The position numbers and the translations under genes are program-made. Under the pieces are notes generated by a model, which saw only the letters and a program-made list of their open reading frames with translations, searched no databases and was not told where the DNA came from. Below, one piece after another: positions 1 to 64,000 of a DNA stretch of 64,000 nucleotides. The DNA comes from a virus: positions 32,598-96,597 of the IMG/VR virus record IMGVR_UViG_3300009430_000001; one strand, 5' to 3'. How positions within the stretch are numbered: the first letter of the stretch is position 1; the number at the start of each line of letters is the position of its first letter.

Positions 1-595
1 TTGAGATCCGGGATGGCACCTCGACTCCAAGCAGCCCGCGGTCCGTCAGCTCGCTGCGGATCTCACGGCTGAAGTCCTCGAGTCGGCGTGGATTCAGCCT
101 GATGCGTGGGTCGCATAGTAGCACACTCCTGATATATTCGCCGTTTTCGTGGTTGTAGTAGTGGAAGATCGCGCAGGTTTTCTCGATCGAGAACCAACCC
201 CAGCCGAATTGGCAGGCGTGCAGAGGTGAGATTAAAAAGAATGGGATCGCGCGCGTGACGCTGAGTTCTTCAGTGGGTGGCGTGTTCCAGGGATTGGCTT
301 TGCTATTGGCGATGAACGGTGGCGGGCGCCAGCCTGGGTCGCTGGGGGCGAGGAAGTTGATGCCGCCATCGCCGCGATATGGGGCGTAAGACTCGAAATC
401 GCCGAGCTCGCCGCACCAATGGACTTCAGCGATCGTGCGCGGAACCTCGATCAGGTGATGGAGGTGCTCGCCAGGCAGCGTGAGCTTGGCGGTGGCCTGG
501 TTGATCGTTTCGATGAAACCGCCGGGCAATGGCCGTGCTGCGGTGGTCGGCGACGTCATGGCTTGATCGCGTTGACGTTGCAGAGTGTACGCCAT
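1..595 (-). CDS. hypothetical protein, 3'-truncated by window edge
   Basis: Read by hand: open frame from ATG 595 (or ATG 559, MTSPTTAARPLPGG...) to the window edge; absent from the ORF track because no stop is reached. Confidence 0.6.
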   Translation of the reverse strand, partial: MAYTLQRQRDQAMTSPTTAARPLPGGFIETINQATAKLTLPGEHLHHLIEVPRTIAEVHWCGELGDFESYAPYRGDGGINFLAPSDPGWRPPPFIANSKANPWNTPPTEELSVTRAIPFFLISPLHACQFGWGWFSIEKTCAIFHYYNHENGEYIRSVLLCDPRIRLNPRRLEDFSREIRSELTDRGLLGVEVPSRIS

Positions 596-609
596 GGCGA
601 GCAGGCTGA

Positions 610-1029
610 TCAAGAGCCGGAGGATGAACAAGGTTCGATCGTGATCGGTTGAAACGAAGTGACTGGTCCTTTGTAACCAGGGAGCTGCTCGGCGAGCGAG
701 AACACCAGCATGTCAATCAAGTGCTTTGCTGGAGACCGTGGCCAGTCGATTTCATTGGCGCAAAGCGCGTCGTAAGCTTCGACGGCGCCGATGAGGCGGC
801 CGGGCGCAACCTTGCGAAGTGTTTCAATCTGCAGTCGTGGAAGCAACACGAACTGCTCCAGACGCAGCGGCTCGAGCGATCGATGGCCGGAGATGAGTGC
901 ATCGTAAATGCGGAGAAACACAGGCGAGTCGCTGACGCGGATCAGATCGTCGAGGTATTTGGGGGTGATTTCTGGCGTGAAAGCAAGGGCTGATGTCAGT
1001 ACCTGAAGAACCGTTCGATCGATTGTCAT
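610..1029 (-). CDS. hypothetical phage protein
   Basis: ORF track 610..1050; likely ATG start MTIDRTVLQ; co-oriented with neighbours. Confidence 0.6.
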   Translation of the reverse strand: MTIDRTVLQVLTSALAFTPEITPKYLDDLIRVSDSPVFLRIYDALISGHRSLEPLRLEQFVLLPRLQIETLRKVAPGRLIGAVEAYDALCANEIDWPRSPAKHLIDMLVFSLAEQLPGYKGPVTSFQPITIEPCSSSGS

Positions 1030-1083
1030 CACGAAAAAGCCCAGCTTCAAAGCTGGGCATGAAGGTTGAAGAATGAATGAAGC

Positions 1084-1794
1084 TCACCAATCGTCGTCGC
1101 CGCCAGCAGCAGGAGCAGCGGCTGTTGGCGGTGCGGCGCCGTTGGTACTCATCGGCACGCCGGCTTGAGCCGGTGGAGTGACCGGAGCAGTGAATGGGTC
1201 GTTGCCGCCATTGCTGTACTGGTCCGGAAACCAGGACTCTTGCGCACTGGCGATGACTTTCGGGCTATCCGCGGGCTTGATGTGAAATCGCACCGAATAC
1301 ATGATTTGCGGAGGAGCGTCTTTGTCATAAGTCACCTCGGCAATCGCATTCAGAACATTGTCGTCAGTGAGGAAGATGTTTGGATTACTGGTGAAGGTCT
1401 TGGCGATTGCCTTCTGAACCGAGGATTTGTCGATGATCCAGGCGACAGGGCGCTTCAGTTCACGACAATATGCGCGAACGAACCATACGCATTGCGGCTT
1501 ATCTTTCTCGGTACTCTGGTACGCGTTGCCGATCTCGTTGATGTACTGCTCGAGCGGGGGTTCCGTTGGCGTGATCACGCAGCTCTTGTCTTTTCGGTAA
1601 TACCGATAGCACTTGCTGATCTGCGATGTGATGTACAGATTGTAACTCTGCCCGGGAGGGATCGTGGACATAATGAACATCCACGGGGGAATTCCCGAAA
1701 GATCGTGCGTGAATTCAGCGGGGAGCAAATCGATCGCCGGGATCGGAGCCATAGGTTGTGGGGAGCGATTGGCGGGCCCAGGTCCGAGGCTCAA
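1084..1794 (-). CDS. putative single-stranded DNA-binding protein
   Basis: Aromatic beta-rich core, GGNDPF motif, then Pro/Ala linker and acidic-aromatic tail GGDDDW, the typical layout of phage SSBs. Confidence 0.55.
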   Translation of the reverse strand: MSLGPGPANRSPQPMAPIPAIDLLPAEFTHDLSGIPPWMFIMSTIPPGQSYNLYITSQISKCYRYYRKDKSCVITPTEPPLEQYINEIGNAYQSTEKDKPQCVWFVRAYCRELKRPVAWIIDKSSVQKAIAKTFTSNPNIFLTDDNVLNAIAEVTYDKDAPPQIMYSVRFHIKPADSPKVIASAQESWFPDQYSNGGNDPFTAPVTPPAQAGVPMSTNGAAPPTAAAPAAGGDDDW

Positions 1795-2000
1795 CTCCGG
1801 GCGTCGTCTCCGGCCGGAACCAAGCTGCTCGAGGACCGAGCCGGCTCCAGTATAGCATCAACTGGAGTATATCGAAACCCCGAGCCGCTCGAGGCGAGGC
1901 GGGCATTTGCTGCAGCGATCTCTTCCTCGGTTGCGCTCTTCACGATATAGCCGGCGAGCGTTACTCCGCTGGGGATGCATGTCATCTGCCAACTGGCCAT
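1791..2000 (-). CDS. small hypothetical protein
   Basis: 69 aa ORF with a 4-nt overlap with the next gene. Confidence 0.5.
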   Translation of the reverse strand: MASWQMTCIPSGVTLAGYIVKSATEEEIAAANARLASSGSGFRYTPVDAILEPARSSSSLVPAGDDARS

Positions 2001-2136
2001 GGGGTCTGAGGGTCGTGCGTTTTCCAGGGTAGAAGCGCTGGCCTGGACTGGACCTTAGGAGACACAGCCTGTAAAATGGGGAGGACCCGCGGCGCGTCAA
2101 CGCTCGGGTCCCTGATCAACCTGGGGAAACAGGCCG

Positions 2137-2817
2137 ATGAGTCGAGAGTATCACATCCGCGGCGGCGTGAAGGTGCTGAAGCTGCCGCCGCTGGAGCGCG
2201 TGCAGGAGCTGCTCTACGAGGACCCGGAGCAGCCTGGGGTGCTGCGGTGGCGGGTGAGCAGAGGCTGCCAGCCCGCCGGCTCCGTGGCGGGCGGCCTTAA
2301 TGGTGGTGGCCGTCGGCGGATCATGATTGATGGCGTTCTTTGTTACGCCTCGCGGTTGTTGTGGCTATTGCGCACGGGCGAGGATCCAGGGGCTGGGGTC
2401 ATTGATCATGAGGATCGTGCGAGAGATAATGATCGCTTTGAAAATCTGAGGCTTGCGCCGAATGGCCAGAGCTCTAATACCGCGCACAGTGGCAGGCAGA
2501 GCAATAATACAAGTGGCTATACGGGTGTGAGCTGGGACGATCGTTGTGGCAAGTGGCGCGTGAAACTTCAATACGAAAACAGGCGCATTCACTTGGGCTT
2601 TTTTCGCAACGTCAAAGATGCTTACGCTGTTTATCTTTGCGCAAAGTCAAAGTTTCACGGTGAAGAGTGGCTCGGCGAGCTTGCGCCTGGCTGGACACTC
2701 GAGCAAGCAAAGCAGCGCGTTATTGAAATGAAAAATGCTCGGTCCTGGGAGCTCCGGGATGAGATCTACAAGGCCGAGCGGCAGTTTGTCAAATGGTATA
2801 ACCGGCTAAAACTCTAG
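2137..2817 (+). CDS. HNH homing endonuclease with C-terminal AP2 DNA-binding domain
   Basis: IDHEDRARDNDRFENLRL (HNH_3-type) followed by NNTSGYTGVSW..KWRV..IHLGFF (AP2); inverted relative to neighbours. Confidence 0.85.
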   Translation: MSREYHIRGGVKVLKLPPLERVQELLYEDPEQPGVLRWRVSRGCQPAGSVAGGLNGGGRRRIMIDGVLCYASRLLWLLRTGEDPGAGVIDHEDRARDNDRFENLRLAPNGQSSNTAHSGRQSNNTSGYTGVSWDDRCGKWRVKLQYENRRIHLGFFRNVKDAYAVYLCAKSKFHGEEWLGELAPGWTLEQAKQRVIEMKNARSWELRDEIYKAERQFVKWYNRLKL

Positions 2818-2834
2818 ACTTAGACACAATGCGG
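2814..2834 (+). repeat. asymmetric motif (G)ACTTAGACACAAYGCGG, copy 1 of 7
   Basis: Other copies at 4302, 8583, 15903, 23253 (inverted), 25330 and 44102 (variant). Confidence 0.85.
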
Positions 2835-2838
2835 GGCT

Positions 2839-3213
2839 CTACTTCCCTCTTTCCATTCTGTCCAGCAGTCCTTTGATTCCCGCTTGGTGTTCCCGAAAAC
2901 CTTCAGCTGCATTGTCATCTGCGAGTTCAGTCGTGAAGTCTGCAATCGCTGCCAACATGCAATGCATGCATGCGCATGTCAGGCGCGAAGCTCTGGCGAT
3001 TTCGTCATTGAACACCGGGCCGTCGAGGTATGCAGCAATGTTGGCAAACAGATTGCGCGCAGCTGGTGTGGTGAACGGCGGCATCTTGTCGTCACAATCT
3101 TGCTGGGTTGCAATTTGTGTGCCAAGAAGTATAAGGAAAGACCGCACGAAGTCCATATCATGCGCCAGGCTTGAGTGCCGCAGGTGCTCAGCAATCTGCT
3201 TTTGGTATGTCAT
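2839..3213 (-). CDS. hypothetical protein
   Basis: ATG 3213 (MTYQKQIAEHLRH), 28 nt from the hairpin at 3241. Confidence 0.6.
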   Translation of the reverse strand: MTYQKQIAEHLRHSSLAHDMDFVRSFLILLGTQIATQQDCDDKMPPFTTPAARNLFANIAAYLDGPVFNDEIARASRLTCACMHCMLAAIADFTTELADDNAAEGFREHQAGIKGLLDRMERGK

Positions 3214-3283
3214 GGGGGTGAGTTGGGTGAAGAAAGAAAAGCGCCCCGAAGGGCGCTGGTATTGGGGAGCTTCTATTATCGCG

Positions 3284-4204
3284 TCAGAAGCCGGCGTCGT
3301 CAAGCACGGTGTCCGCGGTGGCATCCACGGTGGACAGCTGTTGTCCGGTGGTGTCGTAGTAAGCTTGCTCGCCTGCCACGGCAGCGGAACCAGCCGGCAT
3401 CAGGCCATAGCCCTGGAACGCACGCTTGATGCGCTTGACTGTTTCCAGCAGCTCTTCGATCGTGCTGGGTCCGTTGTACCAGCTGTTGTCGGAGAGCTTC
3501 ATCCAGCTTTTGCGATCAGGAGTGGGCACGGAGATCTCGAGGAATCGGGCGCGCTTGCCATTCCGCAGATCGATCCTGCACACGTCAAACAGCTGGCGGC
3601 TGTCGTCTTCCGACTGGCAGATCTCCGCCAGCGCGCCAAGGAAGCTGCGCACCGGGCCGGTGACGCCTGTGCTGCCATCGGGGCGATAGCTGACGGCATT
3701 GAAGTTCAGTTCGATGGCACGACCCTCGGTGTCGCTCATCAGGAAGCGCAGCCGATAGTTGAGCGCATAGGATGCATTCTCATCGGCGGGAGTCACCAGA
3801 AGAAGCATGTCCCGGGCAAATCCGATGATCTTGGATGTTCCGCTGTCTTCGTTGGTGGTTCCACCATCATCGGATACCGTGAAATTCACGGGCTTGTTTG
3901 CAGTCGCAGGTGTGACGGGCTGGAAAGGATTCTTGTACGCGCGGATCGGGGTGTGACCGACGACAGCTGCATCGTCCGGCGGCAGCTGGATCACCGCGGC
4001 TTCGGTCGGGGCCAGGGCGGAGGTCTCCTCGACTTGCTCGGCGACTTGCTCGGTGGCTTGCTCGACAGCTTGCTCAGCGACTTCGGGGATGCTCACGATC
4101 TCAGTTTGAACAGTGGTTTCAGTGGACGGCTCGAGCACTTCAGGGCTGAGTTTGGCGGGCTCGCGGGTACGGGTGGCGCGGGTACGGGTGGAATTCGTAG
4201 CCAT
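3284..4204 (-). CDS. hypothetical protein with acidic low-complexity N-terminus
   Basis: ATG 4204 (MATNSTRTR); EQAVEQATEQVAEQ repeats; 306 aa. Confidence 0.7.
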   Translation of the reverse strand: MATNSTRTRATRTREPAKLSPEVLEPSTETTVQTEIVSIPEVAEQAVEQATEQVAEQVEETSALAPTEAAVIQLPPDDAAVVGHTPIRAYKNPFQPVTPATANKPVNFTVSDDGGTTNEDSGTSKIIGFARDMLLLVTPADENASYALNYRLRFLMSDTEGRAIELNFNAVSYRPDGSTGVTGPVRSFLGALAEICQSEDDSRQLFDVCRIDLRNGKRARFLEISVPTPDRKSWMKLSDNSWYNGPSTIEELLETVKRIKRAFQGYGLMPAGSAAVAGEQAYYDTTGQQLSTVDATADTVLDDAGF

Positions 4205-4256
4205 TGGAAACAGATGAAGCAGATGAACGCGCTGCCTGTCACGCAGCACAAAGAAA

Positions 4257-4281
4257 AAAGGCCCCCGTGGAGGGAGCCTTT
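4257..4281 (-). repeat. hairpin repeat (plus strand AAAGGCCCCCGTGGAGGG), terminator-like copy
   Basis: Stem-loop followed by a U-tract on the minus strand; member of the ~19-copy family. Confidence 0.8.
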
Positions 4282-4301
4282 GAGTGGGAGGGAAAATCAA
4301 A

Positions 4302-4318
4302 ACTTAGACACAACGCGG
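4302..4318 (+). repeat. asymmetric motif copy 2
   Basis: ACTTAGACACAACGCGG, intergenic. Confidence 0.85.
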
Positions 4319-4328
4319 AGCGCAGGTC

Positions 4329-4946
4329 TCAGTCTTTGAATCTGTAGTGGTATGGCTTGTAGTGACTGGGATACATCGCATTGATGGGCCCGAGACGTGC
4401 ATTCTGTGCCTCAAGCTGCTCGAGGTCACGGCATGCACGTTCCATGGCGCTGTCACTGTCGAGCTTGGCGAGTAGTGGCAAGCAGGGAATGTAGTGCGTT
4501 GCGCCTTGGAATTTCTTGTTGCCATGGCAAATGATCGTGATGCCGCTGGTCAGCGTGTGATAAGCGCCGGTGCGCATGATCAAGCCGCTAGGCATATGGA
4601 TCATGAACAGCGGTTTGCAGATGCGCGTATTGTGGCTGGCATCATCGGGAAAACCTTCAGGCTCAGGAAGCCGTGGGTCGTCATGTGCCACGAGCTCGAT
4701 GCGATAGTCGCGTTGAGCATTGAACTCATCGAGTGGATCGTAGAGATCGCCGCCCCAGCCGACAGCGATCTTGGTCATGTCGTTAGTGTCAAGCTGTTGC
4801 TTGAGGTCTTGCCGGCGATCTAGTTCGATCGCAATGCGACCGAGGAAGTCGCGGTGGTTGTTGGGGAGTCGGGGTTCGATGTAGCTGTTGAGCATGAACT
4901 GCTTGGTTTTCTTGTCGGTGATACGTGATCCACGGACGTTGTTCAC
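4329..4946 (-). CDS. hypothetical protein
   Basis: GTG 4946 overlaps the TGA of the upstream gene (GTGA coupling). Confidence 0.6.
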   Translation of the reverse strand: MNNVRGSRITDKKTKQFMLNSYIEPRLPNNHRDFLGRIAIELDRRQDLKQQLDTNDMTKIAVGWGGDLYDPLDEFNAQRDYRIELVAHDDPRLPEPEGFPDDASHNTRICKPLFMIHMPSGLIMRTGAYHTLTSGITIICHGNKKFQGATHYIPCLPLLAKLDSDSAMERACRDLEQLEAQNARLGPINAMYPSHYKPYHYRFKD

Positions 4947-5491
4947 GTTTCCTCCTGCTTCTTGCGGTCTTCGCTCTCTTGGTGCTTCCATGTGCCCCAC
5001 TTCTCGATGTACTCTGTGGCGGTTGGCACGCGCTTCAGCTTGTGCACTTTGCGCCACTGCTCTTCAGTGGTGTCATGGAACTTGGCAGGGCCGCTGATTT
5101 CGTAAAGCTCGAGATCGAGGGTATCTATGCCTGCTTGAATCATCTGCGTCCACGTATTTGTGGGAGTCCAGGCTTGATCGTCTTCGCTCAGGTTGCGTTG
5201 CTGTATCTTGAGCTCTTCGACGTAACCCGTGCGAAGCACGGCCAAGGCCGCTCGCATAATGACGTGAATAACTAGCGCTGGCTGATGTCTGCTGATGCAC
5301 TCACGATAGGTGAAGTTTGTATAATTAAGTTTGTTCTCACAGCGTCTGATTATCGTGATCAGCTCTTTCACTGTGATGATGTCGTGGCGCCAGGCCACGT
5401 GCAGCAGTGCGTTGGCAACGTCTTGGTGAAGCTCAAGCAAATTGTTGTGGGCTTTGCCGTTTTTTTCAATCAGTCGGTTGTAGATGCTCAT
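4943..5491 (-). CDS. hypothetical protein
   Basis: 182 aa ATG ORF in the minus-strand operon. Confidence 0.65.
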   Translation of the reverse strand: MSIYNRLIEKNGKAHNNLLELHQDVANALLHVAWRHDIITVKELITIIRRCENKLNYTNFTYRECISRHQPALVIHVIMRAALAVLRTGYVEELKIQQRNLSEDDQAWTPTNTWTQMIQAGIDTLDLELYEISGPAKFHDTTEEQWRKVHKLKRVPTATEYIEKWGTWKHQESEDRKKQEET

Positions 5492-5520
5492 GTTGCCTCT
5501 TGTGGTTGAAGTGAATCCAG

Positions 5521-5835
5521 TTATTGATTGGCAGGTTCTTGGAGGATGTCAAACAGGCTGGCCCAGCCTTCAACAGAACCGCCATGGTTATTAATTACCT
5601 CTTTGGCCCTGGAGTTGAGTGGATCTATTTGCTGAACCATGAGGAAGTTGATTCCAGTTTGAGCGATTGCTATTTGACGGGCGTATTCGCTTTTACTGCG
5701 TGACTTGCGCATGGCAAGACTTGTAACTGTTGCTAGTGTGCAATCGACAAGATAGACGAATGCATGCTCGGTCGTGGTAAATTTTTTGGTGCGAAAGATG
5801 TTTTGATCTTTCTCGGATTTGGTGGCTTTTTTCAT
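5521..5835 (-). CDS. hypothetical protein (AT-rich)
   Basis: ATG 5835 (MKKATKSEK), ATGA-coupled to the upstream gene. Confidence 0.65.
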   Translation of the reverse strand: MKKATKSEKDQNIFRTKKFTTTEHAFVYLVDCTLATVTSLAMRKSRSKSEYARQIAIAQTGINFLMVQQIDPLNSRAKEVINNHGGSVEGWASLFDILQEPANQ

Positions 5836-6545
5836 GCTGCCTCCTGTAGTTGAATGAGTTTCTGGTCGAGTTGTCGTTTCCTGCTGCCGTGGGCGGGGAA
5901 CGCGATAATCACATGGGGTGGACGCTTCCAGCACAGGCGACAGCCGACACATTGCGGCGCACGTGGATCAGGTGCCAGCCTGGAGTGGGGGCACAGCACA
6001 GCGCGGTTGCCGCCGGCTGTGGTCCACGCCGTGCGCTTCTCGCCGGAAGGCACGATCAGGACGGCGTGCAAGCCGATCGCCACCGCGGCATCAGCCTGGG
6101 CCTCGAGCTCGAAGCTGAGGTTGATCGTGATCCGATGGCCCAGCAGCGCATCGAGGTGCGCCGGCTCATGTCGCCACTCCCGCCTGTGGGAGTACATGAA
6201 GGCGGGGCGCTTGCCCACGGCTGCGGACAGGGCGCCGAGGAAGCTGCGCACCTGGCCTGGCGTCTCCCCGGGGACGTCCCCTGCGACACCATATCGCAAT
6301 GGTGTTGTGGGCGGAAGACGAAAACGGACCCAGTCGATCATTTGGTCGAACTGCATCACGTCTTTGCCGATGCCGGCGCTGTAGTTGTCCCAGTGCCATG
6401 CCATGTAGCCCTGGTCGTGATAGCAGGTGCCATCATTCAATGGACAATCGCTGGGGCATGTGTTGCGGCTGGCGGTGATGGCAGCGATTGGGCCCAGCTT
6501 GTCGTTGTTGGTGGGGTACTTGCAGTGGAAGAAGTATTTGGTCAT
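5832..6545 (-). CDS. Cys-rich DUF7227/gp88-like protein (possible Fe-S or radical-SAM-related)
   Basis: N.KLGPI...TCPSDCP....CY, LRYGVAGD, CPH...CVGCRLC, IIAFPAHG motifs. Confidence 0.7.
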   Translation of the reverse strand: MTKYFFHCKYPTNNDKLGPIAAITASRNTCPSDCPLNDGTCYHDQGYMAWHWDNYSAGIGKDVMQFDQMIDWVRFRLPPTTPLRYGVAGDVPGETPGQVRSFLGALSAAVGKRPAFMYSHRREWRHEPAHLDALLGHRITINLSFELEAQADAAVAIGLHAVLIVPSGEKRTAWTTAGGNRAVLCPHSRLAPDPRAPQCVGCRLCWKRPPHVIIAFPAHGSRKRQLDQKLIQLQEAA

Positions 6546-6552
6546 GGTTTGA

Positions 6553-6786
6553 TCAGTATTCACCAGGAAACAGCACAATCTCGACTGGATAGCGGATCTC
6601 GCCTTTGTCATTGATCTCCACATCGTAGGGATCGCCAACGACGAATTCGCTTGGCTTGAGTCCAGCTCGAAAGAGCTTCTGCTCAACATCACGCATGATG
6701 CTGTGCCAGTCGGGTTCGGGATTCCAGTATTCCGGCGGCTCACTTGGTCGTGGGTCGCGGAACTGGCGGGGGTCGGTGGTAGCCAT
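6553..6786 (-). CDS. small hypothetical protein
   Basis: 77 aa ATG ORF in operon. Confidence 0.6.
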   Translation of the reverse strand: MATTDPRQFRDPRPSEPPEYWNPEPDWHSIMRDVEQKLFRAGLKPSEFVVGDPYDVEINDKGEIRYPVEIVLFPGEY

Positions 6787-6865
6787 GGAAGTGATGGAAA
6801 GTGGGTGGGGACTTATATGCCGTCAGAGCGCTTACAGTTGGCCAGCGACGGCAATGCCCCGGGGA

Positions 6866-7846
6866 TCAGGCCTTGATGCCGGCGAGTTCGCGGCAGAAGT
6901 CGCGAGCGACTTCGATGCGGCCCTTGTTGACTCCGAATAGCACGCGGCTGAACTTCTTGATGGCGTTCTGGCCGCTGGGGCTGGTCAGCACCTCAGTGAC
7001 GGCATTGAAGCCGTGCCAGGCGGTGCCGCGGACTCCAGGGATGTCGGTGCCGAGGCCGGTGGTCAGCGCTTCGACCATCGGGTTCCAGTCCCTCAGGTCC
7101 TCGAGCGTCTTGGCACGCACCGGCTTGCCGTCAGCCATGATCGGCCGGGCCAGCTCGGGGGCGTAGACGCGCTTGAGCATTTCGCGGAAGGCCTCGGTGT
7201 TCATCCTTGTTTCCGCGAACAGGTGGTAGTCCTGGACTTCGTCGTTGAAGGACTCCGTGGCGACATTGATGCTCTTGATCAGTCGCGTGATGTCGCTGTT
7301 GACACCTTTGCGGTGGGCCAGGCTGCGCTGGTTCTCGCTGCACATTGCAACTTGTAAAGTATTGCAACAAACCACACGCGTATCGGTGTAGAGAGTGCCG
7401 ACGCCAGTCTTGCCATCGTGGCCGAGGTAGCCGACGATGTAGCGCTCGATCTTGTCGTTGGCGAGTACGTTGTCTTCCAGGCCTTTGATCAGGCCAGTGA
7501 AGGCGACCTTGCGGCCTTCGTCGAGCACGACGAAAGTGTCGAGGATGATGTGGTCTTGAATGGCTTCAGCCATCTCGACCAGGCGCTCATTCTGCGCGAC
7601 CTCGTACTCATGCCCGGCAACGCCGAGCAGTTCGCCGGTGGTGCCGTGGATCAGGGCGCAGCGGTTGGCTTCGTGGGTCTGGTCGTCCCAGTTGTAGAAC
7701 AGGGGCTTCTTGATGACTTCGTAGTTGGCTTTGGCCATCTCGTAAGCCTGGCGGGGTGTGATGGTGATGTCATTGATGCAGAGCTCTTCGCCGTGCCAGG
7801 AGCGAATGCCGCGATTGGTGATTCCGGATTGGAAGTAGCTACCCAT
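6866..7846 (-). CDS. DUF932/DUF945 family phage/plasmid protein
   Basis: WHG...LGVAGHEYEVAQN...LDEGRKV...HDGK...RVVCCNTL...GTAWHGFNAVTE. Confidence 0.85.
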   Translation of the reverse strand: MGSYFQSGITNRGIRSWHGEELCINDITITPRQAYEMAKANYEVIKKPLFYNWDDQTHEANRCALIHGTTGELLGVAGHEYEVAQNERLVEMAEAIQDHIILDTFVVLDEGRKVAFTGLIKGLEDNVLANDKIERYIVGYLGHDGKTGVGTLYTDTRVVCCNTLQVAMCSENQRSLAHRKGVNSDITRLIKSINVATESFNDEVQDYHLFAETRMNTEAFREMLKRVYAPELARPIMADGKPVRAKTLEDLRDWNPMVEALTTGLGTDIPGVRGTAWHGFNAVTEVLTSPSGQNAIKKFSRVLFGVNKGRIEVARDFCRELAGIKA

Positions 7847-7903
7847 TTTCAGGAAGAATGCAGGTTTGGAAGGGGGTGGTGAATGCCCGTGTGGGCAATG
7901 AAG

Positions 7904-7929
7904 AAAGGCCCCCGCATGATGCGAGGGCT
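7904..7929 (-). repeat. hairpin repeat, extended-stem variant
   Basis: GGCCC-C-CGCA-TGA-TGCG-A-GGGCT; forms a U.G pair on the minus strand. Confidence 0.75.
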
Positions 7930-7960
7930 AGGAATCAGCGCAGCATCAGCTGCATGACAT

Positions 7961-8188
7961 TCAGAGCGACAGCGACTGTAAAGCCAATTTCGAGTAGGTC
8001 CCGGTAGCGTGCAGCTCTCTGATGATGTTCGCGGCGCGATTCAAGTCCACGTACTGTGTTGCCTCCCTTGGGTCGTTGACGTGCTGAATGCCGTTGGGCG
8101 GCAACGTCGATGAAGAAGGAAGGTGATTTGCCTTGAGGAAGGACGCGGAGTCTTGATCCAGAATGACGAAGCGGCATGAGCGGTGCAT
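7961..8188 (-). CDS. small hypothetical protein
   Basis: 75 aa ATG ORF; the alternative frame 7935..8177 looks less protein-like. Confidence 0.5.
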   Translation of the reverse strand: MHRSCRFVILDQDSASFLKANHLPSSSTLPPNGIQHVNDPREATQYVDLNRAANIIRELHATGTYSKLALQSLSL

Positions 8189-8220
8189 GGGGTGGATGGG
8201 ATGTCGGGTCGATTGTACGA

Positions 8221-8514
8221 TCAGGCAGACGCTACGGCAAGTCCATTGTAGTGGACTGAAACACTGTGTCCTGCGTCTGTAGTCGCAAGCACAGTTGATA
8301 GGTTGTTCTCGTTGGCGAGGTAGGAAGCGTGCATTTCCATGGCATGGAGCAGCTCAGCTTCGCTGGCGGCTTCGAATACGTAGCTCTCGAGTAGCAGGTT
8401 GTTGATCGGATCTTCGAAGCACACGTGAACCGTGGCCGGTCGCTTGACTGAGCGCACGGTGCTGTTGATCTTGCTGGCAGACGGAATGCGAAGTTCGCGA
8501 GACATGGGTCTCAT
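8221..8514 (-). CDS. hypothetical protein
   Basis: ATG 8514, 18 nt from the hairpin at 8532. Confidence 0.6.
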   Translation of the reverse strand: MRPMSRELRIPSASKINSTVRSVKRPATVHVCFEDPINNLLLESYVFEAASEAELLHAMEMHASYLANENNLSTVLATTDAGHSVSVHYNGLAVASA

Positions 8515-8531
8515 GGCGAAGGACGCAGAAC

Positions 8532-8600
8532 AAAGGCCCCCGTGGAGGGACCACGGGAGCCGGAGGGTTCTGTGTTTAGTCGGACTTAGACACAATGCGG
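8532..8600. repeat. hairpin repeat (8532-8552) plus asymmetric motif copy 3 (8583-8600)
   Basis: AAAGGCCCCCGTGGAGGGACC and GACTTAGACACAATGCGG. Confidence 0.85.
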
Positions 8601-8668
8601 AGCATCGGCCGGGGGATCAATCGTCGGGCGGCTCCAGGACCAAGTGGAAACGAAGCCGTGACGATCAA

Positions 8669-8965
8669 TCAGCGGGAGTGTAAACGTCGTCGTCGTTGTG
8701 CGCGGTCGAGTGCTTCGCTCGTTTCCAGGATTGGAGCTTCGCCGCGCTGGATCTTTTTTCCAGCTAGCACACGCTCGAGTTGATGGCGCGGGATGCGCTT
8801 CCAGTCGTTCTCGTGTTTGACATAGAAGTCAACGCGATCGATTCGCTTTGTTCCGCGGCTGTAACGAAAGATTGACGTCTTGATCTCAATGTTGTCGATG
8901 ATGGTCTTTTGAGATTCACGCTTATCAAGCGTAATGGCCTTGAGATCGTCGAGGGTGAGTGTCAT
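8669..8965 (-). CDS. basic hypothetical protein
   Basis: ATG 8965 (MTLTLDDLK), ATGA-coupled. Confidence 0.6.
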   Translation of the reverse strand: MTLTLDDLKAITLDKRESQKTIIDNIEIKTSIFRYSRGTKRIDRVDFYVKHENDWKRIPRHQLERVLAGKKIQRGEAPILETSEALDRAQRRRRLHSR

Positions 8966-9714
8966 GAGGCGGATTCGTCGTTGGTGTACTCCGATGTCCA
9001 ATACAGGAAGTCGTCACGCTTCTGCACGGGCATGATGATGAAGCGCAGAGACACGTCGCCCCAGGGCTTTTTGGTCTTGGACTTCATCTTTTCCCAGCTT
9101 TCTGAATTTATGCCGGAGCGGATCTCCATGGGCATGATGCTGGAGCTGAAGGCGAACTGTGGATGCTTGGCCTCCAGCTTGATGATGATCTCATTGATTA
9201 CCTTCATGTAGATCGGATCCCAGAGAATGGGCCGCAAAGCGTTCATCGAGTAGTGACAGGGGAAGATGTTATCGAATGCTTGTACGGTTGGGAATGCGTA
9301 AGTCGCTGGGATCGGCTCATGCGCCAGGCGCGCGTTCTCAAGGAAGATCGTACTGATCTTGCCTTCGTCGTTGAATGCGAGAACAGCGGCGTCATTGGAC
9401 ATCCACTTTTCGAAGACCTTGAAGTGGATCAGGAGCTCGGGGATCTCCTGGAAATCACCGGGAGTGTGATCACTGAGGCCTGCTCTCAGCGCAACATGGC
9501 CGTTGGTCGCTTCGATGTAGTAGCACTCGAGCGTGGCATCTGAGCGGATGCGCACGAATTCGAGTGCTTCTATGCCCAGGGGTTTGGCGAGCTTGGCGAT
9601 TTGTGAAGCGGCCCAAAGCAGGGCGGTGGGCAGGCGCAGCGTACCGCCGGCCGCGGAAGGAGTGTCAGGCACGGTGTGAATGACGGTGGAACCGTAGCTG
9701 ATGATGAGAATCAT
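8962..9714 (-). CDS. possible DNA polymerase III beta-clamp-like protein
   Basis: YIEATNGHVALR resembles the ATDGHRL motif of sliding-clamp domains. Confidence 0.4.
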   Translation of the reverse strand: MILIISYGSTVIHTVPDTPSAAGGTLRLPTALLWAASQIAKLAKPLGIEALEFVRIRSDATLECYYIEATNGHVALRAGLSDHTPGDFQEIPELLIHFKVFEKWMSNDAAVLAFNDEGKISTIFLENARLAHEPIPATYAFPTVQAFDNIFPCHYSMNALRPILWDPIYMKVINEIIIKLEAKHPQFAFSSSIMPMEIRSGINSESWEKMKSKTKKPWGDVSLRFIIMPVQKRDDFLYWTSEYTNDESAS

Positions 9715-9923
9715 GGGTTTTCAAAAGTAAATTGCTTGGCAATTCCCGATTCGCCACACTCTATGCACTCGATGTAGCTGTTTTCGTTGAAGTTTAGGTC
9801 TCCTCCACACACGTCAGAGCCATTGTCATACATCAGCACGAGTGTGCTGACTTCAATGCGAAATGGCTCTTCGTTGCCGCACTTGGGGCAGCGTATGCCG
9901 GCAAGACAGTTGGTGTTGGTCAT
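9711..9923 (-). CDS. small zinc-ribbon protein
   Basis: CPKC...CIEC. Confidence 0.65.
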   Translation of the reverse strand: MTNTNCLAGIRCPKCGNEEPFRIEVSTLVLMYDNGSDVCGGDLNFNENSYIECIECGESGIAKQFTFENP

Positions 9924-10126
9924 GAGTGGTCTTCAACGGATTTAAGGAATTCGATCGTTCGAATTTTGGGCCATGTGGCCAGTGCTGTGAGCCTGGCGGT
10001 TTCTTGGTTGTCTCCGGCTACCCATACGCGATCACGCATGGGGCAGCCGAAGACATCTTCGATCAGGACGTCGAAGACGTAGTAGGTGGTGGTTTCAGGT
10101 TTCACGGGCAAGACGCTGGTGGGCAT
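9920..10126 (-). CDS. small hypothetical protein
   Basis: 68 aa, coupled ORF. Confidence 0.55.
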   Translation of the reverse strand: MPTSVLPVKPETTTYYVFDVLIEDVFGCPMRDRVWVAGDNQETARLTALATWPKIRTIEFLKSVEDHS

Positions 10127-10526
10127 AAAGCCTGTAGAATGGTTGAACGGATCTCAGGCCTCCTGCTTCTGAAATACGTTTGATAAGGCCAGAACCTCCT
10201 TTGTGCTTTTGTACTTCATGGATAGATGGGATCTCAAGCGGATAGATGTTGCAGGACTTGAGAAAGTCGTAGATTTCTTCGTAGAATCCAGTGGGATCAA
10301 GGTCTTTGTTGGGGCCGTGTCTGCCGCTGAGGTATTCTGCGGTTGGCATGTAATGCTTGGGCAGTAAATCAGGATGATGGCAGATGAGATAGAGGATCAG
10401 GGCGCAGTCGAGCTCCATGGATGGGCTGCGACGGTCGCGCTGGGCGGCCTCTTCCAGAGCCGTAATGAGATCGGCTGGTGCGGTCCAGTTGACGCGCGGC
10501 CGATTCCCGCGGTCGCCGGTGCTCAT
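10095..10526 (-). CDS. ribbon-helix-helix (Arc/CopG-like) DNA-binding protein
   Basis: N-terminus RPRVNWTAPADLITALEEAAQRDRRSPSMELDCAL fits the RHH pattern. Confidence 0.6.
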   Translation of the reverse strand: MSTGDRGNRPRVNWTAPADLITALEEAAQRDRRSPSMELDCALILYLICHHPDLLPKHYMPTAEYLSGRHGPNKDLDPTGFYEEIYDFLKSCNIYPLEIPSIHEVQKHKGGSGLIKRISEAGGLRSVQPFYRLYAHQRLARET

Positions 10527-10723
10527 TGCTTCTCCTCCGGCATCCAGGGATCGGCATCGGCGCGGGCTTCAGCTTCGGAATCGAAGGGCCCGCTCATCTC
10601 GCCGTCAGGCAGGCAGCTGGGAAAGCAGGCTTGCCAGTACCAGTCAATGTCGGAAAAGAGCGTGAATGTTTCGTAGGAGCCGAAGCTTTCACCGCTTTCG
10701 TTATGGAATTGGTAGAAGGTCAT
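10523..10723 (-). CDS. small phage protein
   Basis: WYWQACFPSCLPDGEMSGPFDSEAEA; ATGA coupling. Confidence 0.65.
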   Translation of the reverse strand: MTFYQFHNESGESFGSYETFTLFSDIDWYWQACFPSCLPDGEMSGPFDSEAEARADADPWMPEEKQ

Positions 10724-10959
10724 CGTTGCGATTGCCTCCAGCGCTGGGTTTCGCCGGGATTCTCTTCGTAGAGATGCCGCCATTCGTCGGATCCACTGAC
10801 GAGGTGTTCGTCAAGCAGAATGCGAAGCGCGCAGTCGAACGCTTCACTGGCGCTCAGCTCACGGCCGTTGGGTCCCTTGATCGGGAATGTTCGGCAGTAC
10901 CGCAAGCGGCGTGCGGCGTTGTAGAGCGAAGCGGTGGGATTGGGGGTGGATAGGGTCAT
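10720..10959 (-). CDS. small hypothetical protein
   Basis: 79 aa, coupled at both ends. Confidence 0.6.
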   Translation of the reverse strand: MTLSTPNPTASLYNAARRLRYCRTFPIKGPNGRELSASEAFDCALRILLDEHLVSGSDEWRHLYEENPGETQRWRQSQR

Positions 10960-11363
10960 GGCAGATAGCTCTGATAGCGGTTGGCGTTCCCGACGGCGTG
11001 CTTGAGGGCTGAGGCGAATGCCTCGGCGATGGGCTGGGGTACGTTGAGCTCGAAGATGTCAACTTCGCCTTTGTCTTCGAATATGGGTTCGTGGTGCGGG
11101 CTCAGCGGTGCGCGCCAGAGTTTTTCGCCTTGCATCCAGTAAGCAAAGCCTGTTGGCTTGTGTACCAGATACGATTGCGGATCGCGGCCGGTGCAGTCTT
11201 CGTCAGGGCAGTGGTTTTGGAATTGATGAAGTTGCTTGAGGGTGAGCTCGGTGTAGACGCGGCTGCAGTGGGGGCAGTGAAAGTAGCTGCCCTTCTTGTC
11301 CATTAAGGCTATGAATCGGCTGCCAAGACGAATGTCGTTTGGCGTGATGGCGGGTTCGCTCAT
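10956..11363 (-). CDS. zinc-finger-containing hypothetical protein
   Basis: CPHC...HCPDEDC; ATG 11363 or 11369. Confidence 0.55.
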   Translation of the reverse strand: MSEPAITPNDIRLGSRFIALMDKKGSYFHCPHCSRVYTELTLKQLHQFQNHCPDEDCTGRDPQSYLVHKPTGFAYWMQGEKLWRAPLSPHHEPIFEDKGEVDIFELNVPQPIAEAFASALKHAVGNANRYQSYLP

Positions 11364-11415
11364 GACCATGCAGTGGAGATTTCGCCGTAAGGGGCGGGGT
11401 GGTAGGTGGGGATAC

Positions 11416-11610
11416 TCACGGATTTTCTTTGGCGAGGTGTGAGCGCAAGTCGACGACGGCCCAACCGGCTTCGATGAATTCATCTCGAATCCGGTCGGCC
11501 TCTATGGAGTGACAGAGACTGCTGATTCGCTCAGAGTCGCCTTTGAACTCCATGAGTAGCGTGCAGTAGCGGCCCGTCGCGGTGGGCGGAATGATGATGA
11601 CTGTGTTCAT
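11416..11610 (-). CDS. small hypothetical protein
   Basis: 64 aa ATG ORF. Confidence 0.5.
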   Translation of the reverse strand: MNTVIIIPPTATGRYCTLLMEFKGDSERISSLCHSIEADRIRDEFIEAGWAVVDLRSHLAKENP

Positions 11611-11613
11611 GGC

Positions 11614-12054
11614 TTAGGTAGCAATGGATTCAGATCGGTTCGTTGCAGAGGCCCGAGTGGTCTTCGTAGATCGGCTCTTCGTTGTCTGCCGTCGGGTTGC
11701 CGGCCTCTTCGTCGCGCTCGGCGTCGATTTCGGCCCATTCGATCCAGATGTACGCCTGGATGTACGCGGTGCCTTCGGTGCGCTGGATTTCTGGGTTGTC
11801 CGGGACGCTGATGCAGCGTCCTTCGAGGGCTCGAGCTCGATTGATGAGCTCCTGGTCGCTGATGTCGCTGCGGATCTGGTTGGCCATTGGCGGGCGAGGC
11901 GGTCAGAGAGTCGATGAATGAAGCAGCCAAATGCGTATCTGGCTGCGATGGTGAAGGCGATGGCATGAGCCAGGCCGCGGGCCAGGGCCTCGAGCCGATG
12001 CTCGAGATCCCAGGTGCGGTAGGCTCGCCACGCCTCGAGGGGCGTGAGTTGCAT
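11614..12054 (-). CDS. hypothetical protein (C-terminal part overlaps 11630..11887)
   Basis: ATG 12054 (MQLTPLEAW) lies just after the upstream stop. Confidence 0.4.
   Translation of the reverse strand: MQLTPLEAWRAYRTWDLEHRLEALARGLAHAIAFTIAARYAFGCFIHRLSDRLARQWPTRSAATSATRSSSIELEPSKDAASASRTTQKSSAPKAPRTSRRTSGSNGPKSTPSATKRPATRRQTTKSRSTKTTRASATNRSESIAT
11630..11887 (-). CDS. small acidic phage protein
   Basis: GTAYIQAYIWIEW motif, acidic tail. Confidence 0.6.
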   Translation of the reverse strand: MANQIRSDISDQELINRARALEGRCISVPDNPEIQRTEGTAYIQAYIWIEWAEIDAERDEEAGNPTADNEEPIYEDHSGLCNEPI

Positions 12055-12059
12055 GGCGA

Positions 12060-12518
12060 TCAGATGAGGTTGAGCAGGGTGAACCAGGAGTCCGGGGCGT
12101 CCGGTTCTACGGAATCGCCGTCGGGATTTTCGATGACGGAATCGAGCGACCATTGGTCGAACTCAGCTGATGCTGGGATCGGCATCCATTGGCCTTTCCA
12201 GTACATGCCGAAGATGCGACCTGCTTCGGTTTTGAAGCAGGCCACATCGCCACTGGTGTGCAGTGGCCTGTTGGTTTCTGGATCACGAAGCCGGGGCTTG
12301 CCGGCTACGATGCGGCTGAGGCGAACAATCGGCTTCCCGGTGTTCGGGTTCCGTCGTCCGGTGGGGCGAATCGTGGGCTCGGGCTGGAATTGCTCGGCGT
12401 CGCCGTAAAGGTTGCGGTACTCGAGCATGAGTCTCTCGCCGATGGTGGGCGTGCGCTTGTCAAGAAGTTGCTGGATTTCTTTTGTCATTTCGTTGCTAGC
12501 TGTTTCTTTTGTGTTCAT
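12060..12518 (-). CDS. hypothetical protein
   Basis: 152 aa; C-terminal ENPDGDSVEPDAPDSW. Confidence 0.65.
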   Translation of the reverse strand: MNTKETASNEMTKEIQQLLDKRTPTIGERLMLEYRNLYGDAEQFQPEPTIRPTGRRNPNTGKPIVRLSRIVAGKPRLRDPETNRPLHTSGDVACFKTEAGRIFGMYWKGQWMPIPASAEFDQWSLDSVIENPDGDSVEPDAPDSWFTLLNLI

Positions 12519-12748
12519 TGGTCGTCTTTGAACAGCATATGAGCAGGAGGCTCTGGCTTTGTGCGCCAGAGCTTGCTGTGAGTGGCTTGATCGATCAAGC
12601 CAATCCTGTAGTGGCGGAGGATCCAGTTATCCCACAGCTCGCGAAGCTCGATTGTGGGCTTGAGACCGCGTTGCAAGAGAAACTCGAGATATTCCAGGAA
12701 GAATTTCTCGACTTCTTCAGCGGTCATCGGGGTGGAGTGAAGGTTCAA
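12515..12748 (-). CDS. small hypothetical protein
   Basis: Coupled ORF. Confidence 0.55.
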   Translation of the reverse strand: MNLHSTPMTAEEVEKFFLEYLEFLLQRGLKPTIELRELWDNWILRHYRIGLIDQATHSKLWRTKPEPPAHMLFKDDQ

Positions 12749-12999
12749 GGGTTTTGTCGCTCCAGTCGGATGGGTGATTCGGAGGAGAAGACGCAGCAGA
12801 TGACAGCGCCACAGCCGTTCTCGTCGTTCATGCGTTCCTCGATCTCTTTGGCGGTGTGGCCGTTCTCTTCGAGTAGGTGCCGAAGCATGCTTGTTGTTGC
12901 TTCGTCTTCGGTGCAGGAACCGAACACATGGCCGGTGTCTTCGTCGTCGAACAACACACGGCCCGTGACGGCCCAGTAGCGGATGGGCTTGTCAAACAT
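12745..12999 (-). CDS. small hypothetical protein
   Basis: ATG 12999 (MFDKPIRYWAVTGR), TAATG coupling. Confidence 0.6.
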   Translation of the reverse strand: MFDKPIRYWAVTGRVLFDDEDTGHVFGSCTEDEATTSMLRHLLEENGHTAKEIEERMNDENGCGAVICCVFSSESPIRLERQNP

Positions 13000-13208
13000 T
13001 AGGATTCGGGATAGAAGAAGCTGATGTCGCTGCCTTGCTGCACAAGCAGCTCTTTGCATTCATCATCGGAGATGGCGTTTGTTTCCGAGGTGTAGGCGCC
13101 GGAGTAATCTCCTTCGACTGCTTCTCGCCAGATTCCAGCTGGGGTCATGTCATCGGGGATGGGATCCTGGCTCAGGATTTCCATCGTGATCGTGGTGAGG
13201 TAGGGCAT
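12999..13208 (-). CDS. small acidic hypothetical protein
   Basis: ATG 13208 (MPYLTTITMEILS). Confidence 0.55.
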   Translation of the reverse strand: MPYLTTITMEILSQDPIPDDMTPAGIWREAVEGDYSGAYTSETNAISDDECKELLVQQGSDISFFYPES

Positions 13209-13563
13209 GGCTTTCTTGTGTAAGCTTGGAGTGGAGGAGCTTGGCTCGCTGGCTGGCCCAGCGCGGGCAGCGCAGGAGATCGACGTAGTCCTGGAGCGTG
13301 GGCACCATGCCCAGGTCCTCCAGGACGTGTTGCTCGGCGAGCAGGGAGGTCGGTACGCGCCGGCCTCGGGAGTTGGTGATCGTGTCACCAAACAGGGCAA
13401 CCGCATCGGCGATGCCCTGGGTGTGATGGGCCAACATGCGATGCATGAGGCGATCAGTGCCAGCGCGGCCGCGGTCCATCCAGCGATGCAGCGCCATGTA
13501 GTCATCGGGGTCACCCCCGAATGCATTGGCGCTGCTGATGGCGTGGTAGCTGTAATGGCTCAT
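13150..13563 (-). CDS. DUF6915 family protein
   Basis: HAISSANAFGG..DDY.ALHRWMD...HRMLAHH..GI...FG.TITNS.GR.VP...AEQHVLEDLG.VPT.QDY. Confidence 0.85.
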   Translation of the reverse strand: MSHYSYHAISSANAFGGDPDDYMALHRWMDRGRAGTDRLMHRMLAHHTQGIADAVALFGDTITNSRGRRVPTSLLAEQHVLEDLGMVPTLQDYVDLLRCPRWASQRAKLLHSKLTQESHALPHHDHDGNPEPGSHPR

Positions 13564-14120
13564 AGTGTTATGGTCGAGTAGTCTTGGGTGATGACGTTGT
13601 TGTTGTGGTTGATCTCGATGCTGACGCCATGTTCGATGCCGTCCTCGAGCTCTTCCTCGGTGGCTTGGCGAATGATGATTTCACCGAATCCACCTTCATT
13701 GATCTCGAAGCCCGGGTGGTAGCCGTAGGCCACATCCCAGGCGATGGCGTCAAGCGCCTCGCTGATGCTGCTGGGATCGGGAGCGACCACGGGTTTCCAG
13801 CACATGGCTTTGCTGTCGTATTGCTGTCCCACGGTTCGCTGATAATTAAATTCAGCGGGCATGTCTTCATCGAGGAGCTGGTTGAGTTCTTTTAAGATTT
13901 CGGTGTTGCACTCGGCGGGTTCGACGGTGATGTCGGAAATATCGCCGGAATCGCCTGAGCCCTCGTACGTGATCGTGATCTTGTGGACACGTTCGTCCTT
14001 GGAGCGCAGGTAGAGAAAGATGCCCTTGAGAAGGAGGCATCCCTTCTGCGCTTGATCCTTGAGTTGTTTTTGGTACTCGATGATTTCGGCGAGAACTTCG
14101 TTGATGTTGATGGGGTTCAT
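13560..14120 (-). CDS. DUF6878 family protein
   Basis: YEGSGDSGDI...GFEINEGGFGEI; usual neighbour of DUF6915. Confidence 0.8.
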   Translation of the reverse strand: MNPININEVLAEIIEYQKQLKDQAQKGCLLLKGIFLYLRSKDERVHKITITYEGSGDSGDISDITVEPAECNTEILKELNQLLDEDMPAEFNYQRTVGQQYDSKAMCWKPVVAPDPSSISEALDAIAWDVAYGYHPGFEINEGGFGEIIIRQATEEELEDGIEHGVSIEINHNNNVITQDYSTITL

Positions 14121-14137
14121 GGGATTGGTGCGGGTGG

Positions 14138-14836
14138 CTAGGGGTTGGTGAGCGATGGTGGAAGCGGGTAGATACCGCGCGGCTTGCCGGGCGGAGTGGT
14201 CACGGTTTCGGCTTCACTCCAGCCGCATTTGTCTATTCGACTTTTGACAAGCCAGTCGTTTCCCTCGAGTGAGCGTGACCAGTCTGTTAGGCATAGTGTT
14301 ATGCCTTGGTAGGTGACGAATCTAGTGTCAGTTCGGTTTCGTGCTTGTTGCGCATAGGTAGCCCAACGCACGTTGCCTGGTTCGTAGTTTCCGTGGCGGT
14401 TGGGAAATCTGTCTAGCTGATGCAGCGAAGATGGTCGTGGGCCTATTAAGCTTAAAATGTCGTTGTAGAATGTTTCAAAATCGTTAATCCATGGCGGGTG
14501 AATTTGAATGCTCTTTTGCAGGTAGTGCAAAGAAGATGTTGAATTCGGATTGAGGCATCTGGTTTTCATGCCACACCAAATGCTGTAGTATATGGTTCGC
14601 TTCTTTGTGCGCGCCTGTCCATGGGTTGAGTTTAGGAGACTAAGGCTTTTGATTCGCTTGCATCCGCAGCTTGTTGTGCGGCCGGAGGCTAACGCAGTTG
14701 CGATTACCAACACGCAAAGACGTTCGCAGGAGCAGGTGCACCACCACTGCGCGTTTTTGTGCTTGTTGTTCCAGCCGCGTTTAATAGCTGTCAGATTCCC
14801 GAATGTTTGATTTTTGAGATCGAGTGGGAGTCCCAT
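14138..14836 (-). CDS. HNH-type homing endonuclease
   Basis: DLKNQTFGNLT..WWCTCSC..TTSCGC..WCGMKTRCLNPN..LDRFPNRHGNYEPGNVRWAT..QARN; lower GC than flanks. Confidence 0.85.
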   Translation of the reverse strand: MGLPLDLKNQTFGNLTAIKRGWNNKHKNAQWWCTCSCERLCVLVIATALASGRTTSCGCKRIKSLSLLNSTHGQARTKKRTIYYSIWCGMKTRCLNPNSTSSLHYLQKSIQIHPPWINDFETFYNDILSLIGPRPSSLHQLDRFPNRHGNYEPGNVRWATYAQQARNRTDTRFVTYQGITLCLTDWSRSLEGNDWLVKSRIDKCGWSEAETVTTPPGKPRGIYPLPPSLTNP

Positions 14837-14839
14837 GGT

Positions 14840-15232
14840 TTATAGGTCAATGATTTTACCTTCAAGGGTAATGCGTTGCAGTTTGTTGCACTGCAGTCGA
14901 CCAACAAGGTTTTGTTCACTGTCAAACCTAAGGCGGCACAGTTGCTCGACGGCATTTTCGCCGGTTATGAGCTGTAGCCGCCAAAGCAAGCAGCGTTGTT
15001 GGCTGGTTATGAGCGTCCAGCGGGGATACTCTTGCCCTTTGGACAGCTCATTCCAGTATGCCATTGCGGATTCAAGCGAGTCTTGCTCGACTCGCCTGAC
15101 TTCGCGGAATAGCTCTTTGGCGGCAGGTTCCCATTTGTAGCGATCGAAGGTAGGCCGCTGTTGGCTTAGCGGCACTAGCTCAACAGTGGAGCCGGCCTCG
15201 GTGGGGGTGGAAGCGGTGGAGATGATGGTCAC
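14840..15232 (-). CDS. hypothetical protein
   Basis: GTG 15232, 29 nt from the hairpin at 15261. Confidence 0.5.
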   Translation of the reverse strand: MTIISTASTPTEAGSTVELVPLSQQRPTFDRYKWEPAAKELFREVRRVEQDSLESAMAYWNELSKGQEYPRWTLITSQQRCLLWRLQLITGENAVEQLCRLRFDSEQNLVGRLQCNKLQRITLEGKIIDL

Positions 15233-15303
15233 GGGTGTCCATGAGAGGGGACACAGAACGAAGGCCCCCGTGGAGGGGGCCATGGAGCGGAGGGGCTTGC
15301 TGG

Positions 15304-15831
15304 TTACCACCAGCCGTGGTATTTGAAGGAGATCCATTTCTTGGCCTCTTCCGGGAGCTCAAGCCAAGGCTTGAGCTGGTTGACGGTGTCTCGGAGATCA
15401 CTCCAGTACCAGTCGCCCATATCGGCAGGGCCGAAGAAGAAGCCGGAGCTTAGCGGGAGTTCCTGCATAGCCGTTTCTTCGTTGCGGCTTTTGAGCAGCT
15501 GTTCGCATAGCTTGACAAGTTCTGCGAGTTTGTCGAATGTGACTTCGATTTCCTCGCAGTTCTCGAGGCCGTCGGGGCCTTTCAGCCTGTCAAACCAGCG
15601 ATGGATCTGGTTTGCTTTGCGCCAGTAGGCGCAGTCGAGTTGGATGCTGAGAACGCCCGGGACATCGAACAGTCCGAAGACCTGATTGGTCGATGTTTTG
15701 AGTTTGAGTGTTCCCAGAACGTAGGTGCGGAGTTCGCTCCACGCCTTGGTGGTGGGGTTCTTCGCTTCTTCGCGAAGAGCATCGTGATCGGGAAGAGTGA
15801 TAGACGCCTTGAGGTACTGATCGAGTCCCAT
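15304..15831 (-). CDS. conserved phage protein (MGLD..YWRKAN family)
   Basis: MGLDQYL...YWRKANQIHRWF...SGFFFG...YHGWW. Confidence 0.8.
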   Translation of the reverse strand: MGLDQYLKASITLPDHDALREEAKNPTTKAWSELRTYVLGTLKLKTSTNQVFGLFDVPGVLSIQLDCAYWRKANQIHRWFDRLKGPDGLENCEEIEVTFDKLAELVKLCEQLLKSRNEETAMQELPLSSGFFFGPADMGDWYWSDLRDTVNQLKPWLELPEEAKKWISFKYHGWW

Positions 15832-15902
15832 TGGTTGGTGAGTGAAGGACATGAAAACGAGGACCCCGCCTGATGGCGAGGGCTCGTGGTGGGCATAAGC
15901 CC

Positions 15903-15920
15903 GACTTAGACACAATGCGG
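15903..15920 (+). repeat. asymmetric motif copy 4
   Basis: GACTTAGACACAATGCGG. Confidence 0.85.
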
Positions 15921-15948
15921 CACGCAGTGGACGCGCCGTCACATTGCG

Positions 15949-16116
15949 TCAGAACGACACGTTGCGCGCGCGGCGGAAGCCGACCGTGCCATCAGGGAAC
16001 TGGATGCGCACGAAGCCGTGCGGTGCAGGCGTCAGTTGACGCACAGGGCAGCTGGGGCCTTGCACGGGCACAGCGGCGGAAGCGGTGGCGCGAACGGTCG
16101 TGGAAGTGGGGGCCAT
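15949..16116 (-). CDS. small hypothetical protein
   Basis: ATG 16116 (MAPTSTTVRA), downstream of hairpin 16148. Confidence 0.5.
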   Translation of the reverse strand: MAPTSTTVRATASAAVPVQGPSCPVRQLTPAPHGFVRIQFPDGTVGFRRARNVSF

Positions 16117-16177
16117 GGAGTGTTCCATGAAGTGGGCAGCAAACCGAGGCCCCCGTGGAGGGGACCAGAGGCTGGGG

Positions 16178-16645
16178 TCAGGACCACTCGTCTGGCCATT
16201 CGTCTTTGGTGATGAGGATGTACCGGAGGTTGCACACCTCGGTGGGATTGTTGAAGCGATCTTCTGGTGCTTGATCGACAGGCCACCAGTCATCTTCGTG
16301 AGGCGACGATGCATAGTCGATGCAGGTGACGTCGATGGTCTTGAGCCAGGCGGCCGGCGCCTGGAAGTGGACCCAGAGGACAGCCGTCGGTGAATCCTTG
16401 GGCCAGTCGAGGCGGAGCTCGGCTTCGGACAGGTCGGCGCCCGGGAGCTGGCCCTGGGCCCAGTCGGCGAGCGATGGGTCGTAGCTGGCCCAAAGTTCGG
16501 GGTCGTGCGAGGCCACGAGAGCACTGACGGCTTCGAGAGAAAAGGCCTTGCATTGGTCATCGAGCACGGTGAGGGCGTACTCGATGGATTTGGTGCGATC
16601 GGGATCGCTGAAGGCGCGGACGGTGGTGGGAGTGAAGGGGGCCAT
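16178..16645 (-). CDS. hypothetical protein
   Basis: ATG 16645 (MAPFTPTTVRA), 25 nt from hairpin 16670. Confidence 0.65.
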   Translation of the reverse strand: MAPFTPTTVRAFSDPDRTKSIEYALTVLDDQCKAFSLEAVSALVASHDPELWASYDPSLADWAQGQLPGADLSEAELRLDWPKDSPTAVLWVHFQAPAAWLKTIDVTCIDYASSPHEDDWWPVDQAPEDRFNNPTEVCNLRYILITKDEWPDEWS

Positions 16646-16705
16646 GGTCAGATGGAAGGGCAATGAGCCAAGGCCCCCGGGGAGGGGCCAATGGGGGCAA
16701 TGATT

Positions 16706-17170
16706 TCATTGAACACCATTTGGGTATTCAATGATGCCAGGGATGTCGCGATCTGGCAGTTGATTGGAAAACCAGCGAAGCAGGTTTTCCTTGACTTTTG
16801 GGTTGTGGGTTCTGCCGGCCTGGTGGAGCAGGGCCATCAGAGCACCTAAAGGGAAGCCCTTGGATGGTTGTCGGAGTGTTTTCCAATCAGTGATTCCATG
16901 TTCACGAAGAATGTGTGTGGCCTCGTAGAAGATGCATTGGGCAATTGCCAGTTCCTGGGAGTAGGCATTATGGATTTCCCATTGTTCAGGGGACTGATCG
17001 GTGGTGGGCAGGTAATCGTCGATGATGTAAGGCCAGGGGAAGCCATTGTCGATTCCTTGCGGAAGGACGATTTCGCCGTTTTCATGGGCATGTCCCAGGA
17101 GGTCAGCCGCCTTGAGTGGGTCAAGTTTGGCCATCAGGAGCAGGTTTGTGCGATCGAAGGGGGCAGTCAT
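16706..17170 (-). CDS. hypothetical protein, paralog of 18431..18964
   Basis: Shares APF.RT..L..A..P..AA..L..AH, WP, GFPL.A and C-terminal YPNG. Confidence 0.7.
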   Translation of the reverse strand: MTAPFDRTNLLLMAKLDPLKAADLLGHAHENGEIVLPQGIDNGFPWPYIIDDYLPTTDQSPEQWEIHNAYSQELAIAQCIFYEATHILREHGITDWKTLRQPSKGFPLGALMALLHQAGRTHNPKVKENLLRWFSNQLPDRDIPGIIEYPNGVQ

Positions 17171-17255
17171 TGCGAAATCAGCAGAACACATGAAAAAGGC
17201 CCCCGCGGAGGGGGCCATGGAGTCGGAGGGTTACTCTGCATCCAGGAGTTGAACA

Positions 17256-18434
17256 TTGCCAGCGAGGCTTCCGAATTCTGAGGAGTGGCGCAGGGCCGTG
17301 ATCGATGCCGCCGGCTATGGCGCCGCGGCTTCGGGAGCTGGTGCCCTGGCGGCGCTGTTGATGCGCCCCGAGCAGGCAGAGCCTGGGATCGAGGGCCGGC
17401 CAGATCCGGATGCACCGCCGACGCAGGAGCGTGATCAGGCGGTGATCGATGGTGCATTGGCCGGCCTGGCCGGTGGTGCACTGGGGGCTGGTGCCGCTTC
17501 GCTGTGGATGAACCGCAAGGCGGGTAGCCCTGAAGTGGTGGCCCGGGTGCAGAGCACTCGAGGGGGTGGGGGTCAGCCGCCTGCTGCGGCGCCTCCCCCC
17601 GCTCCGAAAGGACCCCCGGGGGGTGGCGGTGAGATCGAGATCGATCTGGATGGCAGTGCCAGGATGGCATTGAAGGCCGTGAATGATCAGGTGATACGTG
17701 CAGTGCCGACACTTTCGAAGGCACTGGGGATTCCGGTTGAAGAGATGGCTGAGATTGTTGCAGGTGAAGCTGCTGATTTTATGGCAAAAGCTGATCCAGC
17801 TTTGTATGGTGAGATGATTCAGATGGCTCGCAAGTATGATTTTGATAAAGCTGAGAATCTTGATAATTTTGGCGCAGAGGCAAGGCGGAGACTGGGATGG
17901 ACAATGAGGGAAGCAGCTGATAACGCTGCGGCGGAAATACGCAAAAGTGAAGACAGCCTTAGTGGGGCTGTCCAGAATGCCTACAAAGAAATGTACGATG
18001 TGCATCCTTTGAATAAAGCATTGTACTTGTTGATGCATGGAGTTGGCTCTGATCCTGACAAAGAGTCAAGAGCTGCGCGGATGGCGGCAGCTGCCATGAT
18101 TGATGCATCAATGGCGAAAACGCCGTATGGCGGGGTGTTTGGGCATGGAATCAGGGCACCTATCATGAATGCAGAGAATACGCTAGATATGGCAGATCAG
18201 TTGATAGCGGAAACCGGCAGTGGTCCTTACCACCTTCTGCGTGAATTGGCTCATGGTGTTGGTGACAATTCACTGGATGACTGGGAGCTGCCAGAGCATT
18301 TGCGGCCTGGCGCTCCGGTGTCTCCTCATGAGAACTGGTGGTATGCGACGCCTGAGAATCGATGGCTGAATCGCCACGATCCCCAGCAGCCCATGAGACA
18401 CCCGGCCTGGCAGCCGCGGCCACGCAGGACCTAG
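17256..18434 (+). CDS. late-type protein with Gly/Ala-rich hydrophobic segments
   Basis: 392 aa; preceded by TACTCTG (17232) and AGGAG. Confidence 0.7.
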   Translation: MPARLPNSEEWRRAVIDAAGYGAAASGAGALAALLMRPEQAEPGIEGRPDPDAPPTQERDQAVIDGALAGLAGGALGAGAASLWMNRKAGSPEVVARVQSTRGGGGQPPAAAPPPAPKGPPGGGGEIEIDLDGSARMALKAVNDQVIRAVPTLSKALGIPVEEMAEIVAGEAADFMAKADPALYGEMIQMARKYDFDKAENLDNFGAEARRRLGWTMREAADNAAAEIRKSEDSLSGAVQNAYKEMYDVHPLNKALYLLMHGVGSDPDKESRAARMAAAAMIDASMAKTPYGGVFGHGIRAPIMNAENTLDMADQLIAETGSGPYHLLRELAHGVGDNSLDDWELPEHLRPGAPVSPHENWWYATPENRWLNRHDPQQPMRHPAWQPRPRRT

Positions 18435-18964
18435 ATGGTCCCGTTGGGGTAGAAGATGTTGCTCTCGCTTGCAGTGGGGAACACCCTTGCCAGGTGATCA
18501 GCACCGATCACCAGTGATTCTGGGTGTTGAAACCTGCTTGCGAAGTCAAGGTAGACGTAAACGGCTTGCAACGGGAAGCCGGGAATGGAAGGAGCTGACT
18601 CGAGGCCAAGCTCGGCCTCGATCTGGGCTTGACGCATGCCAGGCCGACTGACGTTGCCGGTGGCCTGAAGGACTTGGCTGACTCGTCGTTGCAGGTGGTA
18701 GGCGTAGACGAGGATCTCGTCTGCAATTGCTGCGATGGTGGCGTAGTCAGCCTTGATTGAGGCGAAGTATGCCTCTTCTGCGTCGCTCAGTTCGTCGTCT
18801 TCTGGCTGGGTGTGAGCAAGGAGCTCAGGCCAGCCGAAGGGGCCACCTTCTCCTTCAGGAAGAGTGAAGTGGCTCTCGGTATGCGCTGTGCGCAGAAATT
18901 CTGCTGCGCCTTGGGGGTTGATGTGAGCGAGGTCGAGGAAATGCGTACGGTTGAAGGGGGCCAT
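18431..18964 (-). CDS. hypothetical protein, paralog of 16706..17170
   Basis: ATG 18964, 25 nt from hairpin 18989. Confidence 0.7.
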   Translation of the reverse strand: MAPFNRTHFLDLAHINPQGAAEFLRTAHTESHFTLPEGEGGPFGWPELLAHTQPEDDELSDAEEAYFASIKADYATIAAIADEILVYAYHLQRRVSQVLQATGNVSRPGMRQAQIEAELGLESAPSIPGFPLQAVYVYLDFASRFQHPESLVIGADHLARVFPTASESNIFYPNGTI

Positions 18965-19051
18965 GGAGAAGATGCAACAGCATCGAACAAAGGCCCCCGA
19001 GGAGGGCAAGGGAGCGTGTGTACTCTGTGGGACAGCAGATGAGGGACCGCA

Positions 19052-19252
19052 ATGATTGGCAGGCTTGCTGTGGGAGCATTGCTTGGCGCTGCAGGCGGTG
19101 GCCTGCTGGGGACGATCCCGGGAGTGCTGGCGCAGAACAATGTCGGAATTGATTTGGGCCCAATGGGCGCCTGGGGCTATAGCTTGGATCCCGTTAGCGG
19201 AAATGTAGTGTACACCGGCAGAGGGCCGGGTGGATTCAGTGAGCTCACTTAA
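19052..19252 (+). CDS. small protein with signal/TM-like N-terminus
   Basis: TACTCTG at 19021; hydrophobic Gly-rich N-terminus. Confidence 0.5.
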   Translation: MIGRLAVGALLGAAGGGLLGTIPGVLAQNNVGIDLGPMGAWGYSLDPVSGNVVYTGRGPGGFSELT

Positions 19253-19258
19253 TCGACA

Positions 19259-19477
19259 GTGCCGGGATTTCATCCAACCGTAGGCGCCTTGTCTGGCGCT
19301 TTGGTTGGCGCGATGGCCTTGGCAGCGCTTGAGATAATTGATCAGGCTTATGACAAAGAGGGTTGGGATGCGGCGAAGCAGCGGGTTGATGAATTCATCA
19401 ATAATCTGCATCGCCAGAGGGCTGAGCGCCAAGGGGCTGAACGGCCTAGGCGGATGATCCGCATTCAGCAGGCTTGA
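19259..19477 (+). CDS. small membrane-anchored protein
   Basis: Hydrophobic N-terminal helix followed by a charged helix. Confidence 0.5.
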   Translation: MPGFHPTVGALSGALVGAMALAALEIIDQAYDKEGWDAAKQRVDEFINNLHRQRAERQGAERPRRMIRIQQA

Positions 19478-19507
19478 GTACCCTGGGGGCACAGGCTTCT
19501 TCTTTCC

Positions 19508-20119
19508 ATGGCAGTCAAGAGATACGCCGGTAGTAGCAATGTCGTGGATGACATCTTGGCGGCTGTTGGCGACAATGCATATACTAGGGCGTGGAGTGAC
19601 GCCATGGGAAATGCGATACGGCCTGTGGATAGAATGATTGCTTCTGACTCTGATCGGTTTGCGTCTTCCTTGAAAGAAATGGAAGGGCTGATTAACCGTG
19701 GAGTCGAGGAAGCGAAAGGGCAGGGGTTATCGCAGGCTGCAGGGGAGCAGCTGCTTGCAAGGTTGAATCGGCTTGATCCTAGCGGTGCTCTCGCTGAAAA
19801 CATGGGAGCTGGGCTGAGTCAGGCAGTGGAAAGAGCAAAGCGGAATGGGTCTTCGGTGGGGAGTGAATTTGCGGGTTTGGTATTTGATGCTCGAGAAGAT
19901 CTGAAACCGGAGTTGATCGATGCGTATCTGAAGCAGCATCCGCCCTCTGATGTTCACATGATGACCAAGGCGGGCGGATTGCTTCATGCAGCAGCAGGCA
20001 TGGCGCCTTCTGCGTATGGCATCCCGGCTGCGGGAGCAGGTCTTGCTGCGTGGGGCCTGCATGATTATCTGCAGGCCCAGCAGCAGGCGGAGAAGGAGTC
20101 TCAGCTTCCAATGAGCTGA
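19508..20119 (+). CDS. late-type protein with C-terminal glycine-zipper-like segment
   Basis: TACCCTG at 19479; N-terminus MAVKRYAG; C-terminus GIPAAGAGLAAWGL. Confidence 0.7.
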   Translation: MAVKRYAGSSNVVDDILAAVGDNAYTRAWSDAMGNAIRPVDRMIASDSDRFASSLKEMEGLINRGVEEAKGQGLSQAAGEQLLARLNRLDPSGALAENMGAGLSQAVERAKRNGSSVGSEFAGLVFDAREDLKPELIDAYLKQHPPSDVHMMTKAGGLLHAAAGMAPSAYGIPAAGAGLAAWGLHDYLQAQQQAEKESQLPMS

Positions 20120-20123
20120 GGGC

Positions 20124-20441
20124 TTAGCAGTGATTGAGCTCTTCTGCGAGGAGCTGGTTGTCCAGTAAGGCTGCCTGGATCTCGTCGGGAGACATGTTGT
20201 CAGCTCCTCTACTGCGGTTGAGATCAGCGGCTTCGGGAATGATGTTACTCCAGTCGTCGGTGAGCTCGGGGCAGTTGTGTTGGCTGATGACGTGAGAAAG
20301 ATCTCGCTGCTCCCAGAATTCTTTGATTTCATGGGGGTCATCGAGTTCTTCAGGCGTAACAGCCAGCATGTCGGAGAAGTCTCCTCCGTAGGGCTCGGCT
20401 CGACTGTCGAGGTATGAGGTGAGATTGAATGGTAGGTTCAT
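20124..20441 (-). CDS. small protein with possible HNH/His-Me finger
   Basis: DLSHVISQHNCPELTDDWSNIIPE...LNRSRG. Confidence 0.45.
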   Translation of the reverse strand: MNLPFNLTSYLDSRAEPYGGDFSDMLAVTPEELDDPHEIKEFWEQRDLSHVISQHNCPELTDDWSNIIPEAADLNRSRGADNMSPDEIQAALLDNQLLAEELNHC

Positions 20442-20446
20442 CGTGG

Positions 20447-21334
20447 TCAAGAGGAGAAGAAGGCTGTTATGTTGTAAGTCGTGGTGTTGGTGATTATTCT
20501 TGCCAAGGTGACGGCATTAGAGTTGGTGAATTTTGTTGATTGTTTTTGATGTGGTTTTAGCAACAGGGTGTTGACATCTAGGGCGTCTTCGAGCAAGAGC
20601 TGGGGAAAGAAGCCGTGGAGTGGGTTGTTGATGTATTTTCTGTGCCATTGAATGGACTTGCGGGGAGCAGCTAAAGATGATATAGCTAAAGAATTGTCTT
20701 TGAATTCGTTTAGGATGTTTTGGTAGTCTGCGACAAGATGTCTGTTGGTGATTTCCTTTGAAGAAATAAATGCTATTTCTTCGTCTTCCAGTTGGGTGAT
20801 AAGTCGCTTTCTGCCTTCGATCCTCTGGGTTAGAGGTGAGCTGATGATGCCAAGTGAGGCAAATGCCAAAATGCCCGTTGCAGCATCGCCCAAGAAGGCT
20901 GGAAAGTCGTATTGCTTTGCTCTTTTAAGTCGGCTTTCTTTGATTCGTAGTTCGTTGTAGTAGATTTCGTTGAAGCGGGTGATTTTGGTTAAAATGGAAT
21001 GAGCGTCTTTGGCAATGCGCTGATTCTTGAGGATTTTACGTTCAAGATTTGCATGTAGTGATCCCGGCTGTATGATGTCATATAGCCGGGTTTGTCCTGA
21101 TGGTTTTTGATAGACCTGGGCAAATAGGTGATCACCTGCCCTGTATTGACAGAACAGGTCAGCAGCCTCTGATCGATGTTGTGACCGTCTGTCGAAGCAG
21201 GTGATTTCAGTTGGTGGTCCGTTTTCAGGGATGAGGGTCAGGCGCCTGCCAAGTCGGAATGGGATGACTTCAGCGACGGCGCCACTGATGAGTCTGGTAG
21301 TAGCGAAAATGTTTGGATTTTGAAAAGTAGTCAT
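20447..21334 (-). CDS. AT-rich hypothetical protein (moron-like)
   Basis: 295 aa; markedly lower GC; coiled-coil plus one hydrophobic segment. Confidence 0.65.
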   Translation of the reverse strand: MTTFQNPNIFATTRLISGAVAEVIPFRLGRRLTLIPENGPPTEITCFDRRSQHRSEAADLFCQYRAGDHLFAQVYQKPSGQTRLYDIIQPGSLHANLERKILKNQRIAKDAHSILTKITRFNEIYYNELRIKESRLKRAKQYDFPAFLGDAATGILAFASLGIISSPLTQRIEGRKRLITQLEDEEIAFISSKEITNRHLVADYQNILNEFKDNSLAISSLAAPRKSIQWHRKYINNPLHGFFPQLLLEDALDVNTLLLKPHQKQSTKFTNSNAVTLARIITNTTTYNITAFFSS

Positions 21335-21436
21335 GTTGGCGATGGGGTGAAAGATTGAGCGAGCGTCAGCGAGCTGGCGCTAATGAAAAAAACCACCCCG
21401 TAGTGGGGTGGCTTTTGAGTCATGAAGGCTCTGGAC

Positions 21437-21847
21437 TCACTTGGCGCGACGCAGCGCGTTCCCTTCCGGGTAGCGTTTGTCAGCCAGATGGTCCGAGAAG
21501 GCGTAAACGCCAATGCCAGACCGCTGAACGGTCTTGTTCTCCTCGTCTCGGGTGACGACGCCGAGACTTAGTCCGCAGCCGTTTTCAACGGGAGACTCGA
21601 ACGAGATGAACAGAGGGCCTGCCTCGTGAAAGACGCCGTCGGCGTTCTCGAGGGTGATGCGGGCGTCCTTACGGGCAGCCGCAGCGGACTCCTTGCGGCA
21701 CTCGGGAGAACCAGCAACGGGAGCACTGGCGGACTCCTTCTTGGAGTCCTGGGGCGCCGAGCCATTGCCATTACTGGCGGGGCCTTCGACCTTCCTTTCG
21801 GTGGTCTCGGCACTGGTCTCGACGGTTTGGGTGGCGGCTTCAGCCAT
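21437..21847 (-). CDS. hypothetical protein
   Basis: 136 aa ATG ORF between two hairpin repeats. Confidence 0.65.
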   Translation of the reverse strand: MAEAATQTVETSAETTERKVEGPASNGNGSAPQDSKKESASAPVAGSPECRKESAAAARKDARITLENADGVFHEAGPLFISFESPVENGCGLSLGVVTRDEENKTVQRSGIGVYAFSDHLADKRYPEGNALRRAK

Positions 21848-21937
21848 GATGGATGAACTTGGGATTGTGTGGTGCCCATCTCCACTGAGGGCATAAAAAC
21901 AAGGCCCCCGTGGAGGGGCCTTTGGATGAGGAGGGGA

Positions 21938-22096
21938 TCAGCGCATGACGCGCTGAATGACTGGAGACGGCACTGGCCGGTCTAGTTGACCGAATGTGCC
22001 GTATGCGGAGCGGAGCTCGCGCCATTGCACGATGGTCATGCAGATGACCATACCTGCAATGGTGACGCAGGCATGAGGGGTGTAATCGCGATTCAT
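21938..22096 (-). CDS. 52 aa membrane microprotein (not in ORF track)
   Basis: MNRDYTPHACVTIAGMVICMTIVQWRE...; bounded by hairpins 22125 and 21901. Confidence 0.5.
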   Translation of the reverse strand: MNRDYTPHACVTIAGMVICMTIVQWRELRSAYGTFGQLDRPVPSPVIQRVMR

Positions 22097-22153
22097 GGTG
22101 AATCACGCGAAGGGCATAAAAGGAAGGCCCCCGATTACTCGAGGGCCTTGAGG

Positions 22154-22327
22154 TTAGATATTGGAATTGATGGCGATCAATTCTTCGCATTCTTGATGAA
22201 TGCGATCAAGGATTTCCATAAGATCTGGATCTTGATCCATCTCCCATGCAATCCAGAAATGATTGCGGGAATCCTGTTCAAAGGATTCAAGGGCGGCCTG
22301 AGCGGCCTCGGAGTATGGAGCATCCAT
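22154..22327 (-). CDS. 57 aa acidic microprotein (not in ORF track)
   Basis: MDAPYSEAAQAALESFEQD...; TGATG-coupled to the upstream gene. Confidence 0.55.
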   Translation of the reverse strand: MDAPYSEAAQAALESFEQDSRNHFWIAWEMDQDPDLMEILDRIHQECEELIAINSNI

Positions 22328-22530
22328 CAGAGGAGCTCCAGGACGATTTCATCTATGGCGTCCTGAAGGGAGGCGCCAGCCTTCATGCGGGAATCGACAT
22401 CCCGAGCCACGTGGCCCAGGTTGTCATAGCCCATCATGAAGACGGATGAAAGAGGCTGATACGCCTCAATGGCCAGCGCGATGCGCTGGAGATGGAGCGG
22501 CGCGGCGCTCCAGGAAGGATTGAGAGCCAT
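22327..22530 (-). CDS. small hypothetical protein
   Basis: ATG 22530, 24 nt from hairpin 22554. Confidence 0.6.
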   Translation of the reverse strand: MALNPSWSAAPLHLQRIALAIEAYQPLSSVFMMGYDNLGHVARDVDSRMKAGASLQDAIDEIVLELL

Positions 22531-22582
22531 GGCTCTATTGAAGGACACTGATGAAAGGCCCCCGTGGAGGGGCCTTGTGGGG

Positions 22583-22819
22583 CTAGCCGTAGTTGGCTGG
22601 GAGTTCAACGTCTTTGGCGAGGATCTCGTGGAAGAGATCGTCGGCCTGAGGTGTGAACTCAGTGCCTTCACGGCGTTGATCGAGCACTTGCTCGAAGGTG
22701 AGTGGGGAGTCGCACGGCATGAGTGGTGCCGTGCGGATGATGGGAACGTCCCACATGTCGTGGAGCGATCCCATGGAGTCCTCCATGGTGTAGGAGGACA
22801 TGAAGAATTGAGCTTGCAT
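22583..22819 (-). CDS. small hypothetical protein
   Basis: ATG 22819, 27 nt from hairpin 22846. Confidence 0.55.
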   Translation of the reverse strand: MQAQFFMSSYTMEDSMGSLHDMWDVPIIRTAPLMPCDSPLTFEQVLDQRREGTEFTPQADDLFHEILAKDVELPANYG

Positions 22820-22881
22820 GATGCTGCGCTCGAGGGACAGTAAACAAAGCCCCCCGTGGAGGGGGCCTTGTGGCGATGGAG

Positions 22882-23055
22882 CTACTCGAGCTCTGCAAGC
22901 CACATGGATTCCATGTGATGGCCAATGAGCATTGCCGCAGCATAGTCAGGGTCTGTGCTGGGCGGAATGTCAGTGTTGTGGCGAAGTCTTGCACGCTCGA
23001 TTGCTTGATTGAGTGAGTTGATCATCCATGAGTGATCAACGAGTGAGATTGTCAT
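22882..23055 (-). CDS. small hypothetical protein
   Basis: ATG 23055, 28 nt from hairpin 23083. Confidence 0.55.
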   Translation of the reverse strand: MTISLVDHSWMINSLNQAIERARLRHNTDIPPSTDPDYAAAMLIGHHMESMWLAELE

Positions 23056-23252
23056 TGCTGATGCAATTGAAGGACACTGATTAAAGGCCCCCGCGGAGGC
23101 CAATGCCGGCTCCAGAGAGGGTTTGCCGGCCAACTCCTGCGCCTGAAATTGCCTCCAGGGGGCAAAGTGTAATGACCGGGGGTAATTGTGAGACTGCTTG
23201 CTATACTAGCCGTCGCAGTTTGATATACCCCCGGGGTGTAAGTGTGGGACTT

Positions 23253-23273
23253 CCGCATTGTGTCTAAGTCTAG
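23253..23273 (-). repeat. asymmetric motif copy 5 (inverted)
   Basis: Reverse complement is CTAGACTTAGACACAATGCGG, identical to 2814..2834. Confidence 0.85.
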
Positions 23274-23735
23274 CCAAAGCGAAAGATCCCTGTGGTACCA
23301 ACGGGTCTGGGGCCTGTGGGTATAGCTGAATAGCTGGATGCATGGCTGTATGTCGACATGCGCCGCTGGTCGCGGCAGCAGTCGTATTGAATGTGGAGAT
23401 GGGCTGATGGATGGGTGAGATCCCTTGCAGCGACTGGGATCTCGAGGAATATGCGCCCGGTGCCGCACCGTCTGGGCGGTATGCGGCGGGGCTTATGAAG
23501 GCTTACGTGCGTTTGCTGTAGATGTGCACAGGGGGGCACTAGCAGCCGAGGTAGCACGTGACGCTTATGAGGACGCATGCACGTGAGCTGCAGATGCACA
23601 CGGGGGCATTGGCAGCTGATGATGCGCATGGAGCTGATGCAGCATTGGTATGCTGATGATTCATTTGCTTTCATGCGAGCGGAAGCGAGCATGGGGAGCA
23701 AATGAAAAAAGAGTCCCCGTAGGGACTCTGGTGCA

Positions 23736-23999
23736 CTACTTGGCGTAGATGCAGACGCGGGCATTGCCCGCCTTAGATTTGATGACCTTTCCGAAGGCGT
23801 CAGGCGCCTCCTCGTCTGGCCCGAAGCCAGACAGGACGTGCACGCCGATGAGGGAAGCCAAGAACTCTTCGGCCTTGACTTCAGACCCGAGGGCCTGAGC
23901 AAGCCTGGCCTTGAACTTCTTGGTGAAGCCCAAGTTACCAAGCCAAAGTACGTCCTTGGTGTCGGTGGAGGCGTTGGCCTGAGTGGTGGCGTTAGCCAT
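23736..23999 (-). CDS. hypothetical protein, first gene of the leftward arm
   Basis: 87 aa; ATG 28 nt from hairpin 24027. Confidence 0.7.
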   Translation of the reverse strand: MANATTQANASTDTKDVLWLGNLGFTKKFKARLAQALGSEVKAEEFLASLIGVHVLSGFGPDEEAPDAFGKVIKSKAGNARVCIYAK

Positions 24000-24194
24000 G
24001 TGTCGCTACTGCGAACTACAGCAATCAAAGGTCCCCGTGGAGGGACACATGATTCTGTAGTGGTATGTGTAGCTTTGGTATGTGTGTCCTGATTTAGGGG
24101 TAGGTGGGGTTTTTTATGCAGGGCCCCCGTTGGAGGGCTAGGGAGGGGCGTGTCTCGATTATGTTTTTAACGATTTTCCGCGCGCGTATAGCGG

Positions 24195-24224
24195 CTAGTT
24201 GGCTTGTACTAGCTGTGTACCCTG
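24195..24224 (+). promoter_or_regulatory. CTAGT-N5-TGTACTAGC inverted repeat plus TACCCTG late box
   Basis: Same inverted repeat at 35865..35883; TACCCTG lies 26 nt before ATG 24244. Confidence 0.6.
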
Positions 24225-24243
24225 AGGCGGTCGCATGCTGCTG

Positions 24244-24372
24244 ATGGCAAAGTCACCAACGATCGCCGGCAAGATCGTCATCGTCTCGAAGCCGAAGAAG
24301 ACCACGCAGGGCCAGGGCCAGCACAGCCGGCCGCGGAACGGGCGGAAGAAAATGCGGGGGCAGGGGCGGTGA
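24244..24372 (+). CDS. 42 aa highly basic phage peptide (not in ORF track)
   Basis: MAKSPTIAGKIVIVSKPKKTTQGQGQHSRPRNGRKKMRGQGR; PKKT.QG...RGQG pattern known from aquatic phages; GTGA-coupled to the next gene. Confidence 0.7.
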   Translation: MAKSPTIAGKIVIVSKPKKTTQGQGQHSRPRNGRKKMRGQGR

Positions 24373-25091
24373 AGCCGCGCTATCAAGCCATTCATTTGCC
24401 ACCTGGGCGCCCAAAAGAGCGCAATGAGGCCTGGCGGGTAATGGAGACCCTCGGCTCGATGGAAGCGTGGGGAAAAGACGATCCAAGAACTGATCGCATC
24501 TTCACGCTTCTTGGTCATGGCGGTGAGCTCAATGAAGATCGCCTCCTTGACCCAACTCATGCGCCGCGGCTTGAGGTGCAGGATCTCGAGCTTCTGGCTG
24601 ATGCGCATGATGAGATTGTTCGCGCAGACCCTGCATTACGCGAGGAGATGGAGTTCATCCCTCGGATTCTTGCCAGAGCCACAGAGCCTCGCGATCTACC
24701 CTCTTCATCAAGTGACGAGGCGCAGCCGGGCAACATGAGGCAGTGGAAGCGAAGCGGCAAGCAGCCTTCATGGGCGGCCGGTGTCGCGGATGACGTCCTC
24801 GGCGGGGAGGCGCCGCCAGCGCCAGACAAGGAGGTCACGCCGCCCGATCCTCAGGTGCGGCAGCCGGCCGAGCGGAGCAACCCCACCGGGCAGGAGACGC
24901 CGCAGACGAACCTGAAGACGAAGAAGGATGCCGAGGAGGCCTGGGACTGGGGTCGATTCGCCGGGGATGCCCTGCCCTGGCTTGCGGCCGCAGGTGGCGG
25001 CGCCGTGGGTGGCGCAGCGCTCATGCACTTGCTCTCGAGGCCGGCTGTCGCGGCTCCGGCCATTGCTCAACCTGGAGCGGAGAACTACTGA
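24369..25091 (+). CDS. late protein with C-terminal glycine-rich TM-like segment
   Basis: 240 aa; RFAGDALP followed by AAAGGGAVGGAAL. Confidence 0.7.
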   Translation: MKPRYQAIHLPPGRPKERNEAWRVMETLGSMEAWGKDDPRTDRIFTLLGHGGELNEDRLLDPTHAPRLEVQDLELLADAHDEIVRADPALREEMEFIPRILARATEPRDLPSSSSDEAQPGNMRQWKRSGKQPSWAAGVADDVLGGEAPPAPDKEVTPPDPQVRQPAERSNPTGQETPQTNLKTKKDAEEAWDWGRFAGDALPWLAAAGGGAVGGAALMHLLSRPAVAAPAIAQPGAENY

Positions 25092-25321
25092 TGCCGATCA
25101 CACGATTTGCTGGAGAGAAGCTTCGGAGCAAGGTCGAGAACGGCCCGTCTGACATCACGAATCCAATGGAGCCACTGCGGGAGAGGATTCTCAATGCGGC
25201 TGCTCTCTTGACTTCCTTGGGTGAGAGGAATCCCGTTGGAGCCGTTTGGGCTGGCATTAACGCTGGAAAAGCGGGTGCTGTCACGCTCGATGACGCTCGC
25301 AGAAACGGCTGGATGCAGTGA
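25091..25321 (+). CDS. small late protein
   Basis: TGATG coupling; N-terminal RFAGEKLR. Confidence 0.65.
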   Translation: MPITRFAGEKLRSKVENGPSDITNPMEPLRERILNAAALLTSLGERNPVGAVWAGINAGKAGAVTLDDARRNGWMQ

Positions 25322-25329
25322 TTTTCCAC

Positions 25330-25346
25330 ACTTAGACACAACGCGG
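25330..25346 (+). repeat. asymmetric motif copy 6
   Basis: ACTTAGACACAACGCGG, 4 nt before ATG 25351. Confidence 0.85.
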
Positions 25347-25350
25347 AACC

Positions 25351-25605
25351 ATGGCACTTCGAAAAGCGGGCGACAAGCTGCGAGAGCACGCTGAAAAGAG
25401 CAAAAAGCCGGTTGTGCCCAAAGATGCACCGATGACGCATGGCGGCAAAGGCGGGACGAAGGGCACGTTCACGGCTGCTGCATCACGTCACGACATGGGC
25501 GTGCAGGAGTTTGCGAGCCAAGTCAAAGCACATCCGGAAAATTACAGCCCGGCGATGCGCAAAAAGGCGAATTTCGCCGCAAATGCCGCAAAATGGAAGC
25601 ATTGA
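25351..25605 (+). CDS. small basic putative virion protein
   Basis: KGTFTAAA..H..GVQEFASQV.A..ENYS....KKANFA.NA.KWKH module; N-terminal RKAGDKLR. Confidence 0.75.
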   Translation: MALRKAGDKLREHAEKSKKPVVPKDAPMTHGGKGGTKGTFTAAASRHDMGVQEFASQVKAHPENYSPAMRKKANFAANAAKWKH

Positions 25606-25652
25606 TCGCCTGAATTCAGCGCCTACCCTGGTCGTAGGCATGGATTCCTAGC

Positions 25653-28600
25653 GTGGTTGTACTTGCTCCCACTGATTTCGTCGCATTTTCGCAGGCGATT
25701 GGCACTGATTACGCCGCCAGTGATGAGGAAAAGGCCCGCATCGCGCCGATCGTGGCGCAATGGAAGGCCGAAGTGGCGTCTCAGCAGCGCGAGGACCGCG
25801 GGCCCAACGCTCTCGGCGGCGTCCTGGCCGGCGCGGGGATCCTCGGGGCCGGTCTTGGTGGGGCCTGGCTGGCGCGCCAGCTCAAGAAGCAGGGCGTCAG
25901 GCCCGAGATCGCCGAGCAGACCGCGGCTGCGGTGGCCGCCAAGGGCTCGCCCCCCCCGGCATCGGGCGGTGCGCCACCGGCTTCGGTTGTGGCGTCACCT
26001 GCGACGCGGGGCCTGGATCGGGTTACCCGGCAAGGCGGCGGGATCTCCCGGGCGCGCGGCGAGTACGACCCCGCCAGCTTGATCCAAAATCCAAAGCTGG
26101 GTCCGCAGATCATGCAGGCCGACACGCCAGAGAAGCGATCGGCACTCGTTCAGGACCTGGCCGCCGCTGGTGACTCCCGGGCCGAGCGTGTTCAACGTTT
26201 GCTCGAGGTTGGCGAGCAGGATTGGCCGACTGAAACGGCTGGGGTGGGCCGGGAGTCGGGCCAGCCTTTCGAGGTCACCTACCAGTCGGCGGCTGGAGCG
26301 CTCGCCGGGATCGGCGGTCGGCAGCGTTACGGCAGCACCACCTATGGTGAGACCGAGGCCGATGCTATGGCTGCGGGCTTCAATGCGCCTACATTGGGTC
26401 AGACGCGGCGCACCGGTGCTGGCATGTATCAGCCTGGGTATTACGAGCCAGAGGAGCAGTACGGGGCGAACATCGAGCTTTCAAATGGCAAGCTCTTAAT
26501 GCGCAGTAACGGCAAGGGAGGCCAGACGCCGGTGCGCTTTGGAGAGCAAAATGCTGCTTTGAACTTTTACAAGGCCGAGAAGCGGCCAATTGCGAAAAGT
26601 GATCTTGTCGCGGCCGAAGATCCGGAGCGCGACGAAAAGGTTCGTGGTTATATTGATCGTGAAGATGCGACTACTGCAGGAATGATTGAGTCGCTGCCAG
26701 CGACATCGAAGCAGTGGCCTCGTACTGGCTATGTGGATACATCTGCGGCTCGCATTCCAATTACGCCGCCTGAGCGCGTTCTCAATGTTGATGCGCTGGG
26801 CTTGGCCGGTGAACTTCCTATTGATCAAATGTCAATGTATGATATTTACGAACATCAGGCAAATCCCTCGCTTGCAAATCCTTCGTTGACGCAGGGGCAA
26901 AAGTATTTGGTTTTGAAGCCGGAATGGCAAAGTAGGATCGACGCATTGGCAGATAATCTCGAGCCTGGTCGGCCGTATCCGTATAAGTTCAATCAGCCTG
27001 AGGAGCCATGGTCATATCAGGCAAATAAGGGCTACACGATTGGCAGTGAGGCTGTTCCAGGTGGCAAGGGCGCGCGTCGTCAGGTCTTTCGTAGAGAGAC
27101 TTACACGGAGTACGATCCCAATTTGGTTCGCGAGATTCCGATTTATGATAAAGAGGGTAATATCACTCGCATGGAGCGTGTTGTCGGCGGTTTTGGTCCA
27201 ACGAGGGAGACGGTTGCTGATCGCGATATTGAATTGCCAACTCTCGAAAGAGTTCCGATTGATGCAAGCGCCTATCGCGGCAAGACGTCGCTTGAGACGG
27301 CTGGAGCCGAGGGAGAGCCGGTGGATTACAGCATTAATCGGTGGCAGGATCGCATTGTTCCGCGCGATGACGATTTTACGTCTTCGTTGCTTGATTATGC
27401 CGCCAAAGCGCATCGGCATGTTCAGGCCCTTCGCGCACAGGCCCAGGTCCTTGAATTTTCCGACCCTAGAGGGGCAAAGCAGCTTTTAAGGGAAGCTGGC
27501 GTCGCGGAACAGGCGGTGATCACTGTTCAGCGCAAGATAGAGGATCTACGCTATCAGACAGCCGAACAGGAGGGTCGAATTAAATCGGTCAACGCGAGTT
27601 TCGCGCAGGGTCCTTACATTCTCAAGGAGTTTGGCGAATCTGGCATGCGTGCTGGCGCACGCTTGAGAGTTGCTGCCAAGGATCACTTGTCGCGCACGGG
27701 AAAGCCGTTGACGCAGCGGCAAGAGATGGATCTGGCCACTGATCTGGCGGTGCAGCACAACACGGATCTTTTCACGGTGTTGCGTGCTTCTCGTCTTGGC
27801 ACCGTGACGCAACCGGAACGCTTGGATGCTGGTGGCGGAAGACTGACAGATCCTCAGGAGCGTCAGCGCGGTGGCGATGTCGTGGGCCTTCGCCAGTTCA
27901 AAGAGTCTGGTGCTATTGTTGGAACCGCTAAGCCGATTGGCGGTAAAGAGCCAGATTTTCTTGAGCGCGTGTATGAAGTGCTCGAGCTGCAACCGCGGCT
28001 TGGCCGTTCCGCTGAGCGCAATGCGGCGTTGGAGGGCAAGGCAAGGGAGTTGGCTGACTCCTTTCAGAACCAGATTCCGGAGCTCGGTAAACTGCTCAAG
28101 CTTGGTGGTGTTTCTGAGCAGGAAAAGGTTAGCCTTGTCTTTGAGGCGATTTCGATGGCTGCCAAAGACTATCACAAGGCGATCAAGGTATTTCCGGAGC
28201 TTGGCGCAAAGGCCTATGCGGGCGGGCCTGGCACGCACTTCTTTGAGGCTTTCATGAAGACCTACGTGCGCAAGGCTGCAAATTTGATGGGTATTGAGTT
28301 ATCCGGTGGCCAGGGCACACAGGCATCATTGATGACGCTTGCCGCCGGCACCAGTGAACGCTTGATTAACAAGGCGCGTCGCGAGGGGGTTTCGCCTCGT
28401 GTTGTGTTAGATGAGGTGATTGCTGGCGCTGAATCGCCGGCCGAGGCTTTCGAGCGTCTCGATGCGCGTATCAGCAATGTGCAGAAGACGGAAGCGGCGG
28501 ATGACCCGAATACCAATGGATCGTTGCTGGCTGAAAAGCTTTGGCAGTTGCCAAGCAGTGAGATTGGTGATACTGCTGCGGGCCAGTTGAAGCAGCGCCT

Positions 28601-29795
28601 GGCGGCACGCTCTTCCGGCACCGGAGGTCGCTTGGGGCCCAGCCGTTTTCCCGTGGCGATCAAGCTGGCGACCACGTTGCCAGATGAAAGCATGTTCCCG
28701 GGCCGTCGGTCTTCTCAGGAGGTGGATGCGGTGCGTCGTCAGGGGATCACGGGAACTTATAGATCATCGCAGGATGATTCCGTGATCGCCGAGGGAACAT
28801 TCAAGCGGAATAAGCAGGAGACGTTGCTGGATCGCGCTCGTGACCCTGAAGCACGTCGCTTTGGCTCCAATGCAGAATTGAACTCAGAGTTCAAGGCGCT
28901 GGAGACTGAAAAACAGTTGCTGCTCAAAAAAGACAAGGAATCGCCTCGCTTGAAGGAGATTGGCGATTTGCAGCAGGGTTTGATTGATGAACAGCGTGAG
29001 ATTGACGAGCATCGCTTTGTGATTGAGCAAGCAATTGGCCGCTTCAATACGGAGTCGATGTCAAGCGGTCGTGTTGTGGGTCCTGGGCATGTCATCATCA
29101 ACTCTGGCGTTGGGGTTCGCATTGAGCCGGATCTGCGTGCAGCGCCACGCTCGATGGAGGCGCAACCGCAAAGGGGGGAGATCAGTGATTCGGCCGAGAC
29201 AGCTGAAGATGCGCTGGATATGCGTGACGTGGCCGCAGATCGCGATGTGGCTCGTGATTATTTGGCGGACGCTCTTTCGAGAGGCGTGGATGTTGACGTT
29301 GAGGTCCTTGGTGAGGGTGCCGAGCGGGATGCTGATGCGCTGAGCGCTCCGCGCCGCCCGGAGGTGACACTGACAGATGCAGAGGTGCGTGATATTCAGG
29401 CTCGTGGAGGGCAAGGCATTGCGCCTCGTCAGCGAGAAGGCGAGCCGATGCGAATCGACGAGCGACAGGTGGCTCATGTTCTTGACCTTGTCCGTAGGGC
29501 GAAACCTACCCTGATCAGAGCGAGGAAGTCGTCCGTGCCGGAGATCGCACCGCAAGAGCGAGAGCGCGCTGAGTTTGGCCGCAAGGTTGACTTTTTCATC
29601 AACAATCCGCAGAGCAAGCAGATCGGCTACAAGGACCTCGAGAGTGGCGCCTTCCGTCCGATGGCGCCGCTTTCGGATGCGGCAATCCGGGCCAGCATGG
29701 CGGCGGAGGGCTCCAGGCGCGCCAGGCGAGAGGAGCTCATTCAGCAGGTGCTCAGTGACGTGGCCCTGCGTCGTCGCATGGGGGTTCGGGGCTGA
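25653..29795 (+). CDS. large (1380 aa) putative internal virion/ejection protein
   Basis: Long ORF with a TM-like segment near the N-terminus; TACCCTG at 25624; late-region context. Confidence 0.75.
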   Translation: MVVLAPTDFVAFSQAIGTDYAASDEEKARIAPIVAQWKAEVASQQREDRGPNALGGVLAGAGILGAGLGGAWLARQLKKQGVRPEIAEQTAAAVAAKGSPPPASGGAPPASVVASPATRGLDRVTRQGGGISRARGEYDPASLIQNPKLGPQIMQADTPEKRSALVQDLAAAGDSRAERVQRLLEVGEQDWPTETAGVGRESGQPFEVTYQSAAGALAGIGGRQRYGSTTYGETEADAMAAGFNAPTLGQTRRTGAGMYQPGYYEPEEQYGANIELSNGKLLMRSNGKGGQTPVRFGEQNAALNFYKAEKRPIAKSDLVAAEDPERDEKVRGYIDREDATTAGMIESLPATSKQWPRTGYVDTSAARIPITPPERVLNVDALGLAGELPIDQMSMYDIYEHQANPSLANPSLTQGQKYLVLKPEWQSRIDALADNLEPGRPYPYKFNQPEEPWSYQANKGYTIGSEAVPGGKGARRQVFRRETYTEYDPNLVREIPIYDKEGNITRMERVVGGFGPTRETVADRDIELPTLERVPIDASAYRGKTSLETAGAEGEPVDYSINRWQDRIVPRDDDFTSSLLDYAAKAHRHVQALRAQAQVLEFSDPRGAKQLLREAGVAEQAVITVQRKIEDLRYQTAEQEGRIKSVNASFAQGPYILKEFGESGMRAGARLRVAAKDHLSRTGKPLTQRQEMDLATDLAVQHNTDLFTVLRASRLGTVTQPERLDAGGGRLTDPQERQRGGDVVGLRQFKESGAIVGTAKPIGGKEPDFLERVYEVLELQPRLGRSAERNAALEGKARELADSFQNQIPELGKLLKLGGVSEQEKVSLVFEAISMAAKDYHKAIKVFPELGAKAYAGGPGTHFFEAFMKTYVRKAANLMGIELSGGQGTQASLMTLAAGTSERLINKARREGVSPRVVLDEVIAGAESPAEAFERLDARISNVQKTEAADDPNTNGSLLAEKLWQLPSSEIGDTAAGQLKQRLAARSSGTGGRLGPSRFPVAIKLATTLPDESMFPGRRSSQEVDAVRRQGITGTYRSSQDDSVIAEGTFKRNKQETLLDRARDPEARRFGSNAELNSEFKALETEKQLLLKKDKESPRLKEIGDLQQGLIDEQREIDEHRFVIEQAIGRFNTESMSSGRVVGPGHVIINSGVGVRIEPDLRAAPRSMEAQPQRGEISDSAETAEDALDMRDVAADRDVARDYLADALSRGVDVDVEVLGEGAERDADALSAPRRPEVTLTDAEVRDIQARGGQGIAPRQREGEPMRIDERQVAHVLDLVRRAKPTLIRARKSSVPEIAPQERERAEFGRKVDFFINNPQSKQIGYKDLESGAFRPMAPLSDAAIRASMAAEGSRRARREELIQQVLSDVALRRRMGVRG

Positions 29796-30151
29796 TGGCA
29801 TTTCGCAACCAGGCTCTGCCAGCCCAGATCCGCTCCGGGAACGACAGCCGCCTCAGGCAGCTGGGCCAGCCGCCTGCCGGGTTCAGCCAGGGCGCCGCGG
29901 CCCGGGCGAAGGTGGCCGCCGGCAAGTTCAGCGAGGGGGATCCCGGGGCCGATGCCGCTGCGCCGTGGTTCGTCGGCATGCAGCCGTTCAGCCAGATCCG
30001 GGCGGCGAACCAGAACGTGTTCAATGACTGGGACGATCGATTCACCAACGCCACCGACATCGGCTTCCGGTTCCGGCCGCCACCGCCTGAACCCGAGCCG
30101 GCACCGGTCGAGGGCGGCTCGAGCTCTGGTGGCGAGGAGGTGAAGGGCTGA
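29795..30151 (+). CDS. hypothetical late protein
   Basis: TGATG-coupled at both ends. Confidence 0.65.
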   Translation: MAFRNQALPAQIRSGNDSRLRQLGQPPAGFSQGAAARAKVAAGKFSEGDPGADAAAPWFVGMQPFSQIRAANQNVFNDWDDRFTNATDIGFRFRPPPPEPEPAPVEGGSSSGGEEVKG

Positions 30152-30732
30152 TGGCGGTCACACGATTGGCTGGCAAGGCATTGCGCGGGGTCTGGCATCG
30201 CAAGCCCTTGAAGGATCTGGGCACCTGGGAGCACACGCGGCAGGCCGTGATGCCGCGGGGAGCCCTGGAGTGGGGGGTGGAACTGGCGCCGGACCTGATC
30301 GGGGCAGGCATGATGATGATGAACATGGAGGGCGCCACGCCACTGGAGCGGGCGATGGCCGGGGCCTTTGATCTCGGCGCCGGGCTGGGCCTGTCGTTCG
30401 GCGGTCGCCTGGCCGGCGGAGCCATCGGAGACGCTGGGGCCAGGCTGGGCGGCGCGACTCGCGCACGGGATTTGCGCCGCGCGGCGAGCACCGGCGCCGG
30501 CATCGGTGGCTACGTCGGTCCGATGTCGATGATAGTGATGCCCTACGAGAAGCTCAACCCGGCCTATGGCGGTTACGTGGAGCGCATGCAGGCGCAGGGC
30601 GCGCAGCAGCAGGAATTGTCACCGGAGGAATACGGCATGCTTCAGCAGCTGTATCTCAATGCTGCGCAGAGTCCGAAGGTGACGGGCCTGCAGGAGGCGT
30701 TGGGAATGTCGGGGATGCCGATGTATGGCTGA
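30151..30732 (+). CDS. Gly-rich putative virion protein
   Basis: N-terminal RLAGKALR; glycine-zipper-like segments. Confidence 0.7.
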   Translation: MAVTRLAGKALRGVWHRKPLKDLGTWEHTRQAVMPRGALEWGVELAPDLIGAGMMMMNMEGATPLERAMAGAFDLGAGLGLSFGGRLAGGAIGDAGARLGGATRARDLRRAASTGAGIGGYVGPMSMIVMPYEKLNPAYGGYVERMQAQGAQQQELSPEEYGMLQQLYLNAAQSPKVTGLQEALGMSGMPMYG

Positions 30733-31876
30733 AGTCGTTGTCAATGAACAGCAGGGCACCGCGCAGCACAAGCGCAATGTGTGGGAGCAGCTTGTCGAGG
30801 GCTTCTATCGTGGTGCAGAGGATCGGTCTTATGAGATAGGTGCCACGCCGGTTGAACACATCATTCACGATGCGGCGTGGAATCCGAAAAACTGGCAGCA
30901 GGCCTATCGCGGCACCGGCGATCGTCCACCGACATTTGCTGAGCGCATTGGTGCGACGATGGGTTTGGCGGTCAAGGATTTGATGCGAGATGGCTCTCGC
31001 ATTCCCTACTGGGCGCTCAATCACCCATTGGCGATCTATGGTGTTGCCAGTGATGCAGCGGCAGAAGCGGCGGGGCTGCGGCCTGATTATGCGGCGCTTG
31101 AAAAGCATGCTAAGAAAAACAAGACATCGATTGACAGGGATGTCCTGCAGGCGCAATGGGAAGAGCACATGGGCTTCGACAAGAAGCGCATTCCGCTTGT
31201 CATTGCCGGCCGCGCTGCTCCATTCATTGGTGCTGCGGCATTGGTGCAAGCGTCCGGCAACCATGATTTGCTGAATCCACTCGAAGGTGGGCGCTCTCCG
31301 GGCTTTGAGGCTGTCATTCCACAAGAGGGGGATCCGACAAAGTCGGCGAATGTGCCGGGTGAAGTAGTTGCTCGTTACCTCTTTGGCCGTACGGGGCGCC
31401 TGTTGCCGTGGGAGCAGTTCACCGAAGAGCGGCCTGATGTGTCGCCACAGGACTACGGCTCTTATCGCGCTCATCAATACGACAAGGGCCTTTTCAACAT
31501 TGGCTTGTTCAAGGGCACCTCGAGGAACATCGAAGGCGAGCCTGAGTTCACGATGATGGGGTTTCGCACGCCGCTCTCGGCGGTGGGGGCTGGCGCGGGC
31601 GCCCTCACCGGCAGCGTCCTGGGCGCCAGCGCTGCTGTGGCCGCCGCAGCGAAGACGGCACGGGAGCTCTCTGGCGATGGTCCTTTTCCCGCTGGCCGGC
31701 ACATGGGGCCGCGGCGCCTGGCGGGCTCTATCGCTGGTGCCATTGCTGGGGCCATCGCCGGCAAGTACGGCACGCAGGCGGTCAACGACCTTGCGCTGCA
31801 GCCGTTGATCAATCCTGAGGCGGTGGAAGCTGAGCGCGTGTGGCGCGAGCAGCAGCGTGCTGCTGGGGCCCTCTGA
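30725..31876 (+). CDS. putative virion protein with glycine zippers
   Basis: 383 aa; GAGAGALTG, GAIAGAIAG. Confidence 0.75.
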   Translation: MAEVVVNEQQGTAQHKRNVWEQLVEGFYRGAEDRSYEIGATPVEHIIHDAAWNPKNWQQAYRGTGDRPPTFAERIGATMGLAVKDLMRDGSRIPYWALNHPLAIYGVASDAAAEAAGLRPDYAALEKHAKKNKTSIDRDVLQAQWEEHMGFDKKRIPLVIAGRAAPFIGAAALVQASGNHDLLNPLEGGRSPGFEAVIPQEGDPTKSANVPGEVVARYLFGRTGRLLPWEQFTEERPDVSPQDYGSYRAHQYDKGLFNIGLFKGTSRNIEGEPEFTMMGFRTPLSAVGAGAGALTGSVLGASAAVAAAAKTARELSGDGPFPAGRHMGPRRLAGSIAGAIAGAIAGKYGTQAVNDLALQPLINPEAVEAERVWREQQRAAGAL

Positions 31877-31904
31877 CTACCCTGGCCTCAGGCTGATTCT
31901 TGAC

Positions 31905-33251
31905 GTGGATTTCGTCTCTCAATTCTTCTATGAGCGTCAGCGACGGCGCACCGAGCGAGAGCGCGAGTGGAATCGGACGCACATGGTTCTCGGTGGCAAT
32001 CCGAACTACCTCGTGCCTCCGACCGTTGGCATGGCGCCGAGCCCGCAATTTTCGGGTCGCCCAGCTCCTGTGCCGCTCTGGGGTGACAACTGGGACTATG
32101 GCAGTCCGGTGGGGCGCGTCGGCTATATGACGGCGCCCGATGGCCCGGAGCGGATGCAGGAGCTCAGGGGGTATCCGGGTGCCCCTTCGTTCGGTCCCGA
32201 TGTGACCTCGATGGCGGCATCGGTGGCTCTGGATGCCGGGCTTCAGATGGCGCCGCAGCTGCTGCAGGCCCCAACTCCGCGGGCCAATGGTCCGGTGATG
32301 GTGCAGATCCCCCGACCGCGAAATCCCACCATCCTGCCCACGCCTCCTGGCCCTCGAGGGGGTGGGCAGCCGGTGGCTGTGGTTGGTCCCGCGCCGGGGG
32401 TGGAGCCTTCCGCGACGGCCCCAGGGAATGGGGGCGGGGTGACCACGGTGCCAGGGGCGCCTGGTGGGTCGGAGCCGAACGTCACGCAGATGGGCATCAA
32501 CGAGGCCCAGGCCGTTCGCAAGGCCGCTGCTCGGGGTCGATCGATCGAATCAATCAACGGCGCTCAGCTCTGGAATGGCATCGAGGAGCCGTCCGCGATG
32601 CCCGACGCCACGGCCGAAAGGGTGAGGCGGGCCCGGACCGGCGGTAGCAAGCCGCGCAGCGGGCCCGCCACCGGCTACGGGAAGCTCTACCAGGGGGCCG
32701 AGAGCTTCGATCTGCCGGAATGGATCGAGGGAGCTTCCCGGCGCGGGGCCGCCTACGTGCGCAAGACCGGTGGCGCCGCCGAGACTCGGGCGCTGCAGAA
32801 GAGCATGATCCGGGCCGGCAAGTGGGGCGCCACTGCAGCCCGAGTCGCTCCCTATGCCACCGGCGCCCTGGTCGCGATTGGCGCCGGCATGCAGGGCTCC
32901 CAGGAGGCGGGCCTGGCCGGTGGGCTCACTTCCGCGGCGACAAGCACGGCTGGTCAGGTTGGAGGGGCGGTGCTTGGTGGCACCATTGGCACGATGCTCG
33001 CTCCGTTCACTGCTGGCGCTTCGATTCCGATCGGCGCCACGATCGGCGGCATCGTTGGCGGCATGGGCGGGCAGTGGGTTGGCAGTCAGGCCAACAAGTT
33101 CACAGTCAGCCAGGTCGATCAAGGCACCGGCTTCGGGGCCATGATGGATCCGTTCGTGACGACAGAGCGCGAACGCATGCAGGCTGAAGTGCTGAGAGCG
33201 CTCAACAGTCCTGCGTACATTGCGTCGCGGCCACTCGAACCTTACATCTGA
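31905..33251 (+). CDS. Pro/Gly-rich putative virion protein with C-terminal glycine zipper
   Basis: GTG 31905 lies 27 nt after TACCCTG (31878); GGAVLGGTIG...GATIGGIVGG. Confidence 0.7.
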   Translation: MDFVSQFFYERQRRRTEREREWNRTHMVLGGNPNYLVPPTVGMAPSPQFSGRPAPVPLWGDNWDYGSPVGRVGYMTAPDGPERMQELRGYPGAPSFGPDVTSMAASVALDAGLQMAPQLLQAPTPRANGPVMVQIPRPRNPTILPTPPGPRGGGQPVAVVGPAPGVEPSATAPGNGGGVTTVPGAPGGSEPNVTQMGINEAQAVRKAAARGRSIESINGAQLWNGIEEPSAMPDATAERVRRARTGGSKPRSGPATGYGKLYQGAESFDLPEWIEGASRRGAAYVRKTGGAAETRALQKSMIRAGKWGATAARVAPYATGALVAIGAGMQGSQEAGLAGGLTSAATSTAGQVGGAVLGGTIGTMLAPFTAGASIPIGATIGGIVGGMGGQWVGSQANKFTVSQVDQGTGFGAMMDPFVTTERERMQAEVLRALNSPAYIASRPLEPYI

Positions 33252-33253
33252 TC

Positions 33254-33682
33254 ATGGCAGCAGCACACCTCTCTCCAAGGCCGCTGATGTCCGCACAGGG
33301 TGGACGCGGCAGCTACATGATTCAACCCCAGCAGGACAACAGCTGGGCGCAGCTCGCTGCAACGTCAACTACGGCGCAGGCGAGCATGTTCAACAATGCG
33401 ATGAACGCTGCCTACGGCCTGGCGAACACGGGCCTGCAAGAGCTTGGACGGCTCCGCAATACTGGCCTGATTGGTGAATGGAACTTCCGCAATACGACGC
33501 AGCAGATTCCCGCGCAACTGGCTGCCACGAAGTACACGGCTGATCAACAGCTCAAGGCGGCGGAATTGCAGGCTGAGGCCCAGGTCAAGGCGGCTAAGGC
33601 GCAGCGAAGTGGTGGTGCGATGAGCGGGCTGGGCTCTCTGGCCATGGGTGGCGTCATGCTCGCAACTGGAGGATTCAAGTAA
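33254..33682 (+). CDS. putative ejection/pilot-like protein
   Basis: Q/A/N-rich helix with a Gly-rich hydrophobic tail. Confidence 0.65.
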   Translation: MAAAHLSPRPLMSAQGGRGSYMIQPQQDNSWAQLAATSTTAQASMFNNAMNAAYGLANTGLQELGRLRNTGLIGEWNFRNTTQQIPAQLAATKYTADQQLKAAELQAEAQVKAAKAQRSGGAMSGLGSLAMGGVMLATGGFK

Positions 33683-34578
33683 TGGCTCAGGATTGGACGA
33701 CGAATTGGGCTCAACTGGGCAGTGACCTCACGGGCCTCATCGACAAGGGCCGCTGGCTCGTGGACCTGCCCGGTGCCGCGGTAACTGCTGCAGGGAATGC
33801 AGTTGGTGATGCGATTAAGCCTGGAGTTAGCACAGCCGCTAGCAATGTGGCCGGTTTTTTTCAGAACAAGGGCGACGAAAAGACAGTGAAGGATACCGCG
33901 ATATTGACGCATGACAAGCGTGATGCAAAGACGCCGATCACTTATACGGTTACCGGCAAGGATAGAGAGACCGGAGAGGCAAGGACGTTTGAGGGGCTTT
34001 CACCTGAGGACATTCAGTCAAGGTTCCCGACACTTGGGAAGAACTACGCAGGTAGATTGACTAGAGCAACGGCTGAAAATGAAAGGCGATTGACGACTGG
34101 CGGCGCGATACAGGTAGAGACGGAGCGCGAGGGCAGGGCGGATCAGCGCCAGAAAGAGGCTGAGCTAAGAGCGGAGCAACGTGAAAAAGAACGCGCGGAA
34201 CAAGAGAGGAAGCGAAGAGAGGCGGAGATCACGTTGCAGCATAATCTCACAAAAGGGAGAGAGGAGGCTGGTCGAGAATTTGAAGGCACACAAAGAGGCC
34301 TGGATCGTCAGCACACGACTAACGAGAATAGGGATACTCGCACGCATCAAAAAGATCTGGCGGAAGGCGAGCAGGCATGGCGAAGCGGCGAATCCGCTTT
34401 GGATCGCAATCAGGCGTGGCTTATTCACAAAGATGCTCAGGGCATTCAAGAGGGCTATCTCACGCTTTCTCAGCAAAAGCTCGAGCTTGAGAAAGATCAG
34501 GATCGCAAAGACCGCCTCATGCTTATCTATACGATGATAGGCAAGGGCCTTGATCAAATGTTGGGGAATTTCGGCTGA
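33682..34578 (+). CDS. putative ejection/pilot-like coiled-coil protein
   Basis: E/R/Q-rich coiled coil; coupled ORF. Confidence 0.7.
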   Translation: MAQDWTTNWAQLGSDLTGLIDKGRWLVDLPGAAVTAAGNAVGDAIKPGVSTAASNVAGFFQNKGDEKTVKDTAILTHDKRDAKTPITYTVTGKDRETGEARTFEGLSPEDIQSRFPTLGKNYAGRLTRATAENERRLTTGGAIQVETEREGRADQRQKEAELRAEQREKERAEQERKRREAEITLQHNLTKGREEAGREFEGTQRGLDRQHTTNENRDTRTHQKDLAEGEQAWRSGESALDRNQAWLIHKDAQGIQEGYLTLSQQKLELEKDQDRKDRLMLIYTMIGKGLDQMLGNFG

Positions 34579-35168
34579 TGGCAACGCTCAACCAGTACAA
34601 CCAGGCGCTCGGTCAAGCCAGTGGCGGGGCGCAGCAACCGGGCAATCCGTACCAGTCGTGGTATCAGGATGCGTTTCGCGACATCATGAACTGGAGCGTC
34701 AGCCCCAGTCAGCAGAATCCCAATCGTGGCGCACAGCGTGATGCGTTCCAGATGGGTGCTGCAATGGCGGGTGTCAACACGCAGAACTCGAAAGAGTTGA
34801 TGAACACCGCTGCAGACTTGGATCTGCGCAATCAGCAGCAGATCATGGGTGCTGAGCACGGCTACAACCTTGCGGGCATGACGCATGCCAACGAACTGGC
34901 CAAGGATTACCTGCAGAACGAAACCGCCAGCGCAGTTCGTCAGCAGCAGGAGGGAGGCTTGCAGCAGCGACTGCTCACCCAGGAGACGGGCTTCCAGGAG
35001 CGCCAGAGCCAGGCCGAGGCCGGCTATCAGGCGCGCGCTACGACCCGGGTGCAGGGCCAGGAGAACCGGGCTCAGATCCGCACGCAGGGTGACGAGGCTC
35101 GCCGGCTGATGACGCACGATCGTGACACCGCGGCTCGCATGGCCGTCAGTCAGTCGAGGCGCGCATGA
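34578..35168 (+). CDS. Gln-rich putative pilot-like protein
   Basis: Repeating ~11-residue T.G.E.R pattern. Confidence 0.7.
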   Translation: MATLNQYNQALGQASGGAQQPGNPYQSWYQDAFRDIMNWSVSPSQQNPNRGAQRDAFQMGAAMAGVNTQNSKELMNTAADLDLRNQQQIMGAEHGYNLAGMTHANELAKDYLQNETASAVRQQQEGGLQQRLLTQETGFQERQSQAEAGYQARATTRVQGQENRAQIRTQGDEARRLMTHDRDTAARMAVSQSRRA

Positions 35169-35698
35169 GTGATTCTGCCCTGCAGGTCCGCGCGGATTTT
35201 CAGCCGATCGAGGCCTGGCTGGATCAGATTCCGGAGCGCAAGAAGAGCTCGATTTTGCAGTATGCAGCATCCGAGCGCAGCCCGGTGCTCAGCTACCTCT
35301 ACGCCTCCATGCTGGGACTCCCGGCTTCGGTCGATGACTGGGAGGCGTGGGTGGCCAAGCGGTGGAAAAAGCTCGATCATCGCGCTGTACTTGAAACAGA
35401 GATCATGTCGCTCTATGACGACATCGCGAAGATTCGTGATGCGGTGGAGCAGGGCTCAATCAATTTGCGCGATAGCCCGACCAAATTGGCGTACCTCTCT
35501 CGTGAGCTGCGCGGGCACATCGAGCATCTCTCGAAGGAGGTTTCCACCCATGATCGCCGGGCCCTGCTGCTCGCCGGCGTCGAGATCACCGCTAAGATGC
35601 TGAAGAAAGTGTTCGGTCGCAACGCTGCTGTCTGGCCGGCGATCGAGGAAGCGATGCAGTCCGTCTGGGCTGACATCGATGCCCGTCATTCGCTCTGA
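35165..35698 (+). CDS. putative terminase small subunit
   Basis: 177 aa helical protein directly upstream of TerL (positional inference). Confidence 0.45.
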   Translation: MSDSALQVRADFQPIEAWLDQIPERKKSSILQYAASERSPVLSYLYASMLGLPASVDDWEAWVAKRWKKLDHRAVLETEIMSLYDDIAKIRDAVEQGSINLRDSPTKLAYLSRELRGHIEHLSKEVSTHDRRALLLAGVEITAKMLKKVFGRNAAVWPAIEEAMQSVWADIDARHSL

Positions 35699-35864
35699 GC
35701 TCATGGTCTACGCCTGCCTCGAGTCGCTTCGCCGCCTGCTTCGCTCCTACGGCTGGGGCACCCGGCCCCGGACGATGCAGCTCCTGGCCGGCGGGGCGAT
35801 CGCGGCACACGAGGATCCCTGAGGGCCGAAAATTTCTGCTACGCGCGCGCCCGTCACATGAGCC

Positions 35865-35883
35865 CTAGTATCAATGTACTAGC
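35865..35883. promoter_or_regulatory. CTAGT-N5-TGTACTAGC inverted repeat upstream of terL
   Basis: Second copy of the element at 24195..24213. Confidence 0.55.
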
Positions 35884-35928
35884 CGGGGTCGCAATCTCGC
35901 ATCCTAGCACTGATTCCAGGGGTCGAGC

Positions 35929-37491
35929 ATGGACGCTTCAGTAGGTCTCCTGGCACGCGCGAAAGCCCTGGCCAACGCGGACACGCGCATTGACATCGAG
36001 GTTCCGCCGGACATTCGTCTTGCGCGCACGGATTTCTCGGTGTTCTGCAAGGTGATGGGCAAGCCGAATGCTCGCCATCACGAGGAATGGGTGCACGAGT
36101 TCGTCACGGAGGAGACGAGCTCACGGTTGCTGCGCATTGCTGGAGCGGACACGGCGATCCTCGCGCCGCGAGGTTCGGCGAAGAGCACAGTGCTGGCGCT
36201 GTTCACGGCGTGGGCGATTGGTATTCACAGTGAAGCGCGCAAGCTGTTGCGGATTCTCTACATTAGCTATGCACTGGACATTGCGCGATCGAAGAGTTTT
36301 CAGATCAAGCAGATCATCAACTCGAAGCCCTTTCGCGAGGTCTTTCCCACGGTGCGACTTGGCAAGGACCGCACGTCGGATGAGCTCTGGGCGATCGACA
36401 TGGACTTCGCGGATGTTCAGGTTGATGCTGATGATCCGTACACGCTCTGCGCTTCTGGCCTTGGTGGTGCCATCGTGTCGCGCCGCGCGGATCTGATCGT
36501 GATTGATGACGCGATCAAGAGCGTGGACTCGATCTCGAATCCTGACATTCGCGCCAAGTTGATCACGAACTGGCAGCAGGTGGTGCGGCCGTGCTTGCTG
36601 GACGGTGGTCGCTGCATTGCGTTGGGCACGCGATTCAGCGCTGTTGACATCTACGGCACAACATTTGTGCAGAAGAATGGTTGGCGCGTCATCGTCGAGA
36701 AGGCGATTCTCACTGATGGTGATGGACTCGAGTGGTCGTACTGGCCTGAGATGTGGTCGTTGCCGTATCTGCAGAAGCTTCGTCGTGAGTCGCCGACAGA
36801 CTTCAGCTTTCAGTTTCAGAACCTGCCCGTTGCGCAGAGTGAGCTCAATTTCCCTGAAACGTGGTTCGTGCAGGAGCCGCTGAAGCGCGATAGCGGTGGT
36901 GCTGTTCAGCCTTATGACATGCTTTGTGTTGGCGTGGATCTCAGCAGTGGACTGAAGGAGCGCAATGATTACACGGTCATGCTGCTGGGCGGCATTCGCG
37001 ATGGCAATGTCGAGATGATCAGCTACCAGCGCATGCGGGCCATGGGCAATCTCGAGAAGCTCGACGCTTTGCTTGACATGCTGGAGGAGCAGGAGCTGGT
37101 GCGCGTTGAGGAGATCAACGGTGAGGAGCGCTGGCATCCGACTGATTGCCCGGTGACGGTGCTGTTTGAAGAGATCAGCTACCAGCAAAGCATTCGCGGT
37201 GACGCCAAGGCGATTCTTCACGACAAGCGCGGGCTCTACAACATCGTGCTGCGCGGAGTCAAGGGCTACCGTGGTGACAAGCTCAGTCGTTTTCGCGGCA
37301 CCTTGGGCCTGTTCCAGACGGGCAAGGTGACGTGGAATCCGCTCTACAACTGGGATGCTTTCAAAGACGAGATGGTGAACTTCGGTTACACCGATCACGA
37401 TGACTGCGTGGATGCCACGGTGCTCACGATCCGCGGCCTGGTCGGCCAGGGGGCTCTTCAGGCGCAGTGGGGCGACTGGGATCTCGAGTAG
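35929..37491 (+). CDS. terL: terminase large subunit
   Basis: Walker A APRGSAKST, Walker B LIVIDD, coupling GTR, nuclease VGVD...DYTV...HDDCVDA. Confidence 0.95.
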   Translation: MDASVGLLARAKALANADTRIDIEVPPDIRLARTDFSVFCKVMGKPNARHHEEWVHEFVTEETSSRLLRIAGADTAILAPRGSAKSTVLALFTAWAIGIHSEARKLLRILYISYALDIARSKSFQIKQIINSKPFREVFPTVRLGKDRTSDELWAIDMDFADVQVDADDPYTLCASGLGGAIVSRRADLIVIDDAIKSVDSISNPDIRAKLITNWQQVVRPCLLDGGRCIALGTRFSAVDIYGTTFVQKNGWRVIVEKAILTDGDGLEWSYWPEMWSLPYLQKLRRESPTDFSFQFQNLPVAQSELNFPETWFVQEPLKRDSGGAVQPYDMLCVGVDLSSGLKERNDYTVMLLGGIRDGNVEMISYQRMRAMGNLEKLDALLDMLEEQELVRVEEINGEERWHPTDCPVTVLFEEISYQQSIRGDAKAILHDKRGLYNIVLRGVKGYRGDKLSRFRGTLGLFQTGKVTWNPLYNWDAFKDEMVNFGYTDHDDCVDATVLTIRGLVGQGALQAQWGDWDLE

Positions 37492-37520
37492 CGATACCCT
37501 GAACGCAAGATAGGAGCGCC

Positions 37521-39773
37521 ATGCAAGGTCCGGATCAGACGCGCTTTATGCAGATGCTGGAGGCAGCGCGCACGCGGCGCTCCTCTGATGATGCGGCATC
37601 GATGATCGTGCCGGCGCATCTGGCGCAGATGCGTCTGTTCATGACGCGGCAGGGCATCGAGTTTCACGCCAAGCAGGACAGCTACGGCCAACGGCGCGAT
37701 TTCATTGAGCGGGTCTCGGCATTCAACAAGCTACCTGGGCGCCTTGAGGGGATCATTGACTCGTTCCTGATTGATGGACGCGGGCTTTTCTATTTCAGGC
37801 CCAGCAAGGATTTGTACAGGGTTCACTATTTCCGCTACGATCAATATCGCGCCTACTACGATGATGATGGTGACCTGACGGAGCTGCAGATTATCTACAG
37901 CTTCAAGGTCAGGCCGCCGAAGGGCTTTGGTGCTTCCCTCGGTGCCGCGCAGGTTGGTCAGGATGTGCGTTTTGTCGGCGGACCCTCGAATGCGCAGCTG
38001 CGCTGGATCAAGCTCGAGGTGTACAAGGATCGCGTTGAGCAGACGATCTCTGAAGAGCGGCCGGAGTTCGATGGACTCGCCTCTGCGAAGAAGACGGTGA
38101 TGACCAACGCGCTCGGGTTCATCCCAGCGGTGGAGGTCTTCAACAACCGCAGCTTGGAGGAAGGCGAGGGCTATGGCGAGTTTGACTGGCTGGCATCGCA
38201 CATCCTTGAGCACGATCGCCTGGTGCGCTCGATCCGCAAGAACGTTCACTTCTTCGGCAATCCGACGCTGGTGAGCTCTCGCCCGCGTCATGACCTGATC
38301 GAGCCGGACGAAGATGGCGCACAGGCTCAACGGGCCACCGTGGCGAGCAACAGCGGCTTCAATGGCGTGCGAACGCGGAGCACGCGGGTCTCAGAACCCG
38401 GCTACGGAGGGGATGCACTGCGCGTGCCGCGCGTGATCGCCAACGTGGAAGCGGCGGATCGCGTCGGCTACATCAGCCCGGATGCGGTGAGCGGCGATCT
38501 GACGTCCTGGACGACGATGTGCCAGGAGATGATCCGCACGGCGCTCGGCGGGGTGGACGATCTGTCGATCAACAGTGGCGCCACGGCTTACGAGGTGAAG
38601 ACGCTGTACGGGCGTGTTTCCGCAACTGCAAAGCGCAAGTGCCGGGATCTGTTCGAGTACGGCTTGTGTCAGCTGTTTCAGCTGATGATCTTCCACGAGG
38701 AGACGTTGTTCCGCGAGTCGCTTGCCGTGGCGCTTGGCATCATCAAGCCGGAGCCGCCGCTGGAGGAAACCATTCCGCCTGAGCAGTTTCCGCAGATCAT
38801 GCAGATGTATCAGCAGTTGATGCAGCAGTGGAATGAAGCGGTTAACAGCGCGATCATGCAGATCAAGAAAACAGGCGAGGTGCCACCAGGCGTCATTGGC
38901 TTGATTCCCGACGGTGAGACGACGGTGTTGTATCGTTGGATGGGTGAAGTATTTCCGCAGTCTAACGAAGAAATTCTCCAAGCAAGCATAGTTGTCCGAA
39001 ATCTCCAAGAAATAGGCGTTGATTCATTGGAAGCACTCATGTGGCTTTTCCCCGAGAAGACGCCAGAGGAGCGGGCCGCGATGCTGGGTGGATACCCTTT
39101 CCGTGTGGCCGAGGCGACACAGCGTGCGATTGGGATCACGATCGACACCATCCGGGCGTTTTTCTCGACCCCCCATCCGCAGGAGCCGGACCTGCCTCTC
39201 GCCGCCGATCCTGCGCTGGATCTGACGCCCTACCTGTACCGAACACTTGCCCACCTTCGTACCGAGCTGACCTATGGAGGCCGCTATTCAGAGCGGGATG
39301 CAACCGTCGGCATCCCCGACACCCTCACAGATGCCGACCGCTTACGCGCCGCCCGCGGTCTCGCAACAGGCGCCGACCGGGCCGATGCCCAGCGGCGTGC
39401 CAGCTTCGCCGCAGCAGCTCGCTTCGTGGCAGGCTCCCGTCCAGGACAGCTGGGCTTCGATTCCGGCGCAATGGCAGCAGGCATTCCAGGGGACGCCGGC
39501 CGCCTTTCCTACTCCGAGTCCCCAGTTTTCGGCGCCGGCGGGACCCTCGCTTACGACCCAGCCGATTCCGCCCGCAACGGCGCTCAACTGGGCAGTGGCG
39601 CAGGCCCCGGCAGTGGCTTCGGCGAGCCCGACCTGGCAGCCCCAACCAACGCCGGCCTACTACCAGCAGCCCCAGGCCCAGCCCCAGTACCCGCAGGCCC
39701 AGCCGCAGGTGCAAATGGTGCCGGTGGCGGTGCCCCAAGCCGCAACGGCACCAAGCGGCGCCGGCGCGGTTGA
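37521..39773 (+). CDS. portal protein with long C-terminal extension
   Basis: Directly after terL; portal-like size and helical character; TACCCTG at 37495. Confidence 0.8.
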   Translation: MQGPDQTRFMQMLEAARTRRSSDDAASMIVPAHLAQMRLFMTRQGIEFHAKQDSYGQRRDFIERVSAFNKLPGRLEGIIDSFLIDGRGLFYFRPSKDLYRVHYFRYDQYRAYYDDDGDLTELQIIYSFKVRPPKGFGASLGAAQVGQDVRFVGGPSNAQLRWIKLEVYKDRVEQTISEERPEFDGLASAKKTVMTNALGFIPAVEVFNNRSLEEGEGYGEFDWLASHILEHDRLVRSIRKNVHFFGNPTLVSSRPRHDLIEPDEDGAQAQRATVASNSGFNGVRTRSTRVSEPGYGGDALRVPRVIANVEAADRVGYISPDAVSGDLTSWTTMCQEMIRTALGGVDDLSINSGATAYEVKTLYGRVSATAKRKCRDLFEYGLCQLFQLMIFHEETLFRESLAVALGIIKPEPPLEETIPPEQFPQIMQMYQQLMQQWNEAVNSAIMQIKKTGEVPPGVIGLIPDGETTVLYRWMGEVFPQSNEEILQASIVVRNLQEIGVDSLEALMWLFPEKTPEERAAMLGGYPFRVAEATQRAIGITIDTIRAFFSTPHPQEPDLPLAADPALDLTPYLYRTLAHLRTELTYGGRYSERDATVGIPDTLTDADRLRAARGLATGADRADAQRRASFAAAARFVAGSRPGQLGFDSGAMAAGIPGDAGRLSYSESPVFGAGGTLAYDPADSARNGAQLGSGAGPGSGFGEPDLAAPTNAGLLPAAPGPAPVPAGPAAGANGAGGGAPSRNGTKRRRRG

Positions 39774-40398
39774 TCGCTACCTCAGCCAGATCAGCGACGA
39801 ATCGCTCGAGCTGCTCGAGCATTTCGGGCCCGAAGCGCCGGTTCGCCTGAACACCTACGCCTGCCAGGTCGAAGACGCTCTGCTGGAGGCCCTGCAGCAC
39901 CAGCAGTACCAGGCCGACGTCGTCAGGGAGTACCAGGGCTACGTCGAGAAGGTGGTGCCACTGCTCGAAGCCGCCAAGGCCGAGCGTGAAGCGCTGACCC
40001 ACATCCTCACCGATCCCAAGCGACTGGGCGAGTACGTCGAGGGCTTCTTCGGTCCCGAGGGCCCGTTCCCGACGCAGACCCCAGGCGAGGAGGCTCGCGA
40101 TCGCCTGCAGCAGGGCATCGCCGAGACGCAGGGCCGGCTCGTGCCCATGCAGGACTTCCGCGCTCAGGACTGGGCCGATCAGCAGGCCGCCGCTCAACAG
40201 CAGGCCGCGGCGCAGCAGGGATTCCAGCGGCCGCAGATGCCCATGCCGGCCCCGGGCGGGGGTGGCGGGATCTCGGCTCAGGACGTCTGGGGTGCCTTCA
40301 CCCAGGCGATGGACGCGCGACCCGAGGACGCCTGGAAGGTGTTGGCTCAGGCTCCGCCTGATGCGATCCGCCAGAAGATCCTTTTCATGGGTGAGTGA
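39274..40398 (+). CDS. putative capsid scaffolding protein
   Basis: P/Q/A-rich disordered N-terminus plus coiled coil; lies between portal and capsid genes. Confidence 0.7.
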   Translation: MEAAIQSGMQPSASPTPSQMPTAYAPPAVSQQAPTGPMPSGVPASPQQLASWQAPVQDSWASIPAQWQQAFQGTPAAFPTPSPQFSAPAGPSLTTQPIPPATALNWAVAQAPAVASASPTWQPQPTPAYYQQPQAQPQYPQAQPQVQMVPVAVPQAATAPSGAGAVDRYLSQISDESLELLEHFGPEAPVRLNTYACQVEDALLEALQHQQYQADVVREYQGYVEKVVPLLEAAKAEREALTHILTDPKRLGEYVEGFFGPEGPFPTQTPGEEARDRLQQGIAETQGRLVPMQDFRAQDWADQQAAAQQQAAAQQGFQRPQMPMPAPGGGGGISAQDVWGAFTQAMDARPEDAWKVLAQAPPDAIRQKILFMGE

Positions 40399-41177
40399 CG
40401 ATGAGCAACAAGCTGTCAGGGGCGCAGGTTGAATATCTGCGCAAGAGAGTCAAGCAGAACATGACCGCGCAGAGGTCACTGCTGATGGGAATCCAGAACG
40501 CGACTGGCTTGCCCACCGCGATTGACCTGAAAACACCCGGCGGCAAAGATGATCTTCGTGTTACCGGCGCTGGCTGGGATGCATGGGATCGTAAAAATCA
40601 GCAGATCAGGGCGGATCTCGATCCAGTCGATGCCACTGCGGCGTTCATGGCCGAGACGAGCCGTGCTGGTGGCTCAAGAGGAAAAGCGGATCCCGCTGTT
40701 GTTTCTGATCTTGCCGCACAATTACGCGCACATGATGCGTTGAGGGATAAGTCCGTTGACGAGCAAAGGACTATTCTTTCGCGAATTCAGCGGATCGCCA
40801 ACCTTCAAGGCGGGCAGTCGAACGACGCCTACGAACGCACGCTTTTGGGGTTAAAGGATGATCCGATGAAAGTCGACGTCCTTCACCAGGCCGGCATCAT
40901 CGACGAGAAGCAGGCCAAGCTGCTCAAGGGCGAGGCGCTGCCGGCCGATGAACTCGAGGCCAAGGCGATCGGCCTTCCGTGGGCTGACGCCATCCCCTGG
41001 TTGAAGGACATGCCTGCTGAGCAACGCCTTCCGTGGGATGTCGGCGGCATCGCGCTCGCCGGCGCCGGCGCCACCGCTGGATCGATCGCTCTGGCCAACA
41101 TGCTCATGCAGCAGGGCCAGCAGCAGAGCGATTACAACGCCTACGCCGCTGCTGTGCAGTCGGCGCACGCCTACTGA
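40395..41177 (+). CDS. late protein with C-terminal Gly/Ala TM-like segment
   Basis: 260 aa; GGIALAGAGATAGSIAL. Confidence 0.7.
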   Translation: MTMSNKLSGAQVEYLRKRVKQNMTAQRSLLMGIQNATGLPTAIDLKTPGGKDDLRVTGAGWDAWDRKNQQIRADLDPVDATAAFMAETSRAGGSRGKADPAVVSDLAAQLRAHDALRDKSVDEQRTILSRIQRIANLQGGQSNDAYERTLLGLKDDPMKVDVLHQAGIIDEKQAKLLKGEALPADELEAKAIGLPWADAIPWLKDMPAEQRLPWDVGGIALAGAGATAGSIALANMLMQQGQQQSDYNAYAAAVQSAHAY

Positions 41178-41191
41178 TTTCCTGACTCGCC

Positions 41192-41728
41192 ATGCTTACC
41201 GCCGGTCCTCGTCCCACTCGCCAGGTCGCTGTTCCGGGCATTGAGCCCGGCCAGTTCGCACGCAAGCAGATGCTCGGCGTTGCTCAGGAGGTCGCCGATC
41301 TCGGCGCCTCCCAGCAGCCGAACCCCGCGGCCAAGGCGATGCCCACCGGGCGGCTCCAGGCGCCGCTGCACCCCGAGGGAGCCGCCACCTACGGCGATGC
41401 AGCGCCATCGGCCATGGGGCGCGTCCTCCCCGGCAACGAGATGGTGGCTGAAACGCCGGGCCAGCAGATGGAGCGCATGGAGACGCTTCATGCGAACAAC
41501 GAGCGGCGTCGGGTCGAATCCCGCGGCCTCGAGGGTGCTCGCGGGCAGATGCAGACCGTGCCGGCCAACCTGGCTCAGACGGCTGCCGACCTCCAGCGCC
41601 AGCGAGTCGGCATGGCTCTGCAGGGTGAGCGTGGTGATCGCACTCCTTTCGCGCCGGTGTCGCAGGAGGCGCTGAGCTACATGCTCAAGGAGGCCCACGC
41701 GCCTCGTCGTCAACCTTCCATCATGTGA
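41192..41728 (+). CDS. hypothetical late protein
   Basis: 178 aa ATG ORF in operon. Confidence 0.65.
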   Translation: MLTAGPRPTRQVAVPGIEPGQFARKQMLGVAQEVADLGASQQPNPAAKAMPTGRLQAPLHPEGAATYGDAAPSAMGRVLPGNEMVAETPGQQMERMETLHANNERRRVESRGLEGARGQMQTVPANLAQTAADLQRQRVGMALQGERGDRTPFAPVSQEALSYMLKEAHAPRRQPSIM

Positions 41729-41734
41729 TCGCCC

Positions 41735-42133
41735 ATGGCACGAAATCTTCCTTCTACGAGAGCCGGCACTCTCTACGCGCAGAAGCCGGTCATGCCGCAG
41801 GGCGAGTACGCCAGCACGGTCGGTCCGCGGCAGGGCCGGGTTGCGCCACGGGACGACCGCTACTCGCAGTATTACGCCGATCCGCGGGAAAACTACAACA
41901 TCTTCGATGAGGGCGTTCGCGATCGGCTCTGGACCTCCATGGTGCATGCGCCGATAGGCGGTTATGTGCGCCGCTTCGGTGAAGATCAGCTGGGCCTGAG
42001 TCGCGGCCATGCGCGCCTGCTTGAGATGGGTGCAGCGGCCAGCGCTGTCGGCGTCGGAGCTGGCACCTTCCTGGCCGCCGTGCAATCGCTGAACGAGAAC
42101 ACGCAGACGCCGGGGACGATCCCGATTCAGTAA
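41735..42133 (+). CDS. late protein with C-terminal TM-like segment
   Basis: 132 aa; GAAASAVGVGAGTFL. Confidence 0.65.
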   Translation: MARNLPSTRAGTLYAQKPVMPQGEYASTVGPRQGRVAPRDDRYSQYYADPRENYNIFDEGVRDRLWTSMVHAPIGGYVRRFGEDQLGLSRGHARLLEMGAAASAVGVGAGTFLAAVQSLNENTQTPGTIPIQ

Positions 42134-42161
42134 TACCCTGCGATCAGAGCCGGGTGTTGCT

Positions 42162-42443
42162 GTGGTCGAGCGCTTTGCCGCCAGTCCTGAGGTCTACAGC
42201 GCTGTGCGGCGTCACCTGCAAAGTGACGGTGTTCCGCGTGAGGCCGCCAACCATCTCACATCCGAGATGGTCACGCACGGTGAAGACGTCGATTCATCGA
42301 TCGATCGCTTCCAGGAGCTGCATGCGCGCCTGCGGTCACAGGGCTTCGATGACGAGGCGGCGCAGGCTCTGGCCGTTGAGTCGATGGAGGGCCGCCAGCC
42401 CGAGCCGCGCGCCACGCTTCGCTACCAGATGACGGAGGCCTGA
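42162..42443 (+). CDS. small helical late protein
   Basis: GTG 28 nt after TACCCTG (42134); coupled to the lysozyme gene. Confidence 0.65.
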   Translation: MVERFAASPEVYSAVRRHLQSDGVPREAANHLTSEMVTHGEDVDSSIDRFQELHARLRSQGFDDEAAQALAVESMEGRQPEPRATLRYQMTEA

Positions 42444-43246
42444 TGGCGGACTTACTCGCGCGTTACCGGCAGCTCCTGCAGAACCCGAACGTTCGCCGGA
42501 CGCTGGACACGATCAGCTACGCGGAGGGCACCTCGGGCCCCGAGGGCTACCGCACGATGTTCGGTGGCGGCAAGTTCGACACTTCCGGCGGCTGGCGGCA
42601 CCCGGATCGAGTGGTGCACGGCGGCGGTTACAGCAGCGCCGCAGCCGGCAAGTATCAGTTCATGCCCGACACCTGGACCGGTGTCTCGCAACGTCTGGGC
42701 CTGAAGGACTTCAGCCCCGAAAGCCAGGATCTCGGCGCGCTGGCCAAGATCGAGGAGCGCGGCGTCAACCTCGAGGAGATCGCCAAGGGCGGCCTGAAGG
42801 CGGGCCACATCCACAAGCTGGCGCCGGAGTGGGCGTCATTGCCGACCGCCCAGGGCAAGAGCTACTACGGCCAGCCAGTGAAGGGGCTCGGTGAGCTCCA
42901 GAAGGTCTACGGCGGCCAGATCGGCGCCGGTGGTGGAGGCGGCAGCACTGCGAGCTCCGGTGGCGGCACGAGCAGCGGCAGCAGCAGCGGCACGAGCAGC
43001 AGCAGTAGCGGCGCGAGCGGTGGTGACGGCATCATCCAGCCGGAGCCGATCACGCCGCCCAAGCCGATCACGCCGGCCGCCATCCAGACGCCTGGTGCGA
43101 CGCTGATCAAGCCCGCCGCTTCGTTCGGCGTCGGGCCCAATGCCTGGGAGGGCGCGGGCGGCCAGGACGCCACGCCGTCGGGCAATCGCCTTGCCGGCTC
43201 GCGCTCGATCGTGCGCCAGCTGATGCAGATGCTCATGGGCGCCTGA
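42443..43246 (+). CDS. lambda-R-type (GH104) lysozyme/lytic transglycosylase with Ser/Gly linker and tail
   Basis: ISYAEGT..GY..MFGG..SAAAGKYQF..TW..DFSPESQD..EWASLP..YGQP. Confidence 0.9.
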   Translation: MADLLARYRQLLQNPNVRRTLDTISYAEGTSGPEGYRTMFGGGKFDTSGGWRHPDRVVHGGGYSSAAAGKYQFMPDTWTGVSQRLGLKDFSPESQDLGALAKIEERGVNLEEIAKGGLKAGHIHKLAPEWASLPTAQGKSYYGQPVKGLGELQKVYGGQIGAGGGGGSTASSGGGTSSGSSSGTSSSSSGASGGDGIIQPEPITPPKPITPAAIQTPGATLIKPAASFGVGPNAWEGAGGQDATPSGNRLAGSRSIVRQLMQMLMGA

Positions 43247-44078
43247 GTGGGATCGCCGGCGGCTCGAGCACCCGGGCCGTCCGTTCGCTGGCGATCAGCG
43301 GCGGCTCCTCCAGCCAGGCATCCGGATCTAGCTGGGGCACCACATGGCTCCGGCGCATCCGGCGCTCCTCCACCGGCGGCGGACCGGGCGGCGCGGTCCA
43401 GCCCGGGTCTTCATCGGTGATCCTCACCATCTCTTCGGTGTGGAACTGATCCCGCAAGCAGCGGGCCTGCGCCATCCACGTGTGGCTGATGGCGCGGATC
43501 AGCTTCGCCACGTCCTTTGGGCTGTAGCGGATCATTGGCCGTTCCTGGGCGCTGGGGCTGTGGCCGATGCGGCCGGTTGCTCCAGTGAGCGTGTAGATCC
43601 AGTCATGCACCAGCTGCGCGGATTCCCACGAGTAGCGATGCAGGTGCAGATGGCCGATCAATCCTCGTGATCGCTTCGACGGGAAGATGCGGCCGCGATC
43701 GGCCCACAGCGCACCGATGCCTTCAGCGCCGATCAATTCCAGCGCGCTGCTCGTGATTTGAAAGTTGCCCTCGGGGTACAGCAGCTTGTAGGCCGTCTCG
43801 AACCACTTGCTGCCCACGCGGATCCGCCAGTTCCCGGCTCCGGGCCTGGATTCTGGGTTGTAGCTGCCGACGAAGCTGGGCTCTGGCGCCTTCGGCATGA
43901 ACTGCTTCAGGCGCTTCCACTGGTAGAGCGCGTACTCCTCGTGCTCGAACGGGTGGTGGATGATCAGGCTGTAGGAGTTCCCGGGCCGGCCGAGCAGCCC
44001 ACGACCCAGGCAGTAGCCGATCACCAGGCGCGTCAGGGCCGCGGATTCTTCCCAGCTGAGCCTGGCAGGTGCGGGCAT
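43233..44078 (-). CDS. degenerate two-motif LAGLIDADG endonuclease-fold protein
   Basis: IGYCLGRG and ALWADRG align with the LLGDG and W.MDDG motifs of LAGLIDADG_2; also H...EY..Y, LYP.G...IT..L. Confidence 0.75.
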   Translation of the reverse strand: MPAPARLSWEESAALTRLVIGYCLGRGLLGRPGNSYSLIIHHPFEHEEYALYQWKRLKQFMPKAPEPSFVGSYNPESRPGAGNWRIRVGSKWFETAYKLLYPEGNFQITSSALELIGAEGIGALWADRGRIFPSKRSRGLIGHLHLHRYSWESAQLVHDWIYTLTGATGRIGHSPSAQERPMIRYSPKDVAKLIRAISHTWMAQARCLRDQFHTEEMVRITDEDPGWTAPPGPPPVEERRMRRSHVVPQLDPDAWLEEPPLIASERTARVLEPPAIPLRRP

Positions 44079-44101
44079 GGCTTGATGATGCTTTTTCCAA
44101 T

Positions 44102-44129
44102 CTTAGACACAATGGGGGTTCATACTCTG
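44102..44129 (+). promoter_or_regulatory. asymmetric motif copy 7 (variant) plus TACTCTG late box for the capsid operon
   Basis: CTTAGACACAATGGGG 44102-44117; TACTCTG 44123-44129. Confidence 0.65.
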
Positions 44130-44135
44130 ACCTCA

Positions 44136-44253
44136 GTTCCGCATGGAAGACCTGCACTTCGGTGCAGGGCACCTCGACAAGGGAAGCCGGTTTCGGCAGC
44201 AGACCCTCCGCAGCAATGCGCTGTCGGAGCTCGCGCTCTTGCGCAAGCGGAAC
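44136..44253 (+). ncRNA. structured 5' leader RNA of the capsid gene
   Basis: Closing stem GTTCCGC/GCGGAAC enclosing a cUUCGg hairpin, a GCAA tetraloop hairpin and further stems. Confidence 0.6.
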
Positions 44254-44280
44254 GTGTCGTTTACTCATGGAGGTCCACAC

Positions 44281-45946
44281 GTGTGGATTGATTCCGATAA
44301 ATGGATTGTCGCCCGCATCGGTAACGGTGCGGTGAAAACCGGGTGAATTCGGGGAAACCCAAACGTTAAGTCGTGGGCAATCCCGAGCCAAGCCAGCAAA
44401 GCGTTGCTGGAAGGTGTAGAGACTACGCGGTGGAAGACGCTTCTTCCGTAATACGCGATCAGCGCCCGGCATCCCACTGGGATGAAGATATAGTCCGTGC
44501 TGCGCGAAAGCGTAGAATTTCACGTTTCCAAAGATCCTGGGTGCGGAACTCTATCGTCCGCATCCCAGTTACATCTCCGAGCTCGCAATCGAGCCAGTTG
44601 TTGTACACGATTATTCCAGAATGCCGGGTCAAACGGTACAACTGGACCGGTACAATTACTGGGGGAATCCTGGAACGAAAGAGTCCAGAGAGCGTACTCC
44701 GGATCAAACAATCGGCACGGCTTCCGGCCGCAACATCACCAAGCAAAAGGTCTTGGTGACGTTGAAGGAATACTCGGGGCCTGCAGATCCGAACGATCCG
44801 TCACAGCCGAGCACGTTCAAAGTTTCAAGGCAAAACCTCATGACCGCGCAGCGATTGCTGCTCGACACGGGTAACCTGGGCGTGTTTCATCAGTCGATCG
44901 GCAGCCTCACGCTGCTCGATGACTACCGACGCTGGCGCGATCGCGTCTTTCTCAACGAATTGTACAAGTGCTACGCACGCGGCAAGGCGGATGAGGAGCG
45001 CGGTGGCTACTACTTCCCCGGCAAGCTGAGCGAAGCTGAGCTCGCCGCTCCTGGATACAACGTGTCCACCGCCGGAACGGCTGATTCGGCGAAGTTCTCC
45101 GTCAAGGAGGACCTGCTGACGGTCGTCACCGACATGCGTACCCGGAACGTGCCCACGTTCCAGGATGGGTACTACCGGTGCATCTGCGATCCGAACGCAA
45201 TGAAGCACCTCCGCCAGGACAGCGACTTTCGCGAGATCGCTCGCTACCCCGGCAACGGCATGATCAATCCGATGATGCCGATGATGCAGCCCAATGCCAT
45301 CAACTACCTCGGCAATGGGCCTGCTTACGGTCAAGCCGGCTTTGTCGCCGGTGCGCCGACCATGCCTGAACAACCACGGGCCCTCGCGGCGTGAGTCGCG
45401 TTGCAAACGGGGTGAATTGCTGGAACGCCTCCACCAATTGGCGAATCAGCAGCCAAGCCGGATCACAGTCCGGAAGGTTCAACGACTAGGTCCCGAGTGG
45501 CAACACGGTAATGGACCCACGAGTGCCCCGCTACTTGCTATGCTTTTATTCGCGAGTAGGTGAGATAGTCTGACCACGCCGGATGGGAAACGGCGTGAAC
45601 TGGAGGATAAAGAGCCTCCAGGGTAACACAGGTGAGTGGCTTCCTCTTCGAGGGCGTTCGCTGGTTCGAGTCCACCAACATCGCCTCGCACACCTACAAC
45701 GTGGCGATCCAGGGTGCCAAGGGTTTCACTGGCAATACCGCCAAACAGAACCCTGCCGCACTGATGATGTTTTTTGGACCACAAAGTATCGGGATCGGCA
45801 TCGGTGGCAATAACGCTCAAGTGGCCCTGAATTCAAATGACGATTTCTCAAGATTCGTGATTTTGATATGGCTACTCTACGCAGGTTGGGAGGTTTTGAA
45901 TATGGATTTTGTGACAATCGCTCACAGTTTCCTATACTCCATCTGA
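44281..45946 (+). CDS. major capsid protein, join(44281..44298,44525..45367,45635..45946), 390 aa spliced
   Basis: GGAGG RBS plus GTG; spliced read MWIDSD|FPKILGAELYRPHP...APTMP|SGFLFEGVRWFESTN is in frame; HK97-like P-domain elements (YRCICDP, GFLFEGVRW, MFFGPQSIG). Confidence 0.88.
44299..44524 (+). ncRNA. group I intron 1 (226 nt, no ORF)
   Basis: Exon ends in U with P1 CGAU/GUCG; P3 CCGGGTG/CGCCCGG; P7 GACTA(44421)/TAGTC(44491); AAGATATAGTCC; GNRA-capped P2 and P9; terminal G. Confidence 0.92.
45368..45634 (+). ncRNA. group I intron 2 (267 nt, no ORF)
   Basis: P1 GCCU/GGGC; P3 CGGGGTG/TGCCCCG; AATTGCTGGAA..AATCAGCAG; P7 GACTA(45484)/TAGTC(45566); terminal G; P10 CCAC/GTGG. Confidence 0.92.
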
Positions 45947-45984
45947 GCCATTTGGCTGTTTCGTTCACATGATCCTCATCTCCC

Positions 45985-46779
45985 ATGGCTGAGACTTACT
46001 CCAAGATCCTGCCGGGGAACTTTACGGTTCCCCTCAGCGCCTACGCGCTTCCCAACGCCGCCTTCACCGGACCCAAGGGCGATCCCAAGAATCGCCACCA
46101 GCAGGCCGTTCTGGTCATGCCGGGCATCCTCGCGGTGCACAAGGTCGGCGTCGCCCACATCACCGATGGCGGTGGCACCGATTTCGATGTCATCGTCCCT
46201 TCGCCTGACACCGAGCAGTCGCCTCACAAGGCGCGCGCCGACATCCAGGGCCTGTTCGTGCCGACCGGCGCGGTGCTGACCCGGGTTGGCCTGCGCATCA
46301 CCGGTGCCTCCGAGCAGCCGGGCTACTACAGCTCCGGCCGACGCGGCGTCGATCCGGTCTTCGACAAGACGACCGGCCTCGCGCTGCCCGAGGACTCCGG
46401 CCTGGTCGGCACCGCCGGTGATGCACTGATCCTGGCCACCGCCGGCACCGCCACTGGCGCCGGGGCGATCACCGCCACCGCGGCGCACACCTCCGATACC
46501 ACCTGCAAGCTCGGCACCGATGGCCGCATCTTCTCTCACGAGGAATCGGTCAACGCCAATCCGCTGCTCGGTGGCACCGCCACCGTCACCACGGCCGATC
46601 TCACCTTCAAACTGTTCAACACCGACGCGGCTGGCGGCCCCGGGACCGGCATCAAGTCCGACATCCTCGGTGGCGTCTACGTCATCGCGGAGGTCGTCTA
46701 CCTGATCGCTGATCGCGTCGCCGGCATGGGCGATGGGATCAAGCTTTCGGGAGGAGAGTACAGTGGCTTCGGTGGCTGA
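45985..46779 (+). CDS. putative capsid decoration/minor capsid protein
   Basis: Beta-rich Gly/Thr/Ala protein directly after the capsid gene and before a terminator; strong codon bias. Confidence 0.65.
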   Translation: MAETYSKILPGNFTVPLSAYALPNAAFTGPKGDPKNRHQQAVLVMPGILAVHKVGVAHITDGGGTDFDVIVPSPDTEQSPHKARADIQGLFVPTGAVLTRVGLRITGASEQPGYYSSGRRGVDPVFDKTTGLALPEDSGLVGTAGDALILATAGTATGAGAITATAAHTSDTTCKLGTDGRIFSHEESVNANPLLGGTATVTTADLTFKLFNTDAAGGPGTGIKSDILGGVYVIAEVVYLIADRVAGMGDGIKLSGGEYSGFGG

Positions 46780-46854
46780 TCTGTCGTAGAGTTCACGGGT
46801 CTCCACTCGGCAACGGCGCTGAGTGCGGGAATCCGGGTGAACTATGGGTTACTG

Positions 46855-46875
46855 GGGGCCTCCGGGCCCCTTTTT
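46855..46875 (+). terminator. intrinsic terminator
   Basis: GGGGCC-TCCG-GGCCCC-TTTTT. Confidence 0.85.
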
Positions 46876-46923
46876 CATGGCGGCTTGCATCGCGTACACT
46901 GAGCGTGCTATCACGCGCGCGCG

Positions 46924-47364
46924 ATGACTCAGGTTTACCAGGATCGCCGCACCGGCAAGCGCGTTCGCATTGTCGGTGGCATGAGCGACAAGGAAGATTT
47001 TGTTCTCGTTACCACGGACGGCCAGGCTCCCTTCTACTGCCAGGTCGATCAATTGATGAAGATTGATGAAGCTGGGGTTCCCGATTTCGCCAGCGTCGCC
47101 AGGCCTCGCATTGAAGAGGTCGAGGAGAAGGCGCCGGACCCCGTGATTCCGATCCCCGAGACGCGGCTCAATCTCAACGTCGCCACGCCGGAGGAGATCA
47201 GCAAGCGCATCCCCGGCGTCGGGTATCGCATCGCCAAGCGCATCGTCGATGCACGCCTGGCATTGCCGGGTGAGCGGTTCACGACGCTGGATCAGGTGAC
47301 CGCGGTCTCGAGCCGCGTCAACTGGGAAGAGGTGCAGCGCGCCAACCTGATGTTCATCGGTTGA
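46924..47364 (+). CDS. helix-hairpin-helix (ComEA-like) DNA-binding protein
   Basis: RLNLNVATPEEI..IPGVG..IAKRIV.AR...F..LDQV; TACACTG at 46895. Confidence 0.8.
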   Translation: MTQVYQDRRTGKRVRIVGGMSDKEDFVLVTTDGQAPFYCQVDQLMKIDEAGVPDFASVARPRIEEVEEKAPDPVIPIPETRLNLNVATPEEISKRIPGVGYRIAKRIVDARLALPGERFTTLDQVTAVSSRVNWEEVQRANLMFIG

Positions 47365-47368
47365 AGCC

Positions 47369-47863
47369 ATGCGACTAAGTGATTACGACATTGATCGTGC
47401 CGCTTTCCATTTGGGCATGAATCCTGGCTCAATGGTGCCCGCTGGTGATATGGCTCGTTTTTATGAAGCGGTTAATCGAATTGCGAGTACGCATTGGTAT
47501 AATCGCGTGATTGGTCAGCTTGATCGTTGCGATCGAGCCTATGATGCGTCAGAAGTGTTGAGCGAGGTAGCCACCGAAGGGGCTATTGCACCAAGTCGTC
47601 AGCAACAAATCTGGGGAGACACGAATAGAACGATTAGCATTTCAGATCCATTAAGCGCCGATAATCAGTACTGGGAAATTTATTTGCGAGAGGGGGACAG
47701 GCTTGCTGAGACGCTGTATGTTGCCAATTATCGAAGGCCGGACGTACGCCGCTATGCGTTTGAACGTGCCGGCTCTGAATTTATTAATTGCATTCCGGGG
47801 CCCGCGGACACGAGTGTGGCCATGCGCGTGCTCTGTTCGATTGGTGGTCTAGGGATTCGCTGA
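47369..47863 (+). CDS. putative head completion/adaptor protein
   Basis: 164 aa helical protein downstream of the capsid genes (positional inference). Confidence 0.45.
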   Translation: MRLSDYDIDRAAFHLGMNPGSMVPAGDMARFYEAVNRIASTHWYNRVIGQLDRCDRAYDASEVLSEVATEGAIAPSRQQQIWGDTNRTISISDPLSADNQYWEIYLREGDRLAETLYVANYRRPDVRRYAFERAGSEFINCIPGPADTSVAMRVLCSIGGLGIR

Positions 47864-47894
47864 GTACCCTGAGCGCAGATTGCGTGCACGTTGA

Positions 47895-48977
47895 ATGGCT
47901 GGCTCTGCCATCGGGGATCCCTGGGTCAGTGAGATTTTGCGCAGGCAGGGCGCCACGCCCGGCAATCCAGCCAGCGCGCCACCGACCGAGCTCATGCAGG
48001 CCTTTGCCGGTGTTGGGAAAACACCGAAGCCCGACGCAGCGCCGCCGAGCAATCCCTACCCCCGGGGCCTGCTCGATGCCGTGCGCGGCGATGTCACTGC
48101 TGCTCTGGCCCAACCGGCGCCGACCGCTCCCGCCGCGCCACCGCCGGCCACCACCGCACCAGCCGAGGGGCTGACCGCTGCGATGCAGCCGACGGGCATC
48201 AGCCCCGTGGCGCCTGGCGTGAGCGCACCACCCGGGGTGGGCCAGCAGAGCTTCCCGGGCGCCTTCGAGCCGGCCGGCGCTTCGCCCGGGTCGGCCGAGC
48301 CGCCGAAGCCGGCGATGGCTCCTTCCGATGCGGCGCCGATCGATCGCCTCAAGAAGGCACTCGAGGGCCTGACGCGCGAGGAAGCCGGCGGCGGGTCGCT
48401 GTCCCGCGAGGACCAGATCAGCGCTGCCTGGAACAGCACCGATGATTCGATGGCCGCCACGCGCAAGGTGCGGGGCCTGCGCGATCAGTTCGCCAAGGAG
48501 GACGAGGCCAATGCCTCGGGCGGCCTGGCCGGCATCAACGCGCGCTTCGCCGAACCCACGTCGCCGAACGCTGATCCCCTGCCTTCGTTCACCGAGGCGG
48601 CACGCGAAGGCACGGGCCTCGATCCGACGAAGTTCAAGCTGACGCCGGAGATCGTCAATGGCTTCCTGCAGAGCGATACGTTCAAGAAGTCGCTGAACCG
48701 GGACTTCACCGGCGTCAACAGTGATGCCGTCAACCTGCAGCTGCGCGATGATCCGGATCTGAGCGAGCGGCTCAGCTCCTACGCGGCGCTGGGCCAGACG
48801 GCGCCACGCAAGCCCGAGGAGCAGCTGCTCAATCCGAACCTGTTCAGCTCGCAGGGCGCCTTCGGCAACACGCTCAACCTGGGCTTCTTCGAAGAGGGCA
48901 TGCTGCCGCCACTGGGTTCCGGGATCCGGGTGAGCACGCCGTCGGAGTTCAAGAGCGCATTCCTGCCAGGAGCCTGA
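47895..48977 (+). CDS. Pro/Ala-rich late protein
   Basis: 360 aa; TACCCTG at 47865. Confidence 0.7.
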   Translation: MAGSAIGDPWVSEILRRQGATPGNPASAPPTELMQAFAGVGKTPKPDAAPPSNPYPRGLLDAVRGDVTAALAQPAPTAPAAPPPATTAPAEGLTAAMQPTGISPVAPGVSAPPGVGQQSFPGAFEPAGASPGSAEPPKPAMAPSDAAPIDRLKKALEGLTREEAGGGSLSREDQISAAWNSTDDSMAATRKVRGLRDQFAKEDEANASGGLAGINARFAEPTSPNADPLPSFTEAAREGTGLDPTKFKLTPEIVNGFLQSDTFKKSLNRDFTGVNSDAVNLQLRDDPDLSERLSSYAALGQTAPRKPEEQLLNPNLFSSQGAFGNTLNLGFFEEGMLPPLGSGIRVSTPSEFKSAFLPGA

Positions 48978-48978
48978 G

Positions 48979-49536
48979 ATGAAACCAGAGCGCAAGGGAC
49001 CCTACCGCGAGAAGCAGTACCCCGGCCGCGGAACAGGCGCCTGGGTTGAAAACCCGCGCGAGATTCAACGGGCCAACACCGCTTACTTCGGCGGGCACAA
49101 CAATCCGCGCAACACCGACAGTCATCTGATCGAGATGACGCGCGACAATGGGCAGATCTACAGCAACAGCTACGGCGATGGTCGCGGACCGATGGCGCCG
49201 GTGCCGTTTGTCGAGACGCGGCCGATCCCGGAGAACATGCGCCTGGTGCAGCAGCCGCCGGATGCAATGAACGACGGGCTCGAGCGGCCGATGGGCTTCC
49301 CGGGCACGCTGCCGGCCAATGCTGGCCCGTCGCCGATCAGTGGTCCGCCCAATGAGGTGGCGATGGCGCCAGGCCTGCCGGGCGAGCAGACCGAGCGGGG
49401 GCAGATGCTGCGCACCGGCCGGCCGGGACAGATGCCGCTGGCGCCGGTGAGCCCGGTCGATCTCGAGGAGCTGGCGAAGTTCGGGCTGCCGCCGAATGCG
49501 ATGCCCGGCGCCGTACCCTCGCGGAAGAAGGGTTGA
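48979..49536 (+). CDS. Pro/Gly/Met-rich late protein
   Basis: 185 aa, adjacent in operon. Confidence 0.65.
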   Translation: MKPERKGPYREKQYPGRGTGAWVENPREIQRANTAYFGGHNNPRNTDSHLIEMTRDNGQIYSNSYGDGRGPMAPVPFVETRPIPENMRLVQQPPDAMNDGLERPMGFPGTLPANAGPSPISGPPNEVAMAPGLPGEQTERGQMLRTGRPGQMPLAPVSPVDLEELAKFGLPPNAMPGAVPSRKKG

Positions 49537-49539
49537 GCC

Positions 49540-50304
49540 ATGGCGTACCAGGACACCAAGCGGCGCATTGATCCGCAGAATTTCCTTCAAAGCAGCATTG
49601 CGCATTACGGCGAGTACAGTCGTTTGCACAACGCTGGCATCAAGGTCGGCAGACAGGCCGAAGAGGCGCTGCGGCTTCGCTACAATGATCCCAGCAAGAT
49701 GACGGCTCAGCAGATGGAGCTGTCAGATCCGCTGAACATTCGTGCCGCGGTTGACACACACAAACAGGGCGGCAACATCAATACCTACAACAGCACCAAT
49801 GACCTGGAGAAATCGTACGATCGCATTCTCAGCGGCGGCAAGCAGGAATCAGGCGGCAGTGACACGCTGGGATTGAGCCAAGAGGATTTCGATCACTATT
49901 CATCGTTGGCTCGCGACATGGGCCTCAACAAAGGCGGTGGAGCCCTGAGCGCGAATGATTTGCGCCAGGTGCGCGAACGCGAAGCCGCGAAAGCGCCACC
50001 GGCCAGTCCTGCGCCTGCGGAGGCTCCAGCTGCGCCGCCGCCCACGGAGTATGAGCGTGATCAGATCGCCAGACAGGAGACGGGCAATCCGTGGGCCAAC
50101 AGGTTCAGCGGCCATTCATCGCAAACTGCTGAGCCCGACTGGTATGACGTGATCACGGACAAGACCAATCAAGCAGCGATGGGCATGTATGGGCAGATTG
50201 GCGATGATCTGCGCTCTGATTATACGATGATGGCGGATCGCTCCAAGACGACTGAGAAAGACAGCCGCAGCTACCTCAAGCAGTACATCAACCAGCTGAT
50301 GTGA
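49540..50304 (+). CDS. hypothetical late protein
   Basis: 254 aa in operon. Confidence 0.7.
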   Translation: MAYQDTKRRIDPQNFLQSSIAHYGEYSRLHNAGIKVGRQAEEALRLRYNDPSKMTAQQMELSDPLNIRAAVDTHKQGGNINTYNSTNDLEKSYDRILSGGKQESGGSDTLGLSQEDFDHYSSLARDMGLNKGGGALSANDLRQVREREAAKAPPASPAPAEAPAAPPPTEYERDQIARQETGNPWANRFSGHSSQTAEPDWYDVITDKTNQAAMGMYGQIGDDLRSDYTMMADRSKTTEKDSRSYLKQYINQLM

Positions 50305-50307
50305 TTC

Positions 50308-50844
50308 ATGGCCACAACCTCTTCAAACAAGCAGCCCCTGCTGATCGATCGGCCGCTTCACGTCGTCGCTCGGCTGGATCAGACCAGCCAGCCCGCAGGA
50401 TCCGTTGATCCCGGCACCGGGACGAATGGCGTGCTACTGGTCGACTGCACGGGCACAAGTGATGGCGCGTTTCTCGACACGATCTTCCTGATTCAGCGTG
50501 TCAGCGATGATGAGTCGATCGTCAATCTGTTCTTCTCAGAGAGCAATGGCATGCTTGGCGTGGTGACAACCGGCGGGCAGGCGAATGCCTGGTTCATCAA
50601 CACCTGCAAGTTCCCGGCCACCACGCCGGTGGGGCAGCATGTCGAGTTCGAGCTGCCACACGTGCTCTCGCCGATCCCCCATGCCGGCGCCAACCTGGCA
50701 CTGCAGGGGCGCAGCGGCGTCTCTGAGCCGCCACGCTATCGAGGCCTTTATGTGCCAAGAGGCAAGGCGTTGTGGGCGGCGGTGTTTCACCCGGCGCCCG
50801 TGCCTCATGCACCCAACATCGCTTGCCAGGGAGGCTGGTACTGA
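50308..50844 (+). CDS. putative structural beta-rich protein
   Basis: TSSNKQPLLIDRP...RGLYVPRGKALWAA...QGGWY. Confidence 0.7.
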   Translation: MATTSSNKQPLLIDRPLHVVARLDQTSQPAGSVDPGTGTNGVLLVDCTGTSDGAFLDTIFLIQRVSDDESIVNLFFSESNGMLGVVTTGGQANAWFINTCKFPATTPVGQHVEFELPHVLSPIPHAGANLALQGRSGVSEPPRYRGLYVPRGKALWAAVFHPAPVPHAPNIACQGGWY

Positions 50845-51842
50845 TGGCCACGCTTGCTCAACAGCGCGCGCAGACATTTCAGCAGCGCAATCCCTACCAG
50901 AACGTCAACGATCCGTATCACGTTCCTGGTTACATTCCGCCGAATACGCAAGGCGGTTACAACGGTCCGGTCTATGGTTCGGCGGCTGGCACGTACCTGC
51001 CGTACAGCAACAAGGCCACCTACGACCCGTACCAGGAGCTCGGCGCTGCCGCGGAGAATCCCGACTACTACGCGGCCACCGGTGGCGCCATGCAGCCTGG
51101 CGGCTCGAGGGTCAGCGGTGGCTCCGATGGGTCGAGCTTCTCGAATGGCAGCCAGCCCTCGGGCTCCAGTGGCAACCAGTCGAAGTCCGGTGAAGACGGC
51201 TCGAAATCTGGCGGCTCGCAGGTGCCCGCCGGTTACGAGCCGAACATCCTGGGTGCGCAGTGGAACCCGGCGCCAGGCGGCGGGTATGTGCAGCGCAGCA
51301 ACGGGGCGGTGATCACCAGCGCTGGCGATGGCGGGACATTCGATGCGTACAACCCGGGGCGTTTCAAGGGCCAGGGAAATGTGGATCCACGTCAGGGCGC
51401 TTCTGCCGGAAGCGGCTATTCGGGCTTTGGCCAGGACAAGTACGTCGGCAGTGAACAGTTCTATTCGAGTGATGCGATCGCCTATCGCACCAGCAGCGGG
51501 ACGACTGCCGCGGATCGCACCTACAACATGGAGGGCACGGCGCCGCGCAAGCAGATCGACAGATCCCTGAGCTACGAGGGCACAAGCCCCGATGCTTACA
51601 ACGGCGGTGGCGGCGATCGTGCGGCCGGGCGTCAGGAGTGGGGCTTCATGGATGAGAACGACGCCAGCACGCATCAGCGTGGCTCGGCGCCGGGCTACCG
51701 GCAGGACTACGGCCGCTACGCGGCGCAGCCGGCACCTGGGAGTGGCGGCTCGGGCGCTCCGGGTCGCCCGGGTGGGCCCACCCATCGCCGGCCAACGGGT
51801 CAGCGCCTGGCTGGCGAGGCGCTCCGCAGCCTCGGGGTCTGA
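50844..51842 (+). CDS. Gly/Ser/Tyr-rich low-complexity late protein
   Basis: ATG 50844, TGATG-coupled; C-terminal RLAGEALR. Confidence 0.7.
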   Translation: MATLAQQRAQTFQQRNPYQNVNDPYHVPGYIPPNTQGGYNGPVYGSAAGTYLPYSNKATYDPYQELGAAAENPDYYAATGGAMQPGGSRVSGGSDGSSFSNGSQPSGSSGNQSKSGEDGSKSGGSQVPAGYEPNILGAQWNPAPGGGYVQRSNGAVITSAGDGGTFDAYNPGRFKGQGNVDPRQGASAGSGYSGFGQDKYVGSEQFYSSDAIAYRTSSGTTAADRTYNMEGTAPRKQIDRSLSYEGTSPDAYNGGGGDRAAGRQEWGFMDENDASTHQRGSAPGYRQDYGRYAAQPAPGSGGSGAPGRPGGPTHRRPTGQRLAGEALRSLGV

Positions 51843-53359
51843 TGCCTCGCTCGTTCGGTCCGGGCCTTTCGCCGCGCGCGAACTTCGGCGGCCAGGGGTT
51901 GAGCAGCGGCATCGGCCGGGGTGCCGCTTTCCACAGGGGCCGGCCGGATCCCGGCGGCGTTTTCCCCAGGAAGGGCAAGGGCTGGGGAATTCAGGGCGAG
52001 GCGGCATTCCCCGATCTGCTCACCTACTGGGACAAGGTGACGCAGTGGCAGTCGTGGCGGCGCGGCATGAACCTGGCGTTCGGGGCCAGCTATGGCCAGA
52101 CGGTGGCTGCCGATGGCGTCGAGGTGCTGATCCGCCCGGCCTTCAAGCCTGACCACGGCTTCGTGCAGCGTGAGGTGGTGATGCTGCGCTTCGCGAGTTC
52201 GAGCTCGCCGGTGGGCTCCTGGGCGGTGACGGTCAAGCCGCGGGGGTTCAACACGGCGCCGCTGCCGCTGCTGACGATGATGCAGCGCCACGAGACACGC
52301 ACGCACGCAACCACCGGTGGGCAGCTGCCGGTGCTCGTGGTCGATGGCGGCCTCGGCTGGCAGACGACGCTGGAGGCCACCAGCTCGCTGGTCGGCGAGC
52401 TCGTCACCGACAGCTGCGCAGGCCTGGGGAATCTGCTGCAGCCGGAGGATGGGATCGCCCTGCTCTGCCTGCAGGTGGATCCCGGCACCGGGCAGATGGT
52501 CTTCGATGCCAGCCGCTACTGGCGCTACGAGGTGAACGGGCGGGGGGCGCGCGTGCTGATCGAGCACAGCGTTGGCCCGGGCGATTCGGCGCCGCAGTTC
52601 CAGGTCGGCCGGCACCTGACGCAGGCGCTGACGCTCTCCTGCAACTGCCCGAGTCACCTGGGGGTCGAGCATGCCCGGCTGCGGGATGTGCGCATCGGCA
52701 CGCAGGACGTGTTTCCGCAGCAGGGCGGTCAGGAGATCTTCCCCAACAAGGCGAGCCATGACATGGCGGAAGGTGTCAAGCGACGCTTTGGACAGCTGGA
52801 ATGGGCGCGGATCCCGGGGCATGAATGCAAGCACTGCTACGCGGCGCGATTCTTGCTACGTGCGCCATTGCCCGAGCCAAGTGACATGCTCTCTCCTGCT
52901 TCGGATTACTGGCAGACGGGACGCGGATTCGATCGTCTCGAGGGCATGCCGGATGTGTTCGATGAACGGCGGATGATGTTGGAGGCGGAGCGCTCGATGC
53001 TGTTGCGCAATGAGTGGGAGGAGATTGATCAGACGTTGCTGGCTGCCAGTGTCGGCGATGCGCTGACGGTGCTGCCGGTGCGCATCAGCCATGATCCGCC
53101 GATCGCGGAAGAGCAGCTGCCGATGGCGGATGTGATGATGCGGCAGTGCTTCCGCATGGCCGGCAATCCACCGCGCTTCAACGAGATGCATTTCAGCCGG
53201 AGACCCGAGGAGGACGACGACGCGATTCGCGGGGACTGGTGGGTGGGCCGCGGCACCAACACCCAGGTGCGCACCTACGACGGCGTCCATCACGTTCTCG
53301 ATGAGCCAGCAATGCGGCCGCTGCGCCGCGCGGCCACCCTGAGCGAAGTGGTGGTCTGA
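51842..53359 (+). CDS. SWIM-type zinc-finger protein
   Basis: LSCNCPSH...ECKHCYA (CxC...CxH). Confidence 0.7.
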   Translation: MPRSFGPGLSPRANFGGQGLSSGIGRGAAFHRGRPDPGGVFPRKGKGWGIQGEAAFPDLLTYWDKVTQWQSWRRGMNLAFGASYGQTVAADGVEVLIRPAFKPDHGFVQREVVMLRFASSSSPVGSWAVTVKPRGFNTAPLPLLTMMQRHETRTHATTGGQLPVLVVDGGLGWQTTLEATSSLVGELVTDSCAGLGNLLQPEDGIALLCLQVDPGTGQMVFDASRYWRYEVNGRGARVLIEHSVGPGDSAPQFQVGRHLTQALTLSCNCPSHLGVEHARLRDVRIGTQDVFPQQGGQEIFPNKASHDMAEGVKRRFGQLEWARIPGHECKHCYAARFLLRAPLPEPSDMLSPASDYWQTGRGFDRLEGMPDVFDERRMMLEAERSMLLRNEWEEIDQTLLAASVGDALTVLPVRISHDPPIAEEQLPMADVMMRQCFRMAGNPPRFNEMHFSRRPEEDDDAIRGDWWVGRGTNTQVRTYDGVHHVLDEPAMRPLRRAATLSEVVV

Positions 53360-53361
53360 GC

Positions 53362-54477
53362 ATGGCCCTGTCGGTTCGCGAGCCGCCGCGCAAGACCGGT
53401 GATCACGGCACGCTCCTGAAGCCCAACCCGGTCGGCCTGGAAGTGGACGGGCTGACCCGGCTGCGGACGCGGCTGGGCTACGAGGCGATCCCCAGCAGCG
53501 ACTTCTGGTGCTTCACGGTGAATCGTGACACCGAGCTGCGGGTGGATCGGGTCAGTGACGACATCTACGCCGTGCATGTCGGCGTGGCTCTGATCGACCA
53601 GCACAACATGCGCGTGGCGCCGCTGGTGCAGACGCAGGACGGCCACGGCGATTGGGTGCGGATCAAGCCCGGGTACTACAAGATCGTCGCCAGTCTCGGC
53701 ATGCCCGAGGAGGTGGCGGTGGAGCTGCAGGTGCAGGCCCGCCATCCGCGCGTGCCGCTCTGGGGCATCGGGATCGAGATGGCGCCCGGGACGGCCCGGC
53801 TGTTCCTGCCGCGCGCCCGGGCGATCGCCTGGGTCGGCTTTGGGGCCAGCGCGTTCATGAATCACGAGCGGCCGGGCAGCCGCGGCACGGCATTTGCGCT
53901 CCTGCAGTGCTGCGGCTGGGCGACGATGCGATCGGCTGCAGCCAGATCGACGGCGATCGGCACCGAGGCGGCGCCGGGGATCGCCAGGCTTTCATCGCCC
54001 AGCAAGGCTCGGCTCGACATCTACGCGCTCGGCCTGGCCCGCCTGCGCACCGTGCACCCGAAGGCGGTCGGCACCGAGGCAGCGCCAGGCATCGCTCATC
54101 TGCGCGGCAGCCTGGTGGCACTCGGCGTCGAGGACGCCCCGGGCATTGCGCACATGGGCGTGCAGAGCGGCGGCAGGCTCCGAGGCATCGGCATCGAGAT
54201 GGCGCCAGGGCTGGCGAGGCTGGCGGTGCCGGCGCGGGCGATTGGGGTGGAGCCGGCCCAGGGCCTGGCGCATCTCAATGCTGACCTCGGCTCGAGCGCT
54301 CCGGCTCTCGCGGCGCTGCGCTACTCGCCGTTGTGGGATGGCCGCCTGCGCGGCATCAGCAGCACGGTGCTGCTGGCCGCCGCGACGATGCGTGATCCAT
54401 CGATCAGCCGGCCGCCACCACAGCGTCCGCCAGAGCAGGGGTGTGCTTACGATCCACCACCGCGGTTCGTACCCTGA
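53362..54477 (+). CDS. putative tail protein with six 11-aa repeats
   Basis: G[ITV]E.A[PQ]G.A[RH][LM] x6. Confidence 0.65.
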   Translation: MALSVREPPRKTGDHGTLLKPNPVGLEVDGLTRLRTRLGYEAIPSSDFWCFTVNRDTELRVDRVSDDIYAVHVGVALIDQHNMRVAPLVQTQDGHGDWVRIKPGYYKIVASLGMPEEVAVELQVQARHPRVPLWGIGIEMAPGTARLFLPRARAIAWVGFGASAFMNHERPGSRGTAFALLQCCGWATMRSAAARSTAIGTEAAPGIARLSSPSKARLDIYALGLARLRTVHPKAVGTEAAPGIAHLRGSLVALGVEDAPGIAHMGVQSGGRLRGIGIEMAPGLARLAVPARAIGVEPAQGLAHLNADLGSSAPALAALRYSPLWDGRLRGISSTVLLAAATMRDPSISRPPPQRPPEQGCAYDPPPRFVP

Positions 54478-54497
54478 AGCCACTCGGGTGATCATTC

Positions 54498-54953
54498 ATG
54501 GCGTTCGCGCAGGCTGTTGCTGATCCGCTGCTGAGCTGGATTCTCGGCACGCCGATGCCAGCACCGCCGACGATGCTCGCGATGTCACTGCACACGCAGA
54601 GCGGCGTCAGCGCGGCCAACGAGGTGAGCGGTCAGGTGGGCGGGCGTAAGCAGGTTGACCCCGCCTGGTTCTCGTCGCCGCGACCGGCGACCGGCGTCGA
54701 TGCGCGTGAGATCGCCAACGTGCAGGCGATCGTCTTCGGGAACGCGCAGACAGCGTTGTCGATCACGAGCTGGGGCCTGTGGAGCGGACTCACTGGTGGC
54801 ACTTTATTATTCGCCGGTGATGTAATTCCCGACATTCAGCTGCGTGCTGGTGATCCTGCGATTTTCTCGCCGGGAGATGTGATCATTCGCATCGGCCAGG
54901 CGATTCTGCCAGGCGCCATCACGCCAAGCCCGACGCCAATCCTGGTTCCTTGA
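54498..54953 (+). CDS. tail-associated protein
   Basis: N..AIVF......ITSWGLWSGLTGGTLLFAG...GD...F..G pattern common in tail/baseplate proteins; TACCCTG at 54470. Confidence 0.7.
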   Translation: MAFAQAVADPLLSWILGTPMPAPPTMLAMSLHTQSGVSAANEVSGQVGGRKQVDPAWFSSPRPATGVDAREIANVQAIVFGNAQTALSITSWGLWSGLTGGTLLFAGDVIPDIQLRAGDPAIFSPGDVIIRIGQAILPGAITPSPTPILVP

Positions 54954-54954
54954 G

Positions 54955-55506
54955 ATGGCGACGCTCCCCGGCACCACCACGCCGACCTGGGCGTACATCA
55001 CCGAGCACGGCTACAACTTCGGCAGCATCCTCCGCGCACTGAAGGTCATCCTGCTCACCATCAACCCCACAGGCACGTTGACAAAGGAGTACCCGCCCAA
55101 CTTCCAAGGCATCACCTAAGCGCTGGCCGATGTCGCCGAGATGCTGCAAGGGCATCTGGCGAGGAGTGCGATCTGGCCTCCGCCGAGCGGTGCCCCCGCG
55201 GCGCCAGGCAGTGGGCCCAATCAGCTGGCCGAGGGCAGCTTGTGGTGGAGTTCCGTGATGGGGCGGCTGTTCATCAAGGCTGATGGGCAGTGGTGGCAAA
55301 CCAACGGAGCTGAATCGCTCTGTCACGTCGGGCCGTTTCCACCGCAGGATGCCAGCGGGCAGTTCCTCGAGCAGCAGGGGCGGACATGGTTCAGGACCAC
55401 AGACGCCCGGAACTTCATCTATGTGGATGAGCCGGCTGCGCAGGGAGAGCCTGGCTGGTATCAGAACACAGTGGATACGGACTTCGAGTTGGCTCAGGGC
55501 CCCTGA
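54955..55506 (+). pseudogene. tail-associated gene interrupted by an in-frame TAA (55117-55119)
   Basis: ATG 54955 reads ...EYPPNFQGIT*ALADVAEMLQG..., in frame with ORF 55141..55506. Confidence 0.6.
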
Positions 55507-55587
55507 GCGTGAACTACAGTTGAGGCGCAGCTGAACGGAGCGGGAACTCCGCCCGTACCCTGACGGCAGCAGCTGCAGCCGTGCCCG

Positions 55588-56361
55588 TTGACCGCGATCG
55601 GCCAGGTTTCCATCAACGTGATCGGCCCTGTGATCGACGGGCAGCCGCTGGAGCTGCGCGCCTCGATCAGCGGGGATGCCGCGGCCCCTCGATTCGCCTG
55701 GTCGGCTCCAGTCGGTTCGCGCCTGACACCGCCTGCAGCCGGCGGCGGCACCTGGCAGATCCCGGTGTTCACCGCGGCGGCGGACGCGGGCGTCTTCTCG
55801 CTACAGGTCACGGACAGCGCGGCATCGGATTCGCCGAAGTCCGGATCGCTGAATGTGCAGCCGGGGCGCACGATCTCGAGATTCGGGCGTCTGTTCACCT
55901 GGTCCCCGCACCAGGGCGTGCCGGGTGGCGTGTGGTTGCTGACCGGCCCCGGGGTGGGCCCTGACGGCATCGGTGTTCCAGCTGCGCATGCTCCGCTGGA
56001 TCCTGCTTCGCCGATCTTCACGCAGGCGGGCCAGGTGATCTATCTCAAGCCCGATGGCCATGCTGCATTGGCGAAAGCTGATGACTTTGCCACTGCGGTG
56101 GCGATCGGCGTGGTTGTCAATGGCTCGCGGCCAGGGCAGATCACGAGCTACACCAGTGATGGCACCGTCTCCAGGGCTGACTGGACGCCGATCACCGGCA
56201 CGGCCAATCTGATCCCCGGACGGCGTTACTTCCTCAGCCCGAGCAACATCGGCCGGCTGGTGGATCAACCACCTGTCCGTCCGCATTACATCTGCTCGAT
56301 CGGTCGTGCGACGAGCTCGACGACGCTCGAGGTCGAAATTCAACCTGCGGTAAAAGCCTGA
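55588..56361 (+). CDS. Ig-like plus beta-rich structural protein
   Basis: Ig-like N-half; AGQVIYL..A.A....AIGVV..L.PG..YFLS..G.L...P..IGRA.S.T.L.V motif. Confidence 0.7.
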   Translation: MTAIGQVSINVIGPVIDGQPLELRASISGDAAAPRFAWSAPVGSRLTPPAAGGGTWQIPVFTAAADAGVFSLQVTDSAASDSPKSGSLNVQPGRTISRFGRLFTWSPHQGVPGGVWLLTGPGVGPDGIGVPAAHAPLDPASPIFTQAGQVIYLKPDGHAALAKADDFATAVAIGVVVNGSRPGQITSYTSDGTVSRADWTPITGTANLIPGRRYFLSPSNIGRLVDQPPVRPHYICSIGRATSSTTLEVEIQPAVKA

Positions 56362-58565
56362 TGACTGACTTTCGCCCGCTTGTTCTTGATCCCAGCAAGG
56401 GAGTTCCGCAGGTTCTCGGCGATGGTGCCGTTCTCGCCGTAGGCGGAAGCAATGGCACCGTTGGCGGATTCAGGCACACCGGCGGCTGGCTTGGATTCAA
56501 CAACAGACAGGGCCTCAATCAGATTCCGCAGCTGTTCGGCAGCGGGATTGACGTCTTCCGTCAGGTTGTCGACAGCCTGGTGGAATATGGCCTACTGGAG
56601 AGCCATTTGGGCGCAGGCTGGGCCGATCGGCTCGTCTACCTCCAGCAGCTGGCATCGATCAACTCGCATGTCACCGGGCGACTGATCGTCGGCAGCGCGG
56701 GAGGCTTCACAGCTCTCGATCTCCCAGCCGATCAGCCCGATGTGCTGCAGGTACCGGCCCGGACGGGATCCGTCCTTGGGTACGCACCGGTGGTCACCGT
56801 CGGCGATCAGCCGCCGCTTCGCCCGGCGCCGGGCTGCATCTGGGTGGACACCAGCAGGCCGGATGCCCCTCGCCTGCGCGTGTTCCGCGAAGGCGGCAGC
56901 TGGATGGATCTGCTTGCCGCACCGCTGCGGGACCTGGGCCTGGCCGGGCCCGCGGTGCACGGCGGCATGCTGATCGCTGATCGCGGCAGCTGGTCGGTCC
57001 TCGGACCAGGCGGCGCCGGGCAGGCGCTGACGATCGGGCCGAATGGCCGGCCGGTGTGGGCCGACTTCCTGCGCTTCGGGCCCAAGCCGCCCTGGAAGGA
57101 TCACGACACGGTCCCGCATCCGCCGACGATCTGGGTCGACCCGGCCGCCAACGCCGAGCGGCTCAGCTGGTGGTGCCCGGATTCCCGGCAGTGGCAGGGC
57201 GTCTACTCCAACTCGCCGATCCTCGATCGCCTGGCGGAGCTCCGGGCCCAATACCGCGAAGGCGATCTACTCGGCTTCGCCGCCGGCCAGATTCAGCGCC
57301 TCGGCGCCGGGCGCCAGGCCGATCGGCTGACGATGCGCGGCGGGGTGCCGGTGTGGGAGCCGGCGCTTCACATCTCCGATGCAGCGCCGGCGGGCCACGA
57401 CGGCGAACTTTGGTACCAGGCCGATCGCGGCGTGCTGCGCGTGCGGCATGCGGGCGAATGGCAGATCGCCAACGGCACGATCTGGAGCGACCTCAACGCC
57501 AGTGGCGCCCGGCTCGAGCCTGGCACCGCGGTGTTCCTGAACTCCGGTGGCTGGAAGCGCGTCGATGCGTCGCTGAGCGGCAGCAGCCAGTTCGGCGGCC
57601 TGGTCGTCACTGGCGGCGATGCTGGCGACATGGTGGCCGTCGCCTGGGGCGGCGTCGTCACCCTGGGCCCCTCGGACTGGGATGCGGTGATCGATCCGGC
57701 TGACGGCCAGGCGCCAGGCGGGCTGAACCCCGGCCGCACCTACTACGCCAGCGCGGGCCAGCCCGGGATGCTGAGCGTCAATCCGGCTTCGGGCCTGCCG
57801 ATCGGCCAGGCGCTGGATGGCACCTCGCTGTTCCTGTTCCCCCAGGCGGACCTGGGCGGCGGGTCCGCGGCGGCCAGGTGGTTCCTCGGCACGCTCGATC
57901 CATGCCTGCCGCATGCCTTCGATGACGGCGACGTGCTCGGCTGGAACGGCCACCAGTTCGGCAAGGCCGCCTGGATCAACGGGGCCCGCACGCCGATCGC
58001 CATCCGGCACTCGAGTCGTCTGGTGGACCCGGTAACTGGCAAGCCGACGCTGCCCGGCACGCCCGGGGCCCAGGCCGAAGCACCAACCGACACCGGCCTG
58101 CCCAATGGCGTGTCGTTCCTGCGCGACGGTGAGCTGTTCCTCGGGACCAACCCGGCCGATCCGGCGCTGTGGTGGAAGCTCTCCGATGGCTCCACCTACC
58201 GCTTCGCGGGCGGCGGCGGGCCCGGCGCACTCGATTTCCACGCCGAGGATTTCGCCACCGATCCGGATGCGGCGCAGATCGTCCTCGATGCCGGTGGGCG
58301 CCGGCGGGAGGTGGTGCTGCGCGGGGCGGACGGGATCGAGGTCACGGCCACGAACCAGGGCACCCTGGTGATCAGCGGCGCTGCGCTGCTCAACCGGCGT
58401 CAGCCCGGGATCGATGGGGGCAGGTTTTCGCCCAAAGCCGCCTTCCGCCCAGGTGTCACGGGCGCTTCGGCGCTCGATGCCGGGCGGTTCACCCTGCCGG
58501 AGGTGCAGCCGCCGAAAGCCAGGCGCGAGATCGACGCTGGCGATTTCCACATCGGGAAGCCCTGA
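56361..58565 (+). CDS. tail fibre-like protein
   Basis: Repeated G.(I/L)W.D...L.V...G.W modules; C-terminal [IL]D[GA]G.F x3. Confidence 0.7.
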   Translation: MTDFRPLVLDPSKGVPQVLGDGAVLAVGGSNGTVGGFRHTGGWLGFNNRQGLNQIPQLFGSGIDVFRQVVDSLVEYGLLESHLGAGWADRLVYLQQLASINSHVTGRLIVGSAGGFTALDLPADQPDVLQVPARTGSVLGYAPVVTVGDQPPLRPAPGCIWVDTSRPDAPRLRVFREGGSWMDLLAAPLRDLGLAGPAVHGGMLIADRGSWSVLGPGGAGQALTIGPNGRPVWADFLRFGPKPPWKDHDTVPHPPTIWVDPAANAERLSWWCPDSRQWQGVYSNSPILDRLAELRAQYREGDLLGFAAGQIQRLGAGRQADRLTMRGGVPVWEPALHISDAAPAGHDGELWYQADRGVLRVRHAGEWQIANGTIWSDLNASGARLEPGTAVFLNSGGWKRVDASLSGSSQFGGLVVTGGDAGDMVAVAWGGVVTLGPSDWDAVIDPADGQAPGGLNPGRTYYASAGQPGMLSVNPASGLPIGQALDGTSLFLFPQADLGGGSAAARWFLGTLDPCLPHAFDDGDVLGWNGHQFGKAAWINGARTPIAIRHSSRLVDPVTGKPTLPGTPGAQAEAPTDTGLPNGVSFLRDGELFLGTNPADPALWWKLSDGSTYRFAGGGGPGALDFHAEDFATDPDAAQIVLDAGGRRREVVLRGADGIEVTATNQGTLVISGAALLNRRQPGIDGGRFSPKAAFRPGVTGASALDAGRFTLPEVQPPKARREIDAGDFHIGKP

Positions 58566-58568
58566 ACC

Positions 58569-59045
58569 ATGGCCACCTGCTGCGACACGAGTTTCACCGG
58601 GCTGCCGACGCATCGCGAGCCGATCCGGCTGGCGCGCGGCACCTACTGCTCGCTCTACTCCAATCGCGACATGCTTTGCGATGGCGAGGTGGTCTACGCC
58701 GAGGACCTGCGGGCCCTGTTCATCGCCGAGTGCCGCAATGGCCGCATCGAGCTCAACCCGGTGCGCAGCACGATCCGGCCGGAAGCGCCACCGGTGCTGC
58801 GGCTTCAGGGGTTCATCGATCTGACGCAGCCTTCGACGCTCACGGGCCTGCAGCACGGTGATCTGCTCGTCAACACCCATGACGGCACGGCCGATGCGAG
58901 CTGGCGCCTGCCGCCGCCGGCCACTGTGACCAAGGGCGATGTGCTGGTCTGGGATGGGACGGCCGGCACCTGGATCCAGCAGAGCGGCCTCGTCGGGCTG
59001 CCGAACATCCCGCTCGATCTCTCCACGCTGCCGCTGCTGCCATGA
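58569..59045 (+). CDS. tail fibre-associated protein
   Basis: L.DGEVVYAED N-terminal module shared with the next gene; GDVLVWDG..W. Confidence 0.65.
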   Translation: MATCCDTSFTGLPTHREPIRLARGTYCSLYSNRDMLCDGEVVYAEDLRALFIAECRNGRIELNPVRSTIRPEAPPVLRLQGFIDLTQPSTLTGLQHGDLLVNTHDGTADASWRLPPPATVTKGDVLVWDGTAGTWIQQSGLVGLPNIPLDLSTLPLLP

Positions 59046-62000
59046 CCGCCACGCCGATCGCTGCTCCTCATCACGTCACGCCACTGGATCGGACACCGCT
59101 GCTCATCGCGCGCGGGCGCCGCGTCGATCTGGTCGCCTCGCTGTCCCTGTTCAACGAGGGTGAGCTCTGCTGGGCCGAAGACGAGGGGATCCTCTACATC
59201 GTCACGGCAGAGGCGGGCATCAAGGAGCTGCGCCAGGCCAGTGCCGGCGTGTTCATCGGCATTCAGCCGCCGGTCTACAAGGGGTTGAGCGCACCGAACA
59301 GCCCTGAAGTCGGCACGCTCTGGTTCGATTCTAACGGAGGGATCCTCAAGGTCTGGAACGGCCGTCAGTGGCTGACGATCGGCGACATGGCGCCAACGGT
59401 GGTGAGCCCGACGCGGCCCACCTCCCCGGCGCCGCACCAGTTCTGGGTGGACACCTCGAATGCCGCGCAGCCGCGGTTGTTCGTCTATGACGGCCATCAG
59501 TTCATCGAGATCAAGCCGCCGCTGGCCTCGGCGCACAACCACGGCCTGCTCGCCCAGGCCGACTGGGTGAAACTGCAGGGTCTGCAGAATGCCGCCACGC
59601 CGGACTGGAATGCAGGTCCGGGCGTGCCGGGCGAGATTCTCAACAAGCCGGTGATTCCGGCGCCCGTGCCGCTGGCGACCACCACCCGCCCCGGCATCGT
59701 GCAGCTGGCCACGGCGCAGGACCTGCAGGATCCGAACTGCGCGGATCGGGCCGTGGTGGCCAATCAGGTGCAGTGGCTGGCGGCAGCCCTGGCCTGGTGG
59801 AGATCGACCTGGCTGCCGAGCCGGATCGATTTCCTCGACAACCATCCCGGGATCTGGATGGGCCGCGATGATGCGCTGGAGACGCACGGGCCGATCGAGA
59901 TCTCTCTCGATGACGGGCCCTGGGGCACTGGGCCGAGCGCGGTCCACCTCAACACAAAGGTGGAGGGCCGCTGGGATCTCGATGCGGTGCTGGTCGCCAG
60001 CCACGGTGATCGACTGGCCGGCTGGATCCGCGGCCCGCTCGAGAACCTCCAGAAGGACTACGAGCTGACGCTCGATCGGCAGATCGATGTGCCGACGTTC
60101 CCGTCGGTGGTCGATGTGCCACTGGGCGGCTGGGCCGAAAGCGAGGCGGCCCCGCTCCTGGGCGGCAATGCGCCGTACTGGATCTGGGCACAGACGAATT
60201 CCGAGCGGGCCGAGGTGGCGGTCAACGGCGGCGAGTGGATCGTCCTGCCGAGCACCCCGGGCGGCCTGGTCGTGTTCCCCGGTGCACAGGTGCGCCTGCG
60301 GCAGCGGATGGGGGTTCACAGCGGCATGAGCGTGGCGACGGTGCTGTTCGCCGGCGACGGGGTCGTCAACGACGGCGGCACGTTCCAGGCCACCGCGGTG
60401 CGCGAGGCGCTGCCGGTGCTGGCGGATCTCGATGGCGTGCTGCTTGAGGAGGTCACCCCGGGCGGACCGCGGTTCACTGATCAGTCGTTCCGGGCGACGT
60501 TGAACTTCGAGGAGCGTGGCGTCCCCGAGCCAGTGGCCTGGCTGCGGGGCTGGGTGGAGGCCACGATCGATCGAACGCTGCGCACCGATGCGATCACGGC
60601 GATCACGCGTTCCACGGCAGGCCTGGGCCGGGAGTTCCGCTGCGCGATTCAGTGGAACGACGGCTCCAGGCCCGTGGGCAACCCGAATCAGAACTGGCCG
60701 TACATCGATTGCGACGATGATGACGGCGAGCTCGGCACACGCTGGGCGGATTACGATCCGAGTCGCTGCCAGCGCTGGTCGTCCTGGACGTTCCGTGGGT
60801 TCTCCTGCACGACGAACTGGCAGTATCCCTCCTCGCGGCTCGTCGTTCTGCTCGATGCGGAAGATGAGCAGGTGATCACGCTGGATGCAACGGGTTCGCC
60901 CTGGCGTGCAGGTGATGAGCATCATGAATACGATGTCAAGTTCTGGCGGTGGGACAGCGCTCAGCGCAAGTGGATCAAAGATGGCACCAGGCGCGGCAGG
61001 GACCTGCAGAACTACTTGCCCTACACCTTCAGCCAGCCGGCGCGGTATGTGGCGATCTCCGGCAAAGGCGGCTTCCCGCTGGCCTCGATCTGCACCTTAC
61101 GTCCGCGGCGCACTGTGCTGACCTTTGCCAGTGCGGAGGACCTGGCCTACTTCCGGGTTGGCGATCCGGTGCAGCAGGACGATGCGTCGCTGCAGCAGAC
61201 GGCGCATGTGATCGGCTGGAGCGGCGACAGGCTCAAGGACTGCGATCGGATTGGCGCTCTGCCGAGCAGCAGCCCCTATCCGAGCACGGGCCGGCTGCCG
61301 AGGGAGCTGGAGGATCTGCGCGGCCTGGCCTCGAAGCGCTCGATTCGTGTCGACTTCCGCGGCGCGCAGATCGGCGGCACGCTGGACATCGGCCTGGTCT
61401 GCTACGGGGAGGAGCGTCGCTACAGCTATGCGGTGATGACGCAGTACAAGGCGATCGTCCGGGATCGCACCGGCAAGCAGGTGGCCAGCCAGATCATCGA
61501 TCTGCGGCGCTTCCACGAGGACAGCGAGGATGCCGCCGCTGTGCAGTCAGCGCAGGTCCAGACGCCGGTGCGTGATGGCAGCCTGGAGCTCGTGCGGCTC
61601 TATGCCCGGCAGGTCTGCCCGGATGATCGCTGGGATCGCGATGACGAGGACGACGAGGTGACGCTCAAGCTGCTCTGGCTGGGCGGACGTTCCCTGCAGC
61701 CGACGGCGGTGGTCCAGGCGATCGATATGGCGGCTCGCACGATGACGATCGAGCAGGTCTGGGGGACGTTCGCGGTGGGCCGGCGGATCGTCGGCGATGC
61801 GCGGCGGATCGATGGCGTGCGGCGCTGGCTGCTGCTGGGCGAGGACGGCGAGGTGCTGGGGCTGCGGTCTGCGCCGAGCGACTTCCGCAAGCTGGCGTTC
61901 AGCAACGACAGCACGACGCTGCATTTCCCGGCGCTGCTCGATTCTGGCCATCCACCGGATGTTGATCTGCCGGCCGGTGCGCAGATCCAGGTGGAGGTGC

Positions 62001-62224
62001 GGGTCGAAAACCGCATCGGGGCGGACATCGCTGCTTCGAACTGGGTGCAGCCGGGCGGGCCGACGGCTGTCACCGAGGTGATGCTGCAGCAGTTCCGCTC
62101 GGCGCAGGCGGGCTATGCGGCCGGCGTGACGCAGCAACGACAGGCGGCTGTGGCGAAACTGCAGGGCCTGCAGCTCAGCGGCCTCGATCTCGAGGTGCTG
62201 CGCCTGATCCCGCACGACCACTGA
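59042..62224 (+). CDS. long tail fibre/receptor-binding protein
   Basis: 1060 aa; GTLWFD..LKVWNG.W, ATTTRPGIVQLAT fibre motif. Confidence 0.75.
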   Translation: MTATPIAAPHHVTPLDRTPLLIARGRRVDLVASLSLFNEGELCWAEDEGILYIVTAEAGIKELRQASAGVFIGIQPPVYKGLSAPNSPEVGTLWFDSNGGILKVWNGRQWLTIGDMAPTVVSPTRPTSPAPHQFWVDTSNAAQPRLFVYDGHQFIEIKPPLASAHNHGLLAQADWVKLQGLQNAATPDWNAGPGVPGEILNKPVIPAPVPLATTTRPGIVQLATAQDLQDPNCADRAVVANQVQWLAAALAWWRSTWLPSRIDFLDNHPGIWMGRDDALETHGPIEISLDDGPWGTGPSAVHLNTKVEGRWDLDAVLVASHGDRLAGWIRGPLENLQKDYELTLDRQIDVPTFPSVVDVPLGGWAESEAAPLLGGNAPYWIWAQTNSERAEVAVNGGEWIVLPSTPGGLVVFPGAQVRLRQRMGVHSGMSVATVLFAGDGVVNDGGTFQATAVREALPVLADLDGVLLEEVTPGGPRFTDQSFRATLNFEERGVPEPVAWLRGWVEATIDRTLRTDAITAITRSTAGLGREFRCAIQWNDGSRPVGNPNQNWPYIDCDDDDGELGTRWADYDPSRCQRWSSWTFRGFSCTTNWQYPSSRLVVLLDAEDEQVITLDATGSPWRAGDEHHEYDVKFWRWDSAQRKWIKDGTRRGRDLQNYLPYTFSQPARYVAISGKGGFPLASICTLRPRRTVLTFASAEDLAYFRVGDPVQQDDASLQQTAHVIGWSGDRLKDCDRIGALPSSSPYPSTGRLPRELEDLRGLASKRSIRVDFRGAQIGGTLDIGLVCYGEERRYSYAVMTQYKAIVRDRTGKQVASQIIDLRRFHEDSEDAAAVQSAQVQTPVRDGSLELVRLYARQVCPDDRWDRDDEDDEVTLKLLWLGGRSLQPTAVVQAIDMAARTMTIEQVWGTFAVGRRIVGDARRIDGVRRWLLLGEDGEVLGLRSAPSDFRKLAFSNDSTTLHFPALLDSGHPPDVDLPAGAQIQVEVRVENRIGADIAASNWVQPGGPTAVTEVMLQQFRSAQAGYAAGVTQQRQAAVAKLQGLQLSGLDLEVLRLIPHDH

Positions 62225-62256
62225 TTTTTACCCTGAACTTATCTGGAGCCTGAGCC

Positions 62257-64000
62257 GTGACCCTGCAGCCCACCGACATCTTCCTGTGCCAGCGCGGGAC
62301 GACGCTCTATCAGGTGCCGGCCTCGGACCTGGGCCAGGTGCGGGGCGTCACGGGCTCCGGGGCTCTCCAGGTGGTGATGGCCAACGGCATTGCCCACCTC
62401 TCCATCTTGTCGGCATCCGCCAATCGGATCGGCACGGTGCAGCTGGCGGATGCCAATGCGCTCAATGCCGGTACGCCGGGGCTGGTGCCGGATGCGCAGG
62501 TGATGAAGGCGGCGCTGGCGGCCGTGATGATTCCTTCGGCCACACCTGTGCTCGAAGGCAAGGTGAGGCTTGCCACCGAGGCGGAGGTGATCGCGGGGCA
62601 GTCGTCGGCAGTGGTGACAGCCTCAGGCCTGCATGCGTTCATCTATGGATCGATGAGCGGCAACTGGTTGCCGGATGCGGTGATGGCGCCGACGGAGACA
62701 CGGCGCAGTATCTGGGATGGACCGGATGATCGACTCACCGCCACGGGTGACATCGATTTCCGGCTCAATGGTGGTGGCTGGGGGCAGAACGATCGCGCCG
62801 TACGCGCTGGCGATGAGATCGAGGTGCGCTATGCGCCGGCCCGAGTCCAGGCCGCAGCCCACAACGGGGGCCTGACCGGCACGATGCAGAACATGAGCAA
62901 CAGTGTGCACCGGACCTGGAATGCGGTCGTGGACCGCGAGCCGAATCCGCTGTCCGTGCCGGAGCTGCAGACCGCGGCGCCGGGGCAGTGGATCACCAGC
63001 GACTACACCGCGCCGCTGTCGGGCGTCAACGTGCCGGTGCTCGCCTGGGGGCTGCCGGCCGTGCCGGCGGAGGTGCAGATCGAGGAGGGTCCCTGGACGC
63101 CGCTGGCGATGGGCGTCGACGCTGGCCTGCCGATCAACCCGGGCCAGCGGCTACGGATGCGGCATCGCGCTGCTGAGGGCTCTGCCGCGGTGACGGTCAG
63201 CTCGGTGAATGTGGGCAGCGGTGCGCATTTCATCACCGTTGAGTTCCGCACGCGCAACACCAGTCAGGTGGCGCCGGTGATCAGCGGCGTGCTCGTCAGC
63301 GAAGCCAACGCGGCGGATCCGAATCGATTCACGGGCAGCACGTTCTACGCCGATGTGCCGATGCTTCAGCCTGGTGTGCCGAAGGAAGAGGTGCGCATCG
63401 CCGGCCGCGTTGAGGGCATGGTTAGCGGGCCGATCGTGACCACGGCGATCACGGCTGTTGGCGGTGGTGGATCCAGCGCGGGTACGCCCTCCACGCAGTA
63501 CCGGATCACAGGGCGGATTGGCGATGGCAATGGGCTTGTCAGCTCGCAGCGACTGACGACATTGCAGGCTTCGCTGGGCACAGCCATCAATCCCGCGAAC
63601 TTCCGCACGTCGGATATGAGTTCGTTCGCGAACTTCGGCTCTCTGACAAGTGGCGGCAATGATCCGGGGCGCGAAGATGACCGTTATTACTTCTTCCTGC
63701 TCAATGGCCGTGCCGCAAAGGTGACACTGGCGCGTAGCGGTGGAGACTCCAGTGACGAAAACGAGCTCTACTACTGGGATGGCACGACCTGGAAGCATGA
63801 TCAGGACTTTGCCTTTTCCGGCAGTTTTGCGGTTGCCAGCAGGAATGCCGCAACAGCTTTTGCTGTTGTTGTGCGCGACAATGATTCGGCCGTAATGGGT
63901 GCTGGCGGCTTCCGCCTGCAGTCCCCGGTGGACGACAGCGCTTCGGGGCTGTTGGCGTTGACTTTCACGGATGCCACGGGACTGAATCTGCTGCGCGCCG
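62257..64000 (+). CDS. tail fibre-like protein, paralog of 59042..62224, truncated by window
   Basis: GTG 62257, 28 nt after TACCCTG; IGTVQLA, GKVRLAT, RFTG.TF and LTF.D..L segments match the previous gene; frame read open at both ends. Confidence 0.75.
   Translation, partial: MTLQPTDIFLCQRGTTLYQVPASDLGQVRGVTGSGALQVVMANGIAHLSILSASANRIGTVQLADANALNAGTPGLVPDAQVMKAALAAVMIPSATPVLEGKVRLATEAEVIAGQSSAVVTASGLHAFIYGSMSGNWLPDAVMAPTETRRSIWDGPDDRLTATGDIDFRLNGGGWGQNDRAVRAGDEIEVRYAPARVQAAAHNGGLTGTMQNMSNSVHRTWNAVVDREPNPLSVPELQTAAPGQWITSDYTAPLSGVNVPVLAWGLPAVPAEVQIEEGPWTPLAMGVDAGLPINPGQRLRMRHRAAEGSAAVTVSSVNVGSGAHFITVEFRTRNTSQVAPVISGVLVSEANAADPNRFTGSTFYADVPMLQPGVPKEEVRIAGRVEGMVSGPIVTTAITAVGGGGSSAGTPSTQYRITGRIGDGNGLVSSQRLTTLQASLGTAINPANFRTSDMSSFANFGSLTSGGNDPGREDDRYYFFLLNGRAAKVTLARSGGDSSDENELYYWDGTTWKHDQDFAFSGSFAVASRNAATAFAVVVRDNDSAVMGAGGFRLQSPVDDSASGLLALTFTDATGLNLLRA

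Follow-up and report, generated by a model that had tools for sequence, protein, structure and literature searches.

Seven copies of a 17-base word

The virus analysed here is uncultured and cyanophage-like, and probably infects a picocyanobacterium of the Cyanobium or Synechococcus type. We examined a stretch of 64,000 nucleotides of its DNA (IMGVR_UViG_3300009430_000001:32598-96597; the window), to which all coordinates refer, together with the entire genome of 96,597 bases. The window holds a 17-mer, (a/t)CTTAGACACAAYGSGG, of which the 96.6 kb genome has seven copies, here called sites A to G (Table 1). Around them lie an HNH-AP2 homing-endonuclease-like gene, three terminator-like hairpins and, divergent from the capsid gene, a gene for a LAGLIDADG-fold protein.

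Table 1. Copies of the 17-mer and neighbouring features in the window, with the positions at which the search pattern matches
Feature	Position	Strand	Pattern match	Remarks
HNH-AP2 homing-endonuclease-like gene	2137..2817	+		adjoins site A
Site A	2818..2834	+	2819+	17-mer exact; directly after HNH-AP2 stop (gene end 2817); 4 bases from stop of minus-strand gene 2839-3213
Terminator-like hairpin paired with site B	4257..4281	-		
Site B	4302..4318	+	4303+	C at Y position
Terminator-like hairpin paired with site C	8535..8561	-		
Site C	8584..8600	+	8585+	17-mer exact; 23 bases from hairpin 8535-8561
Terminator-like hairpin paired with site D	15864..15881	-		
Site D	15904..15920	+	15905+	17-mer exact; 23 bases from hairpin 15864-15881
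Site E	23253..23269	-	23253-	sole minus-strand copy; inverted partner of A (21/21) and F (19 bases, 95%)
Site F	25330..25346	+	25331+	C at Y position; ends 4 bases before ATG; no -10-like word after
LAGLIDADG-fold gene	43233..44078	-		281 aa; Arg at both catalytic positions; candidate binder
Site G	44101..44117	+	44102+ (1 mismatch)	T before word, G at S position; counterpart of relatives' conserved word
-10-like word TACTCTGA	44123..44130	+		7/8 match to the TACCCTGA class; 12 bases before ATG 44143

Searching the window with the pattern CTTAGACACAAYGCGG at up to two mismatches gave seven matches, against a mean of 0.08 in 100 dinucleotide-preserving shuffles of the window, none of which contained seven or more. 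The entire genome, searched at up to three mismatches, yielded the identical seven copies and none besides. When the 17-mer is taken with a leading A, four sites are exact, two have one mismatch and one has two; none has three or four, and two further sequences have five. The copies share the invariant core CTTAGACACAA, and the word runs from A+T-rich sequence into GCGG plus a purine; it is asymmetric, with no dyad. A preliminary description of this DNA had reported seven nearly invariant, non-palindromic copies at gene boundaries, and our results confirm both parts of that account: on our gene map (made with our own gene caller, four genes being added by eye) all seven copies are intergenic rather than scattered inside coding regions, a placement with a probability of about 6e-8, given that a 16-mer falls wholly between genes at 9.3% of positions.

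In an alignment of the copies, conservation ends at about 17 bases and the flanks are otherwise unrelated, apart from a perfect inverted pair of 21 bases formed by A (2814-2834) and E (23253-23273), a second inverted pair of 19 bases (95%) formed by E and F, and an extra TTTTCCA upstream of both F and G. At the variable position, B's G matches F's C on complementary strands. Six of the seven copies lie on the plus strand, a split that is not significant (two-sided, about 0.12). Relative to their flanking genes, E, F and G point with transcription and A to D against it, and together the copies cover no more than 41 of the genome's 96 kb.

In the direction in which the minus-strand genes are read, sites B, C and D stand 21, 23 and 23 bases before a G+C hairpin that is followed by Ts, as had been claimed for three copies. 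At B, the stop of gene 4329-4946 comes 10 bases before the word in that direction, and a further 21 bases separate the word from the hairpin and its Ts; C marks the 3' end of a long minus-strand gene run (15831 down to 8669); and about 20 bases to the right of D there is a partial inverted copy of its core. The HNH-AP2 gene has apparently been inserted between A and A's former hairpin. Two of the three homing-endonuclease-like genes abut a copy (P about 0.05), and the segment 13562-14818, which carries an HNH gene, is absent from contigs of two other sequencing runs. A long plus-strand open reading frame between A and B (2873-4339) was rejected on composition in favour of the minus-strand protein. 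Site E faces a leftward region of small genes, with the first hairpin (23086-23101) about 150 bases on, and F occupies most of a 29-base gap between genes 25091-25321 and 25351-25605; an Rfam search of 22900-25700 at E up to 1 gave no match. Site G lies, as first described, between the divergent LAGLIDADG-like and capsid genes, 23 bases from the start of the former and 5 bases before the -10-like TACTCTGA; the ATG at 44143 opens a reading frame with the capsid residues WIDSD.

Two simple readings of the word were rejected. The ATG within it is not a start codon, since B and F have ACG there, and inversion or recombination sites are ruled out by the missing dyad, by a resolvase domain that is only truncated and by the deletions that direct copies would cause. 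If gaps are allowed, the word presumably resembles T7-group promoters and Ter sites; this likeness was not used.

The relatives S-EIVl, G001 and G003 have no dispersed family of the word. Scanning viral contigs with the exact word returned three matches, each single, and a metagenome scan returned at least 113 single matches; among the matches listed, only L035 is related by blastn/tblastx, and it is the same phage (99.9%). The S in the widened search pattern probably added chance matches. Assembled contigs of four DNA runs have about 37 variable places in 5401-25400. Sites C, D and F are free of them and E has a single one, at its outer base, but the comparison is without power because about 0.1 variable places are expected in 64 bases.

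Promoter words, polymerases and other phage genes

The genome has a separate, uniform promoter-like word, TACCCTGA (TAnnnT type), which is enriched before gene starts (12 windows against 0.55 expected), and the phage encodes its own sigma-70-family protein. Promoters of the clade, ccATACCCTc or TACCCTGA, have no conserved -35, so a conserved upstream word such as that before the capsid gene is an addition to the usual pattern. In G006, a relative with the sigma gene, the TACCCT class recurs (26 copies of ATACCCT); the low-GC relatives S-EIVl, G001 and G003 have only generic TAnAAT words, and a search of G001, G003 and three further low-GC records found no sigma gene. A full -10-like word follows the 17-mer at G only and is lacking at the other six copies, A having a partial TACTTC, and no TAnnnT hexamer within the 17-mer survives the T/C variation at its position 12. 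The analysis separates three signal classes in this genome: a sigma-linked, -10-only promoter word, terminator-like hairpins and the 17-mer.

Pfam gave no match to T7-type RNA polymerase (PF00940) on the ORFs. A six-frame family search for single-subunit RNA polymerases was likewise negative, a weak result given that control genomes gave no match either, and the RNA polymerase motif set is absent from every ORF of at least 250 aa. The 1380-aa protein was rejected as a virion RNA polymerase, having neither a family match nor the motif set. On the same ORFs Pfam recognised a primase-helicase and no DNA polymerase. No complete integrase or repressor family was matched, only a truncated 125-aa recombinase (resolvase) domain; such absence is weak evidence. 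A search for a Tus homologue (PF05472) found none in the phage, with the E. coli control positive, and GC skew is positive (plus strand G>C) throughout, unchanged across D, E and F. A weak Pfam screen of 45 small early and central proteins gave no convincing DNA binder; the 10095-10526 protein, named in the preliminary description, matched only RHH_5 at E 0.18.

The LAGLIDADG-fold protein and its locus in relatives

The protein encoded beside the capsid gene is predicted to adopt a monomeric, two-domain LAGLIDADG fold (pLDDT 84.5), whose best structural matches are I-SceI, I-WcaI, WhiA and I-DmoI. I-SceI ranks at the top (E 1e-7, TM 0.66 on the target), PDB 8dy9, 3hyi and 3hyj are the WhiA/DUF199 structures among the fold matches, and Pfam LAGLIDADG_2 is matched weakly, below the cut-off (E 2.5e-4). 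The C-terminal 60 residues are predicted to be disordered, and Pfam gave no match to WhiA, HTH_WhiA or any other HTH family. Among 24 aligned family members, the first catalytic position is Arg in 18 and Lys in six, and the second is Arg in all; Asp or Glu is kept at these positions in the canonical relatives L134, L289, L295 and L321. With Arg or Lys at both metal-binding positions in every aligned member, cleavage is not expected, which bears out the earlier characterisation of the protein as nuclease-dead. At the Rfam gathering score, which divergent introns may escape, group I introns are absent from 13 of the relatives' 15 loci and present in two, which, unlike the expectation for an intron maturase, argues against a purely splicing role; this phage has two group I introns.

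The dead form occurs in 22 non-identical viral loci, a biased sample because the loci were found through the LAGLIDADG protein itself. In the loci as read (parts of L223-L227 were left out), its gene has the M23 peptidase gene on one side and the capsid gene, from which it diverges, on the other, and its distribution is syntenic, not sporadic or mobile. Directly before the gene, CCTGTGTAAG is present at up to one mismatch in 18 of the 22 loci, and the other four have diverged versions. In these 22 closer relatives, conservation of the short capsid-LAGLIDADG spacer is greatest at this related word; GTGCTT and the -10-like blocks are conserved as well. The capsid-strand sequence is CTTACAcaggc, 11 bases, TACCTT in the relatives and CTTAGAcacaatggggg, ttca, TACTCT in this phage, whose word is two bases longer in its middle part. 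Of 51 loci from relatives that lack the LAGLIDADG gene, 10 have word-like matches (up to two mismatches) before the capsid gene; in the four of these that were read (L302, L316, L296 and L283) the match falls within the coding sequence of the upstream gene. G006, the sole complete relative examined, has one copy against seven in this phage, and the six extra copies are therefore without comparative support. Neither the 1380-aa protein nor the portal gave a match when used as a single query, and portal-profile scans reached relatives at 46-51% identity only.

A candidate docking site

We infer binding, the identity of a binder and an effect on transcription from several observations: the copies and where they lie, the predicted fold, the loss of the catalytic residues, and the conserved gene-word synteny. 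The word family is sharp, near-invariant, asymmetric and intergenic only, and in this it behaves like a docking site. It seems probable to us that the 17-mer serves a protein in that way, as an operator at the capsid promoter with six extra copies at the borders of gene blocks. The complete reading, in which a monomer would read the long asymmetric site, the dead LAGLIDADG protein would be the best candidate and G would be the operator to which six copies were added, is one we hold tentatively, and the naming of that protein as the binder is rather more doubtful. Three parts of the binding-site proposal made earlier find support in sequence and structure comparisons: the word has the behaviour of a protein site rather than of coding or chance sequence; the LAGLIDADG-like protein has the predicted monomeric fold, without either catalytic acid; and in the 22 closer relatives a related word stands immediately before its gene, beside the capsid promoter. 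The promoter and replication options attached to the proposal fare worse, as set out below.

On this reading, a sequence-specific DNA-binding protein would dock on the 17-base word as a monomer. At G the word would cover about -33 to -18 of the major capsid gene promoter, just before the LAGLIDADG gene, and might act as an operator for the capsid gene, the LAGLIDADG gene or both, in a layout common to the 22 relatives. Six further copies would have been added in the lineage of this phage. E and F would flank a central 2 kb control region, facing outward, and A to D would each close a leftward gene block at its 3' end, with a terminator-like hairpin some 21-23 bases away. Because no full -10-like word is found at A to F, these would be barriers or extra operators rather than promoters. 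The fixed hairpin spacing may have a geometric reason, in that a polymerase running in the word's direction could stall with the hairpin just transcribed.

Several points weigh against the docking site. Orientation with respect to transcription is mixed, three with and four against. The co-occurrence of gene and word is confounded with descent and may go back to a single event in one high-GC subclade, and the relatives' word could owe its conservation solely to its overlap with one promoter's transcription start and the other's -35 position. Two extra middle bases may, without co-evolution, be more than a rigid LAGLIDADG saddle can accommodate. Finally, no single simple role would suit all sites, because the same protein would obstruct the late operon when bound at F and serve the capsid gene when bound at G.

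Comparison with known systems

Cluster A mycobacteriophages (L5 gp71 type) have 20-30 stoperator sites that predominantly face with transcription (PMC6550527). Their operators and stoperators resemble the 17-mer in being asymmetric, near-invariant, without a dyad and dispersed in short intergenic gaps, with few sites in promoters and most outside (PMC6550527). Unlike Cluster A, the phage studied here has seven sites, three with and four against transcription; and whereas Cluster A phages are temperate, with an integrase or parABS and an immunity repressor that, once bound, blocks elongating polymerase, we found a 125-aa truncated recombinase domain and no complete integrase or L5-type repressor. 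The term stoperator-like, used in the preliminary description, is a fair working analogy that fails in orientation, copy number and type of repressor.

I-TevI represses its own gene, so that there, as would be the case here, a homing-endonuclease-type protein has a DNA site at its own promoter (PMC3384342). I-TevI is an active GIY-YIG enzyme with one operator, whereas the present protein has a LAGLIDADG fold without catalytic acids and the site lies in the capsid promoter as well, with six extra copies elsewhere. WhiA/DUF199, as treated in the same source, is a LAGLIDADG fold that has lost its catalytic acids and that, in WhiA, serves transcription, and the T. maritima protein likewise has Arg at one catalytic position (PMC3384342). 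Unlike WhiA, the phage protein has no WhiA or HTH family match and ends in 60 residues predicted to be disordered. Monomeric LAGLIDADG homing endonucleases such as I-SceI, the best structural match, recognise long non-palindromic sites, that of I-SceI being 18 bp; unlike them, the family described here has Arg or Lys in place of both metal-binding acids in 24 of 24 aligned members.

Other explanations

The word is probably not a promoter. Were it a phage-specific one, as the preliminary description allowed, it would itself direct transcription to begin close to the G-rich 3' end of the word. The three main transcription units would start from E, F and G, whereas A to D would send antisense RNAs back from the 3' end of each early gene block into that block, for the late shut-off of early genes. 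A compact, invariant block that is A+T-rich and then GCGG plus purine would suit this, as would the facing of E, F and G towards downstream genes, the position of A to D at 3' ends of gene blocks, all facing in, the phage's own sigma-70-family protein and the TTTTCCA shared by F and G. Yet, unlike the case of T7-type promoters, no phage single-subunit RNA polymerase was found (Pfam on ORFs, the weak six-frame search, motif screens) and only three of seven copies face genes. An RpoD-like sigma is better matched to TACCCTGA, enriched before starts; the 17-mer has no stable TAnnnT-type -10 hexamer that outlasts the variation at position 12, six of the seven copies lack a full -10, and the TACCCT class recurs in sigma-bearing G006 and gives way to TAnAAT alone in low-GC S-EIVl, G001 and G003. 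Moreover, four copies would be antisense and E would give sense RNA of the same genes. We regard a phage-specific promoter as improbable. A nicking, priming or fork-control site, at which the adjacent HNH-AP2 protein or another phage nuclease would act, is quite improbable. T5, phiKMV-like phages and tf have localized single-strand interruptions at short invariant words on one strand only (PMC3517423). The 17-mer shares with these nick sites its shortness and invariance, its handful of places and its strong strand bias, six of seven. Two of three homing-endonuclease-like genes abutting a copy, the plus-strand excess of G over C throughout, as for one-way replication, and a primase-helicase with no recognisable DNA polymerase also accord with it. 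But one of seven copies here is on the other strand; the strand bias is not significant (about 0.12), and the endonuclease adjacency has P about 0.05; the copies are confined to 41 kb; and the word's conserved place in relatives is left unexplained. A trap between E and D needs a change of skew, and there is none at E or D; skew that is positive across all sites does not fit a fork trap, and unlike Tus-Ter there is no PF05472 match and no terminus in GC skew across D, E and F. The earlier suggestion of a replication signal is not borne out.

An RNA-level element strikes us as very improbable. Here leftward mRNAs would contain the reverse complement of the word (from A to D) shortly upstream of their 3' hairpins, in the manner of small RNAs derived from 3' UTRs. 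Pairing of these with the forward word in leader or inter-cistronic RNA, at F and E and possibly at G, would time translation or decay. The 16-base complementarity is perfect and extends to the variable position, where the G of B meets the C of F; B, C and D have the order of seed, about 20 bases, hairpin and Us; and F ends 4 bases before AUG in a leader predicted to be unstructured. Against this, capsid mRNA started from the promoter at G would lack the word, since the likely -10 there comes after it; predicted folds have the word at B, C and D partly or fully paired with its neighbours; E fits neither class cleanly; and the single copy in relatives (G006) has no partner. We know of no precedent for such RNA-RNA pairing. 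Least probable are repeats without present function: copies of an ancestral homing site or of a boundary sequence that recombination dispersed and recent gene conversion has maintained. Multiple copies are peculiar to this phage (compared with S-EIVl, G001, G003 and G006), F and G share flanking letters, and homing-endonuclease genes are mobile, the 13562-14818 segment with its HNH gene being a case in point; but the copies are strictly intergenic, even in a 29-base gap, their flanks are otherwise unrelated, the distance to the hairpin is fixed at three sites, and six direct repeats would promote deletions, so that selection should remove them.

Implications

Telling three signal classes apart is of value for annotation in a little-known, widespread phage lineage, the relatives of S-EIVl. 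A broader scenario, which we consider unlikely, is that a homing endonuclease long established beside the capsid gene lost both acids and was kept across the high-GC subclade of cyanophage-like viruses as a DNA-binding regulator, with a seven-site regulon in this phage. The dead protein would still read a long asymmetric site at the capsid promoter, and that site would have been copied to six more places in one phage, marking the borders of early gene blocks. If so, sequenced relatives would preserve three stages: an ancestral one, with genes of the active type at this locus, an intermediate one, in which a dead protein has a single site, and the expansion to seven sites. The LAGLIDADG saddle itself, not an added helix-turn-helix, would be the reading head of a transcription factor in a virus, and the family would offer natural non-cutting binders of asymmetric sites of 16-20 bp. 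Should the dead LAGLIDADG protein bind the word, a selfish nuclease would have turned viral gene regulator.

Seven copies of an asymmetric intergenic word

The window corresponds to positions 32598-96597 of a phage genome of 96,597 bases, circularly assembled; the phage is related to Synechococcus phage S-EIVl, with a portal identity of 49%. A near-invariant 17-mer, (a/t)CTTAGACACAAYGSGG, hereafter the word, occurs seven times in the window (sites A to G), against a shuffle mean of 0.08, and seven copies were reached in 0 of 100 shuffles. The family is sharp: four copies are exact, two carry one mismatch and one carries two, with none at three or four, and the flanks of the seven copies show no conservation beyond the word. 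By our home-made gene map, hand-corrected where long antisense ORFs had misled gene calling, all seven are intergenic (P ~6e-8), which bears out the preliminary description of seven near-invariant copies at gene boundaries. The whole-genome count and strand bias that it had left to be established can now be given: a scan found no further copy outside the window, and 6/7 lie on one strand; three copies run with the genes and four against them, neither count being significant in itself.

Positions in the window of the seven copies of the word and of examples of the eight-base word TACCCTGA/G
Feature	Position	Strand
Site A	2819	+
Site B	4303	+
Site C	8585	+
Site D	15905	+
Site E	23253	-
Site F	25331	+
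Site G	44102	+
TACCCTGA/G	24218-24225	
TACCCTGA/G	25624-25631	
TACCCTGA/G	37495-37502	
TACCCTGA/G	47865-47872	

Genomic setting of the copies

The majority of genes from ~2839 to 23025 are transcribed leftward, the exceptions being rightward islands at 17298-18434 and 19508-20119, and rightward genes run from 24235 on into the structural module. Each of sites A to D stands at the 3' end of a gene block and is oriented against the leftward genes. Sites E and F form a 19-base inverted pair that faces outward and bounds a 2 kb central region; F takes up a gap of 29 bases, its end lying 4 bases short of an ATG. Site G lies between the LAGLIDADG-like gene (43233-44078, minus strand) and the capsid gene.

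At B, C and D, read in the mRNA sense, a stop codon is followed by the word and, 21-23 bases on, by a G+C hairpin and a run of Ts, so the hairpin repeat previously noted close to three copies is confirmed; by rough arithmetic, the chance of three such close spacings is ~0.01. At A, a hairpin near 2075-2110 is separated from the word by the HNH-AP2 gene, which appears to have been inserted between them. The hairpin family (GGCCCCCTCCACGGGGGCC, then Ts) precedes many leftward genes on the minus strand of 4257-24046, often flanked by a CCCTCC tract 5' and by a tract rich in pyrimidines (GTCCCTC, for example) 3'; the complete closer relative G006 has its own variant, in seven copies.

Several other features of the genome were recorded. 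The translations of the rightward islands are protein-like and the overlapping minus-strand ORFs resemble antisense junk; TACCCTGG lies 22 bases 5' of the ATG of the second island gene. Between E and an 87-aa gene, at 23199-23720, are ~430 non-coding bases with two 44-base direct repeats ~72 bases apart and a TGnTATACT-like word (23199-23207, plus strand) directed into them; the region has no match in Rfam and may be an origin of replication or specify a non-coding RNA. Along nearly the whole genome the plus strand has more G than C (positive GC skew), independent of gene direction, most strongly from ~16 kb to 70 kb of the genome. None of the phage ORFs screened matched a DNA polymerase family; S-EIVl has a family A polymerase. 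Contigs from two other metagenome runs (X2, X3) fuse 13561 to 14819, lacking segment 13562-14818, which carries a DUF6878 gene together with the greater part of HNH endonuclease gene 14138-14836.

A different word behaves like a promoter

A phage-specific promoter had been one of the functions proposed for the 17-mer; it is probably not a promoter. Family searches and a motif screen of ORFs found no T7-type polymerase in the phage, which encodes an RpoD-like sigma factor, and a different word, TACCCTG, behaves like that sigma's promoter: it occurs in 12 upstream windows where 0.55 would be expected. No TAnnnT hexamer of the 17-mer survives its T/C position, and G alone has a TACCCTGA-class member downstream (TACTCTGA, 5 bases on). 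The eight-base TACCCTGA/G lies in the sense direction 9-24, mostly 18-22, bases before many starts on both strands genome-wide, and is probably a -10-only class of promoter served by the phage's own sigma. A homologue of the sigma factor (42% identity over 279 residues) is encoded by G006, which carries 26 copies of ATACCCT, the majority, judged by eye, in gaps that run from a stop codon to the following start. Among the low-GC relatives' records searched (G001, G003 and three others) the sigma gene is absent, and only generic TAnAAT-type words precede genes in S-EIVl, G001 and G003. Beside the sigma gene and an AbrB-like gene, a 125-aa ORF (L001:16945-17322, genome coordinates) comprises only the N-terminal catalytic domain of an XisF-like serine recombinase.

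A disarmed LAGLIDADG protein at the capsid locus

At E up to 1e-3, 43 homologues of the LAGLIDADG-like protein were found. Alignment of 24 of these with one canonical relative shows Arg (18/24) or Lys (6/24) at the helix 1 catalytic position and Arg (24/24) at that of helix 2; the canonical relative carries Asp in each place. These residues agree with the nuclease-dead state originally described. Structure prediction (pLDDT 84.5) gives a monomeric LAGLIDADG fold of two domains, matched most closely by I-SceI, with WhiA, I-DmoI and bI3 maturase lower in the list.

Scanning with a profile of the protein brought up 24 viral loci, two of them this phage itself. The remaining 22, obtained through the LAGLIDADG-like protein itself, are closer relatives than any reached via the portal (portal identity 55-61%, capsid 70-84%; GC 57-68%), and in those whose gene order was read, most of the 22, the gene position is constant, with the M23 peptidase gene on one side and, in divergent orientation, the capsid gene on the other. 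Because group I introns were found in only 2/15 relatives' loci, a splicing role alone is insufficient to account for the gene's retention. Three loci of more distant relatives (L289, L295, L321) have a LAGLIDADG gene in the corresponding position and likewise divergent, with Asp/Glu intact at the catalytic positions, which suggests, from sequence comparison, an endonuclease long resident at the capsid locus and disarmed in one subclade. By tblastn, four further distant relatives (L266, L279, L304, L306) have a LAGLIDADG gene there in that orientation. Cyanobium sp. MAGs are the listed source of members of the dead family (protein clusters of P0035 and P0047), one of them on a 4.7 Mb contig; this may point to the host group, or else to copies in prophages or hosts.

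A conserved word upstream of the capsid gene

The relatives' spacer before the capsid gene is 75-90 bases long with three conserved blocks: GTGCTT, a near-palindrome (TACCCT on one strand, TACCTT on the other) and GCCTGTGTAAG, present at up to one mismatch in 18/22 loci and in a diverged form in the other four. On the capsid strand the last reads CTTACACAGGC, 11 bases 5' of TACCTT; site G reads CTTAGACACAATGGGG, 5 bases 5' of TACTCT. G is thus the local version of the conserved word, which occupies roughly positions -33 to -20 in the capsid promoter and coincides with the beginning of the transcript of the divergent gene.

The capsid protein of intron-less relatives reads ...LWIDSDFPKLLGAELYRP...; here, in the frame opened by ATG 44143, WIDSD ends at 44297 and FPKILGAELYRP resumes at 44525, and this interruption seems to place a first intron at ~44298-44524, so that exon 1 may comprise up to 51 codons.

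A putative operator and its candidate reader

Because clade promoters have no conserved -35 and the word adjoins a conserved, disarmed, long-site DNA-binding fold, the 11-17-base word upstream of the capsid -10 is most simply read as a putative operator, its reader most likely being the neighbouring LAGLIDADG-like protein. I-TevI, which represses its own promoter, offers a precedent and WhiA a second (review PMC3384342). The earlier suggestion of a stoperator-like operator holds in part: the putative operator at the capsid promoter and the dispersed extra copies recall the combined operator and stoperator sets found in Cluster A mycobacteriophages, but the orientation, number and lysogeny features described in PMC6550527 are not found here. 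At B, C and D, the fixed distance of 21-23 bases might set a polymerase, stalled by a word-bound protein, just past the hairpin.

Against an operator, the word may be conserved in relatives merely as part of two overlapping promoters, and the association of gene and word, seen in loci that were found through the protein, may go back to a single event within one subclade. No other phage examined shares the six extra copies; G006, complete at 90,162 bases, has the word once and no near copies. No single role suits all seven places.

On balance we think it rather probable that the 17-mer is a protein docking site; that it is one and that the dead LAGLIDADG protein is its binder we propose only tentatively, with considerable doubt. 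The best explanation in full, an operator at the capsid promoter with six extra copies and the dead LAGLIDADG protein as the best candidate reader, is plausible at somewhat short of an even chance.

Follow-up and report, generated by a model that had tools for sequence, protein, structure and literature searches.

The early genes of this phage, an uncultured virus with a genome of 96,597 bp whose nearest isolate is Synechococcus phage S-EIVl and which is unrelated to T4, are arranged on the minus strand, and copies of a short unit built around a GC hairpin (HP1) lie between them. The host group is likely Cyanobacteria. The window that we analyzed comprises 64,000 nt of this genome (positions 32,598 to 96,597), and coordinates refer to the window unless the genome is named.

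A previous sequence-only reading had listed about 19 copies of the hairpin. The array is real, with 15 copies recovered by a covariance model and three further sites belonging to a related terminator-type class, but the listed site 24120 is weak and doubtful (Table 1). The model, R1 (45 nt, 7 bp), was trained on the 12 canonical copies and also found the three extended-stem copies. When it was run on the whole genome, every match was on the minus strand, between genome positions 36834 and 56648 (window 4237-24051), with none outside this span. The 18-nt core GGCCCCTCCACGGGGGCC, with up to three mismatches allowed, gave 10 minus-strand and no plus-strand matches, versus 0.17 expected by chance. 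The three terminator-type variants differ in their stem and end in a long U tract; together with the R1 copies, they are intergenic, lie within 3218-24051, and share the strand of the early genes. Across 185,579 species genomes, the core pattern was matched only 31 times, each time as a single copy and never in a multi-copy genome; the multi-copy state is confined to the present phage lineage. The hairpin also matched no Rfam family at the gathering threshold (the window gave only two group I introns), and at E values up to 1 nothing relevant to the unit appeared in the region 15000-24300.

Table 1. Hairpin sites in the window; the start-codon distance is counted from the end of the HP1 3' arm.
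Copy	Class	Coordinates	Strand	R1 (bits)	Folding (kcal/mol; z)	Start codon (nt)	Remarks
24027	canonical	24007..24051	-	46.5		30	heads first early gene (23999-23736); no minus-strand gene upstream; plus-strand ORF 24244-24366 upstream matches PHROG 516 and is conserved in sister L083
23083	canonical	23063..23107	-	39.6		30	
22846	canonical	22826..22870	-	52.1		29	
22554	canonical	22534..22578	-	52.1	-16.3; -3.8	26	stop codon 6 nt upstream
22125	extended stem	22103..22151	-	23.5	-20.4; -5.2	29	11 bp, loop GUAA
21901	canonical	21880..21924	-	47.9		55	second hairpin UGCCC/GGGCA
18989	canonical	18969..19013	-	39.2		27	divergent junction, plus-strand ORF from 19052; heads paralogue of 17170 gene
17193	canonical	17175..17219	-	45.5		27	divergent junction, plus-strand gene from 17256
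16670	canonical	16649..16693	-	50.3		26	loop CCCC
16148	canonical	16125..16169	-	42.4		31	product MAPT...
15859	extended stem	15838..15889	-	15.7	-16.5	29	16-nt CTTAGACACAATGCGG site directly upstream
15261	canonical	15240..15284	-	49.7		30 (GTG)	heads overlapping-gene run 15.2-8.7 kb; second hairpin GUGUCC/GGACAC
8532	canonical	8512..8556	-	50.1		29 (or 20)	
7904	extended stem	7884..7932	-	13.9	-16.6	60	9 bp, loop UCA; second hairpin UGCCC/GGGCA
4257	canonical	4237..4281	-	46.3		55	A tract, hairpin, U6 tail
23705	terminator-type	23689..23731	-	13.7 (E 0.2)	-15.1; -5.0		8-bp stem, U-rich tail then CAUUUGC; 4 nt past first-early-gene stop codon; same tail also in L083
21386	terminator-type	21388..21414	-	missed	-16.9; -4.4	58	10-bp stem, U7 tail
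3241	terminator-type	3218..3260	-	10.5 (E 1.5)	-14.3	27	UUCG loop, U4CU3 tail
24120	doubtful	24118..24146	-	missed	-10.1; -0.5		6-bp hairpin in early-transcript leader; UG box absent, no gene

Anatomy of the unit and its placement

Each unit consists of HP1, a mostly U-rich linker of 9 nt, a near-invariant UG (UGYCC) box, and the start codon, and the UG box often begins a second hairpin that is variable in sequence. The UG lies 9 nt past HP1 in both the phage's own copies and those of its sister phages. The start codon follows HP1 by 26-31 nt at 13 of the 19 sites and by 55-60 nt at four (4257, 7904, 21386, and 21901), in agreement with the short and long spacings noted before; in the sister phages, it is mostly 27-31 nt away. 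The distance from the preceding stop codon to HP1 varies from 4 to 68 nt, while that from HP1 to the TG is fixed. The leaders between UG and AUG are more stable than their shuffles (mean z -1.0, n=34), and in the leader hairpins the 5' arm begins at the UG while the stem sequence changes from copy to copy.

HP1 folds with -14 to -20 kcal/mol (z -3.8 to -5.2). The stem changes of the extended variants, which had been described as compensatory, indeed leave uninterrupted stems of 9-11 bp (-16.5 to -20.4 kcal/mol, z -3.8 to -5.2), and all three variants gain stem length through compensated loop insertions. These insertions support the view that HP1 would act as a single-strand (RNA-type) structure, because they would shift the half-site spacing of a duplex-DNA operator, yet keep the hairpin. 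All of the aligned copies (32 of 32) retain a U.G pair that would read as a C.A mismatch on the template strand, as expected from the proposed fold on the transcribed strand. Yet the mRNA-sense strand is favored by only 0.5-2.3 kcal/mol over the opposite one, and the strand argument is therefore weaker than had been implied.

HP1 is conserved not only in structure but also in primary sequence, both within one phage and from phage to phage. Its loop and upper stem are almost invariant (C9-C13 and G16-G19 in alignment A3), and the loop is lineage-specific, being mainly CCAC here versus CCCC in six sister sequences. The three extended variants have lost the loop sequence and kept the remainder of the unit. 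The tail behind HP1 contains at least five U within its first 8 nt in 9 of 13 of the phage's own copies and in 9 of 20 sister copies; five of these 20 have only two U within 8 nt, and several are G- or A-rich. An upstream A tract accompanies HP1 in some copies, and a generic terminator scan picks up many of them.

With regard to the genes, each of the three divergent junctions has an HP1, whereas the two convergent ones have none, and the copies 17193, 18989, and 24027 adjoin no minus-strand gene end, just as the sequence-only reading had stated. By our reading of the gene map, a hairpin occupies about 16 of the roughly 19-20 minus-strand gaps that measure at least 30 nt. There are no hairpins inside the overlapping-gene runs, and paralogous genes are each preceded by their own unit. 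Long-U canonical terminators form a separate class within the same arrays. As HP1 is present at divergent and missing at convergent junctions, it is more than a terminator, and its distribution supports the earlier conclusion that the unit follows gene or operon starts rather than gene ends.

Sister phages and recombination breakpoints

The sister set comprises two IMG/VR genomes and three to four metagenome contigs. Sisters carry the unit with CCCC in place of CCAC, and although it heads unrelated genes there, the UG box at +10 and the AUG spacing are kept. Only one early protein is common to the present phage and sister G002, the product of an antisense-embedded gene of unknown function, and the first-gene products have no detectable relatedness.

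The hairpin had been proposed to supply homology for gene gain and loss. Five homology breakpoints, one between L134 and L083, one between L083 and G003, and three between G002 and G003, are located at HP1 or no more than 28 nt away; among them is a 241-nt cassette that lies between two HP1 copies where a sister has a single HP1. These comparisons, all made between sister phages, support the proposal that the hairpin marks breakpoints of gene gain, loss, and replacement in sister phages. The proximity of HP1 to the breakpoints is partly automatic, since phage mosaic joints generally fall at gene boundaries.

A proposed punctuation of the early transcripts

The reading that we prefer, and to which we give about an even chance, is that the unit is an RNA punctuation element, in which an attenuator or 3'-end hairpin is joined to the next gene's leader and which also provides recombination homology. 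It would act at the RNA level, as intercistronic punctuation of the early and middle transcripts from the minus strand. HP1, as a GC hairpin of 7-11 bp of the intrinsic-terminator type with a UU-rich tail, would attenuate transcription and/or form the protected 3' end of the upstream message, and the fixed-register sequence past it (linker, UG/UGYCC, often a second hairpin, and AUG) would be the leader of the next gene. The 5' end of this leader may arise by cleavage within the U-rich linker or by initiation near the UG. As a repeat of about 45-60 nt stands before almost every gene or operon, it would therefore also offer homology by which cassettes of leader and ORF could be inserted, deleted, replaced, or duplicated between successive hairpins. 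What the sequences show directly is the make-up, strand, and spacing of the unit, its location relative to genes, its retention in sister phages, and the breakpoints; the termination, cleavage, and stabilization steps of this model are what we infer.

Several points speak against the punctuation model. Serial true terminators without internal promoters would starve the downstream genes, so that the model requires read-through, antitermination, or undiscovered promoters. Divergent junctions and the array start offer no upstream message to terminate or protect, a plain terminator or stabilizer would not require a conserved HP1 sequence, and the two-U tails of five sister copies fit poorly. The scarcity of Shine-Dalgarno motifs, which had been taken as a hint at a role in translation, holds for the array, but it is a genome-wide trait (17 of 98 predicted starts have such a motif) and so does not speak for such a role. 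The likeness to the RNase III sites of T7, in which a 3' hairpin stabilizes the upstream message, lies in hairpins that separate the genes of a polycistronic early transcript one by one. T7 sites span about two helical turns with an internal loop, and with 7-11 bp against about 20 bp of double-stranded RNA, HP1 is too short for this type, so that this analogy falls.

A less likely but possible reading is that the unit holds a non-canonical promoter, either as a PeSL-like terminator-promoter composite or as a hairpin-type promoter. HP1 and the T-rich linker would then serve for recognition and melting, with transcription beginning at or beside the invariant TG (pyrimidine at -1, purine at +1), and the second hairpin would form a stem-loop at the 5' terminus of a short leader lacking a Shine-Dalgarno motif. 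This would explain why the unit precedes each transcription restart (17193 and 18989 at divergent junctions, 24027 at the array start) and is missing at convergent ends, and why the HP1-to-TG spacing is constant while the distance to the stop codon is not. A conserved HP1 with a lineage-specific loop is typical of co-variation between a promoter and its polymerase or factor, distinct long-U terminators share the arrays, and sigma-70-type sites are not enriched in the early region, which leaves early transcription without another visible signal. However, the Pfam scan of 79 ORFs found no RNA polymerase or sigma factor, the sole region-4-like match being a 127-aa HTH and RHH protein, and the two-barrel DxDGD polymerase motif was found only in the primase. 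No family or solved relative was detectable for a 1380-aa virion-block protein, so that a hidden polymerase could lie there. Within the unit, TAnnnT- or TTGACA-like hexamers of a sigma-70-type promoter were not found at fixed positions, and the hexamer at the -10 position has no A at -11. The compensated stem extensions also fit a single-strand structure and not a duplex recognition site.

Coliphage N4 has three hairpin promoters, which are formed on the template strand and read by a giant virion RNA polymerase. The unit resembles them in placing a short GC hairpin a fixed few nucleotides ahead of the putative start of early-gene transcription, but it occurs in 15-19 copies, the non-template strand folds better, and none of the 79 ORFs matched such a polymerase family.

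That the hairpins are ordinary intrinsic terminators, with their nearness to start codons and mutual similarity resulting from a compact genome and from repeated duplication or gene conversion, appears rather improbable. The GC stem of 7-11 bp with its tetraloop and mostly U-rich tail, the occasional A tract, and the position of most copies 4-31 nt downstream of a stop codon are all terminator-like. Cyanobacteria, the likely host group, are not known to have Rho and rely on intrinsic terminators. Unlike terminators, however, the units are conserved in sequence, have the UG box and start codon at set distances even before unrelated sister genes, and lack the expected placement at transcription-unit ends, with three copies not following any co-directional gene end and both convergent ends bare. 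Poor U tracts in some sisters and the separate long-U class in the same arrays likewise disagree with this view.

We regard as very improbable that a phage protein binds at HP1, which would then be either a translational operator or a nut-like antiterminator loading site that coordinates all early genes. The near-invariant, lineage-specific loop and upper stem and the fixed AUG distance would suit such a site, but three copies have lost the loop sequence while keeping the rest of the unit, and G002 shares no early protein except the antisense-embedded one.

Least probable of all is that the hairpins are integron- or shufflon-like sites of site-specific recombination that actively move cassettes: they flank cassette indels and genome positions 16945-17322 encode a small serine-recombinase catalytic domain, but this recombinase of 125 aa lies about 20 kb off the array with no link to it, and the breakpoints are scattered over HP1 and the 28 nt downstream of it, which is more in line with homologous exchange than with a fixed crossover. 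Integron attC sites are imperfect palindromes of 57-141 nt with GTTRRRY cores and an integrase nearby; the alignment contains no such cores, and no tyrosine recombinase was found among the scanned ORFs.

Relation to described phage elements

The promoter-early stem-loops (PeSL) are regulatory cassettes of T4-type phages, in which a composite motif containing a G/C-rich stem-loop recurs between genes, most densely where the early genes are small ORFans (Arbiol et al., 2010, PMC2839356; Comeau et al., 2014, PMC4122927). The present array, for which PeSL had been named as an analogue, shares these features, as well as a motif variant particular to each lineage and indel or replacement ends between close relatives (here the sister phages) that fall in the motif. 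A stable stem-loop with terminator capacity also belongs to PeSL; the predicted hairpin and its U tail here may act in this way. The analogy does not extend to the consensus sigma-70 promoter and AT-rich upstream element of PeSL, as there are no -35/-10 boxes here and the mere 26-31 nt between hairpin and AUG contain no TAnnnT box. One conserved RNA-type hairpin at a set distance ahead of nearly every early gene or operon, together with gene gain, loss, and swap at the hairpins of relatives, thus amounts to a novel version of the "regulatory cassette" design known from phage early regions.

Start-associated sequences (SAS) and their extended inverted repeats (ESAS) of Cluster K mycobacteriophages occur in 11-19 copies per genome and in one orientation. 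They are restricted to the non-structural half and linked to translation starts, roughly half of them are directly preceded by an imperfect inverted repeat whose spacer varies, and their function is unknown (Pope et al., 2011, PMC3203893). Each SAS is a box of 13 bp at the start codon that includes the ribosome-binding site (PMC3203893), whereas here it is the hairpin that is conserved; it stands 26-31 nt before the start, is followed by a terminator-like tail, lacks a Shine-Dalgarno motif, and is dissimilar in sequence. Copy number, single orientation, restriction to the non-structural half, linkage to starts, and a lineage-specific consensus are common to both.

Anatomy, copies and folding of the hairpin unit

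Most early genes and operons on the minus strand are preceded by a conserved GC hairpin (HP1), which forms a unit with a linker and a UG box. The core GGCCCCTCCACGGGGGCC, searched with at most 3 mismatches, gave 10 matches, all on the minus strand, compared to 0.17 expected by chance, and repeat finding showed that the similarity of the copies runs on into both flanks. A covariance model (R1) was built from an alignment without gaps of 12 canonical copies (A3), and in the whole genome it detected these copies, three extended-stem variants and nothing else, all on the minus strand at window positions 4237-24051. The sequence-only reading had counted about 19 copies, 15 of which are firm members by this model; three further sites are relatives in which the stem differs, the U tract is long and the tail reads U-run-CAUU(U/A)GC, and one is doubtful, being a weak hairpin. 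An Rfam search matched the element to no family. As the core pattern had only 31 single scattered matches and no multi-copy case in 185,579 species genomes, HP1 is not a host-genome repeat.

The register of the unit was read after anchoring the copies on the 3' arm. HP1 has 7 bp and a CCAC tetraloop closed by a U.G pair, the linker of 9 nt starts with UU and is U-rich in most copies, and the near-invariant UG that follows is usually part of UGYCC. The start codon lies 26-31 nt from HP1 at 13 sites and 55-60 nt at four, whereas the distance from the upstream stop codon to HP1 varies from 4 to 68 nt. Because the former distance is fixed and the latter variable, the unit is registered on the downstream gene.

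HP1 folds with -14 to -20 kcal/mol (z -3.8 to -5.2), and the three variants have a longer stem due to compensated insertions in the loop, in line with the compensatory stem changes described before. It had also been proposed that the fold works on the transcribed strand, for which the U.G pair in 32/32 aligned copies speaks, but the complementary strand is only 0.5-2.3 kcal/mol worse in folding. A formal covariation test on HP1 was not significant because the stem hardly varies, and a previous consensus fold based on MAFFT gave no information. Compared to shuffled versions, the leaders between UG and AUG are folded more stably (mean z -1.0, n=34 leaders), and the 5' arm of a second hairpin begins at UG, with stem sequences that vary between copies (for example GUGUCC/GGACAC, UGCCC/GGGCA, GAUGC/GCAUC and GCUGU/ACAGC). 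For these two reasons, we regard a second, variable hairpin as part of many units, though not of all.

Gene context and possible functions

The codon-usage map supports three plus-strand genes inside the minus-strand array. HP1 units are present at all three divergent junctions (17193, 18989 and the array start at 24027), whereas neither of the two convergent gene ends has one. By our reading of the gene map, a hairpin is found in about 16 of some 19-20 minus-strand gaps of at least 30 nt, and runs of overlapping genes, such as that at 8.7-15.2 kb, have no HP1. As the element is present at divergent junctions and missing at convergent ends, it heads genes and operons, which upholds the initial view that it tracks gene starts and is at odds with termination as its sole role. 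Units 17193 and 18989 head paralogous genes (E 2e-14, the 17170/18964 pair), and units and genes were therefore duplicated together. A paralogous family whose products start with MAPF or MAPT has four genes in the array, each with its own hairpin unit.

Three features, namely the strand, the stem extensions by compensated insertions and the tail rich in U, speak for HP1 as a single-strand structure of the terminator type, most likely RNA. The fixed register with UG box and AUG and the presence at transcription restarts lead us to argue that the unit may also define the beginning of the next message. The reading that we favour, with confidence that is middling rather than high, is an RNA punctuation unit: HP1 would attenuate transcription or form a protected 3' end, the next leader would come in fixed register after it, and the repeat would also offer homology for recombination.

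The strongest rival reading places a non-canonical promoter in the unit, with a start at UG, which would account for the positional logic and the sequence conservation. It is a poor match to the strand bias, however, and lacks a polymerase or factor, since no phage RNA polymerase or sigma factor was found in 79 ORFs, where the only region-4-like match was a 127-aa HTH and RHH protein; we regard it as a minority possibility. No sigma-70-type promoter was detected in or near the unit, and such sites are not enriched in the early region. With respect to leaderless promoters, no TAnnnT was seen by eye at -12 to -7 from AUG. Somewhat speculatively, HP1, linker and UG could constitute a self-contained transcription start signal of a previously undescribed kind, an idea that we consider rather unlikely. 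This would be either a hairpin-dependent promoter for an unrecognised phage polymerase, such as a large virion protein without family, or terminator-coupled re-initiation, in which host RNA polymerase would release one message and start the next about 10 nt downstream. Either form, if true, would explain the fixed-distance hairpin at each early gene without a Shine-Dalgarno (SD) motif and the absence of a visible ordinary promoter, and a promoter or coupled stop/start site would be a new type of transcription signal.

Plain terminators, which would share the U-rich tail, are improbable given the distribution over gene junctions, and in sister phages (see below) the U tract is weaker, with just 2 U in 8 nt in 5 of 20 tails. 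A protein operator or nut-like site is very improbable. The compensated loop insertions keep the hairpin, whereas the half-site spacing of a duplex operator would change. A search for a trans-acting RNA complementary to the UG box showed no enrichment. The missing SD motifs are not special to the early genes, since they are rare genome-wide: a GGAG-like motif at -18 to -4 occurs in 17 of 98 predicted starts. Many starts throughout the genome have the context CCAUGGC.

The closest known design is that of the promoter-early stem-loop (PeSL) cassettes of T4-type phages (PMC2839356, PMC4122927). The analogy drawn before thus holds for the design, but the promoter that defines PeSLs is missing from the HP1 unit. 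The start-associated sequences (SAS/ESAS) of Cluster K mycobacteriophages (PMC3203893) are alike in copy number, orientation, start association and lineage-specific inverted repeats. New here are the lineage and the compact promoter-less form, with the start codon 26-31 nt from the hairpin. The unit poses a sharp question, namely where the primary and processed RNA ends lie relative to hairpin and UG.

Exchange of cassettes in sister phages

Pattern scans found the HP1 unit in the IMG/VR genomes G002 (90,162 bp, complete by CheckV) and G003 (38,936 bp) and in the metagenome contigs L083, L134 and L145, with one copy in L099. The structural genes of G002 and G003 have 65-72% DNA identity to this phage, and the early regions have essentially no genes in common with it; a comparison of the first early proteins among the phages revealed no homology. 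The sister-phage unit has the HP1 loop CCCC instead of CCAC, a 9-nt linker, UG(Y)CC and AUG at 27-35 or about 50 nt, and L083 contains 10 units in 6.1 kb, roughly one per ORF. The long-U terminator-type class was found again with the same tail. The uniformity of the HP1 loop inside each lineage and its difference between lineages suggest either homogenisation or a trans-acting factor with which the loop co-varies.

Five homology breakpoints lie at the unit. Between L134 and L083 (92.6% identity over 723 nt), the match extends 2 nt past the HP1 3' arm, beyond which the genes differ, and the alignment of L083 with G003 reaches the 3' end of the array's first HP1 and no further. The other three are from G002 and G003. 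In one, G003 carries a 241-nt cassette (unit and 60-aa ORF) flanked by two HP1 copies; G002 has one HP1 at this place, whose left side matches one G003 copy and whose right side matches the other. In another, an ORF is swapped between two consecutive units, with homology stopping 28 nt after one HP1 and returning 26 nt before the next, and in the last, G003 has an insertion directly after a hairpin, namely a 431-bp gene that brings its own UG-box leader. One more indel, 668 bp in G002, is not at HP1 but about 85 nt upstream of the first copy. As mosaic joints tend toward gene boundaries anyway, the five breakpoints are to be read with this caveat, and only the 241-nt cassette is specific evidence of exchange between repeats. 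The suggestion that the repeat provides homology for gene gain, loss and shuffling is borne out by these cases in sister phages. Site-specific recombination sites are the least probable explanation of the unit. A 125-aa ORF outside the window has a serine-recombinase (Resolvase) catalytic domain and no DNA-binding domain; no link to the HP1 array was found. Regulatory-cassette shuffling, known from T4-type phages, is thus seen in an unrelated lineage, in a more compact form and without a recognisable promoter.

Relatives of the phage and other signals

The 96,597-bp record has 123-bp direct terminal repeats, and the window is its right-hand 64 kb (32598-96597), with mainly non-structural minus-strand genes at about 1-24,000 and a plus-strand virion block from about 24,240 on. 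Pfam gave no family for most large ORFs; PHROGs recognised the large terminase and a virion protein. A DNA search of GenBank phages found no close relative, and neither did the portal-like and 1380-aa proteins as queries against IMG/VR and JGI metagenomes. The 1380-aa protein had two Logan homologues and nothing in the PDB sequence search and the ESM Atlas. The nearest GenBank isolate is the Synechococcus phage S-EIVl, a polar freshwater cyanophage (portal-like protein 49% identical), which makes a cyanobacterial host plausible. Only packaging and capsid genes are common to S-EIVl, the S-EIVl-like 60-kb contig G001 and this phage, and HP1 is absent from both relatives. S-EIVl has its own repeat, GTCCYNAGCATGACRTTAAACTGC, before several minus-strand genes, a small palindrome with a TAAACT box, whose TGTCC recalls the UG box. 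The lineage is almost uncharacterised, most proteins having no family match, and in such genomes repeated intergenic signals are the sole handle on gene expression; with the HP1 unit, the boundaries of transcripts and cassettes can readily be mapped in this phage and its relatives.

Coordinates of features (window positions of this phage unless a sequence is named)
Feature	Sequence	Position	Strand	Remark
Long-U class		3241, 21386, 23705		
Weak hairpin		24120		
Genes inside array		17256-18434, 19052-19252	+	
Gene inside array		19508-20119	+	sole gene within variable array conserved in G002 (34-51% aa)
Convergent gene ends		18431-18434, 20119-20124		
MAPF/MAPT family		15949-16116, 16178-16645, 16706-17170, 18431-18964	-	
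Region without convincing ORF		~23110-23700	-	~600 nt
CTTAGACACAAYGCGG		2819-2834, 4303-4318, 8585-8600, 15905-15920, 25331-25346, 44102-44117	+	
CTTAGACACAAYGCGG		23253-23268	-	
GCGTGCGCGTGGAAA	L083	5704-5718	-	
GCGTGCGCGTGGAAA	L251	3101-3115	-	
GCGTGCGCGTGGAAA	G002	about 6190-6210		
CGCGCGCGGAAAA		~24180-24200	-	then CATAAT
GTCCYNAGCATGACRTTAAACTGC	S-EIVl (L060)	~28000-43000	-	
Group I introns		44289-44516, 45313-45597	+	RF00028, 72.8 and 50.5 bits
Hairpin after capsid gene		46780-46923	+	
Serine-recombinase ORF (L253)	whole genome	16945-17322	+	

The asymmetric site CTTAGACACAAYGCGG has seven copies compared to 0.08 expected by chance and is probably a regulator-binding site. Three copies, in antisense orientation, are flanked by a stop codon and an HP1 unit (4257, 8532, 15859); another copy precedes the TACTCTG box of the capsid leader by 5 nt, and yet another the ATG at 25351 by the same distance. 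In G002, G003 and L083, a GC-alternating box, GCGTGCGCGTGGAAA, precedes the first HP1 by 60-75 nt, and this phage has just the loosely similar CGCGCGCGGAAAA; the box may belong to the actual early promoter or to an origin. The region without convincing ORF, between the strong terminator-type hairpin that follows the first early gene and the next unit, contains many repeated words (e.g., GCATGC and CATCAGC) and might encode a non-coding RNA or serve as an origin of replication. Rfam identified two group I introns in the region of the capsid gene. The hairpin that follows this gene shows reversed arms (GGGGGCC...GGCCCCU) and a U4 tail followed by a TACACTG box, and the hairpin of the late genes therefore differs from the early-array family.

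Follow-up and report, generated by a model that had tools for sequence, protein, structure and literature searches.

A short R-x-A-G peptide at the termini of unrelated late proteins of an S-EIV1-like phage: a possible docking signal

Several late proteins encoded between positions 19508 and 51842 of a 64,000-nucleotide stretch of viral DNA, here called the window, carry a short peptide of the form R-x-A-G-[DEK]-[AK]-L-[RP], or a part of it, close to one end. The question is whether this peptide is a functional signal; the original prediction took it for a linear address tag that sorts unrelated late proteins into the head, possibly with cleavage. The source genome is that of an uncultivated phage of ~97 kb (96.6 kb searched). 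It belongs to the S-EIV1-like lineage, which is widespread and almost entirely unannotated, with family annotation missing for nearly all of its proteins. Genes are named by their start coordinate in the window (e.g. w42162 is the gene at 42162-42443), and those described below are on the plus strand. All seven peptides of the prediction are exact translations of the DNA, and the claimed frame is the top-scoring of six for each host ORF.

Several window genes display the motif, in one case in a degenerate form, at the N-terminus. The 203-residue, all-helical late protein of w19508 (19508-20119, in its best coding frame) begins with MAVK-RYAGS (19520-19534). The 76-residue ORF w25091 (25091-25321) starts MPIT-RFAGEKLR, with the tag at 25103-25126; it is absent from the gene model's calls, and its frame is the best of six but has a low score of 6.8. 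Its start overlaps the upstream gene in a TGATG stop/start, as does the start site of w30151, and no homologs were found for it. In w25351 (25351-25605, 84 residues), a K/P/G-rich linker and then a conserved C-terminal domain come after the opening MAL-RKAGDKLR (tag at 25360-25383); the G003 (MKRAKAKGLASAF) and S-EIVl (MADKKKKPNKW) homologs begin without the tag. The Gly/Ala/Met-rich protein of w30151 (30151-30732, 193 residues) starts MAVT-RLAGKALR (30163-30186). Among its syntenic orthologs, S-EIVl 48012 starts V-RLAGRLAER, those of L048 and L052 start MMLAGRL, and that of L004, the closest relative, has the degenerate MRVPGLLGQ. The 93-residue helical-bundle protein of w42162 (42162-42443) carries a degenerate tag, VVE-RFAAS (42171-42185), and its C-terminal TLRYQMTEA is likewise the degenerate counterpart of the family motif S-x-R-F-A-[GR]-I-Y-G. 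A further gene, at genome position 9119, starts MN-RKAG and continues with a transmembrane-like helix.

Other copies lie toward the C-terminus. RFAGDALP (24954-24977) is internal to w24369 (24369-25091), a late protein of 216-240 residues for which no homologs were found; a hydrophobic segment rich in Gly and Ala comes immediately after it, and the C-terminus is 45 residues away. The lysozyme w42443 (42443-43246, 267 residues) comprises a catalytic domain (PHROG endolysin/lysozyme matches over residues 9-162), a disordered Gly/Ser/Thr/Pro-rich linker of ~80 residues, RLAGS (43187-43201) and an amphipathic helix. Close-clade relatives conserve this motif, which reads RMAGS in L006 and L007, RKAGW in L009 and RRFAQS in G001. 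The 332-residue, Gly/Ser/Gln/Pro/Tyr-rich product of w50844 (50844-51842) ends in ...RLAGEALRSLGV, with the motif at 51804-51827. It is probably a disordered protein, and the gene is an insertion unique to the window's genome, as its two flanking genes adjoin each other in relatives. Apart from the PHROG matches of the lysozyme domain, the tagged proteins returned no fold or family match.

Three weaker matches had also been proposed. The RFAAS of w42162 holds up as a degenerate ortholog of a real tag; the other two do not. RLAGS at 31715-31729 in w30725 (30725-31876) is the start of a glycine-zipper helix rather than a terminal tag, as the pattern R-x-[LAKM]-A-G-x-[LIA]-x-G-x-x-x-G is conserved in a family alignment of 10 orthologs, and the protein has a weak DUF1269 glycine-zipper match. 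The ortholog of w30725 in G002 has a tag that the window copy lacks. RKAGS at 17514-17528 in w17256 (17256-18434), a gene for which no homologs were found, is unsupported and probably reflects chance in a Gly/Ala-rich context.

Two deeply sampled, unrelated families retain the core among their best-conserved features. Of the 34 N-terminally intact representatives of the w42162 family, 25 start [MV]-(0-3 residues)-R-x-A-G; a further eight have a degenerate version, and the remaining one has lost the tag. Only three alignment columns are invariant, that of the tag Arg among them, and the Ala is nearly invariant. The linker from the tag to the soluble helical-bundle core is hydrophilic and variable in length, and in divergent members nothing but the tag and the C-terminal half is retained. 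Members of the w19508 family carry R-x-A-[GA]-[EDSQ] just before the LGDN-YTR-W core in 19 of 31 cases. In some members of these families the motif comes after an N-terminal extension of varying length (for example MGCSCE-RFAG and MAGAGRRQ-RMAG). Conservation in homologs is divided: the motif is kept in the w42162 and w19508 families, in w30151 orthologs and in the lysozymes of the close clade, but is absent from the w25351 homologs and degenerate in the L004 ortholog of w30151. The tag has been gained or lost among orthologs, as in w30725 of G002 and w25351 of S-EIVl and G003. Across 36 tagged genes there is free variation at the wobble positions of the codons for Arg/Lys, Ala and Gly, and the DNA upstream of tag genes is not conserved. 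These two observations indicate that selection acts on the peptide, bearing out the original claim of conservation at the protein level.

Within the genome, 5 of 125 proteins have R.AG in their first 8 residues (residues 2-8), where 0.57 would be expected (p = 3.3e-4). The late strand encodes every one of them (5/74 late, 0/51 early). C-terminal enrichment is not significant (4 vs 1.8 expected, p = 0.11). R.AG anywhere in the proteome is found 28 times against 18.9 expected (p = 0.03), and R.AGS 4 times against 1.1 (p = 0.02, uncorrected). Six-frame translation of the 96.6-kb genome gave five matches to the full 8-residue expression, all on the plus strand, four in called genes and one in ORF 25091-25321; proteome shuffles predict 0.01, for an expression that was defined after the fact. 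Motif-free tests were less favorable. The best pairwise score between N-terminal 8-mers, 28, is inside the shuffle null (mean maximum 29), and the seed RFAGEKLR, with 4 matches against 0.33 expected (p = 3.7e-4), fails correction for ~875 possible seeds. Unbiased enumeration of 8,661 patterns placed only 'AGK' near the top, not significantly once corrected. Of the two forms, the R-x-A-G core is the firmer; the 8-residue form is specific to the window's genome and statistically soft.

Independent genomes of the lineage were scored for the pre-specified motif, counting by protein family. Within the first 10 residues, [RK].AG was found in 15 families against 7.9 expected (p = 0.016) and [RK].AG[RKDE] in 10 against 2.1 (p = 6e-5), whereas 13 scrambled or altered control motifs were at expectation. 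In the 83 families that have R/K as residue 2, residues 4-5 are most often 'AG'. The tag takes the form M-(0-4 residues)-[RK]-x-A-G and starts at residue 2 in most relatives. In the low-GC genomes, 10 of the 227 ORFs on the portal strand are tagged, compared with 1 of 216 on the other. An N-terminal peptide is common to otherwise unrelated late proteins, in at least 10 families lineage-wide and 5 proteins of the window's genome; it recurs on different families and is restricted to the late strand. One tagged S-EIVl gene, 15480, is located outside the structural module.

AlphaFold2 models place the tag outside the folded body. For w42162 (pLDDT 84.6) residues 1-8, and for w19508 (pLDDT 89) residues 1-10, are predicted, at low confidence, to be unstructured overhangs on confident helical bodies. 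The C-terminal copies of the lysozyme and w50844 come after long low-complexity or disordered linkers. The models and linkers depict a short terminal peptide that is flexibly tethered to unrelated proteins and may be at either of their ends. The tagged genes cluster with a gene for a 1380-residue protein and with one whose product has weak tape-measure and tail-associated-lysin matches, just upstream of terminase and portal. Several tagged proteins contain glycine-zipper hydrophobic segments, which are typical of membrane-inserting proteins; G/A-x-x-x-G/A repeats following the motif are present in w30725, plausible in w24369 and absent from w42162, w19508, w25091 and w25351. A lipoprotein lipobox, L-[AS]-[GA]-C preceded by a hydrophobic h-region, and a Tat signal, S/T-R-R-x-F-L-K with an h-region after it, were both rejected, given that no Cys follows the Gly, most copies have a single basic residue and most tags are not followed by an h-region.

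Taken together, these data suggest, with a probability of roughly 35%, that R-x-A-G is a short linear peptide by which one end of a protein docks to a shared partner, virion assembly being the most plausible setting. The peptide, which takes the extended form R-x-A-G-[DEK]-[AK]-L-[RP] in the window's genome, would be exposed either on a flexible overhang at the N-terminus or where a disordered C-terminal linker ends, and a single partner would read all copies. This partner may be a conserved part of the assembling virion, for which the portal, the scaffold and the procapsid shell are candidates. In that case the peptide would bring ejection-type proteins that act on membranes, the lysozyme and small proteins to the particle, inside it or on its surface. 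The mode would resemble that of the T4 capsid-targeting sequence (CTS), the P1 DarB N-terminal signal and encapsulin targeting peptides, and peptide cleavage would be unnecessary. Of the address tag as predicted, the short linear tag on unrelated late proteins is supported by ortholog conservation, N-terminal enrichment in the lineage, the late strand and the flexible overhangs and linkers; the capsid interior is a putative destination, and the cleavage part is not supported. Several points weigh against docking: the shared core has three fixed residues and its enrichment is 2- to 5-fold, the unbiased tests lose significance after correction, the tag is absent from w25351 homologs and degenerate in the L004 w30151 and in the window's own w42162, and gene 15480 of S-EIVl is not in the structural module.

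The statistics leave room for the view that there is no common function, each family having its own conserved N-terminus, with a coincidental Arg/Ala/Gly core, a composition effect, a post-hoc motif and five lucky 8-mers. The pairwise, seed and enumeration results agree with this, as do the modest overall and C-terminal counts. It is possible but on balance doubtful, since the pre-specified motif is enriched in independent genomes where the 13 controls are not, the late-strand bias is strict, the core is prominent in two unrelated families, the w42162-family tag persists where adjacent sequence has diverged beyond alignment, and the full expression exceeds its expectation of 0.01. Another explanation needs no specific partner: basic and small residues would open an amphipathic or glycine-zipper helix at a membrane interface, in late envelope-acting proteins such as ejection-channel, lysis or lysozyme-anchoring proteins. 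The copies preceding hydrophobic or amphipathic helices (24954, 31715, the tail of each lysozyme and genome 9119) suit a membrane interface as well as docking, and Gly/Ala-rich hydrophobic stretches occur in most tagged proteins. Such a cap is nevertheless distinctly unlikely; in the w42162 family what comes after the tag is a variable, hydrophilic linker and then a helical bundle that is soluble, the sequence after the tag in w25351 and w25091 is charged and hydrophilic, and a generic cap requires neither an invariant Arg nor a near-invariant Ala.

Enzymatic readings fare worse. In line with the analogy drawn in the prediction, a phage or host protease might trim the termini of head or internal proteins at R-x-A-G during maturation; T4 gp21 cuts in this way where the CTS ends. 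Head proteases of the T4/phiKZ type use small-x-Glu sites, which the Glu at position 5 in RFAGE, RLAGE, RMAGE and RKAGE recalls, and both the terminal location of the motif and the variable-length extensions before it would be in keeping with processing. The genome, however, gave no match to S78, S77 (T4 gp21-type) or S49 proteases (PF04586, PF03420, PF01343), a divergent protease being possible; position 5 may be D, E, K, Q, S, R or G; and, with the motif beginning at residue 2 in most relatives, a cut would take off only 4-5 residues. For these reasons cleavage is not supported and is quite improbable. Recognition by a modifying enzyme, such as a methyl-, acyl- or ADP-ribosyl-transferase that targets the Arg or the N-terminus, instead of an assembly signal would account for the invariant Arg, but no candidate enzyme was seen beside the tagged genes, in a lineage whose proteins nearly all lack family annotation, and it is highly improbable.

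Known systems provide partial parallels to the docking proposal. Glycine-zipper helices of the DUF1269 kind are matched by w30725, in which R-x-x-A-G-x-x-x-G starts one, and by other copies that precede Gly/Ala-rich hydrophobic segments, whereas the N-terminal tags of w42162, w19508, w25091 and w25351 do not precede a zipper or hydrophobic helix. In Staphylococcus phage 80alpha, the capsid and scaffold proteins bear a Prp/L27-type N-terminal cleavage motif, a protease site that derives from a host ribosomal protein. There, one short N-terminal motif on different head proteins has one common reader; for R-x-A-G there was no evidence of cleavage, and no counterpart in a host was identified. The CTS is the sole feature shared by the T4 internal proteins, and on IPI-III and Alt it addresses diverse late proteins to the head as this assembles (PMC3012670; Mullaney & Black 1996 on head targeting, as cited in PMC9024508). 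As with R-x-A-G, a short N-terminal peptide alone is common to diverse late proteins of one lineage. The CTS (MKTYQEFIAE-like) nonetheless has no sequence similarity to the R-x-A-G tags, whose core has only 4 residues and is also found at C-termini. It ends in a head-protease site, L/I-x-E, whereas R-x-A-G has neither a fixed residue after the Gly nor a detectable gp21-type protease, and a place in the virion is putative for the R-x-A-G proteins. For P1 DarB, the first 30 residues suffice for capsid targeting (PMC9024508). An N-terminal stretch outside the folded body thus directs the protein into the capsid, but as a ~30-residue signal of one protein in the ordered Dar loading pathway, compared with a 4-8-residue motif on many proteins.

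Encapsulin targeting peptides are short, rich in small residues and usually C-terminal, sometimes N-terminal (TVGSL on ferredoxins), and by flexible linkers they bring unrelated cargo to a luminal pocket of an HK97-fold shell (PMC8346489). Their placement at either end and their tether architecture match the R-x-A-G copies. Their consensus (SDGSLGIGSLKRS or TVGSL) differs from R-x-A-G, no match to the encapsulin shell family Linocin_M18 (PF04454) was found in the genome, and the shell in question would be a phage capsid filled with DNA. By analogy, S-EIV1-like phages may use a cargo-loading peptide of four residues, placed at the N- or the C-terminus, to dock unrelated proteins, with no proteolysis, on a conserved surface of the capsid, scaffold or portal, a more specific proposal that is rather unlikely as it stands. 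If true, it would represent encapsulin-style targeting inside the DNA-filled head of a tailed phage, with a tag that co-evolves with its receptor and so gives rise to the genome-specific R-x-A-G-[DEK]-[AK]-L-R.

The listed peptides all translate, in the positions claimed for them, and the core R-x-A-G recurs at the ends of unrelated late proteins. Four plus-strand ORFs carry it N-terminally, at 25091 (MPIT-RFAGEKLR), 25351 (MAL-RKAGDKLR), 30151 (MAVT-RLAGKALR) and 19508 (MAVK-RYAGS), and in each the claimed frame is the top score of six. A TGATG stop/start overlap typical of translational coupling lies at the start of ORF 25091 and of ORF 30151. The DNA upstream of the tagged genes is unrelated among them, and in 36 tagged genes of the lineage every synonymous codon is used for the tag's Arg/Lys, Ala and Gly; therefore the tag is conserved as a peptide, as the original prediction held. 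A DNA cassette of common promoter, RBS and first codons is rejected by the unrelated upstream DNA, by wobble variation and by the overlap of two tagged genes with the preceding stop. Hidden paralogy is likewise rejected: once the first 15 residues are trimmed, all-vs-all BLAST detects nothing that the tagged proteins share apart from the tag. In the protein database, 19508-20119 is called only from Met43 onward (P0058, 161 aa), without the tag. About 20 orthologs of ~200 aa align from residue 4, and the longer, tagged protein is therefore the likelier product.

The window covers the final 64 kb of an IMG/VR viral genome that is 96,597 bp long and has direct repeats at its ends; its G+C content is ~61%. 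Small genes form a block on the minus strand, and after them come the late genes on the plus strand, among them those for the terminase large subunit (35929-37491), for a portal-like virion protein (37521-39773) and for a lysozyme (42443-43246). Besides these three, PHROGs and Pfam searches of the window yielded almost no matches. No close relatives were found by megablast against phage records and no related loci by searches with single window proteins; a word-indexed search with w30151 (the protein starting at 30151) returned only itself. Of the relatives, only Synechococcus phage S-EIVl (KJ410740; portal identity 49%) has been isolated, and portal alignment recovered >500 related IMG/VR contigs, which together with the near-absent annotation indicates a widespread, dark lineage. 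About 85% of the genes of S-EIV1 are without known relatives, and the lineage is globally distributed (PMC4916379). Four near-complete relatives were retrieved (G001, G002, G003 and G005), with gene models from our own crude calls; the 33-kb contig encoding the database protein P0004 is a closer relative outside the genomes compared.

Terminase and portal are adjacent in the window, unlike in G001, the closest complete relative, where four extra genes (93, 341, 313 and 462 aa; L084-L088) separate them; one of these has a homolog of the same family in G005 that begins MKLAGTQ. The terminase large subunit has 520 aa in the window versus 846 aa in S-EIVl (L003 14080-16620) and ~890 aa in the relative G004, and the match to both falls into two pieces with ~1 kb between, which points to an insertion in frame in these two relatives that may be an intein-like element. 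A 374-aa plus-strand ORF in a different frame (39274-40398) overlaps the final ~500 nt of the portal ORF and shares 28% identity over 360 residues with S-EIVl 59395-60258, which also overlaps the portal 3' end. Either the portal stops before its annotated end or two frames are in use. ORFs 44621-45394 and 45632-45946 both match a single contiguous S-EIVl stretch, 60976-61989 (64% and 52% identity), consistent with a major capsid gene (44143-45946) that introns split in this genome. Proteins conserved in the lineage are also encoded at 35165-35698, 45985-46779, 47895-48977 and 50308-50844. Downstream of the conserved 'KQPLLIDRPL' protein, a ~520-aa protein (51842-53359) has a basic N-terminus, M-[APV]-[KPR]-K-x-G-x-x-F-G, that is conserved lineage-wide (orthologs compared: L025, L028, L048, L051, S-EIVl 67456, G002 and G003) and differs from R-x-A-G.

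The full eight-residue pattern R-x-A-G-[DEK]-[AK]-L-[RP], defined after its matches had been seen, occurs five times when the entire genome is translated in six frames, always on the late strand, four times in called genes and once in ORF 25091-25321, which the gene model did not call; proteome shuffles give an expectation of 0.01. The highest pairwise similarity among N-terminal 8-mers (25351 vs 25091, score 28) lies within the shuffle null (mean maximum 29). Noise swamped an unbiased enumeration of k-mers at N-termini, and a maximum-hits seed statistic was dominated by Gly-rich low complexity. The seed RFAGEKLR has four proteome matches versus 0.33 expected (p=3.7e-4), a significance lost on correction for ~875 possible seeds. 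The four-residue core is statistically firmer than the motif-free tests and the seed test: R-x-A-G starts within residues 2-8 in 5 of 125 proteins versus 0.57 expected (p=3.3e-4), in five of 74 late-strand genes versus none of 51 early-strand genes, the fifth gene lying at genome position 9119, outside the window. By themselves, C-terminal copies are not significantly enriched (4 vs 1.8 expected, p=0.11).

The core was then fixed as a hypothesis and tested on other genomes only, with proteins clustered into families after removal of their first 15 residues. Enrichment emerged in these genomes: [RK]-x-A-G lies in the first 10 residues of 15 families versus 7.9 expected (p=0.016), [RK]-x-A-G-[RKDE] in 10 versus 2.1 (p=6e-5), and in families with at least two members the count is 7 versus 2.0 (p=0.004), while all 13 scrambled or altered control motifs stayed at expectation. 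In the 83 families where residue 2 is R/K, 'AG' is the most frequent dipeptide at residues 4-5. The low-GC genomes, which have clean ORF calls, contain 10 tagged ORFs among 227 on the portal strand versus one among 216 on the other, an unannotated antisense ORF. Tagged families include small proteins that open with MKLAGKY (in S-EIVl, 15480-15710), others of 200-400 aa whose first residues are MRFAGSG, MRKAGRV or MRFAGRV, and one protein of 296 aa that opens with MKLAGTQ.

Conservation in homologs is strong in some families and absent in others. An exhaustive HMMER search from the alignment of the w42162 family (small helical proteins) gave 50 representatives, 34 with an intact N-terminus. The sequence [MV]-(0-3 residues)-R-x-A-G opens 25 of these; eight, including the window's RFAAS, have a degenerate R-x-A-A-S or R-F-C-G, and one has lost the tag. 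Highly divergent members, matching the profile in the C-terminal half only, keep an MR[FL]AG start. Among 26 aligned sequences the tag Arg, G61 and A71 are the only invariant columns and the tag Ala is nearly invariant, with a hydrophilic linker of 0-7 residues between tag and conserved core. The w19508 family (helical late proteins) has R-[MKY]-A-[GA]-[EDSQ] immediately upstream of its LGDN-YTR-W core in 19 of 31 members, and in four more the called start is the Met within R-M-A-G. Syntenic orthologs of w30151 start V-RLAGRLAER in S-EIVl (48012-48629) and MMLAGRL in L048 and L052, and the closest relative (L004) has a degenerate MRVPGLLGQ. In the close high-GC clade the lysozyme C-terminal copy reads RLAGS (window), RMAGS (L006, L007), RKAGW (L009) or RRFAQS (G001), each with a long low-complexity linker before it and an amphipathic helix after it; S-EIVl has its lysozyme at 65728-66387. 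Homologs of w25351 in S-EIVl and G003 are without the tag, and w30725, a glycine-zipper protein untagged in the window, has a G002 ortholog starting MRKAGRV; the tag has therefore been both gained and lost. An MRMAGQ ORF in G003 is not the tag of the w25351 homolog, being a separate short upstream ORF in another frame. No homologs of w25091, w24369 or w50844 were detectable. Among the weaker hits, RFAAS proved a genuine degenerate tag and the lysozyme RLAGS is conserved, but RKAGS in w17256 found no support, nor did RLAGS in w30725, which in ten orthologs is a conserved glycine-zipper helix start (R-x-[LAKM]-A-G-x-x-x-G-x-x-x-G) and hence a membrane-helix feature rather than a terminal tag.

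Proteins of the w42162 family also have another motif at the C-terminus, S-x-R-[FY]-A-[GR]-[ILVM]-Y-G, for example ESTRFAGIYGD (alignment A4; P0007, P0009, P0034, P0047, P0052), so that many members are flanked by R-x-A-G-like peptides at each end; in the window's high-GC clade it is degenerate (TLRYQMTEA). One clade (L012/G002 55601, L013 5203, L015 3330, L017 5591, L018 11821 and L024 13349) has a conserved Cys-Ser-Cys extension before the tag (MGCSCE-RFAG, MSDSCSC-RMAG), and some of its representatives have a Cys-x-Cys insert downstream (MRKAGEKPCGCQH). These Cys-containing elements may form a metal or redox site adjacent to the tag. The w50844 gene (50844-51842) is an insertion found in this genome only, its two flanking genes being adjacent in all relatives examined; its 332-aa product is rich in Gly/Ser/Gln/Pro/Tyr, probably disordered, and ends in a perfect copy of the eight-residue motif.

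AlphaFold models of w42162 (pLDDT 84.6; four helices and a short C-terminal helix) and w19508 (pLDDT 89.2; all-helical) place the tag in a low-confidence unstructured overhang, residues 1-8 and 1-10, respectively. Searches with both models (Foldseek vs PDB and BFVD, VIA-align wide) gave nothing above noise, the top Z of 5.6 being to a helical protein. In w25351 a Lys/Pro/Gly-rich linker follows the tag, and in the lysozyme and w50844 the tag ends a long disordered segment. Such a predicted layout is that of a short linear motif on a tether. The only PHROGs or Pfam matches of tagged proteins are the w42443 lysozyme domain (phrog_90 endolysin, E=5e-31) and a marginal one for w25351 (phrog_20603, E=0.0096). 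The late block with the tagged genes also encodes a 1380-aa protein and one with weak tape-measure and tail-associated-lysin matches. PDB sequence searches gave no match for the portal and two chance-level matches for the 1380-aa protein (E 0.15 and 0.85), for which ESM Atlas returned nothing usable.

Together, the data show R-x-A-G to be a peptide-level, late-strand-specific, terminal and flexible motif on unrelated families, as predicted. A docking role in virion assembly is favored, at a probability of roughly one in three, because the tagged genes belong to the late block and immediately precede terminase and portal, because several of their products have glycine-zipper segments resembling membrane-inserting ejection proteins, and because the known precedents for such tags, the T4 capsid-targeting sequence (PMC3012670), the P1 DarB signal (PMC9024508) and encapsulin targeting peptides (PMC8346489), are capsid-loading signals. 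A single common partner would then recognize all R-x-A-G tags.

Set against this docking role, a coincidence of family-specific N-termini is somewhat less likely, given the 8-mer similarity within the null on one side and the cross-genome counts on the other. The resemblance of some tags to the N-terminus of ribosomal protein L27 (MAHKKAGGS) is presumably coincidental. A cap at the membrane interface, which the glycine-zipper segments favor and the hydrophilic linker of the w42162 family disfavors, is unlikely. The cleavage site suggested in the original prediction shares the terminal placement but is disfavored as quite improbable, because S78, S77 and S49 proteases are undetectable in the genome, the residue after Gly is variable and a cut would take off only ~5 residues. 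A tag for recognition by an enzyme is very unlikely.

If docking is correct, a short motif at either end, spread across a global dark lineage, would open a first way into the assembly of these virions, would allow the dark proteins that accompany the particle to be predicted and would tie phage cargo loading mechanistically to that of encapsulins. Were sufficiency shown, proteins could be loaded into a cyanobacterial phage with this motif as a minimal tag. As a membrane cap or coincidence, the finding would be ordinary.

To our knowledge, experiments have established terminal peptides that address proteins to the phage head in very few systems (T4 and P1), all of them N-terminal. The T4 address peptide is coupled to proteolysis. 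The terminal address peptide is already known as a concept; the R-x-A-G motif and the S-EIV1-like lineage are undescribed in this respect. Compared with the T4 and P1 peptides, R-x-A-G is much shorter and lies at either end of the protein, a placement shared with encapsulin targeting peptides, which may occur at either terminus (PMC8346489).
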